Part shown: in pieces, positions 1-64,000 of the stretch | Layout of the letters: each line of letters opens with the position of its first letter | Numbering within the stretch: position 1 is the first letter of the stretch | Source: Histomonas meleagridis 2922-C6/04-290x | Taxonomy: Eukaryota > Protista > Parabasalia | DNA length: 64,000 nt | Direction: 5' to 3' | Assembly (NCBI GenBank): GCA_020184695.1 | Contig: JAANOX010000151.1 | Span: 1-64,000 of the forward strand | Notes under the pieces: generated by a model | Told to the model about the DNA's origin: nothing | The model's input: only the letters and a program-made list of their open reading frames with translations | Databases searched by the model: none | Translations under genes and position numbers: made by a program

Positions 1-1411
1 TTTCCACATATTATTATGAAATATCATACTAATAAAATAAATTTTAAATGAAATAAATAAATATATTCTGCATTAATATCAATTCCTTCTTGTTCAAGAA
101 GTAATTTAACTACTTCTATATTACCATATCTAGATGCTTCAATAAGCGCTGTTTCAAATAATTTGTATAATTTCCAAATATTATTTTGAAACATAAAATT
201 ATTAATACAAATATCAAATAAAATAAATAAATATCTTTAACATTAAAATTAATTCCTTGTTTAAGAAAGAATTTTATCAAATACGTATGGAATTATCCTC
301 AGTTGCCCAAAAAAAAGCAAATTTAAAAAATTGTATGAAATTTTAAATAAATATTTTATATATCTAATTCTATAATCTAACATCTTCGATATCAATTTTA
401 ATTCTCTTTTGTATGAAGAACCATTTTACTACAATAGGGTTTCCATTTTCAATAAGCTCAAGAAAAAGTTCTTTATTAATAAAACTTCCATCAAAAAATA
501 TACATATAAAAGGAAGGTTATTCAAGCTGATTGATGCATTTTGAAGAGAATGGTTTGTTTTTTCCAAACCTTCTTTTTCTAAAAAAGACAAAATTTCATA
601 ATTGATGAACTTTAAACATTGAATACCTAATTTAGTTTAAATATTTTTATTATTAATCTTTTTTCTTTCTTCAATTTTCCCAAGTTTCTTTTTATAAAAG
701 TAATAAAAAATATCGTTTCGATGATATTGAATTGCTGTTTTAATGCTTTTCCAAACAACGTGTTATTTTGTTCGCATAAATGAATGATGAAAATTTAAAA
801 CATTGAATTGATCCAAAAAATGCGCAATAATCAATAATTGATATATTTTCTTTTTGGTTATAAAGAAAAGAATAATTTTCGCATTGTGATTTATCAATTA
901 TTTGATTATAATCAAAATCATTTTGTGATGAAATTTCTTGTAATTCCTCAATTTTATCATTTTGAAGAACTTCTAATAAATGTGTTTCTTCTTTGATTTT
1001 TTTATTTATTTTTTTATTTATGTCTTCATTAATATTTGGAGGGATCATTTCTCGTTCGATCATTTCCTTAAGAAAACATAAAGATTCATATGTATTTATT
1101 TGATAAAGATATGTAGTTAATACCTTAAGTAACTTAATAAAATTCAAATTTTAATTATTTGTTATTAAATCTAAAAATGAAATATATTATAATTTTACAT
1201 CTTTATTTCGTGTAAAGTAAGACATATATATAAATTGAGAAATATAAAATTCATAAAGTAAAGGAAAACTTGGTTCAACTTCTAATATTTTTGAAACTTG
1301 TATAGCAATGGTCTCGATGTTGTTTTGGTTTTATTCTAGAAATAAATTTTCAATTGTAACTACTTCATCTGGAACAATGTGTAAAGGAGGTGTTGAACTT
1401 GAAATTTCCAT
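1..1411 (-). pseudogene. Disrupted DUF3447 + ankyrin-cassette gene, continuing beyond the left window edge
   Basis: ATG at 1411 (MEISSSTPPLHIVPDEVVTIENLFLE*NQNNIE) followed by in-frame TAAs and frameshifts. ORF 740-1147 contains NDKIEELQEI and IDYCAFFGSIQCFKF, typical of DUF3447. An ankyrin cassette LFETALIEASRYGNIEVVKLLLEQEGIDINAEYI lies at 60-161. Confidence 0.8.
162..229 (-). other. 68-nt intron-like spacer between ankyrin cassettes, without GT-AG
   Basis: Reads GAT ATT|TATTTATTTT...TTTCAAAATAATATTTGGAAATTATACAAA|TTA TTT GAA ACA on the minus strand. Same motif as the spacers at 38619 and 62044-62760. Confidence 0.7.
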
Positions 1412-1892
1412 TGAAACTGATTTTTAAATTATTCAAAAATGACCGAGCACTTTTGTTTATTTGGATTAACTTCAAACATTATGTTTTAATCCATCGTGGA
1501 TTTTTACAAAAATATTTCATATAGAAAAACATCTCATGAGATGAATAAAATTAGAGATTATGTATTAAACAAAAGAATTTGATGAGTGATAAAATACATC
1601 TAATGTGTAATTTATAATTATACATGGCAAACACTTAACAACTTTATACTTATCAATTTCTTCAAGTTATAAAATAAGTGTTTTACTTATAACATTGGCA
1701 ATTCGATCAAATTTAAAAAATTTGGAAAACTTTATAACTTCAACATCATTACCATGGATTGTTACATTAAATAAACGAATATTAACTGATCTTTCTTAAT
1801 ATTAAGTATTAATACACCAAACATTAAAATCAGTTTTCTTCTTCATTCCAAATTTCAATGCTTTATATAACCACCTTCAAAATTTAAAGCAA

Positions 1893-4007
1893 ATGTTTGG
1901 GCACGCTTGTGAAGAGCCTATTTCACTAATAACACCACATCCATGCAACCTCCAAGTCGCAATTTACACATCAAAGCAAAGTCTTACTATTCTTGACATT
2001 ATGAAAAATCGTTCAATTCGTAATTTTTCAGTTTCCGGCTATCTCCCAAAAGAAGTACAAAACTCTGGTAAGCCTGCGATAGGTATGTTTTTTATTGACG
2101 ATATTTCATGCCGCGCTTATCAATCCGTTTTAAAGTCAACATTTCAACAACTTCCATCAAATAACTATTTAGCAATATTATACCCACGTGGTTTTTTAAC
2201 CTGGGGCCATACATTTAATAATCCAACATGGAATCCATTTGAATTTGTTGCCACATGTGCTGCCCAAGCACCTGACTCACTTATCGTTGGTGATAATTCA
2301 CATACTCTTTATTCAGTTTCATTGGTAAATGGGACCACTCGAGTATTTGCTAATACTTCTGGTACCCCATCATCATTATTTATAACACGTTTCGAAGGTG
2401 ATCACTTTGGTGTTCTATCATTATCATCATCAGGGATGGCAGAATTCTTTTCTTCGTCAGGTAATCTTTCGACCAAGTTACAAATAGATAATGGCAAAAG
2501 CATTTCATTTGACATATTCACCAGTTCTCTTTTCTTAGTTGATGACAAACGCACAGTTGATTCATATTTAATATCACCCACAAAAATAGACAAGACAGGT
2601 GAATGTAGTTTTGCAGGGGTAACAGCCGGCGACACCAAGCCTACCAACTACAACATCCAACAGATCACTTCCTGTATGTTACCAATTGCTTACAAGCCCT
2701 TATTTTTTGCCATCTGCGACTCATCGTCACTTTTGATCGGCGGCTCCACAAAAGTTGTACAAAAAGTGACGTCGTTTCCGATCATGCACATAAAACGACT
2801 CAATTGTACATCATTAAAATGTCATCCGACAGACCCAACGTTACTGTTTCTAACTTCTGACAACAATTTAATTGTCTTAGATATCTTTGCACATTTACCA
2901 CAAATTATTCCATCATTACCGATACCTGATTTTATCCAAAAATCGAATCAACCAGATGGAATTTATAACATTTCTCACAACAATTATTTCATTTGTGTCA
3001 TGAATCACTCATCACAAACATATACAATATATGACAAGAAAACACATAAAATCATTGCGACGAATCAAGCGCTAAATGTTGTGTTAGGGCCAAATAAGAA
3101 ATACGCACATTTCATACAACAAACGTCACGAAAACATAAAGAATTAACATTAAAATATTACATACAAATATTCGATGAAACTACACTCGGTAAGGCTATA
3201 CATATAATACCTCCCGAAGATACTCCATATCCTTTACGTTTGGTGACGTTCGATGATTACTTCGCGTTGATTTGTGGCCATTCGAAATTAGATACGTCTT
3301 TTAACCTTCAATCGCAAGGACATACGAAGGCTTTTGTTTATAGTTGGAACACATTAGAAAATATTAACTTAAATATTGAAGACGCATTTCTAATCGCTTC
3401 GTCTTCGCCTTTGATAGCTTTGGCTTCTGCAAATGGTTATGTAGTATATGATACAAGTAATGGTAATATGGAAGAAAAATGTCGTCGGCAAAAAAGAGTT
3501 TTCGATTTTAAGTTCTTCGATGGAAGACTTTATCTTTTGACGACTGACGGACTTGAAATAGATAATTTCAAATCAATCGAATTGGTCTCAAGTCGTTTCT
3601 CACATATCCCAACGAAAGAAAAAAACGCACCGTCAATACCTGTGAACGCTTTGGCAATTAAAGAGGTTTCATCAACGTTTGTTACCGTTGTTGAAACTAA
3701 TGGTGTCGAAACTACTGTGGGTATTCCTGAAGAAGAAATAGATGATAATGGAATCCCTTTGATTGTAAGTATCGCATTGTCGAAAAGCCCAATCGAAGCG
3801 GCAGGTTCAACATATCAAACTGCTTCCGAGAAAGAAAAGAAACAAATGATGTTGATGATGATGGGATCTTTGGGTTGGGATGCTGTGGAACCAGTGCTGT
3901 CTTGCTCGGAATTGGCTGTCGCTGAATATGCTATGGGTAACGGTGATGGCGATTACCAAAAGGCGTTTAGGGAATTCTTGAAAACAGAGCTCGAGATCGA
4001 TGAATAA
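1893..4007 (+). CDS. Uncharacterised 704-aa beta-rich protein, probably with beta-propeller (WD40-like) domains
   Basis: Long ORF of repeated short hydrophobic beta-strand segments with a short helical C-terminus; no diagnostic family motif recognised. Confidence 0.55.
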   Translation: MFGHACEEPISLITPHPCNLQVAIYTSKQSLTILDIMKNRSIRNFSVSGYLPKEVQNSGKPAIGMFFIDDISCRAYQSVLKSTFQQLPSNNYLAILYPRGFLTWGHTFNNPTWNPFEFVATCAAQAPDSLIVGDNSHTLYSVSLVNGTTRVFANTSGTPSSLFITRFEGDHFGVLSLSSSGMAEFFSSSGNLSTKLQIDNGKSISFDIFTSSLFLVDDKRTVDSYLISPTKIDKTGECSFAGVTAGDTKPTNYNIQQITSCMLPIAYKPLFFAICDSSSLLIGGSTKVVQKVTSFPIMHIKRLNCTSLKCHPTDPTLLFLTSDNNLIVLDIFAHLPQIIPSLPIPDFIQKSNQPDGIYNISHNNYFICVMNHSSQTYTIYDKKTHKIIATNQALNVVLGPNKKYAHFIQQTSRKHKELTLKYYIQIFDETTLGKAIHIIPPEDTPYPLRLVTFDDYFALICGHSKLDTSFNLQSQGHTKAFVYSWNTLENINLNIEDAFLIASSSPLIALASANGYVVYDTSNGNMEEKCRRQKRVFDFKFFDGRLYLLTTDGLEIDNFKSIELVSSRFSHIPTKEKNAPSIPVNALAIKEVSSTFVTVVETNGVETTVGIPEEEIDDNGIPLIVSIALSKSPIEAAGSTYQTASEKEKKQMMLMMMGSLGWDAVEPVLSCSELAVAEYAMGNGDGDYQKAFREFLKTELEIDE

Positions 4008-4509
4008 AGCTGACTACTGATGAGTGAACTTTGATGTGATTTCATCGGCCGATGTATTGAATTTTCAATACAACGATAAAGGTTTTGTTAGAAGTCCAAA
4101 GTCGTCTTTTGACCAAATGAATGAATGGATTGAAGAAGTATTAATAATTAAATTGAAACTATATGAGAACTTTTAAGTTTTGTTGACGATTTTAAAGTTT
4201 AGGGAAATATATTGATCTTTTTTAATATGATAAAATGACAAAAAAGCTGAATGATGTGATTTTTTTTAACATGCTTGCTAACGTAAGGCTTGATGTGATA
4301 TCAATTTTATTCATTTTTATATATAGATGTTATGAAATGTTGGTATTGATTTTATGCAAAAATTGAAATTTGACATTTTTGTTGATGAAGAGCGATATAT
4401 GTATTATAACATTCTTTTAATTATTTGCAAAGTATGAGAAAATCGCAGTTTTTAAAAAATGCCAAAATTTCCTAAGAAATGTCAACAGTGATGACCATTT
4501 TATTCAAAA

Positions 4510-5553
4510 ATGTCAAGTGAAGACCAGACAACACAACCCAAGGAATTTTTAAACTTAGTCAAAAAATTTAAGTTTTCTCGAATCCTAAATTCAATTCCAC
4601 AAACAAAAAGCGTTTTCATACTGGGTACCATAGATGAAAAGGATGCTATTATGTTATTGGAAAAAACTCATTTCGATACAAATGATAATGCTTTTAAGTA
4701 AAGTAAAGACGGAGATAATACAAGTGAAGCTGAATTTTCATATATTAAATCGATAGAAGATTTGAAAGTAAATGACTCAAATGATATTTATCATTGGGGT
4801 TTAGCTACCCTAAAGCAAGACATGGAACATAATCCCACTGCTAAGATAACTTTGATATATCCTGCCAAAGACAGTCACATTGAAAAATATGGAAAACAAA
4901 AGTCCCACTTCATTAAAGAGACACCGGAAGTTTATCATGAAATTGTTGAACCTTATATTAAAGAGATGTGCTCAGAAAGAAGTTTAAAATGGGTCCACAA
5001 CATCTTATATGAAGGAGCCGAATCTGATCATGTGATTTACAAAGAATACGATCCAAATGATTTATACAACAGTTTCGTTATATTGCCAGATATGAAATGG
5101 AATGGTACTGATTTAGATTCCATGTATTTAATTACCATAGTATATCGAAATGACATTCATTCATTACGTGATTTGAAACCAAAGGATCAACCATGGTTAA
5201 AAATGTTGATGAGAAAGATTAAAACTGTTATATCCACTAAATATTCGGTTCGTCCTGATGAATTAAGAATATATATTCATTATCAGCCATCGTATTATCA
5301 CTTCCATATTCATATCATGAATATATTAAATCCAGGATTGGGATTTTCAATTGCAACAGGAAAAGCAATTTTACTGGATGAAGTAATCGAACAATTAAAT
5401 TATATAGGAAATGAAGGATATGAAAGTAGTACTCTATATTATGCACTTGGAGAGAACCACGAGCTATGGAAAAGAGGCTTGGATAAAGTGGTAGAAAAGC
5501 AATTGGAAGAAGATGAAGGAACACTACTAAATATTCCTCCACAGGATAAATAA
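4510..5553 (+). CDS. DCPS: m7GpppX diphosphatase (scavenger decapping enzyme DcpS/Dcs1), interrupted by an in-frame TAA at 4699-4701
   Basis: ORFs 4510-4701 and 4762-5553 are in the same frame. Contains the N-terminal LGTID...AIMLLEKTHF and NDIY motifs, LPDMKW, and the HIT motif [12 protein letters not shown]. Confidence 0.93.
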
Positions 5554-6623
5554 AAAACCAATGGTAAATATTTAAATTAGTGATTTTGACTTCTTCAAGC
5601 CAATAATAAGGATAATGTTTTAATAAAGTTCAGGAAAGAATGAAATTAATCAAAAATTTAGGTAATAATGCTATTGATTAATATGGTTTTATTAATAAAG
5701 TTACAATTTTTTTTTTTTAATTTATTTCCTTTCGTTTAATTTAATTAAATCAGATTTAGCAAAAGTTTTTATGTTTTGCAAGTAATACGAATATTTAAAA
5801 ATTGAAAATGTATCTATTAACAACTTGCTTAATTATTGAATGCTTATCTGTGATACCACAAAAAATTTTTTGGAATGAATATGTATTGAATTGATTTAAT
5901 TGTGTAACTTCTGACCGTTTATTACAGTAATGTGAACAGATACCTTTTATGATATCAATAGCTATGCCTAGTGATGATATTAATACAATAAACACAGGAG
6001 ATAAAAATTTGGATAATTTATCAACCTGTTTGAAATTCCTTATTGAGCTTGAGAAAACGATAACGTTTGTGATTTTTTTCTTTATAGAACGTTTTGAGGA
6101 CGTTTAAAGACGTTAAACAATCACACCTATATAAACCTAACAATTCTGGTCTCATCTTTTGAAAATTCAAAAAATATATGCAGCATTAAAATATTATTAT
6201 CTTATTATAAATTTGAATTTTATATTTGAAAATGAATTTTTAACATTAATAATTCATATGAAATATATTTTCAAACTTAAAAGAAATCTTATAAGAAGAA
6301 AGCTATTGGCATCGCTGTATTTTTAACGGTTTACATATAGGATTTTGCTTAAAAATTTTTTCTTTTGATTTTTTTTTTCTATTAGAATTTATTTGTTTAA
6401 TAAAAAAATTCATACAAGAATGTTTTCGTATTTAAGATGTTTGCTCTAAAATTAATAGATTAAAAAATTATTTACAAAATTAATAGTTAATTTTTTTTAT
6501 AAAATCGAACTTTAATATCAATATATATTATAAATGTTTCAGCGTATTGGTTATTTGTGTTTATTTTTGCTTAATTAGCGAGTTTAGAGAAGCTGAGTCA
6601 AGATTTTGGTTCAGTACATGACC

Positions 6624-6631
6624 AACGGTTT
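6624..6631 (+). promoter_or_regulatory. M3-like (Myb-site) core promoter motif upstream of UTP10
   Basis: AACGGTTT, 19 nt before the ATG, fits the Trichomonas M3 consensus RRCSGTTD. Confidence 0.45.
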
Positions 6632-6649
6632 TTCTGTTGGTCTTTAAAA

Positions 6650-9600
6650 ATGTCTTCAGCATTAGACCGTCAGTTAATTGAATATCAATCAAGACCTAAG
6701 GATGAGTCTGGTGCTCGCAAAACAAAGCAATCATTAATTTTCGATCCAAAAGAAGCATCTTTTATTGATTCAGATACATTTTACCAAATTGGTTATCAAG
6801 GATTTGTTAAATTGCAAGAAAAGGAACCAAGGCTAAGCGAATTTGAAAATTCTATTTTTTCATATGCAAATTCACAAATTGATCCTTTGTTTTTAACAGC
6901 AAGTGAAAATCAACAGATATTTGATGAAATTGAGAACTTACTTTACTTAATTTCAGATTACATATTACTTCCAGAAACAGTTCAGATTCTTGAATATTTA
7001 ATTCAACACTTTGCTGTTAATAGATTATGCCCATCTATTTTAATTTTAACAATCCTTCCTTACCTTGAAACTTCATTTTTTACAAGAGTTCTTCAAACAA
7101 TTCCATTTAAAGCATTACCACATGAATTCAAAATATTAAGACCTTTTGGTTCAGTTGCATTGTCCAAGAAACCAATGTCACGTAAAATACTTAAAGATTG
7201 GATTAATAGTCGACCAGTTCTCTTTCAATGGATTGTTGGATCAGCAAATAAATTTGCCATCACTCATCCCCGAGGCACGTTTGCCTCTTTTGTAGGCGTT
7301 TTATTTACAGAGTTAGCCTTAGAAACAACCAATGACATTATAATACGATCAATTATAGATTCATGTAAATCATCACTTAATTCTGAAGACCCAGCTTTAG
7401 CCCCTTACACACTTATGGCTGTTTGTTCTGTCAATGAGAAACAACAACTGAATCAACAAATCTTGAAAACATTTTCGCAATTAATACATCAAAACATTGA
7501 TTTACTTCATAACCACTTTAATTCAATGTTTTTAGCGGCCGTTTATTTTTCAGAGCATTCCGATACGCCGCCATCGGTTGGATTTATTAGTGCGCTTGGT
7601 CATCATCTTCAAGAACTTGATCAACTTTCTAAGAAATATGAATTACGAAAATTTGTTGAGAGTTGTATCAAAACAATTTCCTCCAATTTAACAAATGACG
7701 ATTTAATTCGTTCACTTATTGCAATATTAGAAACTTCATTTTTTGATGAGACATCAACATTATTAATGTTAAATATCTCACAAAATTATAATGAAACAGA
7801 ATATTCACAAGAACTTATTCAATCAATTGTTTCACATTATCCAACATCTGTTACAACTGAAGTACTTGAAGCATTAAATAAATCGAATGTTAAAATTGAT
7901 CCATCTCAAATATCACCACATAATTTAATTAATCAACTTTCTAATCCTGAAAACTTAGCATCATTATATTCTAATCCAGAGTTACCATATGAAATAGCTT
8001 CTAAACAAGTAGTTAATTCATTAGTAATTTCACAAAATCATAATCAAACTGATGCAATTATACCAATTCTTCAATATTTCGAAGGAAGAGCACCTGAAAA
8101 CTTATTGAAATATTTGGTTGATAATATATTTATTGATGATAGTGATTTTTCAATTAAATTAAATAAAGCATTAAATCAGTATGGAAATGGAATCGCTCCA
8201 TTTTTTAATGGGATTCCTTCAACTAATTCGGAAATTATTAATTTCTTTGTTAGCCAAGAAGAATTACCGAATATTGATTCATTTCCATTTGCTGTAATTA
8301 ACTCAATTAAAAATAATGATACTACTGTATTATTAAATTATTTACCAATTCGAAAGATGAGATTTAATAAAGTTATGTCAATAATAGAACAGTTAAATGA
8401 AACAAAAGATATACCATTTAATACAACTGAAGCACAATCAGCATTAATTTTATATTTAATAAATGAATATTCTTTAAATAATGAATTACCAATTGAAACA
8501 GTACAAAAAATCTTTGATTTTCCATCATTAAAATGTATAGCATTTATTATTAAGAACATAAAGAACAAAGCAATAATTCGAGAAGCATTTGAACGAACTA
8601 CAGATCAACAAAAACGAATTCGAACAAATATATTAAATTATTTCCAAGTAATTGCACCTAAAGTCGAAAACATATTTGAAATATTACCAATTACTTATAT
8701 ATCATTAACATATTTAGAACATATTGATCAAGCAATTTTAATACTTAGATCAATACCATTAAAGAACAAAGAATTAAAATATATATTAACAACTATTTTA
8801 AGACAATCACAATATTTCAAATCAGATGAAAGATTATTACAAACAGTTTTTAAATCGATATCAAATAATCCTAAAAGTCGTGAATTACTTGATAACATTT
8901 GGTCGAATATTATCACATCAAAAGGTTGTTTAAGGTTTTGGAATTTAACACATGATCAAGGAGTAATTAATGTATTACCTAATTTTATAAATGATGATGA
9001 AACACCACAAATATTATATGAATTCTTAAAAGAATATCCTGAAAATGAACAACTTAAAGAATTGGCGTTAAATTCAATGAATTCTAGTATACTTAAAGCA
9101 GTTATACCATTTTTATCTATTGATAAAATAACAACTATATTACCACCAGTATGTTTATATCCGAAGTTTTATTCACAATCATTTACTGAATTCTTTTTAA
9201 GTCAATCATTTGATGCAAATATATTAAAGCCTATTTTCCAATCAAAAGATAAAATTATTTTAATTCAAACAATGGAATTAGAACCACCAAAGATATTTAA
9301 AGAGAGTTTTAATAAAATGAAATCAAAAGCATTAATATTACCAACAAATTTAATATTAGAATTAATACCTTTATCTCATCAAATTACAAATATCGAAAAA
9401 TTATTACCAGAATTCTTTGAAATCCTTAAAACTAAAAAATCACAAAATTTAATATTCCCATGTTTAACACTTTGTTTAGAGAATTCATCAAAATATTTAT
9501 TAGATAATTTTGATGTAATATTATCATCTTTATCTGATTCTACATCACCACATATTCATTCATCAGCATTAAGACTTATTCAAGAATTAGCAACAATATC

Positions 9601-11626
9601 ACCTGAAGTTGTTGCTAAACATTCACAAAAATTATTTACTACATTATCAACGTCAACATTATTTATAGATGATACAGCCAACTTAAACAAAATTAAACAA
9701 TTATTATCATCAATATTACCAATTTTATCTAAAACTAATACAATTGATGAATTATTAGATTTCTTTTCATCGAATATTAATAATTTTTCATTAGATCGAG
9801 CATCACAAATAATGTTACATAGTATTAATTCATTAGGTAATGATTCATATAAAATATTTCAATCATTATTAAGATATAAACAAAATGATTTTTCATTATT
9901 ATTAATTGAACAATTATCACCACAACAAATCTTACAAATATTAATTAAATTACTTGAAACTGATACTGATTGTATTGATTTCATATTAGAAATACAATTA
10001 CCACCATTATCAACACAATTATTAAAATTATTCCAATTATTATCTAAGAAAATTGATGTTCAAGGTTTCATACAAAAGACTTGGGATTCATTTAGTATCA
10101 CCGATTTCATTAAATTATTAATTGAATTTATACCATCTGATATCGATATATATCCAATATTTCATCAACGAATTACTAATGAACCTTCATCATTATATAT
10201 TAAATTATTACCAGTCCTTCAAAAAGAAATTAAAGAATATAAATCATTAGAAAAGAACTTATTAATGTTATCAGAAATTACAAATTGTATTGATCAATCA
10301 GATTCATCTAAATTAATAAGTGTCATTAAAGTAATATTAGATGGAGTTAATACAAATTATTATACAATTCCTAATCAAGTTCAAGCGTTATGTTTCTTTG
10401 CTACTTCGATTGAACGATTTAATTTAGTTTTATATGAAGTATTTCCAAAAGTTATCATATTTGCTTCAAGTTTATATTCATTTATAGTTAGTGAATCAAT
10501 CGAAAAACTTTTATCATCTACAACAGCATCAATTTGTTTATTATTAAAGACATCACCAAACTTTTGTATTCAACAATTACCACAAATTTGGACTGATTTG
10601 TTATCACCATTTGTGTTAAACACTGATTTATATCAAATGGTTAAAGATTCATTTGAAGCAATTACTACAACAACAGATATTAATGCATTACTTATGCCAT
10701 TTATCAGAGCGTTTTCAAATAATAAACAAAATCCAAATTCAATAATATTATTATTTAAAGCATTCCAAAATAATATTATTCATACAAACAAAGATGATTT
10801 CGAAGATAATCATCAAAGCATTTGTAAGTTCTTCTTATTAGCATTTAATACAAGTTATGAAGATTGGGATATAATGATACAATTCCAAGATGCAATTATC
10901 TCTGCATTTTGTACATTCTTAACACAATTAAATGAAAGTTTACTTACAGATAACTTAAATAAGTTTACAGAATTCTTCGAAAAAATTATGGATCATAATC
11001 AAGAGGATTATATTACTAATAGATTATTCTTTGTACGTACTGAAAATGCTATTTTACAAGGATTACAAAAATCAATTTCGAAGTTTTATGGATCAATATT
11101 ACCTATAATTTTACCATTCTTAAATGAAACAAATGATTCTCTATTTAATGAAAGACAACTTACAATAGAATGTTTACAATTAATACAAATTATGGCACAA
11201 TATGCTGATGACGATTTCTTTGATGCTGATAGATTTAATAGTGTATTAAATGCGATTATCATACATGCTAATAAAGTTGTAACAAATGTAGACGAATATA
11301 TTAAATTGATCATATTAAGTATAGCACCTGCTTTCACTGCTTTAATGGATACAACGAAAGATGAAATGTTATGGAGAAGTGCAAATCTTCAATTAATAGA
11401 AATGATGAAAAATGATGACTCGAGAATTAAAATTGGCGCTATGAAAATAGTAGATGAAGAATTTAAAGTAATCGGTGGTGAATTAACTGGTTTGTTACCA
11501 GAGTTGGTTCCTTATTTGGCTGAATGCGCTGAATATGCTAAAGGTGACGTTGATGTGATCGCTAGAGAAACAATACAAAGCATAGAAAATAGTATTGGTG
11601 AGCCAATAAATACATACTTTACATAA
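6650..11626 (+). CDS. UTP10: U3 snoRNA-associated protein 10 (HEATR1/BAP28)
   Basis: N-terminal SLIFDPKEAS...FENSIF...ENQQI...LEYLIQHF matches the U3snoRNP10 domain; long HEAT-like helical body; C-terminal LLPELVPYLAEC is BP28CT-like. Confidence 0.88.
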   Translation: MSSALDRQLIEYQSRPKDESGARKTKQSLIFDPKEASFIDSDTFYQIGYQGFVKLQEKEPRLSEFENSIFSYANSQIDPLFLTASENQQIFDEIENLLYLISDYILLPETVQILEYLIQHFAVNRLCPSILILTILPYLETSFFTRVLQTIPFKALPHEFKILRPFGSVALSKKPMSRKILKDWINSRPVLFQWIVGSANKFAITHPRGTFASFVGVLFTELALETTNDIIIRSIIDSCKSSLNSEDPALAPYTLMAVCSVNEKQQLNQQILKTFSQLIHQNIDLLHNHFNSMFLAAVYFSEHSDTPPSVGFISALGHHLQELDQLSKKYELRKFVESCIKTISSNLTNDDLIRSLIAILETSFFDETSTLLMLNISQNYNETEYSQELIQSIVSHYPTSVTTEVLEALNKSNVKIDPSQISPHNLINQLSNPENLASLYSNPELPYEIASKQVVNSLVISQNHNQTDAIIPILQYFEGRAPENLLKYLVDNIFIDDSDFSIKLNKALNQYGNGIAPFFNGIPSTNSEIINFFVSQEELPNIDSFPFAVINSIKNNDTTVLLNYLPIRKMRFNKVMSIIEQLNETKDIPFNTTEAQSALILYLINEYSLNNELPIETVQKIFDFPSLKCIAFIIKNIKNKAIIREAFERTTDQQKRIRTNILNYFQVIAPKVENIFEILPITYISLTYLEHIDQAILILRSIPLKNKELKYILTTILRQSQYFKSDERLLQTVFKSISNNPKSRELLDNIWSNIITSKGCLRFWNLTHDQGVINVLPNFINDDETPQILYEFLKEYPENEQLKELALNSMNSSILKAVIPFLSIDKITTILPPVCLYPKFYSQSFTEFFLSQSFDANILKPIFQSKDKIILIQTMELEPPKIFKESFNKMKSKALILPTNLILELIPLSHQITNIEKLLPEFFEILKTKKSQNLIFPCLTLCLENSSKYLLDNFDVILSSLSDSTSPHIHSSALRLIQELATISPEVVAKHSQKLFTTLSTSTLFIDDTANLNKIKQLLSSILPILSKTNTIDELLDFFSSNINNFSLDRASQIMLHSINSLGNDSYKIFQSLLRYKQNDFSLLLIEQLSPQQILQILIKLLETDTDCIDFILEIQLPPLSTQLLKLFQLLSKKIDVQGFIQKTWDSFSITDFIKLLIEFIPSDIDIYPIFHQRITNEPSSLYIKLLPVLQKEIKEYKSLEKNLLMLSEITNCIDQSDSSKLISVIKVILDGVNTNYYTIPNQVQALCFFATSIERFNLVLYEVFPKVIIFASSLYSFIVSESIEKLLSSTTASICLLLKTSPNFCIQQLPQIWTDLLSPFVLNTDLYQMVKDSFEAITTTTDINALLMPFIRAFSNNKQNPNSIILLFKAFQNNIIHTNKDDFEDNHQSICKFFLLAFNTSYEDWDIMIQFQDAIISAFCTFLTQLNESLLTDNLNKFTEFFEKIMDHNQEDYITNRLFFVRTENAILQGLQKSISKFYGSILPIILPFLNETNDSLFNERQLTIECLQLIQIMAQYADDDFFDADRFNSVLNAIIIHANKVVTNVDEYIKLIILSIAPAFTALMDTTKDEMLWRSANLQLIEMMKNDDSRIKIGAMKIVDEEFKVIGGELTGLLPELVPYLAECAEYAKGDVDVIARETIQSIENSIGEPINTYFT

Positions 11627-11833
11627 ATAAAATTAAATTTAATTTAAATCTGATTACATAACTAAATGCGCATAAAATATTTTTCGGTAAAGTGTTGTAA
11701 CTTGAAGATTTATCATTGCTTAATGGAGAATTTTTACATAACATTTCTCATAATTTTAAATGTAATTGACAAGGTCTGTCTGTAGCAAAAAACGATTAAA
11801 ACTTGTTTACTAAAAGACGTTTAAGGGATTTGT

Positions 11834-11841
11834 AGCGGTTA
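11834..11841 (+). promoter_or_regulatory. M3-like core promoter motif upstream of RPL19
   Basis: AGCGGTTA matches RRCSGTTD about 50 nt before the ATG; AACGGCTT also occurs at 11864. Confidence 0.4.
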
Positions 11842-11890
11842 TAATATCTTTTTCAATTCGAAAAACGGCTTTTAATGGCCTTTGACAAAG

Positions 11891-12427
11891 ATGTCCAGCT
11901 TAAAGCTCCAAAAAAGATTAGCTGCTTCTGTTCTTAATTGCGGTGTCGGCCGTGTTTGGATGGATGAAACTGAAATATCTACGATTGCAATGGCTAACTC
12001 TAGACAGCAAATCAGAAAATTAGTTGGTGATGGAATTATTGTTCGTCGACCTGTTGCAATGCATTCAAGTGCACGCCACACAAAACGTGTTCTTGCTAAA
12101 CGCCTTGGTCGTCATAGGGGTTACGGTAAGCGCCGTGGTACACGTAATGCACGCCTTAATTCAAAGTGGCAATGGATCCGCCGTATCCGCGTTCTCCGCC
12201 GCACACTCAGGGATTTCAAGCAGAAGAAAGAAATCGATTCACATCTTTATCGCAAATTATATCTTAAGGCTAAAGGTAACGAATTTCGTAACAAACGCGT
12301 TTTGATGGAGCACATTCATACTCTTAAAGTTGAAAATGAACGAGAAAAGAACCTTCAACAACAAATTGCTGCTCGTCGTGCTCGTAGTCGCAGAATGAGA
12401 GAAAAAAAAGCTGCTGCAGCTAAGTAA
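11891..12427 (+). CDS. RPL19: 60S ribosomal protein L19 (eL19)
   Basis: [34 protein letters not shown] and [14 protein letters not shown] are eL19 motifs. ATG at 11891 is preferred over the track's TTG at 11882. Confidence 0.98.
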
Positions 12428-12662
12428 ATTTTTTTTTATTTTTCATTGTACTTTCCAAACTATTTCATCAATTAGATATTTGTAAATACAGTTGCTTTGT
12501 TTTTTTCCCTCTTTACTTTATTGAAAAATCTGTTTAAACCCTTATAAGACACTTAAAACTCTTTCTTTCTGATAGAATTAATAAAGAATTTTTGTCATGG
12601 CAAATGGAATTGAAAACTAATGACGGGAACATTTATTTAGTTGAAGACAAAAAGCAGTACCA

Positions 12663-12971
12663 CTAGTTTGCTTCCTCAGAAGCATCTTGTACAACAATCA
12701 AAATCGCATCAACTTTGGTATCTGGGATAATAATAATTTCTTCTTTATTTGACCGAATACGAATTGTATCAATAGGGGTTCCATCCATGAGTGGTTCAAC
12801 AGAACTCCTTGTTTTCCTGAAAAATTCTGATACAAGAGAAGCATAATGAATTGATTCAGCTTCTTTAAATGTCGTCCGAATAGGTAGGCCACATGAATTG
12901 ATAACCATTGTACCAATTACACCAGGTTGGTTTCCAAGTCCTTTCATGATTATATCAAGTTCTGCGCTCAT
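12663..12971 (-). CDS. DYNLRB: Dynein light chain roadblock/LC7
   Basis: 102 aa with PGVIGTMVINSCGLPIRTT, HYASLV and IRIRSNKEEIIIIPD. Confidence 0.9.
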   Translation of the reverse strand: MSAELDIIMKGLGNQPGVIGTMVINSCGLPIRTTFKEAESIHYASLVSEFFRKTRSSVEPLMDGTPIDTIRIRSNKEEIIIIPDTKVDAILIVVQDASEEAN

Positions 12972-13079
12972 CTTGATATAAAATATACGTTAATAAGAAA
13001 ACGTGCTCTTTCCAAGTAAACGGTCACGAGCGCACGTTAAAATTATTATGCCTGAAACGGCATTTTTAATCACATTTTT

Positions 13080-14624
13080 ATGAAAAGACCAAAAGAAAAA
13101 TTAGTATTAGGCATCGATCTTGGAACTACATATAGTAGTGTTGGAGTATTCAAAAATAGGCAAGTTGAAGTTATTGGTGATTATGTATCTAAAAAATCAA
13201 TTCCATCATTTGTAACATTTACAAATGAAGAAATTTTATGTGGGACCGTAGCAAAACATGAAGCACTAAATAATGAAAATGCTTTTGTATATGATTCTAA
13301 ACGTATGATTGGACGTAAATATTCAGATAAAGTTGTTCAAGAAGGCATAAAAGTATGGCCATTCAAAGTTATTCGTGGGTGTGGAAACATACCAAAAATA
13401 CAAGTTCGATACAATAAATACAAGAAAAATTGTTTACCAGAAGAAATTTCAGCTATAATTCTTAAAGAACTCAAAAACACTGCAGGAGAGTATTATTCGA
13501 CCAATATCGAAGAAGCAGTCATTACTGTTCCAGCAGATTTCAATAACAACCAACGTGCATTAACTCGTAAAGCAGGTGAACTTGCTGGCCTTAAAGTGTT
13601 AAGAATTGTTGATGAACCCACTGCTGCAGCCATTGCATATGGAATGAATGAAAACATTGATACCAAGAAAACAATTCTAGTATTCGATTTTGGAGGTGGT
13701 ACCCTTGATGTTTCTCTTATTGAAGCCACTAAAAGTCAGTCTATTACTGATGAAAAAATACTTGGATGTCAAGTTATTGCAACTGCAGGTGATCAAAACC
13801 TTGGTGGTCAAGACTTTGACAATAATCTTATTCACCATTTTGCGCGAATATTCAAGGATAAATACAATTGTGACTTTCTTCAAGATCAACGAGCCAAACT
13901 TATCATGAAAGACAAATGTGAGAGTGCCAAAATATCTCTTTCATGTGGGCTTGAAACAACTATTTGGGTTCCATCACTTTATAATGGCAAAGACTTCTCT
14001 TGCAAAATTTCTCGTTCCGATTTCGAAAAGATAAATTCAATGCTTTTTGATCGTATTCTCGATCCGATCAAACAAATTTTAGATGATAAGCAACTTTCCA
14101 AGAAATCAATTGATGAATATATCTTAGTCGGAGGGTCATCAAACATTCCATGCGTTCAAAAAATTCTCAAAGAATTTTTTGATGGTAAAGATCCAGCACA
14201 ATTTCAGAGATCTAATGTTAGCATGGAATATGCCGTAGTTCATGGAGCAGCTATTATAGCTAATAACATGGGCAATGTGACTATAAATTCTGTTATATCA
14301 CATTCATTAGGTGTCGAATTGCATGGAGGGAAAATGGAAACATTAATAAAAAAGAATGAAAAAATACCCGCAATGAAAGAAGATCTTTATACCACTGCTA
14401 CGAATTATCAAGACAAAGTCGAAATTAAAATATTTTCGGGTGAAAAAGAAATGGTAAATCAAAACACTTATATCGGATCAGTTTCATTGAGAGGAATTTT
14501 TAGAGGAGTAAGCGGAGAACCACAAATAAAAATATTGTTCAAGGTAGATGAAGAAGGTATATTAAAGGTTTACACAAAAGATACAAAAACGGGCGCAGAG
14601 AAAAGATGTAACTTTGAAATATAG
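13080..14624 (+). CDS. Hsp70-family protein lacking the helical lid and EEVD tail
   Basis: Contains GIDLGTTYS, TVPADF, DEPTAAAIAYG, FDFGGGTLDVS, GDQNLGGQDFD and LVGGSSNIP; ends at 514 aa just after the beta substrate-binding subdomain. Confidence 0.92.
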   Translation: MKRPKEKLVLGIDLGTTYSSVGVFKNRQVEVIGDYVSKKSIPSFVTFTNEEILCGTVAKHEALNNENAFVYDSKRMIGRKYSDKVVQEGIKVWPFKVIRGCGNIPKIQVRYNKYKKNCLPEEISAIILKELKNTAGEYYSTNIEEAVITVPADFNNNQRALTRKAGELAGLKVLRIVDEPTAAAIAYGMNENIDTKKTILVFDFGGGTLDVSLIEATKSQSITDEKILGCQVIATAGDQNLGGQDFDNNLIHHFARIFKDKYNCDFLQDQRAKLIMKDKCESAKISLSCGLETTIWVPSLYNGKDFSCKISRSDFEKINSMLFDRILDPIKQILDDKQLSKKSIDEYILVGGSSNIPCVQKILKEFFDGKDPAQFQRSNVSMEYAVVHGAAIIANNMGNVTINSVISHSLGVELHGGKMETLIKKNEKIPAMKEDLYTTATNYQDKVEIKIFSGEKEMVNQNTYIGSVSLRGIFRGVSGEPQIKILFKVDEEGILKVYTKDTKTGAEKRCNFEI

Positions 14625-15317
14625 ATTTAATTAATTATTTTTTTTTTTTTTTATTTTATTTTAAAAGTTTCAGTATCATTTAAATCTGTGGATACTTATA
14701 AATGTTTTTCATATCCTGTAAGAGTAAAATTAAAATGTTTGGTGCAAAACTTATTTAAACTATTTGTTATTTATTCATTGAAAACTACTGGTTAAATGTA
14801 TATAATACTGTAAAATTTTACAATAGTTATTACAATATGTTGTTAATAGAGTTCATAATTTTATATACTTACAGCAAAATCATCTTTTTTATAATCTTTT
14901 GCAAAAATCTTCTTCAATATTTGAAAATTTTTTTCATTAGCTTTTTGGTCAAAATTATAATATATATTTTTTTCACTCTCTTCGAAGTTTATTACTTTAT
15001 ATTGGAACACATATTCATAAAATGACTCTAAAATGTATTTTTTAAATGCTCTCAAGCTAATAGTCATCAATTAAAAAATTTGCCATTGAAAATGATAAAT
15101 TCAAATACATCTCAGCATTCATTTTAAAATATATATATAATTCATAATATCAATAACATAACAAAATTTGATATGTCAATATTTTCATGACATTCGTCAT
15201 TTTCATAAATTTTAAATCATTCAAATAGCAGCATCACAAAATGAGTGTTATTCATTACGTTGCGTGCGAATACTTTACATTGAGACAAATTGTTATTATG
15301 AACTTTTTACTTTTTTA

Positions 15318-18005
15318 CTAGTTCAGCAGGAGATCAATGATTTCTTGCTTGACGGCATCTAAATCGTCATATCCATATTCCTTGCAAGCCAAATCTATTG
15401 GCATTTTCTTCGCATTATTTAAAGCATTTTTGTTTGCGCCGTGTTGCAACAACATTTTAACAGCCTCAGGTCTTCCGTATTTAGAAGCCCAATGCAATGG
15501 CGTGTTACCTGCTTTATCAGCAAAGTTAATATTGATATTTTTATCTTTAAGCAAGTAATTAATGATTGGCAATTGGTTATGTTGACATGCAATATGAAGT
15601 GGATTATGTCCATTTTTATTGCCGAGATTTACATCCATTCCACATTTTCCTACAAGATATTTAACTATTAGAAGTTGCCCATTTAATACGGCCACGTTTA
15701 ATAAAGTGTTTCCTTGACTATTCCGAAGTGTTTTGATATTCGCCTTCTTTTTTTCAACTGAATATTGTACACTTGTAATTTTTCCTTTTTCTATTGCTTT
15801 GAATATATCATTTTCAAAATCTCTCGGTCGTTCTAAGACAGGTTCAAAAGCATCAGAATTAAACATTTTTTGGAAATATTGATTAACATTTGGTGAAGAA
15901 TATGCAAGTGTTAATAAATCTTTACCATCGGAATTTATTGTTGATGTATCAAATTTAGCTTTTTCGATAAGATATTTAACACTATTCAGATCATCTTTTT
16001 CAATAGCTTTAAATATATCAGGTTCGAAGTTTTCTGGTGGTAATTCGATCTTAAATAAGTTGCACATATATTGTATAATGTCTTTGTTGTTTGATTCAAG
16101 TGCTACAATTAATGGTGTTTCATTTGTTTTATTATTACATTTGTCTGTATAAACTTCTGCTTTTTCAACTAAATATTTTACAATTGAAAGATGCTTGTGT
16201 CTTATTGCCAAAATTAATGGTGTATCTCCGTCCATACCACAAAAATCTGGATCTGACTTTCTAACCTCAACAAGAAATTGTACACTTGGAAGATCTCCTA
16301 TTTTTATAGCTTTGTAAATATTTGACACAAATTTTTCTGGTGGTAAATCATAACCTAATAAATCAGCAAGATACTTAATAACATCATTATGATTATTTTT
16401 ATATTCTTCAAAGATAGAATTTTCGCCATATCTATTGGTTAATTGTGGATCAAATTTAGCTTTCTCAATAAAATATTTAACACTATTAATGTTATTATTT
16501 TCAATAGCTTTAAATATATCAGGTTCGAAGTTTTCTGGTGGTAATTCGATCTTAAATAAGTTGCACATATATTGTATAATGTCTTTGTTGTTTGATTCAA
16601 GTGCTACAATTAATGGTGTTTCATTTGTTTTATTATTCTTTTGTTCGATATCAGCTTTAGCCTTTTCTATTAAATATTGTACAACTGAAAATTGTTTATT
16701 TCGTAATGCTACTATTAATAGTGTATCTCCATCTCTATTAATTTTATTTGGATTAACTTTTCTCTTTTCAATATGATATTGTACACTTGTAAGATCTCCA
16801 CTTTTTATAGCTTTAAAAATATTTGGTATTAAGTTTGGTGGTGGTAAAGGAGATCCTGTTACTTCGGCAAGATATTTAATTACATCTTCGTGTTTACCTT
16901 TACATGCATATAATAAAGCATTTTGGCCGTTGATATTCTTTTCTTTTGTATTAACATTTGCTTTTTCGACAAGATATTTAACTATTGTCAAAAGACCTTC
17001 TCGACCTGCCCAATGAAGTATTGTTATACGTTTTTTATTAAGCTTTGGAAGGTCAATTGTTTTAATGTCAATTGGTGTGATGAGATTTAATAGATAAAGT
17101 ACAATATCTGCTGAATTATATTCCCATGCATATAAAAGTGGAATCTTTCCATTAAAATTCTTTCGTTCATGATCAACATGAAGCTTTTCAATAAGATATT
17201 TTGCAATTTCAAGCTTGTTAGTTTCACATGAAACATGTAGTGGTGTATCACCTAATGAATCTGTCGTTTCTTTGTTTACTTTTTGTTCTTCAATCAAATA
17301 TTGGACAACTGGAAGTTGACCAAATCTAATTGCAGTTGCTAATGGCGTTTCAGATGTTGTTTCCGATTTAGCTTCTTTATATACACCAAATTCTTCAATA
17401 AGGAATTTAACACTTTCAAGATCTCCTGTTGCGGCTGCTTTATGAATTCGAGGTTCAAATTTTTGTGGAGGAAGTTTTATATTCATTTTCTTTGAAAGAT
17501 ATTGTACAATTTTCATATGATTTGAATTGGCTGCAACTACTATGGGAGTTTCACCTGAAACGTTCACAAGTTTTGGATTTGCTTCGGCTTTCTCAATGAG
17601 ATATTCAACAAGTAAAATATCACCAGAGGAACATGCTATATGTAAAATAGTATTTCCCTTTAAATCTCTGGTATCTGGATCAACGCCAAGTCTTTCTATA
17701 TGAAACTGAACACTGCGTAAGTCATAGTTGGATATAGCAGTGTATAAATCTTTTTCGAAATCAAATGGTTTTGAATATACTGGAGGGAAATGCTCGCTTG
17801 ACATGCTTTGAACACTGGTTAAGGTTGCTGATGTTCTAATAAATAAATTTCCAAGTGCAACGATGCATTCTTTGAAATCGTAGAGTTTGTCTTCAAGAAT
17901 ATCATTTGAATTAATTGTCCTTCCCAAATAGTTATCGATTTTCCCAAGCGCTTCTTCTTTTTGTTCCTGAGTTCCAACAAATAATTGCTGAAAAAGAGAG
18001 TTCAT
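15318..18005 (-). CDS. Ankyrin-repeat protein, 895 aa, uninterrupted
   Basis: Many G.TPL..A...G...IVKYL repeats organised in higher-order DIFKAI..GDL.SV modules. Confidence 0.95.
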   Translation of the reverse strand: MNSLFQQLFVGTQEQKEEALGKIDNYLGRTINSNDILEDKLYDFKECIVALGNLFIRTSATLTSVQSMSSEHFPPVYSKPFDFEKDLYTAISNYDLRSVQFHIERLGVDPDTRDLKGNTILHIACSSGDILLVEYLIEKAEANPKLVNVSGETPIVVAANSNHMKIVQYLSKKMNIKLPPQKFEPRIHKAAATGDLESVKFLIEEFGVYKEAKSETTSETPLATAIRFGQLPVVQYLIEEQKVNKETTDSLGDTPLHVSCETNKLEIAKYLIEKLHVDHERKNFNGKIPLLYAWEYNSADIVLYLLNLITPIDIKTIDLPKLNKKRITILHWAGREGLLTIVKYLVEKANVNTKEKNINGQNALLYACKGKHEDVIKYLAEVTGSPLPPPNLIPNIFKAIKSGDLTSVQYHIEKRKVNPNKINRDGDTLLIVALRNKQFSVVQYLIEKAKADIEQKNNKTNETPLIVALESNNKDIIQYMCNLFKIELPPENFEPDIFKAIENNNINSVKYFIEKAKFDPQLTNRYGENSIFEEYKNNHNDVIKYLADLLGYDLPPEKFVSNIYKAIKIGDLPSVQFLVEVRKSDPDFCGMDGDTPLILAIRHKHLSIVKYLVEKAEVYTDKCNNKTNETPLIVALESNNKDIIQYMCNLFKIELPPENFEPDIFKAIEKDDLNSVKYLIEKAKFDTSTINSDGKDLLTLAYSSPNVNQYFQKMFNSDAFEPVLERPRDFENDIFKAIEKGKITSVQYSVEKKKANIKTLRNSQGNTLLNVAVLNGQLLIVKYLVGKCGMDVNLGNKNGHNPLHIACQHNQLPIINYLLKDKNININFADKAGNTPLHWASKYGRPEAVKMLLQHGANKNALNNAKKMPIDLACKEYGYDDLDAVKQEIIDLLLN
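15997..16637. repeat. Perfect 140-bp direct repeat (15997-16136 and 16498-16637)
   Basis: The copies are identical by visual alignment; the 501-nt offset (167 codons) keeps the frame. Confidence 0.9.
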
Positions 18006-18144
18006 TTTCCAAAAAAATGGATGTTGAATTCAATTTTTGTTTGTTGGCAAATTAACTGATAGGTTTTGAATAGTTTACAAATATTTTCAAACAAACATGT
18101 GAATTCACATAATGGATGCAAAATTTTCAAATCATTATTTAAAC

Positions 18145-18500
18145 TAGGGTTGTGCATCAATTTTTATCGATAAGGGCCACCTTATCGATAAAAATCGATT
18201 ACGATCATTTTATTAGCCGATTTTTGACAAATCGGAGGATAATTAAAATATTTTATTGATTTTTTTTTTTTCGATAAAAAAACGTTTATTTCGATGAAAA
18301 TTGGTTCTCACCGGTTTTATTGATAAATGTGTAATGAAAAAACACTTTTGAATATCGAATTTTTGAAGTGTATTTTATCGGCCAGAACCGTTAATTTATC
18401 TATAAAATCTGAGATCGAACAGTATTGATATTTATCGTTTTTTATCGACAAACGGTATCATCGATTTTTATCGATTCTCGACCATATTTAAACATCGTTT
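18145..18500. mobile_element. Possible hAT-like or MITE terminal remnant with a TCGA cluster
   Basis: Starts TAGGGTTGTGCATC and holds 11 TCGA cores in about 315 bp of otherwise CpG-poor intergenic DNA; no clear matching right TIR. Confidence 0.45.
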
Positions 18501-18569
18501 GCTACATCATAATGATGATCACACAAAAAAATTAACATTTATTTAAATTAGAAATATTTATTACATTAT

Positions 18570-21239
18570 TTAATGAAATATTTGTTGAATTATTTGCTTT
18601 TGTTCGACTGACAGCATATCAAACAGATTTAATTTTGCCGACAAATTACCGAACAATTGGAACTCATCTATTTTATCCGATGGCATATTGAAGGGTATTA
18701 TTAGTGGAGGGAATTCCGCCGGTTCTTTATCATTATTTAATTGATGCGCAGTTTTCATTTTATCGACCATATTCATATTATTTTCTATTTTTCGTTCGCA
18801 TAAAGCAGGCAACAAATTAACTGCTGTCAAATAAGCATCTGTTCGACCACATTCAGCACATTTTAACAAGAACAAAAATCCCATTTTCATTTCTTTATAA
18901 GTTTGTAAAGTCAAAGGATTACTTCTTTGTATTATAATATCTATCACGACGCTTGGGATTTTACTAAAAATCAAATTAATATCAATGTTTGGTATTAATA
19001 AACAAGAAGTAATAGCTATAACGCATGAAGAATAAAGAGAAATAGCGGATGGATCATTAATTGATGTAATAGCTTCGAAGATGAAAGGAATAAATTCAAG
19101 TGCAGGTTGCCCTATAGCTTGTATCAAAGAAGAAATGATTAATATTATATATGAATATTTATCATAATCCATTTCATTAGATATATATTGTAAAAATGAT
19201 TTAATTGTATTAATTGTTAATAAAATAATTTCATTATTACTTACAAATACATTCGATAAAATTATTGGACACATTAAATAACAAATACTTTGCATTGAGC
19301 TCATTAATATTTCATCCGACAGAATAATTTGTAATGTTTCAACATAACAATTCATCATTGTATTTGTTATATTATCGATTTTAATATTAAAAACTGAAAT
19401 CAACAAAAATATATCATCATGAACTTCATTATTAGGAAATGATTTAAATAATGTTATACATGAAGGTAATATATTTTCAGATAATTCTACAAGTATTTGT
19501 GCATCATCAGGAATAGCATTAATTATTTCGAAGATAGAATATAACATTGATGACGCATTTTTATAATTATTCTCAATGAGACTTTGATTACATATAGTTA
19601 ATAATCCGGAAATAGTATCATTAATAAATGGATAAACTGCTGGTCCTCCAATTTGTATTAATGCTTCAACAGATGTCGATAAATATTTATATCGAATAGT
19701 ATTCGCTAACATTAAAAGTTTCGGTATAATTTGTACTATTGGTAATTCGATTCTTGTGTCACATTCAATGATTGATTTACGCAATAACTTAGATGCAGAA
19801 CATAATATTATTGGTTCATCACTTTGTAATATACATTTCGCTGCTAATGTACAACCTTCTTTAGGATCAAGATATGGAAGTATAGAACTCATAAACATTA
19901 AAAGCGATGTGATAACAAATGATGGATGTTGATCAACTTTAAGTGTTTCACAGCCTAAAACTTGTACTACATCAGGTTCGATCATTGGACCAAGATTAGT
20001 CATTGTTGCCTTAACATATTTAGTCATTAAATAAATACGTCCTTCGAAATCAAATGGATCAACAGTTGGCGAAAGTAAAAAATCATATAAATAATCAAGA
20101 ATTGCATCGTTGGTAAGAATTACACCGATAAATGATGCAATAGAATTACGAATAGTTCGAACTTCATTACAAGTATAACTATAATTAAACGCTAAAAATT
20201 GTAGTGGTGATGATTCAATGTCATATAAGTCATCGGGCGCTAAACGTGCTATTGGAATTATGAATTTTAAGAAATCGGGCGTAACAAAGTCAGTTGGTCC
20301 AATTTTATGTTTCACATATTGATATAAGATATATAATGTCGAGCTAAGAAGAACACGATCGGTTTCAAAGCTAAAGAGTTTGATTAATGACTCAATAAGA
20401 TGAGGTGAAATATCACATTTAAAGTGTTGGGAATAGTTTATGCGGATTTCAGACTCATCAGGTGTGATTGGAGGATAAAATAAGGTGCAAAGTGTAATGA
20501 ATAATTTAATGATATTTCGTTTAAGAATAAGGAAATTGGGGTCGGGAACACCACTAACTGTAAGCTGTGCAATGAGGAATTGAAGTAATTGATCAAAATA
20601 AGGACAAACAAGAGTTCCACTCATTTTCTTTATAAAATTACGAAGAGCTTTTGTAATATGTATTAAGATTTGTGGCTGCGGATTACCATTTGATACAATC
20701 TGTATGAAATGCTGTACAAAACTATAATTTAATTGTTCAATATTTTGAAGGATTTCATCAGGAATTGTTCTTGAACATGCTTTAGACCAGAATACTGTAA
20801 TGCGAAGAATGGTATCAAGATCATCATTTGATGTAATTTGTGAATTGTATAAATTATTAAGATTTTGTGCAAATAAAAAGTTCAAAGGAAATGATCGAAT
20901 TATGATAAAACGAAAACATTCAATAATGTGCTTTCTTGAACTTGGTTCTAGCATGAATAAAACATTAATTAATTGATTTGAAATTTCGTTTTGTTGTTCT
21001 TGATTCCAATAAAATGTTTGTATTGTATCATCAAATGTTACCCAATGATTTCTAATTAAATGTAATATGAATAATTGTATTATTTCCACGAGTTTAGGTT
21101 GATATTGTTTGGAATGAATTGCTTGGATAAGTTGGAAAATAAACACTGGATTTTCAGATGCTACCGCAATTGCTTGATTTGCGCTTTCTCTTTCGGCTTC
21201 GTTGTTGCTGTTTAATAATAAAAATACGCTAAAATCCAT
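18570..21239 (-). CDS. Karyopherin-beta family protein (importin-7/8/Cse1-like)
   Basis: N-terminal AERESANQAI...LIRNHW resembles IBN_N; 889-aa all-helical HEAT-like body. Confidence 0.7.
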   Translation of the reverse strand: MDFSVFLLLNSNNEAERESANQAIAVASENPVFIFQLIQAIHSKQYQPKLVEIIQLFILHLIRNHWVTFDDTIQTFYWNQEQQNEISNQLINVLFMLEPSSRKHIIECFRFIIIRSFPLNFLFAQNLNNLYNSQITSNDDLDTILRITVFWSKACSRTIPDEILQNIEQLNYSFVQHFIQIVSNGNPQPQILIHITKALRNFIKKMSGTLVCPYFDQLLQFLIAQLTVSGVPDPNFLILKRNIIKLFITLCTLFYPPITPDESEIRINYSQHFKCDISPHLIESLIKLFSFETDRVLLSSTLYILYQYVKHKIGPTDFVTPDFLKFIIPIARLAPDDLYDIESSPLQFLAFNYSYTCNEVRTIRNSIASFIGVILTNDAILDYLYDFLLSPTVDPFDFEGRIYLMTKYVKATMTNLGPMIEPDVVQVLGCETLKVDQHPSFVITSLLMFMSSILPYLDPKEGCTLAAKCILQSDEPIILCSASKLLRKSIIECDTRIELPIVQIIPKLLMLANTIRYKYLSTSVEALIQIGGPAVYPFINDTISGLLTICNQSLIENNYKNASSMLYSIFEIINAIPDDAQILVELSENILPSCITLFKSFPNNEVHDDIFLLISVFNIKIDNITNTMMNCYVETLQIILSDEILMSSMQSICYLMCPIILSNVFVSNNEIILLTINTIKSFLQYISNEMDYDKYSYIILIISSLIQAIGQPALEFIPFIFEAITSINDPSAISLYSSCVIAITSCLLIPNIDINLIFSKIPSVVIDIIIQRSNPLTLQTYKEMKMGFLFLLKCAECGRTDAYLTAVNLLPALCERKIENNMNMVDKMKTAHQLNNDKEPAEFPPLIIPFNMPSDKIDEFQLFGNLSAKLNLFDMLSVEQKQIIQQIFH

Positions 21240-21723
21240 TCCCTTGGGTCTTCGGCCAAAAGTTTGTCAACACTCAATTTTGTTGACAACGAAAAAAGAC
21301 TTGGAATAAGTCCCTCTGTTACAAACTGATTAAGCTATGTTTAGAAGTTACATGTTATTTACTATTATAAAGTAAGACATCTGGTTGTTTATTATATTTC
21401 TCAAATGAAAATTAATTATAAATAAATGATAAAATTATTGTTATGCCTTTATTATCAGTGCTGCAATAAATTTATAAATTATAAATTTACATAGTTAAAT
21501 TTATTGTCATAAATAAATCATTCTTTGAAATAATGTATTTGACTAGGAGAAAATGCTTCACATGTATATGAAGACTTAAACTAACGTTTGACTTTTCAGC
21601 CAAGAATCACTCTATAAGTTTTTGATTTAAATCAAGTGACCTAGCACAAAGTTAGTCATTATGAGGAACGTTTACACTAAGTTAATTCAAACAAACTAAG
21701 TAAATTTACAACTTCATCAAAGG

Positions 21724-23229
21724 ATGCAGAAAGCTCAAATATTCAATAAATGTACCGAATTTTCATGGCCAAATGTTCAAATAATTGATAGTATAAAAGG
21801 TACTCTATATTTTAGATATACACCTTTCGCTGCATCTTTAATCATAATTGAAGATGACTCAAATTTGTCAACACTTGAAAATCCAGAAAACTACATATCT
21901 GATATCTTTAAAGAGCCACACCGTGTTGTTGGAAAAGACCATATCCTTGATTTATTCTATTACTCAGAATATTCGATAATTGATTCAAAGGACTCAACAA
22001 AAATCTGTTTTATAGATACTGTCCAAGAATTTGGAATAAACATGCTTGTAAAAAACAAAGAAGTTGCGCAAAACATCAATGATACTCTTGGGAAATTTTT
22101 AACAATTGAATCACCAGGCCTTCCTGGATGTTACAGTATCACACGATACCACCCTCCATTTGGGTCAATTCCAAAGAAGAATCAACGTCTTAGTTTCACA
22201 GCAATTTCTAATTTTTCACCAGAAGTATTCAATGCGATTACTTTATTCCAACAAAGTATTGCGCCAGCAAGTATAACTATCACTCCAATACCTGGTGGAG
22301 ACCCTGTTTTATCCAATAGAGAGTCTCTAATCGAAAGTGTATTCAATGATCATTCAATTCCACTTGAACACGTTCTCGACTCATGGCTTCGTCTTCTTTA
22401 TCTTCCACCATCAGCTAACTTTGGTGGCCATTATCTCTCCAGTTATCTTCGAATTAAATCTCAATGGAATAATTTAAGTGATTCTCAACTTAGTCGTAGT
22501 AATGTACAGAGAACTACCATTGAATCCATCACTGATCTCCTCTTTCTTAAAGCCCTTCCACGTGAAATATGTAGTGGATCTGGAGATTTTATCCGCAATT
22601 TTGCGTTTTGTGTTTTAATGTCTTTTTCCCAAATTGACTTCAAATACAAAGCTCAAGTGTCCTATTTCTTTGATATTCTTGTTGTTATTCTTTATGTTAT
22701 GTCACCACATAAATTATCAAATAATGAAATATCTCTTAAAAACGGAAATAAGGTTTCCCAAGAAACAGCAGAAGCTATTGCCTTTTGGCTTCTCTTGAAT
22801 ATCTCCATTTCTTCTGAACATTTTCGCATCTTAAGTAACGGCACGGGTAAACCAGTCAATTGTTATTCGCTTATTAACAGCTGCTTGATGAAGACGAGCC
22901 AAGTTTTCTTGCAAGTATTAATGGCTTTTAACGATGTTAATGAGGCTTCTGATAGTATTTGTTCACTTTTTACTGATGTAATGATATGTGAAGAATCTGT
23001 ATCATTATGGACAGCAGCAATTTGTAGTGGAAGTATGCATGAGTTTATGATATGTTTCTTTGTGGTGTGTATTTTGTTTAGGTTTAAGAGTTTGGCCGAA
23101 GTTAGTGACTTCAATGTGGATTGGAAAGAAATGGTGAAAAAATCCGTTGCAACAAAGAAAATGCCATTTCTAATAAAGGCAGCAACGAACTTAATGAGGC
23201 TTACAAGCAGAATCAACTGTCAGGAATAA
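21724..23229 (+). CDS. Divergent TBC (Rab-GAP)-like protein
   Basis: SWLRLLYLP...YLRIKSQWNNLSDSQ resembles the start of TBC1D15/16-type domains; the catalytic fingers are not recognisable. Confidence 0.5.
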   Translation: MQKAQIFNKCTEFSWPNVQIIDSIKGTLYFRYTPFAASLIIIEDDSNLSTLENPENYISDIFKEPHRVVGKDHILDLFYYSEYSIIDSKDSTKICFIDTVQEFGINMLVKNKEVAQNINDTLGKFLTIESPGLPGCYSITRYHPPFGSIPKKNQRLSFTAISNFSPEVFNAITLFQQSIAPASITITPIPGGDPVLSNRESLIESVFNDHSIPLEHVLDSWLRLLYLPPSANFGGHYLSSYLRIKSQWNNLSDSQLSRSNVQRTTIESITDLLFLKALPREICSGSGDFIRNFAFCVLMSFSQIDFKYKAQVSYFFDILVVILYVMSPHKLSNNEISLKNGNKVSQETAEAIAFWLLLNISISSEHFRILSNGTGKPVNCYSLINSCLMKTSQVFLQVLMAFNDVNEASDSICSLFTDVMICEESVSLWTAAICSGSMHEFMICFFVVCILFRFKSLAEVSDFNVDWKEMVKKSVATKKMPFLIKAATNLMRLTSRINCQE

Positions 23230-23988
23230 ATAAATATTTGTCGTTTGAAATTAAATAAAATCTTTTTGACACTGTAACAATATAAAACTTAAATACATGC
23301 AAAAATACACAATGATTCTTTACATTTTTAAAAAAAATATAATTGATTGATTTTGAAATCCTTTTATTGTTATATAAAAAAAATATATAAATAAAATAAA
23401 TCATTCTAAAGTTAATAATTTCTATTTAATGTTATGTTTTACTATGCTTATTTGTTGCAAATTTTTTGTTTGGTCAGAAGAAAATTTTGTGATATGATAC
23501 GATAGGCCATTGAATTTTCATCTCAGAATTATCGGAAACTTTTTTTTCTTGCAAGAAATTCTCATTATATCTCATTAAACATCCAGTTTTTTTCTTTAAC
23601 TAATCAGAAAAAGCACAAAAAATTTATTTTTTTTATTTAATGAAATGATTATTATCAATTTATAACATATTTATTTGCTTAAAACATAAAACATTTCTTC
23701 TTTATCCACTTTATACATAAAATTCTATTACCAAATGAACCATTAACATATTCATTATGCATAAATTGAATTTCCCTTCACAAATATTTAATATGTTATA
23801 CATTTTTATTCATATAAACACCGAAAATTGATAAAAAAGAGAGATAAAAACCATAAACATTATTTCTGGGTGGTTCATAACCGCTCCCATTGAAAATTGT
23901 GTCAATTTTGAGGTGTTTACTTGTCCAAACGATAAGTGATTTTTTACTCCAATAATAGTTCACTTTTTGAATTAATTATTCGCTTTGG

Positions 23989-26900
23989 ATGTCTGTATGT
24001 GCCATTAGGAATACTGATGCCAACCAATTTTTCGATTCTAAAGCTCTAGAGAACAAAAAATTGTCCGATCTGACATCATTACTTAAAATAAAGACGAATG
24101 AGAAAGTCGCAGTAAATTCCCCACATTTCAGAGTTCTACTTAATGACTCATCAATGCCACTCAAAGAATATCCTCAACTTGTTATGCAAAAAACTAACAA
24201 ATACCCACCGCCTCCGTGGCACTTATATATATCCGAAAATGACATTCCAGATATTACTATCTATTTTTCAATACAAACACAAGTTAAAACGACGTTCCCT
24301 AAGATGGGGGTTTCATTCGACCATAAGGAATTAGATAACATTCATGTGTCAGATATCTTATCTCGTTGCATATCTACTTTTGGATATGAATGTTCGAACC
24401 AATACATAACTGTTGATGACAAAAAAGTAGATATCAAAGCCCCAGGACAAGATCTTATCAAAAGTGCTATGGATACAGATGTGACATTCAATTGCACTGT
24501 CGGGGAATCAGCCATCAAAAAGATCAATCATAGGAACTACGCGAGTACTGAGATCATATCATCGGAAGAAGCTTATATTAGTGATCTTACAGAACTTATC
24601 GATTATTGGACACCAGCAATTCGTGAATCCAAACTCTTTGATGAGCAACAACTTAAGACATTATTCCGTGATATCCCAACCATTCGAAATACACATACAG
24701 TATTTCTTAATAGTCTTAAAACAGAAGTTACATTTGCAACAGAGTTTGGCTGGAAGTTCTTAAACTTTGTACAATTCTTTAAACTTTCAGCTACGTTTGT
24801 ATCACAATTCAAATCAGTCGATGAAATGTTACATGAAAAATCTAAAAACCGTAGCTTTGACACCAAATTCAAAGAAATTGAGGCAAACCTCCCCGCCGGT
24901 AATGGTCGCGACTTTTTGAATTACTACGTTACTCCTGTCCAACGTTATCCACGTTATACAATTTTGATGCGTGAAGTCGATAAGGCGACGCCGTTATTTC
25001 ATCCCGATAAGCCATATTTAGCCGCCGCAATGGTTGCTGTTGAAAAAGTTAACAATGAAATCAATTTCAGTGCTAAGCGAATGAAACAACTTGAGCTTAT
25101 GGACAACTTACAAAGTTCATTTGGTGGGTCTATTACAATTAATCAACCAGGTCGAGAAGTATTATCTATTGAGAAAGTCCGAATTATTAAGCCCAAGTCA
25201 TCATCCGGTAAAATCATATTATTTAATGACATAATAATTGTCGCATCGATTAATTCACGGAAACAATTACAATTATTAATTAATATTAAAAATGATAAAT
25301 TCCGATTCTCTAATAATCGGCCAACTCCAGAATCATTTATGATCATCTATGAAGATAAAGAATATGTAATTCAATTCGAAGATTATGATGAGAAATTACA
25401 ATGGATGGAAGAATATCAAAAGACACGAAATGTCTATTTCTCTAATATCAAAACGAATCATCCATATGTCTTATGGCAAGATATCGAAGTCAGTGAATCT
25501 ATACCAGCGCTAATGAATCATGACGGATGTGCAATGAATGGTTCAGTCTTCTTCTTTGGTGGATTAAATGTATCAATGTCACGAATTAATACATTCATTC
25601 GATATAACTTTAATGCAAATACTTGGTCAATAGCTACAACACCATTACAGCCACGTGATTCACATACTGTTACATCGTTAAATGGTAAGGCTTATATATG
25701 TTTTGGTCATTCTAAGAAAGAGTTCTTTAATGATTGTTGCGTATTCGATGAGTCACAAGGAGGTTGGCAAACATTACAATTAAATGGACAAACACCTATA
25801 GGTAGAATAGGACATTCATGTGTAGCATATCAAAACAAGTTAATATTTTTCGGCGGAAAAGATAAAAATGAAGAATTACTGAATGATATATCATCATTAG
25901 ATATTAAGACATTAGAATATAAACAAGTGAAATGTAATGGTGATACACCTTCGCCTCGAATGTATCATTCAGCTGTTGTTATTAATAATAATATGATTAT
26001 TATTGGTGGTCGATCGGAGAAATCTTTATGTAATGATATATATTCATTAGATTTAGAGAAAATGTCATGGAAAAAGATTCCATTAGAAATAGGTGAAAGA
26101 ATGTATCATAAGACTATAGCGCATGGTGAATTCTTAATAATCATTGGTGGAATGAGTAACAAAGATGATGATGAATTCGAAGTAATAGATACTAAAAGTT
26201 GGCAATTAATTAAAGTCAAACAATTCGGTAATATACCATTCGGTATTTCACGATTCGCTTGTGTAGATATCGATCCTAAACATACAATAATATTCGGTGG
26301 TACTGATTCCGCTACTCGTACACCTATAGCCTCTACGTATATGATTGATCTTTCTCATGTACCTTTAAGTCTAAATGATAATATTACTATTAAGAAACGT
26401 AAGAAAGATTCAATCAAACCGAATTCAATTCCGATTGAACATAATGTCATTGAAGAACATATTAATGAAGAACAAAAGAATAATAACAGTAATAATAACC
26501 CTAATGAATCTAAATCATTCTTCGAGAAAATCTTCACAAGGAAATCTAAGACTATGATTGGTAACGCTCCTTCCCAAAATGAACTTCAACAAGTTCAACA
26601 ACCGATTGAACCTCAACCTAAAGTCGAACGACGTACTTCTCCTTCTAAATCACGTCAAACTCGACAACCTTCATTACCAATACCACAAGGAAGAGGTCAA
26701 TTAAATTCTACTCCTATACCATCAATGAATAGTACATCTCTTCAAAAGCAATCAAGTAGTGTAATAGTACCAGGTGCTGGAGGTGTACAAGAATCCGACA
26801 TCAAGAAAGTCAAGCAAAGGATGGAAGTCAAGCACGCGCGCTCGCAAACGCTCGTGCACCAGAGCGCGAAGTCGATAACATCGCCGCAATCGAAGATTTA

Positions 26901-27354
26901 TGTTGATGCGATATTTGATGCGAAAAAGATGTATTCAATTTTGAATATCGACGCTAGCAAAATGATACCGTTAGAGGAGGTTGCGACCAGAAGAAAATTG
27001 AAACGTTTATGGACGGCTTGTTTAGAAAATCAAGAACTTGAAAAAGAAATAGAATGGTATAATATGATTTTATCAAATAAGGGCATTTTACCCAAGGATA
27101 CAATGTTGATCTTAAAGATTTTCGATGACGCGAATCAAACAACTAAAATTAGAAATATTACGGCTGAAGATTCAGCAGATAAAATTAGAGAAATAGTTTT
27201 GGGCGAAATTAAAAGAGATGCGGTGTTGTACTTAAATACGGGTCAAACTAAAAAGAAAGAATTAAGCCAACAAAGTCTACAGGAGGCACATAGAAGTATT
27301 TTGATGAATACTGCTCCACACGATTTACACGCAATTATTATTGTGGCTCTGTAA
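23989..27354 (+). CDS. RhoGEF (DH)-PH-Kelch repeat protein
   Basis: DH motifs EIISSEEAYISDL and TPVQRYPRY..L...K.TP..HPD, a PH-like segment, six Kelch-type hhhhGG repeats, and a low-complexity P/Q/S tail. Confidence 0.88.
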   Translation: MSVCAIRNTDANQFFDSKALENKKLSDLTSLLKIKTNEKVAVNSPHFRVLLNDSSMPLKEYPQLVMQKTNKYPPPPWHLYISENDIPDITIYFSIQTQVKTTFPKMGVSFDHKELDNIHVSDILSRCISTFGYECSNQYITVDDKKVDIKAPGQDLIKSAMDTDVTFNCTVGESAIKKINHRNYASTEIISSEEAYISDLTELIDYWTPAIRESKLFDEQQLKTLFRDIPTIRNTHTVFLNSLKTEVTFATEFGWKFLNFVQFFKLSATFVSQFKSVDEMLHEKSKNRSFDTKFKEIEANLPAGNGRDFLNYYVTPVQRYPRYTILMREVDKATPLFHPDKPYLAAAMVAVEKVNNEINFSAKRMKQLELMDNLQSSFGGSITINQPGREVLSIEKVRIIKPKSSSGKIILFNDIIIVASINSRKQLQLLINIKNDKFRFSNNRPTPESFMIIYEDKEYVIQFEDYDEKLQWMEEYQKTRNVYFSNIKTNHPYVLWQDIEVSESIPALMNHDGCAMNGSVFFFGGLNVSMSRINTFIRYNFNANTWSIATTPLQPRDSHTVTSLNGKAYICFGHSKKEFFNDCCVFDESQGGWQTLQLNGQTPIGRIGHSCVAYQNKLIFFGGKDKNEELLNDISSLDIKTLEYKQVKCNGDTPSPRMYHSAVVINNNMIIIGGRSEKSLCNDIYSLDLEKMSWKKIPLEIGERMYHKTIAHGEFLIIIGGMSNKDDDEFEVIDTKSWQLIKVKQFGNIPFGISRFACVDIDPKHTIIFGGTDSATRTPIASTYMIDLSHVPLSLNDNITIKKRKKDSIKPNSIPIEHNVIEEHINEEQKNNNSNNNPNESKSFFEKIFTRKSKTMIGNAPSQNELQQVQQPIEPQPKVERRTSPSKSRQTRQPSLPIPQGRGQLNSTPIPSMNSTSLQKQSSSVIVPGAGGVQESDIKKVKQRMEVKHARSQTLVHQSAKSITSPQSKIYVDAIFDAKKMYSILNIDASKMIPLEEVATRRKLKRLWTACLENQELEKEIEWYNMILSNKGILPKDTMLILKIFDDANQTTKIRNITAEDSADKIREIVLGEIKRDAVLYLNTGQTKKKELSQQSLQEAHRSILMNTAPHDLHAIIIVAL

Positions 27355-27569
27355 AAGAACTTACATAATTTTTGGTAAACGTGAATTGATTTATCCTTTT
27401 TATGTTTTTACATAATATTTATAAGGTGAGTTAACTTGTGTTTTTATTTCAGTTGAGAAAAGTGATGTTCGAAATATTTAATCACCTTAAAATCTAAGCT
27501 TTTTCATAGTCAAAAATTAATTTATCTTTCACATGTTTACGATTCATTTTATTACACAAACCTTAAATT

Positions 27570-28264
27570 TTTTGTGCATTGCTTGGTATTAATAATTCAA
27601 TTCCTCCTTCAGTTATTCTCTTCTTTAACTTGTTAACAATACCATCTTATCAGTGCATTATTTTAAATATTTCCCAAAAGAAGAAAAAAATAAAAAAATA
27701 AGATTGAATTGAAAAGTGTTTGTTGCTTCTGGTATCGGTTTTCGGGGTGTCCCTCTACCCAGTTCTTTTGGCTCTAACGTTCCCCAAATTCCTTTTCATT
27801 TAAGTTTAGGGAATTACAAAACAGATAATGTATCTTCGACGATGTCAGCAATAACGCCTTTATCAATGTTAACAATATATATTGTTAATGCTATAAATGC
27901 TGTTTCCGGAACAGGATACAAAAATGTTCGATTAACAATTTATTTTATGTTTGGTATTTTGGTGTTAGTTTGTTGCACTTACGTTAGAAAGCTTAGAGAT
28001 GTGTTTCATTTAGCATGGTTACAACCACAGCAATGCTTTGTTGTGTTTATGTTTTCTATGCCTCTTTTCTTGGTTACTCAATTGTAAAACTTATTGAGTA
28101 AGCATCGTCTCAACTGGTTTGAATTAATCATTCACTCTGACCAAAAGAACACATTTAAATCTTTGGTAAATAGCAATATTTATGATATTGTTATAAACAA
28201 CTTTAAGTGGATTTCTAATATCCAAAATAGTGATAATAATAAACAACTTCATATGGATTACTAA
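27570..28264 (+). pseudogene. Degenerate multi-pass membrane protein (possibly MFS-type)
   Basis: Hydrophobic ORF 27716-28087 has no ATG start; its frame stays open for 58 more codons after the TAA; hydrophobic fragments lie upstream. Confidence 0.35.
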
Positions 28265-28430
28265 TTTTAAAGAATATTCATTTGCAAACAATTTTGATCA
28301 CTTCCGAGCTTTTCATAATACTAACTGCCGAAGATACAAAACATTTGTGGAACTTCAGTCTAACTGTCTAACGAAGTCTAAGGGCTCTTCTAAGGAATAA
28401 TTTATGAAAGCTTTATTCATATCGACATAT

Positions 28431-29441
28431 TCACAAATCTTCTTTGAACTCTGCGTTATTTTCTTCCTCCATGAAGATATCATCCAGAACCGGCTCTGGC
28501 TTTGGGTTTGACAATAGGTGTTCTTCTTCTTCTGCGACTTTATTCTTGTTCTTCATCTCGAAAATTGTATACAATATCACACCGACCATTGAAACGAGAA
28601 GTCCGCCGATCTTCTTCATTTGTCTGTAGCGCGGTTCGTCTTTTACGGGGAACATGATAAGTCCGAACGTGAAGATGAGCATCGTTTTGACATGGCCGAC
28701 AACTTGATACGTAACTGGTCCGGCCTTACCGATGAGAGAAGCACCGACAACGTTGCACCCTGTCGCAATAACACCTGTCAGAAGAATAAGAACGATTTCA
28801 ATGGTTTGGAAGTGGTGATCTTGAATTCGTTCTCGACCTGTGGTTTCAATAAGGAATGCCGCAATAGCACAGATGACAAACTGCTGAATCCCGGAAACAT
28901 AATTAAGTTGGGCGCCATTGATATTATATTCATTTTGGACAACAGAAGATTGAGATTGATTAATGGTGGTGGAAATAACAGCCCCAAGAGCTACAAACAT
29001 GCCGGCTATACTGAACTGAACATCGTTGACTGTGAATAAAGAAACACCAACAAGAAGAATTAATAATGAAAAAAGTGAATTTGCTGGCGTGCTCTTTTTA
29101 AGGAAAAAGTACTTGTACGCAACTGTGCACGGTATGGTGCATAATTTTGAAAGCTGATAAAAGCCAATGGAATTAACACGAAGATTAAAATTCATTGATA
29201 CAATGGAAAGTACTGAAAGAAACCCAAGGTACCAACATTTGCTTTTTGGAATTTGTACATCTGGATCGAACATATGCATTTTTCCCATAACGTAACAACC
29301 AATATATGTCATGGCAAAATGATAGCTTGTCATTGTTGTTGGAAAACCAAAATCATAAGTTTCCATTACTTTTTTGTTTATCATGATTAGTGCTGTTGAT
29401 AATACAATTGAGCCAACAATGAGTAAAGAGAGCAACGCCAT
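28431..29441 (-). CDS. Nucleotide-sugar transporter (SLC35E3/UXT-like, TPT family)
   Basis: NSIGFYQLSKLCTIP and GPVTYQVVGHVKT..I..FG motifs; about 10 TM segments. Confidence 0.9.
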   Translation of the reverse strand: MALLSLLIVGSIVLSTALIMINKKVMETYDFGFPTTMTSYHFAMTYIGCYVMGKMHMFDPDVQIPKSKCWYLGFLSVLSIVSMNFNLRVNSIGFYQLSKLCTIPCTVAYKYFFLKKSTPANSLFSLLILLVGVSLFTVNDVQFSIAGMFVALGAVISTTINQSQSSVVQNEYNINGAQLNYVSGIQQFVICAIAAFLIETTGRERIQDHHFQTIEIVLILLTGVIATGCNVVGASLIGKAGPVTYQVVGHVKTMLIFTFGLIMFPVKDEPRYRQMKKIGGLLVSMVGVILYTIFEMKNKNKVAEEEEHLLSNPKPEPVLDDIFMEEENNAEFKEDL

Positions 29442-30072
29442 TTGTGTGGAAAAATGGCGGTTGTCTATGGTGACGTTGTATACCCATCAAAAACACCGAC
29501 TTTTTGAAAAAAATCAAAAAGGCCACTCCCAAAAAATTGAGTGAGTTTGGTCTGTTTGACCACCAATTGTCGAACAAATATTCAAATTTTTAACAATGAT
29601 GTGAATTTGCAGGGGTTAATTGTAATAATGACAAAGTGAAACCAGAGGAGTGTTTGCGAATTAAAACTCCCACAAAATTTTGAACTGTATGTAAGGCGCT
29701 TAATGAAGCCCATATTTTATAAAATATACTGATTTTTTTCGAAAATAAAACAGAAATACCTTTTTCAAAAATTAATTAATAACTAAGATATGCTATAAAA
29801 AATATAACTACTCATGTATATTATAATTTTATAAAAAAAATTTATAATTATATGAAAAATCGATCCGAGCATGTCCTATTCAGCTCCTTGAAGTACTATT
29901 AAATAGAATATAATTGGTATTTTGTACTTATATGGGTTTAATCCAAACTCTTTTATCCATTTTCGAGAAATTTTTCATTTAAATTGCTAAAGCAATTTAA
30001 AATGCCATTGAACATTACATAACGGTTATTGTAGTAACGTTTTTCGTAGCTGAGAAATAAACGGTCTCTATT

Positions 30073-31038
30073 ATGATATCCGTTTGGAAAGATGCAAAAG
30101 TTCCTGTCGAATATAATGCACCAGAATTTCGTTTCCAAAATTGGGGAAAAGTAGGAATGTTAGCACGCACACTGCAAACATTCAGGCTTGTTATTGTTAT
30201 AGTAATTTCACTTCTTTTTGTTGTTGTTTCATATTATATTGCACCAAAAACGTTACCTGTTCAGGAAACACCAATTGTTTCTCTACCAAAACACTTTTTG
30301 GTAGTTGGACACACAACAGATTCTAGGCAATTATATGATGCAATTTCTTTCCTCTATTCAAATTTCCCTCAATTCACCACGGAACGCATAAAATTACCCT
30401 CACAAGGAGGCTCTATATCATCATTTATCAAAGACAAGAAATATTTAGAAATTTATATCTCACTTCCAAAAGATACAACAGGTGTTTCCCTTAGGCATCT
30501 CCATGTTTTAATTCCTATCCACATATCATTTCCAATATATAACTATTCTAGTTCACATAATCTCCTTCGTTTCCAATTTTTCAATAGTAATAATTTTGAT
30601 AAAGTTGAATTTTTCGGTTCAATGGATCTCCATAAACTTCGTGAGTTTAATGACCAAGATCAATTCCAATGGAATTCTACTCAACAACTTCTCGAGAACT
30701 CATTTCCATTTGACGGAACAAACCCGTTCAATCTCGAACAAATTATTGAAACGTTTGATTCATCACCATTTTCATTAAGTGTTAAACAAATATCTAAGTC
30801 TATTTCTACTGAAGGAAATGGGATTTCGCTCCATTTCACATTGCGAATTCCCGAAGTATTTATCGAAGTTAGTGCTCCGTTTTGGAATATATTCAAAGAG
30901 ACATATGTACAAGTGTTTTACTGGTTCTGGTTGTGCTATTTCGTATGGAAGCTGTTCATTAAAATTGCGTTCAAATATGGAATTGTCGCTGCTTCATATC
31001 GGAGACTGTTGGAACCAAACAAACCTCATTTCGATTAA
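30073..31038 (+). CDS. TMEM231: Ciliary transition-zone protein TMEM231-like
   Basis: N-terminal TM followed by QETPIV; C-terminal LRIPEVFIEVSAPFWNIFKETYVQ..TM..FKYGIV matches the TMEM231 pattern as recalled. Confidence 0.72.
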   Translation: MISVWKDAKVPVEYNAPEFRFQNWGKVGMLARTLQTFRLVIVIVISLLFVVVSYYIAPKTLPVQETPIVSLPKHFLVVGHTTDSRQLYDAISFLYSNFPQFTTERIKLPSQGGSISSFIKDKKYLEIYISLPKDTTGVSLRHLHVLIPIHISFPIYNYSSSHNLLRFQFFNSNNFDKVEFFGSMDLHKLREFNDQDQFQWNSTQQLLENSFPFDGTNPFNLEQIIETFDSSPFSLSVKQISKSISTEGNGISLHFTLRIPEVFIEVSAPFWNIFKETYVQVFYWFWLCYFVWKLFIKIAFKYGIVAASYRRLLEPNKPHFD

Positions 31039-31223
31039 TATGTATTATGTAAATATTTTATGTTTTTTGATGTTTAATATGTATCAAATTAGAACTAAAA
31101 TAAAAAGGCCCTTTACCAAAATATAAGAAATGATGTTTTGAAAATTGTATTTGTAATTCAAATTGCTGTCTTTAAGATTTTTTTAATTGATACGACAAGA
31201 AAATAAAACTATTCTGATAATAT

Positions 31224-31384
31224 TAATTTATTTTGGAAGCAAGGGAAATATTACATTTCCATCTTCTGTCACAACAATTGGTGGTTATGCATTTAGATAT
31301 TGTTCAAAACTTAAATGTATTTATTATTATTATGGTGAAAAAGAACCATCTTCAGGATTTCCGTTTTTGCCAGAAAGTGAATAA
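31224..31384 (+). pseudogene. BspA-like (TpLRR) leucine-rich-repeat remnant
   Basis: ITFPSSVTTIGGYAFRYCSKLKCIYY is a single TpLRR unit with no ATG start. Confidence 0.7.
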
Positions 31385-31793
31385 ACATATAAATGCGTTT
31401 ATGCGATAATCATTGATGAATTTAGATCGATTATTATGTCTGAAATTGTGTTAGTAAATATTTTACCATTAATAAGTTAACCCAAACTTAAGTTTGAACT
31501 GTAAAATAATTCTATCCTCCAATCCTAACTTTTAGCGTATGAAATTAAACTGTTTCCTTGTGGACAATTGGTTAAGTACTTAACAACTTGTTCTGTTCTT
31601 TTTGCTATTTGATATCAAATAATTATTAAAAGTATTTAAATCTTTGTTTTTTGAGATATAAGTTAAAGAAAAAATAATTAAAGCATAATAAAATTAATTT
31701 ATGAAGCAAAATTAACTTTTTATATTCTGATGGTTTATTTCTTTAATTTTTTGAATTGCAATTCAAAAAAAAATACGTTGTAAAAAGAAAAAA

Positions 31794-32774
31794 ATGAGTT
31801 ACCACGAAGTTCAGCAATTTGTACAAATAATGCGTGTTTTAGGATATCCAAACCCAATAGGTGTTGACTCATTTGACACACCCAACTTTTCTTTAATGGC
31901 TAATCTTCTTCAATGGCTTGCATCACTGTATGATCCCGATTTAGTTATCATTTCGGATATTTCCAATGAAAACGGTCGTGTTGAATTTGTCAAAAGTATT
32001 GTTCAACAAATGGCTGTTCGCTCAGGCATTCGTCTGAATCCCAAGAAGTTATATTCATCTGATCGATTTGCAGTTCGTGAACTACTTAAAATATCCGCTC
32101 CCATTTACTCTAGCATAACCTCCAAACATGATTCTTTCCAACAAAACACCAAGCAAGAACAACCACCATCCATTCGAAAGATCTCTCAACTTTCGTCCAC
32201 GATTCCCAAACACTCAGTGGAACTTTATGACCAACTTGAGAAAGAACTTATGATACGTGATAACAGAACTAAAATTCTTTCCACAATGCCACCGCTTGAA
32301 GAGGTCGAGAAAAGTGTCATTTCATCTGTTGAATCTGCGTCAAATCGACTTGAAACACTTACTAAAGAACTTGAACGCCTTAGCAGCGACGAAGATTCCC
32401 TTCGATCCAAAATAAAGAAACGAAAATATGAACTTGATCGACAATCGAAACGACTGGTTTCAGTGATAACAATTCGACCAGCATATATGGACGAGTATGA
32501 AGCACTTGAGCAGGAGTTACAAGAACTCTTCAAACTACATTTCCAACATTATCGAAATGTTGACTACTTCGAACACGAGCTCCAAAAAGCGGCCGAAAAA
32601 CAGAAAATGCGAAAAGAAAAGAACGAAAAAGAAATCGGAAAAATTAAAAAGAAAATGAGACAGAGTTTGGCATCAAGTATTGAACAATCAATTAAGATAG
32701 GAGCACTGCCTCAGACAGACGGAAACGACTTTAAATTCGGAAATGCTGATGATGACACTGACGATAGTTTTTAA
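31794..32774 (+). CDS. IFT38: Clusterin-associated protein 1 / intraflagellar transport protein 38
   Basis: MSYHEVQQFVQIMRVLGYPNPIGVDSFDTPNF, GIRLNPKKLY.SDRFAVRELLKI and IRPAYMDEYE.LE.EL. Confidence 0.95.
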   Translation: MSYHEVQQFVQIMRVLGYPNPIGVDSFDTPNFSLMANLLQWLASLYDPDLVIISDISNENGRVEFVKSIVQQMAVRSGIRLNPKKLYSSDRFAVRELLKISAPIYSSITSKHDSFQQNTKQEQPPSIRKISQLSSTIPKHSVELYDQLEKELMIRDNRTKILSTMPPLEEVEKSVISSVESASNRLETLTKELERLSSDEDSLRSKIKKRKYELDRQSKRLVSVITIRPAYMDEYEALEQELQELFKLHFQHYRNVDYFEHELQKAAEKQKMRKEKNEKEIGKIKKKMRQSLASSIEQSIKIGALPQTDGNDFKFGNADDDTDDSF

Positions 32775-32817
32775 TAAATATAATATGGAATTAATGCTTT
32801 ACTAATTATTGAAATCT

Positions 32818-33234
32818 TTATTTGCTACCTTTGGCTTTCCTGATTTGCTCAATTATTTGTACTAAACATGGCGTTTTGTCATATCCACGAATTGACATTT
32901 CTTGTTCAAGATAAGTTCGATCCACAAATTCTGATGGGTTTTGACTTTCATATCTAAAAACTGTTGGCGCAAACTTTAACCCAATAGATTCTAAATAATC
33001 CATTACTAAGTAATACTCAAAATAGTCATTGAGGTTTTCTTGATTAAATTGAATTCCTGGGAAAGATTCTGGTGGTTTGCTTGTTGGATCTTGAATATAA
33101 TTTGCTGCTGATTGAGCATATTTCTGAGCTTGAGCCAAAGCTTTTGCTTTAACACCTTTTTCTTCAATAAGCTTTTCAACTGCTTCGATTGTTTCTTGCT
33201 GAGCTTCGAATACAGGACCACTAAGTAATTCCAT
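32818..33234 (-). CDS. LisH-containing FOP/FOR20/TONNEAU-like basal-body protein
   Basis: LisH motif LVMDYLESIGLKFAPTVFRYE preceded by a short helical block; likely start MELLSGP at 33234. Confidence 0.6.
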   Translation of the reverse strand: MELLSGPVFEAQQETIEAVEKLIEEKGVKAKALAQAQKYAQSAANYIQDPTSKPPESFPGIQFNQENLNDYFEYYLVMDYLESIGLKFAPTVFRYESQNPSEFVDRTYLEQEMSIRGYDKTPCLVQIIEQIRKAKGSK

Positions 33235-33499
33235 GACGGAAATTGTTAAGCTAAAATCTAATTCTAAACGTTTGTATTTAATAACGTTCTTTGAAGTGAA
33301 AAGTGCTATATGTGGAACCCGTTTAAAATCTTGAGTCCGGCGGTTATTATATGAAAATGGGGGATACTTAACGCACTTTCCCGATAAACCACATAATATT
33401 GACTTAAACATCTTTTTTAAAAAAATTTAGATCTTTTTTAGCTATTTAAATAGCTATGCGAAAACGCAAAATAGATTCAAGTAAAAAAGAAAAATATAT

Positions 33500-34170
33500 C
33501 ACCAAAACATAGAAATAGAATTATTTTCTGAACTTGAACAAATCATAATGAATATGACAGAAGATAATATAAAATTGTCGACAAAACGTACAATAAAAAT
33601 ATTTGATCAATTTTGTCCTGATTTTTCAAAAAATTATGAAGAGCTCTCAAAGAATGTTGGGAGCTTCATAAGCAATTCATTGAAGAAGGACACAATCCAA
33701 ATGAAATTGCAAAAACCATTCGAAATGATGAAATAGAAAAACTTCAAGAAATATCATCACAACCAAAATTTAATTTTAATCAAATAATTGAACCATCACT
33801 TTATGAAAGATGTTCATTTATTAATGTAAAAAATGTCACACTAATTGATTATGCAGCATTTTTTTCATCTGTTAAATGTTTTAAATATTTACTTATGAAT
33901 GGAGCAAAATTAGATAAAACAGGTAAATATGCTGTTGCAGGTGGAAATGAAGAAATAATTCATTTATGTGAACAAAATGGTTCATCATTTATAGGGCTTA
34001 TGAAATAGCAATCAAATATCATCGAAATGATATTTTTCTTTATCTTTATGAAAATAAAATTGAAAATTTGTGTGAGGAACATGATACAAAATGGTATAGA
34101 GATTATTTGAAACAGCACTTGATTTAGCATTTTCAAAAGCTAATAAAAAAATTGTCAAGTTATTTAGAAA
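33500..34170 (+). pseudogene. DUF3447 gene fragment with frameshifts
   Basis: ELHKQFIEEGHNPNEIAKTIRNDEIEKLQ...LIDYAAFFSSVKCFKYLLMNG...YAVAGGNEEIIHLCEQ is a close paralogue of 60794-61798; frameshift near 33995. Confidence 0.8.
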
Positions 34171-34448
34171 GAAAAATGTGTAAATAAACCACATACAAAA
34201 AGTAAAAGGAGGCAGCGGCATAATACTTCCAGAAAAGATCAAAATGGAAATTTCGAAAAAATATTTCAAGATTTCCGATTAGGAACTCCAGAAAATTGAA
34301 AAAAGCACTTTCTCTTGTAAACCCGTTAAAACTGCAAAAAATTGACTAAAATGTTAACCACCGAAAATCGTTCAATTCAAACAAAATTTGAATGTGTGGT
34401 CCTCAAAAAATGTAAAGCACGATACGATTCAAAACACAAAGACTGGAA

Positions 34449-35540
34449 ATGATTTCTCTTTTGCTATCTCTTTGCATTCTTAAATTTGATTTTGACATTT
34501 CAAAAGATTCTCCATATGGACGATTTGGTCCTCATGGATTCCGAAAAAATTCTACAATCCATGCAATATTTTCTTTTCCTGAAAATCCAGAACTTAATGA
34601 AACTATTGTTATTTCCATGGGGTTTTCATCCATTTTTTCAGAGTTTTTGTCATGTTTTTATGATTTGTATGATATTAACAAAAGTACTCTTTCATATCAA
34701 ATAATTACAGACCAAACAACCAGTAATTACCTTCTATTTGCTTATTGCTCTACCTACCTAAATGAGAAAGTTCACATTCACCTTGATTTTCCTGATTGCA
34801 GATCTGATTATCAACAAGATTGGCTAATTTATTCTACTGTAGCATGCCTTGGTTCTTTAATTTTTAGCATTCCCTTAATAATGTGGATCAGGAAACATAC
34901 CAAAGCCCACACCTTGAAATACGCTACACCACTTATTATTTCAGCTATTCAATTTATTGTATTTCTCATTTTAGAAGTTCTTGCTCATTTTAATGTGATT
35001 TATATGGATGTTGATCATCAATTTATTAGTGCATCTGTTTTTTATACATTATTCATCATTTTCATCAATTACTTTATGATAGAACCTTACTTCAACGATT
35101 TTAATATCATTATTAAAGTTTATTTTCTTGGTATATATCCCATTGCAGTCATTGCTAGTTTTCTTGTTTGTGGAATGTCAAATAATGTTTATGTGGAACT
35201 ATTTGTTTTCTTAGCTACACTTATAATAATATGTATAATAAATACTATAATTGCTTTTAAAAAATTCGATAAAGAGAAAAGAAAAACTGTAAATGAACTC
35301 TTTTCATTTGCGTTAATTCCATTCATTGCTCTAATTTTGAGAGTGTACTCATTAGTAAAGGATTTCTTGGCATTACGACGTACACTTTTCTATCAATATA
35401 TAGCATTTATATTGTATCAGATATTTACTGCACTTATATCATATTTCACCGCAATGGCAATAACACTAATGAATAACTACAAAGACCAACAATTGTTGGA
35501 TGATAACCCTCTCATAAGTCAAGATAATGCAACAAAATAA
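34449..35540 (+). CDS. Signal-peptide + approx. 7-TM membrane protein (possibly GOST/GPR107-like)
   Basis: Hydrophobic N-terminus, short luminal beta domain with GPHGF, then about seven hydrophobic helices. Confidence 0.55.
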   Translation: MISLLLSLCILKFDFDISKDSPYGRFGPHGFRKNSTIHAIFSFPENPELNETIVISMGFSSIFSEFLSCFYDLYDINKSTLSYQIITDQTTSNYLLFAYCSTYLNEKVHIHLDFPDCRSDYQQDWLIYSTVACLGSLIFSIPLIMWIRKHTKAHTLKYATPLIISAIQFIVFLILEVLAHFNVIYMDVDHQFISASVFYTLFIIFINYFMIEPYFNDFNIIIKVYFLGIYPIAVIASFLVCGMSNNVYVELFVFLATLIIICIINTIIAFKKFDKEKRKTVNELFSFALIPFIALILRVYSLVKDFLALRRTLFYQYIAFILYQIFTALISYFTAMAITLMNNYKDQQLLDDNPLISQDNATK

Positions 35541-35903
35541 AATATAAAATTTTCAACTATTTTTAAATATATTGTCCAAAATGTTGTTTTTCGTTGGATT
35601 TATTTTACATGTGTTGATACGAATATGTTTTGAGCTGATAAAATGTTTATAGGCAAAATTTTTATAATAATGTTGGAACATTTTGGTTCACTCACTCCAG
35701 GTATACCTAAATAATGAAATGCAGAGACTATTCCTAAGTAGATCGTTTTCCTAAAAATAAAAAAGTTTGTTGTTCCTTTTTGTTAATTCTTCTATGATAT
35801 AATCAAAAATTTAATAAAAAAAAGTACAAATTTTGGAGGCTTATAGCTGACAAAAAAAATCTATTCGAACTGAAAACATAGTGTTTTTATCACTACTCTT
35901 CTT

Positions 35904-35923
35904 CTTTGTTTCATGAAACAAAG
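35904..35923. repeat. Perfect 20-bp palindrome CTTTGTTTCATGAAACAAAG
   Basis: The sequence equals its own reverse complement. Confidence 0.9.
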
Positions 35924-36158
35924 CTAGCTATATCCAGTGCAATGCCTCCTTAAAATTACTTTTGAATTAATATTTGGTCATACGGTTTTTTGGGAACAGG
36001 TTCAATATCGTTCAGCCACTTTTCTGAGGAGGATTCTGTACCATTCAAAATTGAGATAACGCAAATTTTTTTTCAAAGTATTTAATTGAAATCTCTCGTT
36101 GAATTTTTAAATAGTTTATCAAGTTTATCAGCAAAGCTACCTCCCGCAGATTCTTTGC

Positions 36159-38441
36159 ATGAAGCCTGGGCTTCTCCAACAAATTCAGGAGACCAATGAA
36201 ATTGAGGGTGAAAGCACAATATTTCTTACAGCATATGTGCAAAGAATTGATTCAAAAGGAAATGCTGAAGATAGAGTTATTGTTTGTTCGCTTTATTACA
36301 TTTATATCTTCAAAAACCGAACATTCCCGTTTCATAAAGGCTATAAGTTATCGCAAAAAATACGATATGACCATATTATTTCAATTCGTTCTTCAAGCCC
36401 AGATTCTTTTGAAATTCACACCAGCAACTCAGATTATGTTTTTTCTGCATCTGGTGCTGATGGTATATTAGCCACAATTGTCCAACATTTAATGACAATT
36501 ATTCCAAAAATGGAATTACCATATTTTTCGATTCCATCAAGTATTCTTCTAGGTGTTGGTACTATTCACGAAGCAATGTGCAATCGAATTAAATTTGTTT
36601 CACATACAACATCTAGATCTCCACCACCTGATTTATACAAGCTTGTTGATAAAGTATGCAGGAATGCTCTTAAGAGTCATAGTCCTAAGAGCAAAATTCT
36701 TAAATTAGAGATATTTAAAGATCATCATTTTTTTTTAGATTTAATTCTCGATGCCTTAAATGTATTTCCACTCTTTGAGCGCATTATTATACCCAAGCCA
36801 ACAGCGCCCAGCCAAACCTATTGGGGGTTACTTGCAGATTTTATCATTAAGAATTATACGATAACCACGATTGAAACATTTGAGCCTATTTCAGCCAATT
36901 TCCAACAGTTTGTTGATGCGCTATGTACATCGCCGCAAACTCGTATCCAAAACTTAGGTTTTTATAACAGTTGTTTTGGGCCTAATTTTTCCACTTCGAT
37001 TAACAACATATTAAATCGCATTCGTATAAAGAGTTTATTTATATCTAATGGCCTTAACTTAAAAGGGTATCAAACATTAGTTACATTTTTTCATTCCAAC
37101 ATTGGATTCCAATCTTTAACGACATTATCTTTAAGTGAATCGAAATTTATCCAATTCCAACAAATCATTACATTATTACCCAATCTTAAGATATTATATT
37201 TAATTAAATGTTCGTTAGACTTAACCAAAGTATTTGAAGTTTTATCTAATAATCCAAACATATTATTACATGAATTACGATTATCAGGAAATCGTTTTTT
37301 ATCTCCAATCAAAACGGACATTATATTACCGAAACATTTAAGTTCATTATATTTAGATGGAGTTGAATTTACATCGAATATCATGAAGAAGATCTTTATT
37401 TCTATTTCTAATCATACAAACACTAAAGGGTTTTCATTATCATTACGTAATGCTATGCAAGCTCCATCACAATGGGAAGAGTTTGAATTGTTTTTATATT
37501 CATATAATAATCATAACATTATAAAACTTTCATATGATTGGAATCCTATTCGAAAAGGGTTTATTGAATTTATAAAGAATTCGGAGAGTTTAATGTTTTT
37601 ATCATTACATGGATGTTTATTTAATGAATCTCCATATTTAAATGAATTAAGTGATGCAATTGCACAAAACAAATCGATAAAGAACTTAAGTATTTCAGGT
37701 GATAAGAATCATACTTTATCTGATTCATTTAATATAATATTTAATGGGATAATACGTAATAAATCAATTAAATTACTTGACATAACACATAATAATATCG
37801 GAAATTTATTATCGAATTATATATTAAAGTTATTTAGCTCGAATAATAATATACGTGAATTATATTTCGATGATAATTATTTCTTAAATTTTAATAAATT
37901 AAAAATTATGTTACAAGAAATCCAAAAGATTTCGATATGTATTAAGTTACATCTTCCGCGAATAGACTTAATGCGAATGAAACAATTAAATTGTATTAAT
38001 GATTCTGATATAAATGAAATTAATACAATAATTAATAATTGTAATTCTTATAACAACATTACAATAAATAATAATAAAAATAAAAATAAAAATGATGTGA
38101 ATAATGATAAAAATAATTCACAAAGTTCCGCAAATATTAATATGGAAAACTCTTCAGTACTTTCTTCGTCATCTGTGTTCGGTTCATTAAATAATAATAA
38201 TAACATTGATAACTTCTTGTTGCCATTTCCTTTTAATGATGAAAATATTAATAACGAACTAAAAGGAAACATAAAACATTTGATGGAAAAATATATTTCG
38301 GACGAAAAATGGTTAAACAATTACGAAAAGGTACAAGTGACTGATTTCTCGGCTGTCTTCGGAAATATGATGAAACAATATAACGTAAATAATATAATAG
38401 AAAACATTAAAAGAAAAGAAATGTTACAAAAAGATATATAA
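36159..38441 (+). CDS. CARMIL/LRRC16-like PH + RNI-type leucine-rich-repeat protein
   Basis: N-terminal VQRIDSKG...DRVIVCSLYYIYIF is PH-like, followed by L..L.LS.N repeats and an Asn-rich tail. Confidence 0.72.
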   Translation: MKPGLLQQIQETNEIEGESTIFLTAYVQRIDSKGNAEDRVIVCSLYYIYIFKNRTFPFHKGYKLSQKIRYDHIISIRSSSPDSFEIHTSNSDYVFSASGADGILATIVQHLMTIIPKMELPYFSIPSSILLGVGTIHEAMCNRIKFVSHTTSRSPPPDLYKLVDKVCRNALKSHSPKSKILKLEIFKDHHFFLDLILDALNVFPLFERIIIPKPTAPSQTYWGLLADFIIKNYTITTIETFEPISANFQQFVDALCTSPQTRIQNLGFYNSCFGPNFSTSINNILNRIRIKSLFISNGLNLKGYQTLVTFFHSNIGFQSLTTLSLSESKFIQFQQIITLLPNLKILYLIKCSLDLTKVFEVLSNNPNILLHELRLSGNRFLSPIKTDIILPKHLSSLYLDGVEFTSNIMKKIFISISNHTNTKGFSLSLRNAMQAPSQWEEFELFLYSYNNHNIIKLSYDWNPIRKGFIEFIKNSESLMFLSLHGCLFNESPYLNELSDAIAQNKSIKNLSISGDKNHTLSDSFNIIFNGIIRNKSIKLLDITHNNIGNLLSNYILKLFSSNNNIRELYFDDNYFLNFNKLKIMLQEIQKISICIKLHLPRIDLMRMKQLNCINDSDINEINTIINNCNSYNNITINNNKNKNKNDVNNDKNNSQSSANINMENSSVLSSSSVFGSLNNNNNIDNFLLPFPFNDENINNELKGNIKHLMEKYISDEKWLNNYEKVQVTDFSAVFGNMMKQYNVNNIIENIKRKEMLQKDI

Positions 38442-38539
38442 AAAGTTGTAAATGTTAATAAAAATTTATAGAAAATGGAAATGTTTTTTTGGATTAATTA
38501 AAATATATATAAATGTATTTCGAATAGTTTTTGGATAAT

Positions 38540-38788
38540 ATATAAATTGTTCAAGAAGTTGTTTAACTATTTCTGTATGACTATTTAAAAATGAATGCAT
38601 AAGTGCTGTTTCAAATATTTTAAATAATTTCCAAATATTATTTTGAAATATAAAATCATTAAAATAAATATTAAATATAATAAATAATTATCTTTAGCAT
38701 TAACATCAATTCCTTATTGTTCAAGAAGTTGTTTAACTGTTTCTATATGACCATTTAAAGATAAACACATAAGTGCTGTAAAAAATAA
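38540..38788 (-). pseudogene. Isolated two-cassette ankyrin fragment with a 68-nt spacer (38619-38686)
   Basis: Cassette 38687-38788 (102 nt) reads LFFTALMCLSLNGHIETVKQLLEQ*GIDVNAKDN, then the spacer, then IFETALMHSFLNSHTEIVKQLLEQ. Confidence 0.8.
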
Positions 38789-39498
38789 TTTAATTAGTTT
38801 GTAGTGCTGTTTTCAGTCAGAATTTAGTGCTTTCGTTTCCGTGATGCTAATCACGGTGAAGAACTTTAATCAATGATAACGAAATATATTCAAATCTAGA
38901 TGAATTTTATTTATTTATAGTTTCAAAAATCAATTGAAATAACATTTATGAAAAGATGATCAATGTTTCATAAGTTATGCTAAAATAATCGCTCATTCAA
39001 AGTAAGTGACAAATAAATTTGATTACTCGAATGTTTTATTCTAGACTTTCTTTTTTTACAGAGAAATAAACTCAACAGCATAAAGCAATCAATATTACTG
39101 ATTTAAAAGTTAAAGTTATCTTTACAAAATATAAAAAAAAAAAAAAAAAATCTTAATAAAAAATCCTTAAATTTGTTTTTTGTTATTACTTAATGATGTC
39201 ATTTTTTAGTCTAAACATTTGATGTTTTGTGTCTCAAACTAAAAATGATTAATCAAAAACTCTTCAATCTTGATAAAATAAAAAAGTGTATATTCACAAT
39301 ATATTAAATGTATATTGATATAAAATCAAAATATCTTATTGAAAATTTGATTTATTGGCAAACCAATAAGTGCTAAATTCTGAAGTTATTTGAAGAAATT
39401 AGAAATTCGTTTTAGAAAAGTAGTTGGTGGTTCCTCCTTACTTCTATTTATCGACCTTTTTTTTTAGCGGCAGCTATTGAATCGAGTGTAAAAGCATG

Positions 39499-42400
39499 CT
39501 ATAGAGCTCCTGAAGCCATGTTAAACAAAACATTCCATTTTTCTTGGAATTCATTTTCATCGTATTCATCATTGGAGTCCATAATTCTTTGTTTCATTAA
39601 ATCCAAATCATTTTGTAATTGTCCATCGCCTTTAGTTCCAACTGTTTTTGCTTGTATTGCTTCTTCAAGTAATTTGTAATTTTCGATAAATTGTTGATAT
39701 GTCGAAATATTTCCTATTTCGTTTAACGCATCTAAATCTTTTTTCATTAGAGAAACTTGTTTCTGTTTTACATCTGGCGCATTAATTAAATATGTTTCGT
39801 TAGGACAACTTCTGCTATATGGTGCGCCTACTGATAAATTAACTTCATTACTTTTATTGTTAATTAAATATGTGGTAACATGTTTAAATTTGATTTTGTT
39901 TGCTTTCATTTTTTCATCTCCTGCTTGTACAGTTTCGAAAGGAACTTCTCCATCAGTAACAATGATTAAATGATCATGATAATTTTCACCTGCAGTAACT
40001 ACTATATCTGCAATAAGATCTGAATATGTTCCTTCATTACCATATTTATTATTCATAAAATCTTCCATTTGACTTCTTGTTTTTTCTTGAAGATGTTCTA
40101 AATTTGACCATATAAATATTTTATCGCCTGGTTTATATTCATTTTCGATAATTTTTCGGAGTTCTGAATGATAAAATATATTTCCGCGAACAGATCCAGA
40201 ACAATCGATTGCAAATAATCGATGTTTTATTATATCAGAAAATCCATTCCATTTGATACCCTCGTGAACTGTATAAATAACTGCTTTTGGACGCCAATAT
40301 TTAGGTTTAATATTTTTATCTCTGGAATGTACTTCAGGTCTTGCAGTCCATCCAGCAATATTTTGTATGTATTTAAATGTTCCATCTTTATTCATCTTAG
40401 TAAAACATTTTGTAAATCCACAATCAATTATAATATCGCCATAATCACATGTTACATGACTTGGATAAAATAATGAACTTATTCCACCAGATGAATCTCT
40501 AGAAAATGGAATAAATGGGCTCATCTTACTTTCATCTTGAACATATGAAATTGTAATTCCTTCAAATATTTTACCAAGATTATGAGCTAATGGAAATCTT
40601 TGAATTTCTTTAAATACTTTTGGATTTCGATTAAATGATTGTGGCTTTGATAATCCCCCTGTTTCATCACCAAATAATATTTTTCCTCCTTTATGTTCAC
40701 CGCCAATTCTTAATTCGGAACATTTATCTTCTAATTCTTTAAAGCGTGCTTTCTGAAGGAATAAATTTACTTGATAATGAAGTGGATCTCCTTCAGCCCA
40801 AAAGACAATTGAACCGCCATTTTGCCAATACAAAATTAATACATCAATAAATTGTCCAACTAAATTTGGATCTGCATGTGGATTATTTTGTTGTGGTAAA
40901 ATTGGATATGGCGGCCCACATATTACCCATGTAGCATAATAATCACAGAAACCTTGTGTAGTTTGTTTCGTTAATTCTTGTATTGCATCATAATAATTTA
41001 ATACAACTTTGATTTCAATACCAAAATATTCTACTGCTGTTTTAATACATTCAGTTTGACCATCCTTCGGCTCAAATATGTATTTAGGATTTACATATTT
41101 TTTCTCTTTTCCGCTTAATTCATTTGACCATAACATTACAATTAATATTTTTTGTCCTTCCAATAAATTTTTTGTATACATTTCGGTGTTCGGTCCTGTT
41201 GGATTTATAAATCCTTTTTCTGCATTTCCAACATCTTTTTCTTCATTATAAAAATCAGAAAATGCATCAAGTGTTGGTATGATATCATGAAGTTCTTTTT
41301 TAAGTTCTGAAAACGGTGATAAATTATTTTGATTTCGTATTAAATCTTCAATTATTTTATGCATTTCCATTTGATTAGGTTCAGAACCATGAATAAGACG
41401 TATTTCATCAAGTTTATCTAATGAATCATCACTAAAAAGTGATGCAATTGTTCTTAATAAAGACAATGGATTTGGTGAATAAACAACTTGAGAAAATAAG
41501 TTTTCAATTCCTTTTGGATATATTCCAACACCTATACCAATTGTATTAATACCATATTGAACACATAAATTAACTTCTTCAATAATTAATTTTCGTTCAT
41601 TTTGTTGATATAATCCATCTGTAATGATAAATAATAAACTTGAATGATCTGTAGATTGTAATCTTTTTAAATCAAATGCTGTATGAATAGCTGATGCTAA
41701 ATCGATATTAGTTTTAGGATTTTTTAAAATTGAAAATAAAGATTCCCAAAGTGGTGATTTTATATTTAATGCTTCAAATGTATTAATACCTGAACATAAA
41801 ATGTTTGGTGCTGGTGATCCTGCAATAATTAAATTGAAACATGGTAAATCAATATTTGTTAATATTGATAAAAGATTTCGAATTGTTTGTATAGTATGAG
41901 CTTCAGAAAGTTCATTAAAACATGAAATAGATGGATCAATAATAATGGTTACATCATAATTACGTTTTAATCCTCCTTTTTCTACTAAATATATTAAAGG
42001 ATCTGGAACAGGATTTAATATATTTAATATTAATGCTGTAATATCAAAATCAGTACCTGTCGATGATAATACTGATTGTGATGCTTTATTTGGTTTAAAC
42101 ACGGTTTCTAATGATGAATTATGAATTCTTTTGATTTCTATAAAATCATGAAGAAATGTTTCAAATTCTTTTTTATCATTCATCTTTGATATTGAAATAA
42201 TTTTGTTAGTTTTGTTTCGATAATGTGACATTTCTAATTGATTAACGTGATTATTAACGGTATTTAAAACATTTGTTCTTCCCGAATAAATACCTTCTAA
42301 TTTAGTAAAATCTACATTTTTTAAAAGACTTTCAAAATGATTTATATCTTTTAATTCTGGTATATCTTCTGGTATTTCTGCAAGTGTAATTTCTTTATAC

Positions 42401-45400
42401 TTAGGAGGTAATTGTTGACTTTCTTTACGTTCCATAACATCAGCAAACATGTTCAATAATGAATTATCAATTTCTTCATTAAATTCGGCTTGTATTGGTG
42501 TTACTATGATTAGTGATTGTGCTTTATATTCTTTCGTTTCGTTTTCAAAGTTATGCCATTTTTCTTCAATAAATTCTAAGTTTTCTCCTTTGAGTTGTTT
42601 CGATTTAATAAAAATAAATCCATATGAAAAATTAGGATTTGATAATAACTTCGCCCATACTTTTGTCCGAACAAGATTTTCATCAATACCATCAGTAAAT
42701 GTGAAAAATGCTACATTTGGTCTTGTTTCAAGAATTGATTTTGGAATAGAATCTATAGCAAATTGAACGGAATTAATTAAATTAGTTCGATATCGTTTAA
42801 TTAAGATACAATCTAAAATTCTTTGTAATATAATATATGAATGATTTTCTTCAAATGATTTAATAACACATTTAAATCTTTCGTCTGCAATTAAAATTAC
42901 TGAATATGGAATTTCCATTGAAGAAAGTGCACATGTTAATGCACAAATAATTAACATATTAAATATTTTATTTTCATCTGATATAAATGAACTACAATCA
43001 ACTAAAATATTTGCACATATATTCGAATATGGAATTGTACAATCTGATGCTACTTTAACGAATAAAGAACTTAAATAATAACTTTGTTGAATAAGATCTT
43101 TTATAGTATAATTATTTGATTTCGGTATTAATAATTCATTTCTTATATTATATCCATTTGATTTCTGAATTACATTATCTTCTTCATTCTCCATACTTTT
43201 CATACGATTAATTACCCTTTCAATTCCATCCATTTCAGTAAATTGTGAAGTAATTCCATCAAATTGTTCAGTTTCTATTCCACCTTTTGTGGTTTTTTGA
43301 TTATCATAGATATAAAAATCTTTTCCTGAATCATTATTTTCATTATTTTCGTTTATATCTTCAGATTCTTTTTCTTTATTTATTACATTTTGATTCTCAT
43401 TTATAATATTTTTATAATTAATTTCACTAAATTTTTGAATATTTTGTTGTTCATATACAATTGAATTATCATTTTCTTTCTTTTCCTGAATATCAAGTAA
43501 TTTACTTTCAAATTTACTTTCTGTTCGTGTTTTCGTTTCAGTAACAAATAATTCATTTGAATTAAATATATTAATAGCTTTCGTATCATATTTCTGTTTT
43601 TCGGTATTTTCCCAATTTCTTTGTTCAATGAAAATTGGTTTCTTTTGAGGTAATTGAATGAATTCTTTTGATATTCTTCTTGACGCTTTAATTACTTTTC
43701 GCGGTAAATTAATTTGACTAAAGTCAACACCTGCTCGACTTAATTTACTCGTAGTTAATTCAAATGATTCACTAAAATCATTTATATAAGGTGATAAAAA
43801 TGAGTGATCTTTTAATGGAAGTTCGCGATATATTTGTGTTAATTTTGAAAAATATTCTTGTGTTGATTTAAGATCCACCGTCTTCGAAGACATCTTTAAG
43901 TTTCTAATATGAATAGGAAGGACTTTTGCACCTTGAGTACATGTTTGATAAAATTGTATTAAAGAAGAAATCGTTTCATTATTTGAATCTTCTGGTATTG
44001 AAATTTTTGGTAATTCAATTTGAAGTTCATTAGAATCAATTGATGTGTCTTGATTTATTATTATTGGCTTTATAATATCTCGTTCATCGAAATTATCCTT
44101 TTTCTCAGGTTTCTTAAATTCAGTAAGAAGGTAACATTTCGATCTTGAATCTTCAGTTGGAATTTGTGTTAATAACTGTTTCTTTTCATTATAATCACGT
44201 TCTATATACACATTTCTATTGTAAATGATTGTATCGCTATTATTTATGGCACTTTGTTTGATTTCAAAATACTCATTACGAAGTTTTTGCATTTCTTCTT
44301 TAATTTGTTCATTTGATGGTGCTTGATATAACATAAAGTTTCTTTTTTCTAAACTTTCGTATCTTTCTTTAAAAATCTTATAAAATTTAAATATATAATT
44401 ACATGCATATACTTTTAAGATTAAATCTTTTTTCTGAATTCCTTTTGGAATTGAAAACATATTCTGATTTTGTAACATTTCTTGAAGTTCATTTGGTAAT
44501 ATTTTGATTAAGTTATATATATTATACATTTTCTTTCTAGTTTTCAGAATTAACATAAAAATGAAATTTGAAAAATCTCTTTTTCTTAATTGAACATTCT
44601 TCAAATCAGTGTATTTTTTAACAGCAAATTGACTTTTTATCTTTGTTAATATTTCAGTTGCTTTTTCAATGTTTTCATTCTTTGGTTCTAATTCATCCAA
44701 ATCTTGATCAATTTCAGGATAAATTGTAAATGCAGGGAACCATTGTTCTTTCTTATCAAAACCGATTATAGGAAAATAATCATGATTGAATCTTTTGTAT
44801 TGTGGATCATTATTTTTTTCATAGGAACCTTCTTTACATCCATGAACATAAGTGATTTCTCCCTTAGAAACGTTAATTATATCATCATTGTAGGAAATCT
44901 TTGGATTTGTTTCTAACTCAAAACCAAAAGGTGTAATTAAACAAGATACTTTAGTGAGATCTAGTTGGTTATTTATTGTTATTTTTTCCCATTTTTCTTC
45001 ATAAAATGCTAAAATAGGAAATCTTTTCATTATATCTTCATCTAATTTTTTGTTGTAAGGTATAATGTTCTTTGTATTTCTTGAATCTTTAGAGTAGAGA
45101 ACACTTTTTGGTGCTTCTTGGAATTTTACGTATATCATTTTTTTCATGTTACGTGATTCTATCATAATATAATATTTACAATTTGAATTAGAATTAACAT
45201 TGTTTAGATTTTGTGGATCTATTTTTATTATTATGTCAAAATCAAATTTTTGTTGAATAAATATTTCTGGGATTACGGGAATGTTGGTGCCATATGGTAA
45301 ATTACAATCAAAATTCCCATTTTGCTTTCCAATCCAAAGTTTACTTAAAATTCTGCAACGTAATTGAAATTCTTTAACTTCTTCAGAATAATATAAGATC

Positions 45401-48400
45401 AATTCTTTATCAGCAAACTTCTTGTTTGAAAAATCATAAATTTCGAATTTGAAATCAAATGGAACCAGCAATAAATCCATATGAATACAAATCTCTAAAT
45501 TTGCTGAAAATTTCAAATAAAAATTACAATGGAATCGAGACATTTTAGATGCTGAAGGAAGCTTAATCGTTACTTGATCTTCATTTGGTTCTATTTGTGG
45601 TTTATCAGATGTATTACCTTCGAGACTTTCTATATTTGTTTCATAATTCATTTTTTCTTCAAGATAATAATTTTTGAATTTAAATGTAATCGTTGAATTT
45701 GTTAAAGCTTCTTGACAACATAATTGATATCTTCCATCTTTATATGATAAATCATATTCTTCACATTTAATAAGTAATGATAATGGAACAAGAATAAAAT
45801 TAAATTTACATGGAAGAATTAATTCATTATATGTTTGCGATGTAAAATGAATTTCAGTTTGAATTTCGATTTCTGTTTTATCATTGTTTATAAGTGAAGG
45901 AAATGGTACTGGAAGATGAACGACTTCTCCTCGTTTAATATTATAATTAGCGTTGAAAATATCTGAATATTCTTCTTGATTAGTTATAACATTAATTGAA
46001 AATGATTTATCAATAAATGAAATAAAATTAATGAAAATTTTTTCTTCATACAATGATGGTATTATTGGGCCAATTGGACAATTAAGCGACTTAAAACAAC
46101 AGATAATTTTATTATTCGAAGAAACACTTAAAATGGGAATAGAAAAGAAGTTAGAATCAGCAATATTTCGAAATGATGGAATATTTTTCTCTGATATTAA
46201 TGATGGAAATGGAATATTATAAAGAATAGAAAACATTTTCGGTAATTTATTTTGATAAACATCATTCCAATATTTTTCAACATCATTGATAATATTTATA
46301 AAATTATCAATATAACCAAGAAATTGATCTAATGTTTCGTTAAGTTTGCTAATTTCAGTCTGGATTTCAGCTTTATAATTTGACGAATCTAAAATGATGA
46401 CATTTGAATTTTGGAGTGCTTTTATAGATTTATACAATTCTCTTGGAATAGCTAAAATAGTTTCGTTCAAATTTTCTAAATTTTCAAAAGCATTAAATAA
46501 ATCTTTTATAGATCTCATTTTTTGTTTAAATTCTACGAGAAGTTTTGTAAATTCACAGCAATTGTAAGAACCTATAAAAATTTGGGGGTCAAATTGTTTG
46601 AAAGATTCATTAGGAAAGAATTCCTCATAATTAATATTTTCAGCAATTGGATAATATTCTGATGGGATATCTAACAGATCAGTGTGACATGGAATAGTCT
46701 TAATTAATGTTTTTTTATTTGAAGAACTTTTATCAAATAATTTATTGTATCCTTTAATTGCTTGATATGCTTTATCTATGTTTGTTTGTAATATTTTATC
46801 GTCTGGCATATTAAATAATTTCTCATAACTTGATACCTTTTTTTTTAATTCTTTGATTTTTTTATTTCTTTCATTTTCATAGTGTTCTTTCTTTATATTA
46901 TTCAATGCTTCAGCAATAGTCTGAGTAAAACTTTCAACAAATTTAGGGAAATCACTTTTTTGCACTTCAAGAAATTCTAATAGTTTAATTGATGGTTCTT
47001 TAGTTTTAATCTCCTTAAATTTATTTATTGTATTTATCTTAATTTTTTCTTTAACATATTTATTTGGATCGATTATAAATTTTAATGTTTCATTTTTAGA
47101 ATTCGTTTTTGAATTAATAATATCATTAATATTATTATCAAAAGTCAAATTTACAATTTCATTAATAAACTCTTTAATTATGTTATGTTTTTGTTGATTT
47201 AAAACTTCATTTAATTTGATATTATCTTCTGATAAAGAACGCCATAAACTATAAAGTAATCCTATATCTTGATCAATAAATTCATGAGGTACTGCTGATA
47301 GCAAAAGATTTAGCCATTTAGTTCCAATTTCCTGATTATTTAATCTTTCTTTTATTTTTTTTAATATTGATTTATGTAATTCTTCACTAATGATTTTGTT
47401 TGTTGTTGTTGGATTGTTGAAATCTAAAGAAATTATATTAATTGGAGAGATAAGTCTTAAAACAAAAATCCAAAATGGCATTTTATTTTTTTGTGATTTA
47501 ATTTTGTTAATTTGAGATGAATAAAGCTTTTGAAGTTGTTTTGCACATTTTTGATTTCTGCATAACCAATAAATTAATGATGGATTCTTATTAATATATT
47601 CTTTATTCTTCATCCAATTATCTTCAAGAAATATAATATCAGGAAACTCAAGTTGATATTCTTGAATGTTATCAAATCTTTCTGCAATTTCAAACATATA
47701 TAAAATGGATGAAAGAAGTTCTTGTTCTGAGTCTTTTCTGTCTGCTACTTTTTCTCGAATTGATTCTTTAAATTCGAAAATATCATTTGGTGCTTGGAAG
47801 TTAAAATCATATAAATTACGATATATTGATTTAGCAACCTCGATAGCACATTTGGAAAATTTCCTGAAATTTTGATGGCGAATGAATTTTAATGAATCAA
47901 TTATTTCGTTTTTATTACAATTTTGTATAAATAAACCATTTTGTACTTCATTTTCATTGATGAAGTTAATAAACATAAAAATAAGATCCATAGGTTTAAA
48001 TTTTGGTAAAATAATTTCAAAGTTAATTTCAGTTTTTCTTCCAATGTCATGAGCCCATTTAATTTCACCTTCTGTGACTTCGTTTCTATTTGCAAGATCA
48101 TTTAATATTTTATCAAGCTTAAGGATTTCTGAGTCTACATTATCTTGATGCATTTTATATAGAAATGCAGCATTTAATGTAGAGCTTATTATATCAAAAT
48201 CAGTATCTTTCATATTTCCATTGGAATTTGGATTATTGAATATGCAACTAATTAAATATTTATGAACAGATTCCATTTCTGGAAATTCATTTAAATCCAT
48301 TATTGTTTCAAATATATTGGAATTATTTACATCAATAATTTCCATAAATTTCCTGTGGATTTTAGAATACCATACAATATTTTCATAAATTTTCATTTGC

Positions 48401-51400
48401 CTTGTGTTTGTTCCATTTGTTGATCCTAATGGTGTATATGTTGGCCATTCAATAGAATGAAAGTTAAGTGATTCACCATGTTTAATATATTCTAAAAGTT
48501 TGTTTACCATTCGTTCACATAATTTATAATATTTCTCTGTTATATTTTGATCAGAAACATTAATAAGTCTTGTAATTATTTGATCTTTTATTGATTTGAT
48601 TTCTCGATTTTGAATTTCAATATCTTTAAGCTTTTCACTAAGACTTTCAATATTACTTCTAATTAATTTTTTTTCATCATCTTTACAAAATTGAATAATC
48701 AATTCTTTTAATGGAATCTTTGATTTTTCTAAAAGTTGTATATAATCATTTGGATTCCAAAATGTTTTATCAACATTGTTAATAATCTTTATCTCGTTTT
48801 CGATTTGTGAAATTTCATTTTTTGCATCTGTTTCATTCATAATTTGTCTATGTTCATAAAAATTAATTTTAATTCTCCATAAAATTGAATTTGGACTTCC
48901 AAATGAAATAAGTGATTTTGTAAAGTCAATTATTTTATTTAAATTTTCATACGTTTCGATTTTACTTAATATTATTGAAAGATCATTAAGTATTTCTGAT
49001 TCAAGTGGGTGAAGATATTTTATCAATTTTTGTATATCTTCTGATGAAAATGTATAAATCAAAGTCCATAATTTACTTATCATTGGTGTTTGTTGATGTT
49101 TTTTAAAATACAAATTGAATAATAATGATAAACTTCCAAATTGATTCTTTCGAGGATTTTCTGCTCCACTTTTGATATATTTATTTGCTGATTCTTTAAT
49201 ATTATCCTCATTCATTCTAAGTTGATTTAAACTAAATTCTTTGCATAACATATATGTTGCTTGATTTAATTTTTCATAAAGATCTGATCCAATATTATTA
49301 TTATTATTTATGAGTGATATATATTTTTTACCATAATTGATTTTTGTTTGTGGTGAAAGCAATAAAGAATTCTCTTCATTAAATACAAAAATTGGGTTAA
49401 TTTTATTTTTTAAATTCTTATAATTAAATTTATATGTTTTTCCTTTAATTTCGATTGAAAAATGTATCTTTTTTTCATGTAATATTCTGATTAATGGTAA
49501 CCAATAGCAAATATATTGAAAAGATGTAGAAATAAACTTATTGTATGGGAAAATACTTTCAATTGTAGGTATTAATTTCTTATTCTTCTTTAAATTAGAA
49601 ATAAATTTATCAAATGTTTCAAGTTTTTGTTCATTTGCCATCTCATCAATAATATTAATAATATTAAACATACCTTTTCTAATTAATTCAAATGGAATAT
49701 ATTTCGTGAAATATGAATCTTCTTCAACAAGTTTTGTTAATAAATGAAATCTTAAAATTGGTTTTTGAATACTTTCATATGAAAGTAAATCTTCATCTTG
49801 AAGTTTATAATTTGAAATGGTTTGAACCCTGATTTGCTTGAATCCTTCCATTATTTCTTCAAATATTTTGTAAATTATATTAATTAGATAAAACTTTCCA
49901 CAATATAATTTGGTTTCATCTTTTCTAATTTGTTTCTTATTGATAAAATTATTTATCATTTCTATTGTTTTCTTTATGTGTTTTTGAATTGATTCAATAT
50001 CATTTATTTGAATAAATTTACAATTTTTAACAAAATTATTAAATAAGAAATTATCAAATGGTGTTTTGTTTCGAATATACATTTGAATTTGGCGGATAAA
50101 TTCAAGAATTTCTTTACAACGCTCTTTTAAATTTGATGAATCTATAGATTTAATTAAATTTTGTGATGGATTATTTGCAAAATAATCTATTAAATCATTT
50201 TGAAATTGTAGTCTTTTATCTCCTTGATCAATAAGAGAATTACAATAAATTTTTATTGATTTACAAATCGGAAGATAAATATCTCTAATATAATTTTCTT
50301 TATTTTCTTTTTGTTGTTGAATGAAATTTAATATAATATATTTTAATGTTCTACCTGTAAATGTAATATCTCCTGCAAATAAATCACGATTATTATCACT
50401 TACATGTTTTGCAAATGAATGCATAAGTGCCATTCTTGCTCCAATTTGAATAGAAAGTTCTGGATATAAATTTTTAACTAAAGAACCATATAAAATTTGT
50501 GCTGAATATTCTTCTCTTGAATCAATTTGTGGAAGTGTAAATGAAACACATTTATTTAAGAAAGATTGATCAATCATTTTATTTTCATTCGTTGATGTTG
50601 GATTATAGATTATAATTAAACGAAAATCTTTATGAATTGGCTTTGAATTAGGTTTTCCATTCTTTGTGAAATAATAATCTTGTCCACATTCATATAGATT
50701 AAGTTCTGGATCATCACCACATAAAGAAGAAATTTTTTCTGCGATAACAGTTGGTGCAGATTCTATTCCATCAATTAAAATTATTTCGCCATTTTGAATA
50801 GCTTTAACAATAGTAGAATCAACATGATGAAATCTATTTGCTGGTTGAATAACATTTTTAATATCTCTTACTGCTGTTTGAATAAAGTTTTGCTTATATT
50901 CATCAAAATCTTTTAATGAATTTTTTTTAATTAATTCAAGAAGATCTTTGAAAATTTTTGGTGTCCAATATTTAGGATTTTCATTAATGTTTTCCTCAAT
51001 ATATTCTTTAAATTGATCAAATTCAGAAAGTTTCGCAATTGTTTGTTTTAATAAATGAATATCCTCCCTTGTTAAAGAATTATCAAGAATAGATTGACCT
51101 ATTAATGCAGAAATTCCTGTGTCAGCATTCATTTGATATACATTTAATTTCCTTCCAATCATTTTAGTAAATAATCGAACAATATGTGATTTACCTGATG
51201 CAGTATTTCCTTGTATAACACATGCACGATTTGTAAGATAAGAAAATGCTAAAAATAATAAACAATGTTTTTGTGCTAATGTAAGACTTTTAATATTTGC
51301 TTGAATTTCTTCTTGATTAATATTCTTTGTTTCTATTGGAATTTTAATCACATGCTTATTATCTCCTGTTAAACAAATTATTAATTCATTTGAATCATAT

Positions 51401-54400
51401 TTAAAAACAGGATTAAATTTCATATCTTTCATTTGAAGTGATGTTAAAACTTGTTGAATATCTTCTTCTTGTGTAAAACGATATGCAAATATCATTTGTG
51501 ATATAATTATTTTTTTAAAACATTTATATGTAATATTCCTAAATAAAATATATTTTGATATATCATTCAATGTTAAGTTTTGATTTAAATTAAATTTATT
51601 ACATATGCGATTCGTTTTCAAAAAATATTCATAGAATTTAGATGCTTCATTACAAAATTGATATGTTGAAAATTGTTTCGCAATAATATTAGAAATATCT
51701 TCTTTTGTTGGATTGAAAACAATATGATAAATCGATGAAATAATAAGTGATGAAGGTAATCTATAACGATTAGAAAATCCGTTTTGTGGATCAAAAATAG
51801 CTATAAGATTCATTTCTCCTTTATCGATAGTTGTGCCATTTGGTAATAAAACATGTTTCTGATTCGTATCAAAAATATTTACCATTAATTCTAATACTGC
51901 TGGTGATGCATTATTTATATTATGAAATACTATAATAATTTTTGTTTCATTTGATTTTATAGCTTTAACAAGTTTGGTTTCAATCATATTAACATGAATT
52001 TTGTTTTCGTTATCTCTATTAATAGTTATTCTTCCTAATAAATCATCAACTTTTGTAGATTGTGAAATAATTATATTAACAACTTCATAACCTAAACTAT
52101 TTCCAATATAATTAATCGCTGTTTCTTTACCTTGACCTGGTTGGCCTTCAAATATGACTGGAATATGTGTAAATATCCCTAACTGTAAAACATCAAGCAT
52201 TTCTGTAAATTTGCCGGTAAATTCAATATTTCGATTGTTCGTACTTTTAATAAATAATCCTGTAATTTTCGATTTTAATCCTTGATATCCATTCTCTTCG
52301 CATAAAATAAATGGATTTTCATTAAAATCTTCTAATAATTCTGGTAATTTTATCTTTAATTTAAATAATTCGAAAAGTTTTTCCCTTTGTTTTTGATGCT
52401 CTAGTAAACCTGAACATAAACGATAAATAATCAATCCAAGATTAATTGATACTTTAGAAGAATTTGTTTCATGAGGAAATTTATTTAACATTTCTATAGC
52501 TTTAAGCATTTGAGGAAATGTAAATTGCTTTTGGAATTTTTCTTCAAATTCAGTAGAAATGTCTTGTATAAAATCAATTTCTAGATCACTACATTTTAAT
52601 TTATTGATTCTTATGTAATTTTTAAGAACTGATTTTTGTTCTTTCTGTTGATATTCTGGAACTGAAATAACTGTAAAACGTGATAATACTGCTTCTGAGA
52701 GTTTAACTGGGGAATTCGCTGGACATGTAGCAATAATTCGAAAACTTTGATTAAAATCTGTTATTTCTTTGTTTTTTTTACTCGTAAATGTGTTGTGAAT
52801 ATCTTCATTTAATGTTAAATTATGATTCCCTGATAATAATTCGTTAAATCTTTCTAAAACAATTGTTGGAAGATTAGATAAATTTTTTAATATTAGTGAT
52901 TTCCTTTCAAGGATTGCTGTTAAAAATAATCCTGGTCTAAATTCAAGTGTAATGTTTGAAATAACACAATTGTTTTCCTTTTCTTTTGCAAAAAGCTTTT
53001 TAATTAAATGATTAACTGCATATTTAAATGATTTTGGTATAATATTCATTATATCTTTTATAAGATCTGTAATATCTTTTTCTTTAAGTGTTTTATTTAA
53101 TAATTTATTTTTAAGTTCTTGATATTTATTTATTTGACATATTTTACATATATTTTCTAAATAAAATAATCTTGATTCAATATCTGTAAAGAAGCTGGAT
53201 GATCCAAGTAATTGTGATATTGTTGTTTCTTGATTTAATGTAATTACTTTGGCTTCCATTAAAAATTGTTGTGCTAAAAATGTCTTAAATCCTGAATTAC
53301 CCATTAATAATATTGGCTCTGTTATATCAGATAATAATAATTTAAAAGCACAATTTAATAAAGATTTATGCTTTTTAGTTAAACTTTCGGTTTTCATTTT
53401 TGAAGGAAATACTTCAAATGAAATTCCCGTATTTCCTTTCATAATAAATGATTCTCCATTTATTTTAGTTATTGTAGGTTTTGATATATAACAATTCTTT
53501 AATTCTTGACGCTTATCTTTAATTGAAAATTCGCCAACAATCAAGTTTAATATATCATCTATTATTTTATCTATTTCAATATCACTAACTGGTGATAATG
53601 TATAAAATAAAATATGATGATAAAATGTTAAATTTTGATAATAATTTTCTGGATTCATATCTTGTCGATGAATACGAATAAATAATTTAGTAATATCACG
53701 AAGTGACCATTGTGGGATAATATTTTGTTTTAATTTATTTAATTCAATCATATATTCACCAATACGTTTTGCATTTTCTTCATTAATTAATGTAGGTTTC
53801 GCATCTTTATAACAACTATTTAAGATTTCAACACAAATATTTGAAATATCTTCCTTTTCTTGTTTTGGATATGTAAAATATCTAAATCTAGATGAAATAG
53901 AATCTGGAATTGCATTGCGACCAATAGTACCAAGTTCATTTTGACATGCAATAAAGAAGAATTCTTCATTAAAAGGTATAGATTCTCCAACTCCTGATAT
54001 AAATATTCTCTTTCCTTTACTTGGTTCAAGAGCTGGTGCTAGTGATTTCATACATTCTGATGAGGATAAATTCATTTCATCTGCAATAAATGTTAAACCT
54101 TCCATCATTGATAAAGTTAATGGTCCATCATAAAAATAAACTTTCCCTTTTTTAATTGTAGTTGTACCATAAAAATGACTTGGCTTAGTCCCTGAATGAA
54201 ATGAATGCATTTGAAATCCATTTTCTCTTTCGGATTTAATTGGACGAATTTTAGAAAATGCTCTTGCAGCTGATGTTTTACCTGCACCTGTAGGACCTGA
54301 AACACATACAGGTAAACCAATAAGTGATGCTGCATATATTTTCGCTATAAATTCACTAAGAGGTTTAGAATTTTTAAAAAAGAACTGATTATCATCAGAT

Positions 54401-57400
54401 TCTTTTAATTCATGAATTAAATATTCTCTAATGGTTTCATTGAGTTGAAAATCTTCTGTTCGATTTAACATTTGAACTGAAAATTTGATGATTTCTTCGG
54501 GGCTAACAAATTCTTTTGGAATTGTTTTTGAATATTTTGATACAGCTTTGCATAAAAAAGCAAGTTGTGAAATATTCATTTTATTTTGTGAAAAATACTC
54601 ATATGTAAGATTAACAATTTCATCTGATGGTTCATATTCTTGAGATTTTATAGTTGATGAATCGTGTTGAGGTTCATCTTCATTAACATTTGATTCATTT
54701 AAATCTTGTGTTGAAATTTCACTTTCTTCTTCATTATATTCATATTCACTATCATAACTTCCATTGTTTTCATCATCAGAATTTTCAGAAGATTTATTAC
54801 TTGAAGTTTGAGAATTTTCTTCATTTTCTTTATTTTCATTGTTTTGATTTGAAATAATAATCTGATATAATTGATTTTCATCCTGATTATTTTCATTATC
54901 GTCTTGTTGTTTATTGCGATTATAACTGTTCATTAAAATTTTAATTAATTCTTTTTGTTCTTGTTCTGTTAATCCTTCTAATTGATCTTCAAGTACAATT
55001 ACATCAAATCTATTAAGAAAAGCTGGTGAAATTAAATGAATTTTTTCTATATCACATGTACATATTAATTTAAAGTTTGGATTAATTAAAATTTGACTTT
55101 CTTGTGGATTTTCTGGTATATAAAATATTTTATCCTTTCCATCATATTTTTGATCAAGAAGACTATTTAAACGTTCTGTAACTGTAGCTGGTGCTTCATC
55201 AATAGAATCAAGAATAGCACAATTTCCATTTTTAATAGCTTCCGTTAAAAATCCTGGTTTCCATGTGATTAATTCTTGATCTGCATCTGCGTTCTCAATT
55301 GGCTTTTGTTTACCAATTAAATCAGAACATTTTGTTTCGTCTGTACAAACACAGAAAAATTCTTTGGTGTTATTTTGTTTTTTATTGTCTTTTGTATCAT
55401 AATATTCTGAAACCCATCGTGCTAATTGCGTTTTACCACATCCTTCTCTTCCAGTTAAAATTACATGTCGATGATTTTTAAATGAAAACATTATTGATTT
55501 TAATGTAGTACTTAATGTTTTATTATGAAAACATTGTGGAAAATCTGGTGGATATTCAAATTTTTTAATACTATTTGATCTTAATGAATTATATCCGTTA
55601 AGTTTTGTTTCAAGTTTTTGTCTAATATTTTTTTGATATCTTGCTCCGTATATTGTCATAATAGAATCATGTATATTTTCATCATCTGCAATCGCTCGAA
55701 TTGTAGCTGCAATTTCGCGAATAGTAAAACATTGAATGTCCTTCAAAACTTCTCCTTCTTTTTGCCATGTCATATGAAAATCAACAAGTTGTTGAATAAT
55801 ATATTCCGAGTTAACGTTTAAATTAAATCTTTTCGCTAATCCTTGACCTATTTTCAATAATTCATCTTTTGTAAATGATGGAAAATTAATAATTTGAAAT
55901 CGTGATAAAAATTTTATTCCTAAATCTTGTCTTTTGTTCGCAAATAATCCTTTATTAGGATTTTGTGTTGCAATAAGTCGAAATTCTGAATGCATTTTTA
56001 TCTCTTTTAGTGGCATTCCTGAAATTTCAACACTTATAACACCACTATCAAGTGCTTCTTCAATACATTGTAATACTGAAGGTGATGCTAAATTAATTTC
56101 ATCTAATAATAAACATTTACCTTCTGAAAATGCTTGTAAAAATGGTCCTGCTTTGACCGTAATCCCTGACCATGAATTGGGTTCACCAACATATCTCCCT
56201 AATAAATCACTTGTTTTAGTTTCTGAACTTAAATTAAAGCGAATCATTTCTTTATTTAATAATTTACAGACAACTTCTGCACTCAGTGTTTTAGATGTTC
56301 CTGTCGGTCCTTCAAGTAAAACTGGAATTCCTATTGATAAACAATCATAAAGTTTTAATAGACGTTCTTTCGCTCCTTCTGTAAATATAAAGTTTTGCTT
56401 TATAAGTTCTTCTTTTTCTTTTTCTCCAAACTCAAATTGTGTTTGAAGATTTATATTTTCTTTGATTTTTTCAATAATAGAATCAATATCAATTTCTTTC
56501 TCATCAAAATATGGATCTGATAGTAAATTAAATTCTTCTGAATTTTCTTTATCATTATTATCGATTATATCATCAATATCATCTTCTTCTTGGGGATCAT
56601 TATTTGATGTTAATATTTCATTATCTTCATTAAATATAACCTGAAGATATTTAATAGCACTTTCATTGTTTTTTCTTGCTGCTCTTTGTAAATATTTAAT
56701 CCCTTCTGCTTTTTTCTTTGGAAAATTTCGTCCTTCATAAAGTTCAACACCAAAATAATACATATCTTCAGCATCTCCTTCATCTGCATGCCTCTTTTTA
56801 TCTATAAGTTCTTGTGTTAAAACATTTTGATATGCCTTAATTTTCATTATATATTTTTGATAATTAATTTCATCTTGTACTTGAGTTTCTTTAGAAACAT
56901 TTTGAAGTATTGCTTTGATTTCAGAAAATGTTGGTCTTGAAGTTGGTTCTGTTGATAAGCATTGTTGAATAAGAGAATAATATTTATCAATAGAAATAGT
57001 AATAAATGGAACTGTAAATTGTGAAATTGATTGATATAATTCTTCTTCTTCAATACCATTAACTAAAAATATTTCAAAATTCATTGTAAGAAGTTGTAAC
57101 ATGATTATTCCAAATGAATACACATCTGATTTTTGCGTGTAATCATTAGAACGAAGAATTTCAGGTGCCATATAAATTAGAACTTTATCATCTTCGTGAT
57201 TTTGATAATCATTGGGAAAAATTAAATAATACATCAGATCTGTAATAATTGGCTCAAAATTATCATTTAGAAAAATATTGAATGATGTTAATCGACCATG
57301 AATTAAGTTTGCTTCATGTAACGACTCCATAAAAGAAGATATTCCTAATAATATTTTATTGAAGGGATTCCACCCTTCTGGAATAAATCCGTTCTCGAGA

Positions 57401-57696
57401 ATTTTTATAAAATTATATAAAGAACCATTTGAATAAAACGGTGATAAAATATAACCATCTTTTGATGGTTCAGGTTCTGAGATATGAACAATACGTCCAA
57501 TATATTGATGAGTAAATTCATTGTATTTATTATATATTTCTTGAAATGATGTAATTCCTTGAGGAATGGTTCTCAGAACGAATTTATCATCTGTAAGTTT
57601 GCTTTTAAACATCAATGTTTTGGATTGACTGCTATTATGATTAGTTATTTCTTGTATTTTCTCATACTCATTCAGATATTCGTCTTGAGCTAACAT
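39499..57696 (-). CDS. Giant 6065-aa protein: pseudokinase - SEL1 - six tandem midasin-type AAA+ modules - long linker - vWA - vWA - alpha/beta domain - vWA
   Basis: Kinase-like YMAPEIL and KSDVYSFG. SEL1-like MYYFGVELYEG. Walker A motifs at about 56300 (GPTGTSKT), 55440 (GREGCGKT), 54285 (GPTGAGKT), 53290 (GNSGFKT), 52135 (GQPGQGKE) and 51200 (GNTASGKS). vWA motifs VDCSS/FTDG, IDPSIS/ITDG and IDCSGS/VTDG. Confidence 0.9.
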   Translation of the reverse strand: MLAQDEYLNEYEKIQEITNHNSSQSKTLMFKSKLTDDKFVLRTIPQGITSFQEIYNKYNEFTHQYIGRIVHISEPEPSKDGYILSPFYSNGSLYNFIKILENGFIPEGWNPFNKILLGISSFMESLHEANLIHGRLTSFNIFLNDNFEPIITDLMYYLIFPNDYQNHEDDKVLIYMAPEILRSNDYTQKSDVYSFGIIMLQLLTMNFEIFLVNGIEEEELYQSISQFTVPFITISIDKYYSLIQQCLSTEPTSRPTFSEIKAILQNVSKETQVQDEINYQKYIMKIKAYQNVLTQELIDKKRHADEGDAEDMYYFGVELYEGRNFPKKKAEGIKYLQRAARKNNESAIKYLQVIFNEDNEILTSNNDPQEEDDIDDIIDNNDKENSEEFNLLSDPYFDEKEIDIDSIIEKIKENINLQTQFEFGEKEKEELIKQNFIFTEGAKERLLKLYDCLSIGIPVLLEGPTGTSKTLSAEVVCKLLNKEMIRFNLSSETKTSDLLGRYVGEPNSWSGITVKAGPFLQAFSEGKCLLLDEINLASPSVLQCIEEALDSGVISVEISGMPLKEIKMHSEFRLIATQNPNKGLFANKRQDLGIKFLSRFQIINFPSFTKDELLKIGQGLAKRFNLNVNSEYIIQQLVDFHMTWQKEGEVLKDIQCFTIREIAATIRAIADDENIHDSIMTIYGARYQKNIRQKLETKLNGYNSLRSNSIKKFEYPPDFPQCFHNKTLSTTLKSIMFSFKNHRHVILTGREGCGKTQLARWVSEYYDTKDNKKQNNTKEFFCVCTDETKCSDLIGKQKPIENADADQELITWKPGFLTEAIKNGNCAILDSIDEAPATVTERLNSLLDQKYDGKDKIFYIPENPQESQILINPNFKLICTCDIEKIHLISPAFLNRFDVIVLEDQLEGLTEQEQKELIKILMNSYNRNKQQDDNENNQDENQLYQIIISNQNNENKENEENSQTSSNKSSENSDDENNGSYDSEYEYNEEESEISTQDLNESNVNEDEPQHDSSTIKSQEYEPSDEIVNLTYEYFSQNKMNISQLAFLCKAVSKYSKTIPKEFVSPEEIIKFSVQMLNRTEDFQLNETIREYLIHELKESDDNQFFFKNSKPLSEFIAKIYAASLIGLPVCVSGPTGAGKTSAARAFSKIRPIKSERENGFQMHSFHSGTKPSHFYGTTTIKKGKVYFYDGPLTLSMMEGLTFIADEMNLSSSECMKSLAPALEPSKGKRIFISGVGESIPFNEEFFFIACQNELGTIGRNAIPDSISSRFRYFTYPKQEKEDISNICVEILNSCYKDAKPTLINEENAKRIGEYMIELNKLKQNIIPQWSLRDITKLFIRIHRQDMNPENYYQNLTFYHHILFYTLSPVSDIEIDKIIDDILNLIVGEFSIKDKRQELKNCYISKPTITKINGESFIMKGNTGISFEVFPSKMKTESLTKKHKSLLNCAFKLLLSDITEPILLMGNSGFKTFLAQQFLMEAKVITLNQETTISQLLGSSSFFTDIESRLFYLENICKICQINKYQELKNKLLNKTLKEKDITDLIKDIMNIIPKSFKYAVNHLIKKLFAKEKENNCVISNITLEFRPGLFLTAILERKSLILKNLSNLPTIVLERFNELLSGNHNLTLNEDIHNTFTSKKNKEITDFNQSFRIIATCPANSPVKLSEAVLSRFTVISVPEYQQKEQKSVLKNYIRINKLKCSDLEIDFIQDISTEFEEKFQKQFTFPQMLKAIEMLNKFPHETNSSKVSINLGLIIYRLCSGLLEHQKQREKLFELFKLKIKLPELLEDFNENPFILCEENGYQGLKSKITGLFIKSTNNRNIEFTGKFTEMLDVLQLGIFTHIPVIFEGQPGQGKETAINYIGNSLGYEVVNIIISQSTKVDDLLGRITINRDNENKIHVNMIETKLVKAIKSNETKIIIVFHNINNASPAVLELMVNIFDTNQKHVLLPNGTTIDKGEMNLIAIFDPQNGFSNRYRLPSSLIISSIYHIVFNPTKEDISNIIAKQFSTYQFCNEASKFYEYFLKTNRICNKFNLNQNLTLNDISKYILFRNITYKCFKKIIISQMIFAYRFTQEEDIQQVLTSLQMKDMKFNPVFKYDSNELIICLTGDNKHVIKIPIETKNINQEEIQANIKSLTLAQKHCLLFLAFSYLTNRACVIQGNTASGKSHIVRLFTKMIGRKLNVYQMNADTGISALIGQSILDNSLTREDIHLLKQTIAKLSEFDQFKEYIEENINENPKYWTPKIFKDLLELIKKNSLKDFDEYKQNFIQTAVRDIKNVIQPANRFHHVDSTIVKAIQNGEIILIDGIESAPTVIAEKISSLCGDDPELNLYECGQDYYFTKNGKPNSKPIHKDFRLIIIYNPTSTNENKMIDQSFLNKCVSFTLPQIDSREEYSAQILYGSLVKNLYPELSIQIGARMALMHSFAKHVSDNNRDLFAGDITFTGRTLKYIILNFIQQQKENKENYIRDIYLPICKSIKIYCNSLIDQGDKRLQFQNDLIDYFANNPSQNLIKSIDSSNLKERCKEILEFIRQIQMYIRNKTPFDNFLFNNFVKNCKFIQINDIESIQKHIKKTIEMINNFINKKQIRKDETKLYCGKFYLINIIYKIFEEIMEGFKQIRVQTISNYKLQDEDLLSYESIQKPILRFHLLTKLVEEDSYFTKYIPFELIRKGMFNIINIIDEMANEQKLETFDKFISNLKKNKKLIPTIESIFPYNKFISTSFQYICYWLPLIRILHEKKIHFSIEIKGKTYKFNYKNLKNKINPIFVFNEENSLLLSPQTKINYGKKYISLINNNNNIGSDLYEKLNQATYMLCKEFSLNQLRMNEDNIKESANKYIKSGAENPRKNQFGSLSLLFNLYFKKHQQTPMISKLWTLIYTFSSEDIQKLIKYLHPLESEILNDLSIILSKIETYENLNKIIDFTKSLISFGSPNSILWRIKINFYEHRQIMNETDAKNEISQIENEIKIINNVDKTFWNPNDYIQLLEKSKIPLKELIIQFCKDDEKKLIRSNIESLSEKLKDIEIQNREIKSIKDQIITRLINVSDQNITEKYYKLCERMVNKLLEYIKHGESLNFHSIEWPTYTPLGSTNGTNTRQMKIYENIVWYSKIHRKFMEIIDVNNSNIFETIMDLNEFPEMESVHKYLISCIFNNPNSNGNMKDTDFDIISSTLNAAFLYKMHQDNVDSEILKLDKILNDLANRNEVTEGEIKWAHDIGRKTEINFEIILPKFKPMDLIFMFINFINENEVQNGLFIQNCNKNEIIDSLKFIRHQNFRKFSKCAIEVAKSIYRNLYDFNFQAPNDIFEFKESIREKVADRKDSEQELLSSILYMFEIAERFDNIQEYQLEFPDIIFLEDNWMKNKEYINKNPSLIYWLCRNQKCAKQLQKLYSSQINKIKSQKNKMPFWIFVLRLISPINIISLDFNNPTTTNKIISEELHKSILKKIKERLNNQEIGTKWLNLLLSAVPHEFIDQDIGLLYSLWRSLSEDNIKLNEVLNQQKHNIIKEFINEIVNLTFDNNINDIINSKTNSKNETLKFIIDPNKYVKEKIKINTINKFKEIKTKEPSIKLLEFLEVQKSDFPKFVESFTQTIAEALNNIKKEHYENERNKKIKELKKKVSSYEKLFNMPDDKILQTNIDKAYQAIKGYNKLFDKSSSNKKTLIKTIPCHTDLLDIPSEYYPIAENINYEEFFPNESFKQFDPQIFIGSYNCCEFTKLLVEFKQKMRSIKDLFNAFENLENLNETILAIPRELYKSIKALQNSNVIILDSSNYKAEIQTEISKLNETLDQFLGYIDNFINIINDVEKYWNDVYQNKLPKMFSILYNIPFPSLISEKNIPSFRNIADSNFFSIPILSVSSNNKIICCFKSLNCPIGPIIPSLYEEKIFINFISFIDKSFSINVITNQEEYSDIFNANYNIKRGEVVHLPVPFPSLINNDKTEIEIQTEIHFTSQTYNELILPCKFNFILVPLSLLIKCEEYDLSYKDGRYQLCCQEALTNSTITFKFKNYYLEEKMNYETNIESLEGNTSDKPQIEPNEDQVTIKLPSASKMSRFHCNFYLKFSANLEICIHMDLLLVPFDFKFEIYDFSNKKFADKELILYYSEEVKEFQLRCRILSKLWIGKQNGNFDCNLPYGTNIPVIPEIFIQQKFDFDIIIKIDPQNLNNVNSNSNCKYYIMIESRNMKKMIYVKFQEAPKSVLYSKDSRNTKNIIPYNKKLDEDIMKRFPILAFYEEKWEKITINNQLDLTKVSCLITPFGFELETNPKISYNDDIINVSKGEITYVHGCKEGSYEKNNDPQYKRFNHDYFPIIGFDKKEQWFPAFTIYPEIDQDLDELEPKNENIEKATEILTKIKSQFAVKKYTDLKNVQLRKRDFSNFIFMLILKTRKKMYNIYNLIKILPNELQEMLQNQNMFSIPKGIQKKDLILKVYACNYIFKFYKIFKERYESLEKRNFMLYQAPSNEQIKEEMQKLRNEYFEIKQSAINNSDTIIYNRNVYIERDYNEKKQLLTQIPTEDSRSKCYLLTEFKKPEKKDNFDERDIIKPIIINQDTSIDSNELQIELPKISIPEDSNNETISSLIQFYQTCTQGAKVLPIHIRNLKMSSKTVDLKSTQEYFSKLTQIYRELPLKDHSFLSPYINDFSESFELTTSKLSRAGVDFSQINLPRKVIKASRRISKEFIQLPQKKPIFIEQRNWENTEKQKYDTKAINIFNSNELFVTETKTRTESKFESKLLDIQEKKENDNSIVYEQQNIQKFSEINYKNIINENQNVINKEKESEDINENNENNDSGKDFYIYDNQKTTKGGIETEQFDGITSQFTEMDGIERVINRMKSMENEEDNVIQKSNGYNIRNELLIPKSNNYTIKDLIQQSYYLSSLFVKVASDCTIPYSNICANILVDCSSFISDENKIFNMLIICALTCALSSMEIPYSVILIADERFKCVIKSFEENHSYIILQRILDCILIKRYRTNLINSVQFAIDSIPKSILETRPNVAFFTFTDGIDENLVRTKVWAKLLSNPNFSYGFIFIKSKQLKGENLEFIEEKWHNFENETKEYKAQSLIIVTPIQAEFNEEIDNSLLNMFADVMERKESQQLPPKYKEITLAEIPEDIPELKDINHFESLLKNVDFTKLEGIYSGRTNVLNTVNNHVNQLEMSHYRNKTNKIISISKMNDKKEFETFLHDFIEIKRIHNSSLETVFKPNKASQSVLSSTGTDFDITALILNILNPVPDPLIYLVEKGGLKRNYDVTIIIDPSISCFNELSEAHTIQTIRNLLSILTNIDLPCFNLIIAGSPAPNILCSGINTFEALNIKSPLWESLFSILKNPKTNIDLASAIHTAFDLKRLQSTDHSSLLFIITDGLYQQNERKLIIEEVNLCVQYGINTIGIGVGIYPKGIENLFSQVVYSPNPLSLLRTIASLFSDDSLDKLDEIRLIHGSEPNQMEMHKIIEDLIRNQNNLSPFSELKKELHDIIPTLDAFSDFYNEEKDVGNAEKGFINPTGPNTEMYTKNLLEGQKILIVMLWSNELSGKEKKYVNPKYIFEPKDGQTECIKTAVEYFGIEIKVVLNYYDAIQELTKQTTQGFCDYYATWVICGPPYPILPQQNNPHADPNLVGQFIDVLILYWQNGGSIVFWAEGDPLHYQVNLFLQKARFKELEDKCSELRIGGEHKGGKILFGDETGGLSKPQSFNRNPKVFKEIQRFPLAHNLGKIFEGITISYVQDESKMSPFIPFSRDSSGGISSLFYPSHVTCDYGDIIIDCGFTKCFTKMNKDGTFKYIQNIAGWTARPEVHSRDKNIKPKYWRPKAVIYTVHEGIKWNGFSDIIKHRLFAIDCSGSVRGNIFYHSELRKIIENEYKPGDKIFIWSNLEHLQEKTRSQMEDFMNNKYGNEGTYSDLIADIVVTAGENYHDHLIIVTDGEVPFETVQAGDEKMKANKIKFKHVTTYLINNKSNEVNLSVGAPYSRSCPNETYLINAPDVKQKQVSLMKKDLDALNEIGNISTYQQFIENYKLLEEAIQAKTVGTKGDGQLQNDLDLMKQRIMDSNDEYDENEFQEKWNVLFNMASGAL

Positions 57697-58500
57697 TTAA
57701 AAAAAATGCCAAACATCACAACAAAGCTTAACGTACCATGACATAGCCACTTTTACCGATATACTCGCATTCAAAAAGTTACAGTGTCAAAATAATGTAC
57801 GATTAAAATCAATTGAAAATATCGAGAATTAACTAAATATTTGCTAGCGAGTATATACTCAAAAAGTGCATTAGTGACAAAACTAGAAGGTGCATTTACA
57901 AGTGAAAATCTTTAAATTTTTTAATTGAAACAAATTAGACTGGCTTGAAAAACTTGTAGACTGACAACTTAATATAGCCCACGCCTACAATTTGGCATTA
58001 TTCGTAGAGAACATTTATTAATATATATTTAATAGTTTTTTTCGATTTAATTTTGTAATTTTCGCAATATTCCTATTTTCACTCACTTCACCATTTAAAG
58101 TTAACACTAAAAAATCTTTTTTCTCGGTTTTCTTTGCTTATTTGAATTAATTCATGTTTTTGGGACTAAATATATGCATATAGAATTAGAAAAAGCTAGT
58201 CCATGCTTGGAGTTCTTTTTGAAAGAATTGGGCAAAATCATATTAAATGCATAAAACGAACTTTTTATATTAGACGTGTTTGGCCGATAGACTTCAACGA
58301 CCGTTATACAATGGAACTTTTTGAAAATAACGATAGATATGGTTTGCTTACAAAAAGTCGTTTACATCACGCTGGGTCATTTAATGTCAAAAATTCCTTC
58401 TTTCATGGCATTAATATCAAAGCCTACTCGTGTGCCACTCGAATTGCTTGATTTAAATTTGCATGAATATCTCCAAATTATTAATCTAAAAAATAACATT

Positions 58501-59199
58501 TCACCAATATTCAACCGCGCTTAATTGAATAATTTGTTCTTTCCCTTTTGATTCGGTTAAATACTTATCAAAACTCTCAGAAATTTTTTGTTGAATTAAT
58601 TCAGAATAGTCAGGATTCCTCTTACAAAACTCGAGTACAAGTTTTCTTCTTTCTTCGGCAATTCTTTCACGCTTTGCTAATGTTTTAAGGAAATCTCTTG
58701 GTAAATATGTAGATATTCCATCTGGCTCATCACCAAATGGAACCACAAGAGGACAAAAATCTGAGGGATCCATTAAGCTTGATGAAGCACCGGATTCATT
58801 GATTGGGTAATTCCAAAAATTTTTACCTGTAGGTAAAACAAATTTTGAAGCAGCATTATAGGGAGCAATAACAATGTTGTAAGAACCTTCAGAGACGATG
58901 GGTTGTGTATTTACGTATAGATATAAGTTGATATGGTGTGATTTTGATACTCTAATTGATTGAGAATATGATGTTACTTTGACTTGGCTAGACCTATCAA
59001 TTGTAACAATGTTTGCACTGCAAATAAAAATCAAGCTATCAGTACAATGTTTAATGATTATTGTATCAATTGGTTTTACAATGTATATATAAGAATTTTT
59101 GCAATTTTGTATTTCGATAGCATTTGAAGAATTTGATTTTACGCATATTGTTTTTGATTGGACATTTGCGATTTCTAGTGCTTTGGGTGTTTCTTCCAT
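58501..59199 (-). CDS. TBCC-domain protein, TBCCD1-like
   Basis: Beta-helix repeats IQNCKNSYIYI/IKHCTDSLIFI, IRVSKS...LYLYVNTQPIV and APYNA; tail DFCPLVVPF...LP..F...L..RE resembles the TBCCD1 C-terminus. Confidence 0.8.
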   Translation of the reverse strand: MEETPKALEIANVQSKTICVKSNSSNAIEIQNCKNSYIYIVKPIDTIIIKHCTDSLIFICSANIVTIDRSSQVKVTSYSQSIRVSKSHHINLYLYVNTQPIVSEGSYNIVIAPYNAASKFVLPTGKNFWNYPINESGASSSLMDPSDFCPLVVPFGDEPDGISTYLPRDFLKTLAKRERIAEERRKLVLEFCKRNPDYSELIQQKISESFDKYLTESKGKEQIIQLSAVEYW

Positions 59200-59528
59200 T
59201 TAAAAATTTAAACGTGCGCGCTTAACGTGTTGTTTGTTTAAATATTCAAAAAGTGTGTTTTTGGTGTGCACACCTTTATAATTATTTGTAATAAATCATG
59301 AAAGAACTTTAATAATAATGTTTGTCCGATAAATTTCAATAAAGATCCCGAGAATGCATGTATTCTCTTTTCTTTTTTCCCCAAAAGCACTGCTGCATTT
59401 TTTGCACAACGTTGAAAAATGGAAATAACAATCAAAAAATTTAACGTTGCCCATGACTGATCATAATGACTATATTCTTATATAATATAAACCAGTTAAT
59501 GTTCTAACAATAATTTATGATTTATTTT

Positions 59529-60476
59529 TTATTTATTAAGTATTTCGTTTATGAATGAATCTAAAGCTTCTTCATAAGCCTTTGTTTCTTTATAATAACT
59601 TTCACTATGTGCAGCACCTTTCACAATCAATTTCATCTTTTTAGAGGCAATGTTCTCATAAATTTCTTCTCCCATTGATAATGGAACGAATTCATCATTT
59701 TCGCCATGGATTAATAAAATTGGAACTTTCGCTTTCCTAACTTCAATCGCCGAATTACAATCAGACATTCCATACCCGGCGAATCTTTTGTTTATAATGT
59801 TCGAAATTTGGATAATTGGAAATGATGGAATATGATATTTTGTATTGAGAACATATTTAAACATTTCTGCAGCAGAAGTAAATGCGCAATCGGAAATGAT
59901 TCCTTTGACTTGTGGTGGAAGATCCAGACCGCTGGCCATAAGAACAGTGGCGCCGCCCATTGATATTCCATGTAGAAATATATTAATTGAATCTCCAAAT
60001 TTGTTTATTGTCCAAGTGATCCATTGTAAAGCATCATAACGATCCATGCAACCAAAGCCAACATATTTCCCTTCACTTTGACCATGCGCTCGTTCATCAA
60101 CAAGTAACATTCGAAAACCATGTGTTAAATAATAGTTTGATATGCTTGTATAATCAGTGATGCCTTGACTAGAGTAACCATGGAAACAAATAACGATTTT
60201 AGGCCCTTCAGGTCCTTTGAAATATGTTCCATGAAGACGTAGACCATCTTGTGATTCAGTCCAAACGTCTTCGTGGGACTGATTTAACATAAAAGATCTA
60301 CGCTCTGCCATCATAGGGTAGTATTTCTCCCAATCTACGCCAGACATTTTGATAACTTGTTTTTGATCAACACTTTTGCGTATCATTGTTGTTCTGTAAA
60401 AGTACGAAATTAAGGCAGCTTCAAATGCAATTAGAAGTCCGATAATTGCAATTATTATTTTGGCTGTGTTAACCAT
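59529..60476 (-). CDS. Membrane-anchored alpha/beta-fold hydrolase (YqkD-like, bacterial type)
   Basis: N-terminal TM, FHGY oxyanion motif, nucleophile GISMGG, IHGENDEFVP and GAAHSES (Ser-Asp-His triad); ATG at 60476. Confidence 0.92.
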   Translation of the reverse strand: MVNTAKIIIAIIGLLIAFEAALISYFYRTTMIRKSVDQKQVIKMSGVDWEKYYPMMAERRSFMLNQSHEDVWTESQDGLRLHGTYFKGPEGPKIVICFHGYSSQGITDYTSISNYYLTHGFRMLLVDERAHGQSEGKYVGFGCMDRYDALQWITWTINKFGDSINIFLHGISMGGATVLMASGLDLPPQVKGIISDCAFTSAAEMFKYVLNTKYHIPSFPIIQISNIINKRFAGYGMSDCNSAIEVRKAKVPILLIHGENDEFVPLSMGEEIYENIASKKMKLIVKGAAHSESYYKETKAYEEALDSFINEILNK

Positions 60477-60639
60477 TTTGTTCAAGAGGGGACTTTATTT
60501 TTGCCAGTTAAATAACCTCATATGGGAATAAACGGTCTTGTTCCAAAAGGTTTCTCAATATTTTAACAGATACTGTTAAAAAATTGAAGTATCAAAACTT
60601 TTTAGCTTAAAATTTAACCTACAATATCTTGATACTTTT

Positions 60640-62871
60640 ATGGACTTCATGAAAAGGCGAAAACTGCTTTCAAGAAAAACATCTGCATTTGATTGGAAAA
60701 AATTTATACTTTCATTAGAATCAAGTGTTTTTTCTTTAAATGAAGGTAATATTAAAGCTTGTGTTCAAAATACAATGAATTTATTTTCAGAAGTTGAAAG
60801 TTTTCCATTTTCGTTTAATCTTCTTCTTTGTAGATATATATATATATTCTGTATTTAAATTAAAACAATGTGAACCAATTTTATGTCTCACGTATTTGAA
60901 GTTAATAGAAAATTTAGAAGAAGAAATAAATATAAATAATCCAAAAATAATTTCATACTTCTGTAAGTTTCTTATAGAATTAAAAACGCAAGAATCATAT
61001 CATTTGATTCGAAAATTGGTTGGACAAAAACTTATTGTTTTACATTTTCAAGAAAACATGACAAAACTTTATTTTTCACATTATAAAACAAAAGAAGAAA
61101 TATCAAATATTTCAGAAAAAAGTATTCAACATTTTAAAGCATATATTAAAGCACTACACAAACATGATTTGAAACTTCATAAAAATTATATTAAAGAAGG
61201 AGTTAACCCAATGGAAATTGCAGAAGTTATTAGAAATGATGATGTTGAAAAATTGCAACAAATAACATCACAAACAAATTTTGATTTTAGCCAAACAATT
61301 GAATCATGTGTTTATGAAAAGGCATCACTACTATCTACACAAGGCACTACATTGATTAATTATGCAGCATTTTTTTCTGCTGTTAAATGTTTTAAATTTT
61401 TATTAATAAATGGATCTAATATTATAAATACAAAACAATATGCAATCGCAGGAGGGAATATAGAGATTATTCATATGTGTGAAAAAACTTATTCATTATT
61501 TAGTAATGTATATGAATCAGCAAATGAATATCATCGAAATGATGTTTTCCTTTATTTTTATGAAAACAAGAAAAACGATTTAAAAGATTTAACAGTTTTA
61601 GGAATTAAATGCATTCAACATAATAACTTAGAAATTTTATTTTTTCTAATAGACGAAGGAATGCAAATTAATTCTAAATTTATTGAGAAATTAATAAAAA
61701 TAGGAAATACAATGTTGATGAAATATTTTATTGAAAATCAACAGATTACAAAATCAGTTTTGCAAAAATTAGATTTTTGCAAATCATTTCAATCTTGAAA
61801 TCTTGAAATCATTAAATTATTTGCTGAACAAAAAGAATTTGATATAAATGAAAGAATTTTTTTTAATTATATGTTTATCTGATTTATTTTGTGTAAAAAA
61901 AGAAAGATACATTTGTTTCGCTAAATTGAAGTTTGTTTTGATTATATTTGACACCACTTATGTTTGCATGCAAAAAAGGATATACAGAAATAGTCAAATT
62001 ACTACTTGAACAAAAAGGAATTGACATTAATTATAAGCATATTTGTTCGTTTTATTTGTTATTTTTTTAATAATTTGATATTTCAAAACAATATTTGGAA
62101 ATTATTTTAACTATTTTGGTCAGCACTTATTTGGGCATCGAAAAATGGGCATACAGAAATAGTCAAGTCACTCCTTGAACAAGAAGGAATTGATGTTAAT
62201 GTTAAAGGTATTTATTTGTTTTGTTTCATATTAATTTTAATAATACCATATTTCAAAATAATATTTGAAAAATATTTGAAAAATTTAAAACACCACTTTG
62301 GTATGCAACTAAGAAAGGTCAGATTGAAGTTGTTAAGCTACTTCTTAAGCAAAAAGGAATTAATGTCAATGCATATAATATTTATATATAAATATTTATG
62401 TTTATTATTGTAACATAAGATTTGTTTAATTCGTTTAACATTTATTTTAATAATTTTATTTTTATTTTAATGATTTGATATTTATTTTAATATTTTAGCT
62501 TTTGTTTTCATAATTTTATGTTTATTTCTATATATTTCTGTTTGCTGTAACAATTTGATATTCATTTTCATAAATCTGAATTTGTTTGTTTTGTTTTATA
62601 CTCCACTTATGATTGCATGCAAGAAAGTTCACAAGGAAATAGTTAAATTACTTCTTGAACAAAAAGGAATTGATGTTAATTATAATAATATTTGTTCGTT
62701 TTATTTATTATTTTTTTGAATAATTTGATATTTCAAAATAATATTTGGAAATTATATAAATTATTTGAGACAGCACTTATATTAGCATTTGAAAAAGGTT
62801 ATATCGAAATTGTTCAAATGTTAAAACATTGGATAACTGATGAAGAAAAACGTCACAAAAGAAGAAAGTAA
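60640..62871 (+). pseudogene. DUF3447 + six ankyrin-cassette gene, with a (TA)n frameshift near 60835-60846 and an in-frame TGA at 61796-61798
   Basis: DUF3447 core LINYAAFFSAVKCFKFLLING...YAIAGGNIEIIH; the same frame resumes NLEIIKLFAEQKEFDIN after the TGA; ankyrin cassettes at 61942-62043, 62111-62212, 62281-62382, 62591-62692 and 62761-62871 (stop TAA). Confidence 0.8.
61859..62760 (+). other. Five intron-like spacers: about 61859-61941, 62044-62110, 62213-62280, 62383-62590, 62693-62760
   Basis: AT-rich and frame-breaking (about 83, 67, 68, about 208 and 68 nt), all at the same point of the ankyrin repeat; no consistent GT or AG ends. Confidence 0.75.
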
Positions 62872-63307
62872 AAATGTATTTGAGATGAATCACTTTGTAT
62901 ATAATTTATTGTTTTAAATACAATGCTTCAAAAAATTAGCGTACCACAACTATTAACACAATCAAAATATGAAGTAATTCTTTACGAAAAGCTCACTACA
63001 AAAAAGCTCAATAGTTTGAACTTTCAAAATAACGATAGGGTTTTATCTATCGGTTTTCCCAGGATTCAGTGTCAGAGAAAATTCTATCGTTCTTAAAACC
63101 GTTAAATAAATTTTAAACCGACATGTTAAAACATTCTAAATTTTTTCCATATCAAATTAAAATTAATTAAATATGATTTATGATTTAAAATATCCATCAA
63201 AATGCTTCAAAATTTTCTTTTTTGATATTTTTGTTTTTATTTATTTTAATGCTTTTTTAAATCATGCAAATTGATAACGGTCGCTTCCATCTTGGTAAGC
63301 CAATTCC

Positions 63308-64000
63308 ATGACTGAGCAGTCCCCTTTTGGAATTGAATCTAACCCCAATCATGAAAACATAAAAAGACCTAAGGTTGAAAATATTGGAAAAGTACTTCTA
63401 CCACCAAATATTCCAAATCCTTCAAAAAATTTCTCATTTATTGACAAGTCCAAAAATTCACATACAGATGCTCCACCTCTATACCAGCAGGTTCCAGTTC
63501 CAAGTGGAGCTGAACATTGTCTTCAAGGACTTTGTTTTTCTGCAACAGGAACAATGCGATCATTGAAAAGAGGTGATCTTCGTGCTTTAATTGAAAAATA
63601 CGGAGGAAGGCTAAGGCCATCCATAAATGCAAATACTGATGTTTTGATTCGTGGAGTATCAGATGTAAATGAAGAAAAATATAATCAAGCAAAAGAAAAA
63701 GGAATAACAATCATTGATGAAAATGGTCTTTTTTACATCATTCGGCAATCCAACGTAACCAAAAAACCAATTCCCGAACCTTCTGAAACAACCAATGAAC
63801 CCCCTCCAAAAAAAACCGTAAAACAAGCGGTTGATTTACTTCAATTATTGAATGGGAAACCGGCTAGTAAACCAAAGAAAAAAGCCAAACAAAAAACAGA
63901 AAACGAAAAGCCAAAACCTCAAGAAACAGAGACAAAACCAAAAGAAATAAGAAAAACCACTCCCACACCAGTAGGACCTCCACCACCCGAAGAACTTTCT
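63308..64000 (+). CDS. RFC1: BRCT-domain protein of RFC1 type (5' part, runs off the window)
   Basis: Open from ATG 63308 to the window end, and absent from the ORF track because it has no stop. VPSGAEHCLQGLCFSATG...LIEKYGG...AKEKGITIIDENGL matches the RFC1 BRCT pattern. Confidence 0.7.
   Translation, partial: MTEQSPFGIESNPNHENIKRPKVENIGKVLLPPNIPNPSKNFSFIDKSKNSHTDAPPLYQQVPVPSGAEHCLQGLCFSATGTMRSLKRGDLRALIEKYGGRLRPSINANTDVLIRGVSDVNEEKYNQAKEKGITIIDENGLFYIIRQSNVTKKPIPEPSETTNEPPPKKTVKQAVDLLQLLNGKPASKPKKKAKQKTENEKPKPQETETKPKEIRKTTPTPVGPPPPEELS

Follow-up and report, generated by a model that had tools for sequence, protein, structure and literature searches.

Did the parabasalid Histomonas meleagridis take up an mRNA-decay gene from a budding yeast, and does that gene still work? 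The question is raised by positions 4510-5553 (plus strand) of the window, the whole 64,000-nucleotide stretch analysed here (positions 1-64000 of contig JAANOX010000151.1, assembly GCA_020184695.1), which translate to a 347-codon DcpS-like protein. DcpS, called Dcs1 in Saccharomyces cerevisiae, is the scavenger mRNA-decapping enzyme, a pyrophosphatase of the HIT family that acts once 3'-5' mRNA decay is over and hydrolyses what is left of the cap, m7GpppN. The preliminary description of this DNA had proposed a transfer from a Saccharomycotina yeast and quoted six peptide motifs, all of which are present in the translation; the matching yeast Dcs1 motifs given there were confirmed by alignment to the S. 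cerevisiae protein (PDB 5BV3). It had, however, read the gene as an open frame and overlooked that codon 64 is TAA (4699-4701).

The DcpS locus is present in both H. meleagridis assemblies, on a 93-kb contig and on a 3.08-Mb contig (WSYJ01000060.1, GCA_020186115.1) that carries the same region and is 99.98% identical to the window. The genome paper gives these two accessions as Histomonas meleagridis assemblies and contains no mention of fungi, yeast, decapping or horizontal transfer (PMC8529796). The locus comprises the following features:

1893-4007, plus strand: upstream host gene, 704 aa, conserved in parabasalids, without a Pfam domain (orthologue search)
4440-5568, plus strand: transcript contig over the whole DcpS gene, unspliced (run X5 record 18, 0 differences, 0 gaps)
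4510-4698, plus strand: DcpS piece 1, codons 1-63, first half of the N-terminal (dimerisation) domain (PF05652 positions 2-46, E 1.2e-13)
4699-4701, plus strand: in-frame TAA, codon 64, in a variable loop of the N-domain (DNA sequence)
4702-5553, plus strand: DcpS piece 2, codons 65-347 and the terminal TAA at 5551-5553 (Pfam and PDB 5BV3)
5083-5106, plus strand: LPDMKWNG cap-binding loop motif (aligned to LPDMKWDG in yeast and LIPDLKWN in mammals)
5299-5316, plus strand: histidine triad H264-F-H266-I-H268-I, codons 264-269, catalytic motif (aligns with the HIT motif of 5BV3)
6650-11626, plus strand: downstream host gene, 1658 aa, UTP10/HEATR1-like with a BP28CT domain (Pfam PF08146; GC3 0.13)

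The TAA cuts the frame into open reading frames of 63 and 283 codons, and an uninterrupted frame of about 350 aa was not found. The two pieces were queried separately in database and structure searches; the tree, the alignment and local BLAST used the whole read-through frame, X standing for the stop. Piece 1 aligns to residues 3-46 of yeast Dcs1 (PDB 5BV3), and piece 2 supplies the remainder of the N-domain (PF05652 positions 47-104, E 2e-16) and the entire HIT-fold C-domain (PF11969, DcpS_C, E 1.9e-30). PF05652 is followed by PF11969, both above their gathering cut-offs, and the N-domain profile continues across the stop without a break.

Among solved structures, piece 2 matched S. cerevisiae Dcs1 (5BV3, E 3.8e-106) ahead of Chaetomium DcpS (1e-49) and mammalian DcpS (about 1e-44 to 1e-46). 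With S. cerevisiae Dcs1 (PDB 5BV3 and 6TRQ) the Histomonas gene has in common the two-domain layout of a DcpS N-domain and a HIT-fold C-domain, the histidine triad, the LPDMKW loop and a C-terminal GENH(D/E)LWKRGL motif, with about 58% identity over roughly 96% of the 283 residues of piece 2. It differs from the yeast gene by the TAA at codon 64, by D198N, by its AT-rich host codon usage and by its place on a parabasalid chromosome; most yeasts also have a longer variable loop in the N-domain. The near-identity to yeast claimed earlier thus holds inside the motifs, whereas overall identity to Saccharomycetaceae is about 58-62%. Human and mouse DcpS (PDB 1ST0, 1XMM and 1VLR) share the family and the catalytic motif with the Histomonas gene, and at the E values given above their similarity to the piece is confined to the conserved core; this is roughly the distance we would expect of a vertically inherited protist DcpS. 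An ESM Atlas look-up returned generic DcpS clusters only.

The residues have been kept well. Across 54 fungal DcpS sequences, 55 columns reach at least 95% conservation; the window copy carries the conserved residue at 54 of them, the sole change being D198N in LPDMKWDG, and it does so at 83 of 94 columns conserved across Saccharomycetaceae. Aside from the stop, the gene looks fully functional as judged from its sequence.

We then asked where the closest relatives of this protein lie. A word search of 5.8 billion proteins gave 247 matches, the best 120 of which were all Saccharomycotina (those with names were all yeasts) at no more than 62% identity, with Saccharomycetaceae ranking first among these 120 at 55-62%. 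The unnamed top matches sit on short branches inside yeast clades in the tree. When 1.84 billion representatives were searched exhaustively and without a profile, 1730 matched, headed by two yeast representatives at 301 and 286 bits; the next score was 223 bits. Ten representatives sampled below 223 bits were other fungi where named (Rhizina, Saitoella, Schizosaccharomyces, Kickxella, Puccinia, polypores and a chytrid), and those sampled further down the list were animals or a protist where named. Similarity is therefore graded, from Saccharomycetaceae through other Saccharomycotina and other fungi to animals and protists. No parabasalid protein of the yeast DcpS type was seen among the best 120 of the 247 matches or the best 150 of the 1730. 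Metagenome scans for the locus or for close relatives returned 0 exact matches and two loci at 39% identity.

Maximum-likelihood trees gave the same affinity. With 55 rows (LG+C20+F+G4 PMSF) the Histomonas sequence grouped with 37 Saccharomycetaceae rows at UFBoot/SH-aLRT 100/99. A second tree, of 36 rows and with an outgroup of animals and a protist, recovered the fungal species tree and joined Saccharomycetaceae and the Histomonas sequence at 100/100, nesting the latter several supported nodes deep within Fungi. Placing the Histomonas sequence outside Fungi, as vertical descent would have it, was rejected by the AU test (delta lnL 84.4, p 1.1e-10), which bears out the earlier statement that the similarity goes beyond vertical descent. 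Placement outside all Saccharomycotina was only marginally worse, with delta lnL 22.9 and p 0.038 in the 36-row set and delta lnL 16.6 and p 0.114 in the 55-row set. The fungal origin of the gene is decisive on this evidence, and the proposed Saccharomycotina source is upheld; bootstrap values tie the gene strongly to the Saccharomycetaceae lineage, whereas the AU test does so only marginally. We infer that the gene moved from yeast to protist, since in the trees the yeast sequences branch in the order of the fungal species.

The donor can be narrowed less far. By the AU test (p 0.53) no nested position fits better than one as sister to all the Saccharomycetaceae sampled, so that any donor genus is tentative. 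In a quick 99-row tree the Histomonas sequence formed a clade with Monosporozyma unispora, M. servazzii and Arxiozyma at SH-aLRT 99, a nesting that is unsupported in the 55- and 36-row trees. Monosporozyma-type rows are nearest by identity and by path length in the 99-row and 55-row trees. The m7GpppX diphosphatases of M. unispora, M. servazzii (Monosporozyma = Kazachstania) and Arxiozyma heterogenica (P0004, P0269 and P0282) are 59-62% identical to the Histomonas protein, have the nearest tree path and share a loop pattern with it: at the stop, Histomonas reads K-X-S-KD-GD against R-Q-S-QD-GE, found only in Monosporozyma/Arxiozyma-type rows. They differ in branch length, the Histomonas terminal branch being several times longer (0.75-0.86 changes per column against a median of 0.27-0.47 in the compared rows), and the sister relation to Monosporozyma/Arxiozyma is not statistically secured; so long a branch could distort placement. 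Arxiozyma corresponds to the former K. telluris complex, which are animal-gut yeasts, and A. heterogenica is one of the yeasts formerly placed in Kazachstania. The pig gut is dominated by Kazachstania; in culture-based studies of the chicken caecum Candida or Aspergillus predominate. Judged by sequence affinity, a gut-associated, Kazachstania-type yeast would be a plausible donor, and the gene was perhaps taken up through phagotrophy in the gut.

The nucleotide sequence points to an old transfer. The coding sequence is about 71% identical to that of the nearest yeast locus (L003), with 49% identity at third codon positions, and the similarity stops at the borders of the coding sequence, the flanks being without similarity. 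GC3 is 0.26 in the Histomonas gene as compared with 0.37 in this yeast gene, and 0.12-0.39 in the neighbouring Histomonas genes, in line with the earlier remark that the gene is AT-rich like its neighbours. The gene is a compositionally adjusted and probably old resident and no contaminant.

Its physical context is that of a parabasalid chromosome. Orthologues of the 704-aa protein encoded upstream occur in Tritrichomonas foetus (53%), T. musculus (49%) and Trichomonas vaginalis (34%). Downstream, beyond the 1658-aa ORF, lie genes for ribosomal protein L19e and Hsp70, ankyrin genes and the ciliary genes TMEM231 and Cluap1. In the DNA run of the genome project a single 3.9-kb contig covers 3000-4843 with 0 differences and thus links the first third of DcpS with the upstream gene, and the read depth over DcpS equals that of the flanks. 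Two assemblies, short-read contigs and the flanking genes together establish that the DcpS gene is physically integrated among parabasalid genes; the host-type flanks and the linkage put forward in the preliminary description are both borne out.

Runs of two other studies behave as RNA, as seen from an intergenic depth of zero and from an upstream-gene contig that ends in poly(A) at about 4023-4028. Besides the contig of run X5 that spans the whole gene, RNA contigs over DcpS were recovered from run X3 (4543-4999 and 5054-5718) and run X8 (4526-4991 and 5073-5562). Being covered by RNA contigs of its own, DcpS is a separate transcription unit that is unspliced and carries the TAA in its RNA; the contigs are collinear with the DNA, and the gene is intronless as first described. 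Both the DNA and the RNA evidence derives from assembled contigs, in which minor variants would be missed. The poly(A) site of the upstream gene (4023-4028) lies about 16-21 nt past its TAA. A DcpS RNA contig ends about 15 nt past the stop, which reads TAAA; UAAA is the trichomonad polyadenylation signal, and the 3' end of DcpS fits a host-type end.

What, then, is to be made of the stop at codon 64? The second assembly has it unchanged, and the RNA contigs of three runs (X3, X5 and X8) retain it. Because both assemblies and the RNA contigs agree, the TAA is not an error, and an assembly error at the stop was ruled out. It appears to be fixed in the available material, the isolates of the three studies not necessarily being different ones. 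We also considered an alternative code in which TAA specifies Gln. The long ORFs of the window terminate in TAA, TAG and TGA, with TAA ending 13 of 19, and one ORF of 18 kb has no internal stop; the genetic code is therefore standard and this candidate was discarded. A 27-nt GT..AG mini-intron (4698-4724) that would remove the stop was likewise ruled out by RNA contigs that are collinear with 0 gaps in three runs. By-eye inspection of the sequence around the TAA revealed no recognised readthrough context. In the alignment the column of the TAA is gap-rich and variable, and it holds Gln in Monosporozyma-type rows and the codon CAA in the yeast locus L003, so that a single C-to-T change (CAA to TAA) explains the stop.

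The DNA run contained a second DcpS copy located elsewhere in the genome, represented by three short contigs about 91% identical to 4820-5558 and at single-copy depth. Two nucleotides are deleted from this copy at the position of 5061, and its tail is shorter by 6 nt. The comparison of the two copies rests on partial contigs that begin after the 5' third of the gene, codon 64 lying outside the covered part; over the 155 comparable codons dS is 0.165, dN 0.058 and dN/dS 0.35. Set against the yeast alignment, the 21 non-synonymous differences between the copies comprise 12 at which the window copy has the yeast residue, 5 at which the other copy has it and 4 ties. The 12 of 17 polarisable differences at which the window copy keeps the yeast residue include the invariant P118, Y142, Y149, P193 and R213, whereas the second copy has lost invariant residues, for example by P193L and R213L. 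This bias of 12 against 5 indicates that the other copy is more decayed and that the window copy stayed constrained after the duplication. The combination of a long terminal branch with near-complete residue conservation likewise indicates purifying selection during nearly all of the time since transfer.

Taken together, these results make it probable that the gene came from a yeast of the Saccharomycetaceae lineage by an old transfer, was duplicated and kept under constraint, and is now interrupted in the window copy by a nonsense codon, this copy being likely a young pseudogene. The lineage of Histomonas would have acquired DcpS horizontally from a budding yeast that belonged to the Saccharomycetaceae or stood beside them; among the yeasts sampled, Monosporozyma and Arxiozyma (Kazachstania in the broad sense) come nearest. 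Judging from its residues, the acquired gene would have worked as a cap-scavenging pyrophosphatase. After the transfer it would have taken on the codon composition of the host and a transcript of its own, been duplicated and come under purifying selection, and the window copy would then have gained one nonsense codon in the codon 64 loop, most simply by CAA(Gln) changing to TAA. The window copy is most likely a very young pseudogene that is still transcribed, and within this overall picture we somewhat favour its recent inactivation.

The main alternative to a pseudogene is that the gene is functional, the TAA at codon 64 being read through or recoded so that a full-length yeast-type DcpS is made; near-cognate decoding would then insert Gln, the ancestral residue. 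A single defect in 347 codons, the retention of 54 of 55 invariant residues and of the histidine triad, the position of the TAA in a variable loop at a Gln-aligned column, and a stop fixed in the data of three studies while transcription persists would all suit such a gene. Against it, neighbouring genes normally terminate with TAA, no recognised readthrough context was seen at the stop, and a recent C-to-T nonsense mutation in an AT-biased genome is the simpler account of the same facts, so translation by stop-codon readthrough is less likely than a pseudogene and, in our judgement, unlikely. Quite doubtful is the further idea that the yeast-derived DcpS may be the working cap scavenger of Histomonas, still made by reading the TAA as Gln. 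A different source within the fungi has a better claim than readthrough, if still a tentative one: the donor may have belonged to some other or unsampled lineage of Saccharomycotina (for example stem Saccharomycetaceae or Saccharomycodaceae) and not have been a Kazachstania-type gut yeast. The position within Saccharomycetaceae is unsupported in the careful trees, where sister-to-all is equally good, and placement outside Saccharomycotina is only marginally worse; the SH-aLRT of 99 with Monosporozyma and Arxiozyma in the quick 99-row tree, the nearness of Monosporozyma-type rows by path and identity, and the loop (X-S-KD-GD against Q-S-QD-GE) shared only with Monosporozyma/Arxiozyma-type rows weigh on the other side.

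Readings that do away with a transfer altogether fare far worse. Had the gene come from yeast in the culture or sample, through contamination or a chimeric assembly, its very high similarity to yeast proteins would be expected, and the lack of a called gene at the locus in the gene table of either assembly would be in keeping. This is contradicted by a gene lying inside the 3.08-Mb contig as well as the independently assembled 93-kb contig, by the 3.9-kb short-read contig linking it to the upstream gene at a depth equal to the flanks, by its host-like GC3, by a DNA identity to the nearest yeast locus of 71% that is restricted to the coding sequence, by a closest yeast protein at 62% (best 120 of 247 matches among 5.8 billion proteins), and by the second, diverged copy in the same genome; we regard contamination as highly improbable. 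Fainter still are the prospects of vertical inheritance, that is, of a native metamonad DcpS that resembles the yeast enzyme by convergence or through a tree artefact. A long terminal branch could mislead trees, but similarity is graded with Saccharomycetaceae first and animals and protists last, the 100/100 clade lies several supported nodes inside Fungi, and the AU test rejects placement outside Fungi (p 1.1e-10).

A search for synteny in related parabasalids, suggested in the preliminary description, was uninformative on dating. In T. foetus and in a closer relative known from metagenomes (63% identity), the surroundings of the upstream gene's orthologue contain no DcpS-like sequence. Downstream of the 704-aa gene the gene order differs in T. 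foetus and in the 63%-identical relative, and since gene order is unconserved, synteny does not date the insertion. The orthologue with 63% identity to the 704-aa protein is found on two metagenome (Logan) contigs of 27-28% GC (L005:9326-11446 and L006:2259-4379), the source of which is a close relative of Histomonas; its neighbours on these contigs are Arf-like GTPase, IBD-domain and DHHC genes.

Most gene transfers known in parabasalids and other gut protists have bacterial donors, and to our knowledge eukaryote-to-eukaryote transfers with a donor at family level are few, with budding yeasts rarely the donors. The Histomonas case resembles the known transfers in that a foreign gene has become fixed in a phagotrophic gut-dwelling anaerobe. 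Unlike these, it involves a eukaryote donor at the level of a yeast family and an RNA-decay gene, whereas the known ones are metabolic or cell-wall-targeting. Gene exchanges between Entamoeba and parabasalids have been described (PMC4217692), and Giardia is reported to be without DcpS (PMC3282835). In the literature on DcpS in parabasalids or on such a yeast transfer we found no report at the level of titles and abstracts.

With a strong tree, host linkage, adjusted composition, transcription, duplication and past selection, the locus would represent a rare, well-resolved transfer between eukaryotes, in which a core gene of RNA decay passed from a yeast into a phagotrophic gut parasite that plausibly shared its habitat and put the gene to use. 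One genome would moreover offer a time series, a well-kept copy with a single fresh nonsense codon next to an older, decayed one. Were the full-length enzyme made after all, a working yeast DcpS would possibly have replaced or supplied a function that metamonads lack, and tolerated or programmed readthrough in Histomonas would be hinted at.

Annotators may wish to note that no gene is called at the DcpS position in the gene tables returned with both public assembly loci. The uninterrupted 1658-aa ORF at 6650-11626 is split in a public gene table into two genes of 496 and 329 aa, and the public annotation of the DcpS/UTP10 region looks incomplete.

Repeated sequence occurs at several places in the window. 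In the DNA run the depth over a stretch of about 70 nt just downstream of DcpS (5985-6060) rises to roughly 10-15 times that of single-copy DNA, and many contigs branch off at 5985-5988 and 6058-6062. The stretch, which runs into the 5' end of a 66-aa ORF on the minus strand (5795-5995), has the look of a dispersed repeat or of part of a gene family. Repeat cassettes that are AT-rich and related to one another (71-85% alike, about 85-250 nt long) lie in direct as well as inverted orientation at 1-261, 38547-38800 and 62062-62817 and probably belong to ankyrin/DUF3447 gene families.

Follow-up and report, generated by a model that had tools for sequence, protein, structure and literature searches.

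The window analysed here is a stretch of 64,000 nucleotides of Histomonas meleagridis 2922-C6/04-290x (contig JAANOX010000151.1). On its minus strand, on which all features described below are located, it carries a giant gene at positions 39499..57696, consisting of a single open reading frame of 6065 codons that runs from ATG to a TAG stop codon. A TAA codon lies in frame immediately 5' of the ATG. The 6065 codons without interruption reported in the initial annotation were confirmed as one ATG-to-TAG frame. Since the DNA of the locus has a G+C content of about 25%, a stop-free run of this length is excluded as a chance event. The 18.2-kb open reading frame is a genuine intron-free, single-exon H. 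meleagridis gene.

In the public annotation the full-length product of this gene is missing and its paralogue is split, and the interval 52400-53187 has no DNA contig coverage, as might be found for an assembly chimera or for a decaying pseudogene merely resembling one open reading frame. The probability of this explanation is considered negligible, as not a single stop interrupts the 6065 codons in AT-rich DNA, motifs are kept along the whole length across 57 relatives, and the same layout recurs in other species as well as at a second locus of Histomonas. Positions 53281-58300, and hence the kinase-AAA junction, are tiled by DNA contigs that are identical, with no mismatches, in two samples, and one DNA contig (56089-57833) covers the start codon, the kinase, the Sel1 repeat and the AAA1 P-loop. 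RNA-labelled runs returned gap-free collinear contigs of low depth and patchy distribution, in which DNA carry-over is possible. The Tritrichomonas musculus protein P0133 is collinear with the window protein across aa 83-6065 in one HSP. The equal layout of the second Histomonas locus and of the Tritrichomonas proteins, together with the tiling contigs, thus rules out the chimeric assembly of separate genes that the initial annotation had envisaged.

The N-terminal head begins with a TKL-type kinase domain (aa ~20-275, 56872..57639), which is matched by Pfam PK_Tyr_Ser-Thr (PF07714) at 1.8e-24 over aa 49-263 and has Lck and Abl as best PDB matches, confirming the kinase fold expected at this end of the protein. 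Its designation as a pseudokinase was equally sustained. The HRD motif reads HGR in the window protein, and none of the 13 kinase-bearing sequences aligned has the catalytic HRD Asp; the beta3 Lys of Lck aligns to Arg42, and no Gly-rich loop was found in the domain. The DFG Asp and the catalytic-loop Asn are retained. Of the features of an active TKL kinase, the fold and the DFG Asp are present and the Gly-rich loop, the beta3 Lys and the HRD Asp are missing, and the domain is predicted to be catalytically dead.

The kinase domain is followed by a single Sel1-like repeat (aa 312-344, 56665..56763). The Pfam Sel1 match is sub-threshold in the window protein (E 0.27) and reaches the threshold only in the relative P0015 (4e-7), and the SEL1-like repeat proposed earlier stands as one repeat. 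The pseudokinase-Sel1 head is confined to one clade of the family. As a lead only, the nearest Atlas clusters consist of kinase+Sel1 proteins from Mucoromycota and Parabasalia, where stand-alone TKL kinase proteins with Sel1 repeats carry the same cassette. In contrast to these proteins, the window family has lost the catalytic Asp in all members, has a single Sel1 repeat left and is fused to an AAA ring.

Six tandem AAA+ modules follow, as had been anticipated, all detected as Pfam AAA_5. AAA1 (aa 441-625, 55822..56376) has a variant P-loop, GPTGTSKT, and an intact Walker B DE. AAA2 (aa 729-926, 54919..55512) has an intact P-loop, a Walker B DS devoid of the Glu and no helix-2 insert, and is recognised as one unbroken HMM match of 198 aa to the 184-position model. 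Both P-loop and Walker B DE are intact in AAA3 (aa 1114-1294, 53815..54357). In AAA4 (aa 1454-1695, 52612..53337) the P-loop is one residue short (GNSG-FKT), the Walker B reads KN and an insert is present, while AAA5 (aa 1830-2012, 51661..52209) carries the degenerate motifs GQPGQGKE and HN. Finally, AAA6 (aa 2142-2395, 50512..51273) shows an intact P-loop, a Walker B DG and an insert.

Scoring of the family members returned a Walker B DE at AAA1 and AAA3 only in 39 of 39 cases. By their motifs AAA4 and AAA5 are degenerate, AAA5 family-wide. As AAA2 and AAA6 retain the P-loop only, these two modules probably bind nucleotide without hydrolysing it. The AAA1 P-loop is itself unusual, Ser or Ala replacing the Gly that precedes the Lys, an observation that counts against the pulling action discussed below. 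The best PDB match of the ring is midasin (1.9e-51), followed by CbbQ/NorQ and MoxR, and aa 1120-2366 are collinear with residues 1069-2264 of yeast-type Rea1, corresponding to AAA3-AAA6. In a tree of the individual modules, an odd/even split is common to the family and midasin. Dynein Pfam matches were weak, AAA_7 scoring 35.3 bits (cut-off 25.8) and AAA_6 remaining under its cut-off.

The ring and the C-terminal tail are joined by a linker of about 2400 aa, in which Pfam returned no match. Its first part (aa ~2420-3853, 46138..50439) contains no recognisable domain and is conserved within the family only, at 19-25% identity. An AlphaFold2 model of aa 3650-4849 showed helices followed by tandem beta-sandwiches (aa 3854-4330), further helices and a disordered stretch (aa 4700-4816). 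The helical-then-beta-rich linker of the initial annotation was thus borne out as to the beta-rich part after the helices; its length of about 2500 aa is corrected to about 2400, and more helices and disorder follow. The beta-rich part (44707..46137) is modelled as about four tandem Ig-like sandwiches of the ASH/MSP type. Its best Foldseek matches were ciliary central-apparatus proteins, and VIA gave VAP-A MSP at Z 7.7 and CEP192 SPD-2 at Z 7.0. The interval 43102..44706 encodes a helical segment (aa ~4340-4655) and the disordered, mildly acidic segment (aa ~4700-4816) in the same model. The most acidic 100-aa segment preceding the tail has a D+E content of 24%, and there is no long D/E region.

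The tail was modelled by AlphaFold2 with a pLDDT of 88.7 and comprises vWA1, vWA2, a glutamine-amidotransferase-like domain, vWA3 and a short helical end, so that the three vWA-like domains and the extra alpha/beta domain foreseen initially were recovered on a confident model. The best structural matches of vWA1 (aa 4866-5093, 42418..43101) were the human MDN1 MIDAS (Z 19.9), the Rea1 MIDAS (Z 19.7) and the NorD vWA (Z 17.5). The same domain has an incomplete MIDAS motif (D-x-S-x-F/Y), which likewise speaks against a pulling action. vWA2 (aa 5190-5423, 41428..42129) keeps an intact DxSxS and resembles the CMG2 vWA (Z 16.2). The family profile over this domain matched canonical midasin MIDAS domains at 5e-9 to 1e-4 and 6qt8 at 0.019. 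vWA3 (aa 5826-5996, 39709..40221), found in part of the family only, also has an intact DxSxS, and its family profile matches integrin I domains at 1.6e-5. The DxSxS motif is conserved in both vWA2 and vWA3; the downstream MIDAS Thr and Asp were read by eye.

The alpha/beta domain (aa ~5513-5804, 40285..41160) was assigned by VIA to the class-I glutamine-amidotransferase-like fold of the IFT52-N/GIFT and ThuA-like type (IFT52-N Z 15.1, ThuA-like Z 14.2, OST subunit Z 14.1). It is the best conserved domain of the tail, with a mean identity of 47% across the family. Of the Cys-His-Glu triad of the catalytic class-I enzymes, a Cys is found at the elbow in 38 of 46 sequences and is therefore not invariant, and the fold matches the non-catalytic relatives IFT52-N and ThuA-like. 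In the tail model the protein ends in three helices (aa ~6000-6065, 39502..39699). All vWA matches were sub-threshold in single-sequence Pfam scans of the sub-domains; the domains are assigned from structure models and from profiles of the family.

The window protein belongs to a multi-copy family, as had been supposed. At least two copies are present in the H. meleagridis genome. At the second locus, at least 4656 codons are read without a stop, and their product is 51.6% identical to aa 1415-6065; a kinase+AAA piece lies upstream, and this copy is fragmented in the public annotation. At least six named members occur in T. musculus and, among the matches listed, at least two in T. foetus, and both species have full-length collinear members; named relatives and midasins were taken from the best 120 of 195 matches. 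Many gut metagenome contigs carry relatives with the end-to-end layout of the window protein, and Neocallimastix fungi contain relatives that do not have the kinase. The tail profile retrieved 329 representative proteins at E<=1e-30, and in every long protein among them it matches the C-terminal end. The check on paralogues and their terminal variation proposed initially showed modules gained or lost between clades, namely the pseudokinase-Sel1 head and vWA3. The initial annotation had also considered the architecture undescribed. No paper describing the family was found in the literature searched, on the topics of midasin/Rea1, giant proteins, ASH, Histomonas and horizontal gene transfer in Neocallimastigomycota; its architecture is, however, already represented in public databases, by entries labelled 'hypothetical' or 'protein kinase domain-containing'.

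Midasin and the window protein are both single polypeptides with six AAA_5 modules in odd/even alternation, collinear from AAA3 to AAA6 and with inserts in AAA4 and AAA6, and they have in common a long linker and a C-terminal vWA/MIDAS domain, matched by vWA1 in structure (Z 19.9) and by vWA2 in profile (5e-9). The differences concern the nucleotide sites as well as the accessory regions. Midasin has a Walker B DE at AAA2-5 (25-27 of 27 canonical sequences) and not at AAA1 and AAA6, while the window family has it at AAA1 and AAA3 only; in every midasin inspected AAA2 is interrupted by an insert, the large helix-2 insert acting as a plug of the ring, whereas the AAA2 of the window family has none, and the midasin AAA4 P-loop is one residue longer. 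The lid/linker domains PF17865, PF17867 and PF21108 are present in P0088-P0120 and missing from the window protein (Pfam E<=0.01) and from the precomputed lists of P0001-P0066. Midasin carries a long D/E region and one MIDAS, in contrast to the three vWA domains and the amidotransferase-like domain of the window protein, and the Ig-like domains in the linker, the pseudokinase-Sel1 head and the multi-copy state distinguish the window family from midasin, a single-copy protein acting on the UBL-domain factors Rsa4/NLE1 and Ytm1/WDR12.

These comparisons bear on the possibility that the protein is the parabasalid MDN1 itself, the canonical midasin having been lost, and that one such protein strips Rsa4/Ytm1-type factors from pre-60S particles. 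Midasin is indeed the nearest solved ring structure, its MIDAS domain is the nearest to vWA1 by structure and to vWA2 by profile, and the best 120 of 195 matches include no canonical midasin from a parabasalid, an absence that is uninformative as it is drawn from those best matches. We consider this replacement very unlikely, given the Walker B pattern, the missing AAA2 insert, lid domains and long D/E region, the presence of two copies only 51.6% identical in one genome, and the grouping of AAA1 and AAA6 with other proteins, apart from midasin. A grouping as the MDN1 orthologue, which for the only midasin-like gene would have contradicted the initial annotation, was not seen; Walker pattern and tail are both different.

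The proteins with which AAA1 and AAA6 group are unnamed giants with six AAA modules, ASH domains and multiple vWA domains, here called T-type, from rotifers (Rotaria and Adineta, in which they are automatically named 'Midasin'), the green alga Hariotina reticulata, the amoeba Copromyxa protea and the haptophyte Prymnesium. In the module tree the family AAA1 and AAA6 are sister to T-type with support values of 1.0 and 0.999, while the T-type AAA3 and AAA5 group with midasin, where a long-branch effect is possible. As the sister relationship holds in only two of the six modules, the tree is not relied on by itself, and weight is given to derived motif states present in both groups. These states are an AAA2 Walker B of DN/DS and an identical one-residue deletion in the AAA4 P-loop. 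T-type proteins further resemble the window family in the AAA1 Walker B DE (ED in midasin), the absence of an AAA2 insert, similar AAA2 and AAA6 P-loop signatures, an AAA3 Walker B DE and an AAA6 DN/DG.

Outside the ring, ASH-type Ig domains lie between ring and tail in both groups, detected by Pfam in T-type proteins (ASH, Cep192_D3 and HYDIN Ig at the equivalent position) and by model and fold search in the window protein. A sequence-level link between the two Ig regions was not found by family profile search. Family HMMs built for the linker (aa 2420-3860) and for the Ig/helical region gave zero matches in midasins or T-type proteins, and T-type linkers showed no detectable similarity to that of the window family. 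T-type proteins have three to four C-terminal vWA domains, and the family tail profile over vWA2 matches P0101 at 2e-24. Alignment of the family tail with a rough T-type tail alignment by hhalign gave no significant collinear match; the T-type tails being too heterogeneous for this approach, hmmsearch was used per domain. T-type proteins differ from the window family in their intact AAA5 motifs (GPPGxGKT / DE) and from the window protein in their size of 7-8 kaa and a non-kinase N-terminal extension of 700-1200 aa.

Family and midasin go back to a common six-module ancestor but are placed in different lineages. The initial proposal of a midasin-derived paralogue is therefore retained as to a midasin-related paralogue family with its own nucleotide-site pattern and tail; as the derived states are common to the separate T-type lineage, the family was not rebuilt from midasin directly.

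Dynein and RNF213 also form six-module rings from one chain, with ATP hydrolysis at some of the sites only. By description, the site pattern of the window family recalls the AAA1/AAA3-centred pattern of dynein; however, the window protein has no stalk or microtubule-binding domain, with only about 135 aa between AAA4 and AAA5, and, unlike RNF213, no E3 module was found in it by Pfam scans. The bacterial MoxR-vWA pairs NorQ-NorD, RavA-ViaA and CbbQ-CbbO share the AAA+ clade, and the NorD vWA matches at Z 17.5, but these are small separate polypeptides forming homohexamers, whereas the window protein is one eukaryotic chain of six diverged modules. Proteins combining vWA and GATase1-like domains are common in bacteria, which is noted as a lead only.

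On this basis we favour, with somewhat more than even confidence, the interpretation of the protein as a six-module ring relative of midasin and a member of an undescribed family, which would act as a Rea1-like ATP-driven puller gripping its ligand via MIDAS. The vWA/MIDAS array would use a bound metal ion to grip an acidic residue on its protein ligand or ligands, and ATP turnover at AAA1 and AAA3 would remodel ring and linker. The resulting force might pull the ligand from a larger complex or reshape that complex, with the pseudokinase-Sel1 head as a putative docking or regulatory module and not an enzyme. The putative pulling mechanism is drawn by analogy from Rea1 and the MoxR-vWA systems, and since the linker has no detectable similarity to that of midasin, force transmission may differ.

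The modules that come and go at both termini between clades might instead belong to a defence or surveillance machine resembling RNF213 or the MoxR-vWA conflict systems, in which a variable head and tail would sense invaders and the ring would set a threshold or disassemble foreign complexes. The lineage-specific expansion and rapid divergence of the family, the dense gut community in which every host lives and the apparent transfer into Neocallimastix are consistent with such a role, and bacterial MoxR-vWA ternary conflict systems frequently carry inactive kinase domains (PMC7159879). We nevertheless regard it as unlikely: the Pfam scans detected no effector domain, whether nuclease, protease, E3 or pore-former, the number of copies is modest by the standards of immune families, and ring and tail are the most conserved regions, with no hypervariable sensor.

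The Ig-like and IFT52-N-like domains could also target a remodeller or scaffold to the cytoskeleton, flagellum or centrosome. The beta-rich region best matches ciliary central-apparatus proteins and the CEP192 SPD-2 and MSP folds, Pfam detects ASH, HYDIN and CFAP65 Ig domains in T-type relatives, the tail contains a domain resembling IFT52-N, and parabasalids and the zoospores of Neocallimastix are flagellated. However, Ig folds of the ASH/MSP type are binding modules of a generic kind, matched here at a Z of only 7-8, and the T-type lineage also occurs in the amoeba Copromyxa, for which we know of no flagella. Moreover, no Trichomonas vaginalis member is among the named matches listed, and bacterial partner proteins of vWA domains typically have the same amidotransferase-like fold (a lead only). 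A cytoskeletal function is thus judged quite improbable.

Single-chain six-module AAA+ rings are rare, and dynein, midasin and RNF213 are each a distinctive machine. Beside these three, the family and the wider lineage, with their own set of intact ATP sites and a multi-valent MIDAS tail, might tentatively be seen as a further, unnamed eukaryotic lineage of single-chain AAA+ hexamers, defined by an odd-module drive, an ASH-Ig linker and a multi-vWA tail. According to this possible scenario, which we hold with considerable doubt, a branch in gut parabasalids captured a dead TKL-Sel1 kinase, went multi-copy and passed horizontally to rumen fungi, a history that would fit conflict or surveillance and not housekeeping.

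Family and wider lineage are automatically annotated as 'midasin' or 'hypothetical', and are fragmented in at least one genome annotation. For the Rea1-like pullers favoured here, family and lineage offer a natural comparison of how ring-site usage and tail design co-evolve. They also bring to light, in a poultry pathogen of poorly known biology, a large protein family of a parasite lineage, and may document the transfer of a gene of about 18 kb between gut protists and anaerobic fungi.

The gene under study proved to be a single ATG-to-TAG frame on the reverse strand (window 39499-57696), in agreement with the 6065 uninterrupted codons of the initial annotation. An in-frame TAA lies directly 5' of the ATG, so that an upstream extension is impossible without an intron, and since stop codons are frequent at the G+C content of the region (about 22-28%), such a frame is not explicable by chance. 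A chimeric assembly at the kinase-AAA junction was discarded, as one DNA contig (56089-57833) covers the start codon together with the kinase, Sel1 repeat and P-loop of AAA1, and contigs from two separate DNA samples tile window 53281-58300 with zero mismatches. Contigs from RNA-labelled runs (e.g., 56383-57008 and 56204-547) were collinear with the gene and gapless; being low-depth and patchy, they provide weak evidence of its transcription. The product was absent from the protein collection searched. Directly upstream of the gene, the intergenic stretch 57916-58112 showed about 15x the flank depth in both DNA runs, contained loose ends at 58036-58091 and looks like a dispersed repeat.

The neighbouring genes encode TMEM231, CLUAP1/IFT38, TBCC, ankyrin/DUF3447 and RhoGEF-Kelch proteins, a set that fits a flagellated parabasalid. 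Among them, TMEM231 (a ciliary transition-zone protein), CLUAP1/IFT38 and TBCC, encoded at 28431-32774 and 58501-59199, indicate that the parasite retained transition-zone and IFT components. An HSP70-like gene (13080-14624) encodes 514 aa without the C-terminal lid and is one of at least nine named divergent H. meleagridis HSP70-like proteins, 43-60% identical; its next-best matches were H. meleagridis paralogues throughout.

The predicted N-terminal kinase fold was recovered by Pfam as a Tyr/Ser-Thr kinase (aa 49-263, 1.8e-24), with Lck and Abl as top solved-structure matches. The HRD motif is changed to HGR, the catalytic Asp is gone from every kinase-bearing relative, no glycine-rich loop was found in the kinase head alignment, and Arg42 of the window protein aligns opposite the beta3 Lys of Lck; both the Asp of DFG and the Asn of the catalytic loop persist. 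These losses, together with Arg42, warrant the term pseudokinase. The SEL1-like repeat is single (aa 312-344), sub-threshold in the window protein (E 0.27) and above threshold in the relative P0015 (4e-7). As a lead only, the head neighbours in a language-model atlas were kinase+Sel1 families of Mucoromycota and Parabasalia.

Iterated HMM searches returned exactly six tandem AAA+ modules, whose motifs were scored in 39 family members and were conserved in 39/39. AAA1 has a variant P-loop, GPTGT[SA]KT, and a Walker B DE; AAA3 combines an intact P-loop with DE. The P-loop is also intact in AAA2 (Walker B DN/DS) and AAA6 (DG), while it is one residue short in AAA4 (KN) and reads GK[QHE] in AAA5 (HN). 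By these motifs the ring contains two complete hydrolytic sites, AAA1 and AAA3, and two sites, AAA2 and AAA6, that are probably binding-only.

In the linker, aa 2420-3853 matched no recognisable Pfam family. In an AlphaFold2 model (aa 3650-4849; pLDDT 72.8), the beta-rich portion was borne out as tandem beta-sandwiches (aa 3854-4330); helices come next, and then a disordered segment of mildly acidic character (aa 4700-4816). Foldseek returned ciliary central-apparatus proteins as top matches of the sandwiches, and a structural aligner also picked the VAP-A MSP and CEP192 SPD-2 domains; these are Ig folds of ASH/MSP type, although the Z values of 7-8 are modest. A cytoskeletal or flagellar role is a less probable rival explanation of the protein's function.

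The tail model (aa 4866-6065) was confident (pLDDT 88.7, pTM 0.72) and, with its structural matches, upheld the three vWA-like domains and the extra alpha/beta domain. The top matches of vWA1 (aa 4866-5093) were the MIDAS domains of human MDN1 (Z 19.9) and Rea1 (Z 19.7), followed by NorD (Z 17.5) and generic vWA domains (about 15-16). vWA2 (aa 5190-5423) matched CMG2 (Z 16.2), and a family profile linked vWA3 (aa 5826-5996) to integrin I domains (1.6e-5). Both vWA2 and vWA3 carry an intact, conserved DxSxS motif, whereas vWA1 has D-x-S-x-[YF]. The model domain at aa ~5513-5804 has a class-I amidotransferase-like fold, its matches (Z 14-15) being IFT52-N, a protein of ThuA-like type and a subunit of oligosaccharyltransferase.

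A similar-length search returned about 66 giant relatives with E values of 0 to 1e-206 among the best 120 of 195 matches, true midasins reaching only 1e-42 to 1e-59. The family alignment comprised 57 sequences with homology end to end, also by BLAST, and identities of 36-51% in the ring, 19-25% in the linker and 30-47% in the tail. Named members among the matches listed came from Tritrichomonas foetus (at least two), T. musculus (at least six), Neocallimastix californiae, N. lanati and N. 'constans'. The tail profile found 329 representative proteins at E<=1e-30 among 1.84 billion, and its match formed the C-terminal end of every long protein. Paralogues with variable termini do occur: H. meleagridis has at least two copies, the kinase head defines one clade (support 0.994) and vWA3 is found in part of the family only. 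The second copy (L001:1-13972; WSYJ01000149.1, reversed 1240603-1264574) is publicly annotated as a 1147-aa kinase+AAA piece upstream and a 1323-aa tail, GPJ56_006553, with about 9 kb unannotated between them. At this locus a single frame runs on for at least 4656 codons without a stop, giving one HSP against aa 1415-6065 (51.6% identity); the copy is a second full-length member.

The closest relatives by identity (50%) were proteins of Neocallimastix, anaerobic rumen fungi (P0001, P0002 and the cluster P0121, P0123, P0147, P0149, P0150). They are nested within the kinase-bearing parabasalid clade (support 1.0), although neither the kinase nor vWA3 is present in them. An ~18-kb gene may have passed from protist to fungus, a direction that is a lead only. 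In N. californiae, one copy is split between two adjacent gene models.

As for midasin (Rea1/MDN1), aa 1120-2366 are collinear with Rea1 1069-2264, and the tail profile (vWA2 and the preceding segment) matches, at 5e-9 to 1e-4, the MIDAS domain in numerous canonical midasins. However, the midasin pattern of Walker B DE at AAA2-5 and the AAA2 insert are absent from the family, no midasin lid Pfam family occurred among the Pfam matches of the window protein or the domain lists of its relatives, and the window protein has no long D/E region. A separate group of giants in other eukaryotes, here called T-type (5-8 kaa; Rotaria and Adineta, auto-named 'Midasin', Hariotina, Copromyxa, Prymnesium), carries Ig domains that Pfam assigns to ASH, Cep192 and HYDIN, with 3-4 vWA domains after them. 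These proteins (P0067-P0087, P0091, P0101, P0109) are auto-named 'Midasin' or 'MoxR-like ATPase'. They share with the family the AAA2 DN, an identical one-residue deletion in the AAA4 P-loop, the absence of the AAA2 insert and similar AAA2 and AAA6 signatures, whereas their Walker B DE is at AAA1/3/5, compared with AAA1/3 in the family. In one metagenome protein, P0082 (6330 aa), each of the AAA_5 modules (six or seven, within aa 2668-5156) has an intact P-loop and Walker B DE, which matches none of the three patterns.

Trees took in the family, midasin and T-type. Odd and even modules separated in all three groups, which fits a six-module common ancestor. Family and T-type were sister clades at AAA1 and AAA6 (support 1.0 and 0.999), while at AAA3 and AAA5, where the family branches are very long, T-type grouped with midasin instead. 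We read the AAA2 Walker B and AAA4 P-loop degenerations as synapomorphies of family and T-type; on that reading the Histomonas family would be a derived T-type branch that additionally lost AAA5. The proposed midasin-derived paralogue holds as to ring kinship, while its origin is read from the common degenerations as T-type. Nor does the gene group as the MDN1 orthologue, given the AAA1 and AAA6 topology, the differing Walker B pattern and the missing AAA2 insert. Replacement of MDN1 is a less probable rival explanation; as MDN1 is near-universal, T-type proteins and midasin are expected together in the same organisms. The literature searched described neither the architecture of the window protein, in line with the initial annotation, nor the T-type lineage, which appears unnamed; databases do hold such proteins, as hypothetical.

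Finally, the protein combines a dead kinase head with a tail bearing two intact MIDAS motifs and one midasin-type vWA domain. We class the protein as a putative machine of midasin/MoxR-vWA type; a defence role is the remaining, less probable rival. By analogy with Rea1 and with MoxR-vWA pairs (e.g., NorQ-NorD), the tail would most probably use a metal ion to grip a protein ligand at an acidic residue. Turnover of ATP at AAA1 and AAA3 would then exert a pull on the ligand, transmitted by the linker, while the pseudokinase-Sel1 head may dock or regulate.
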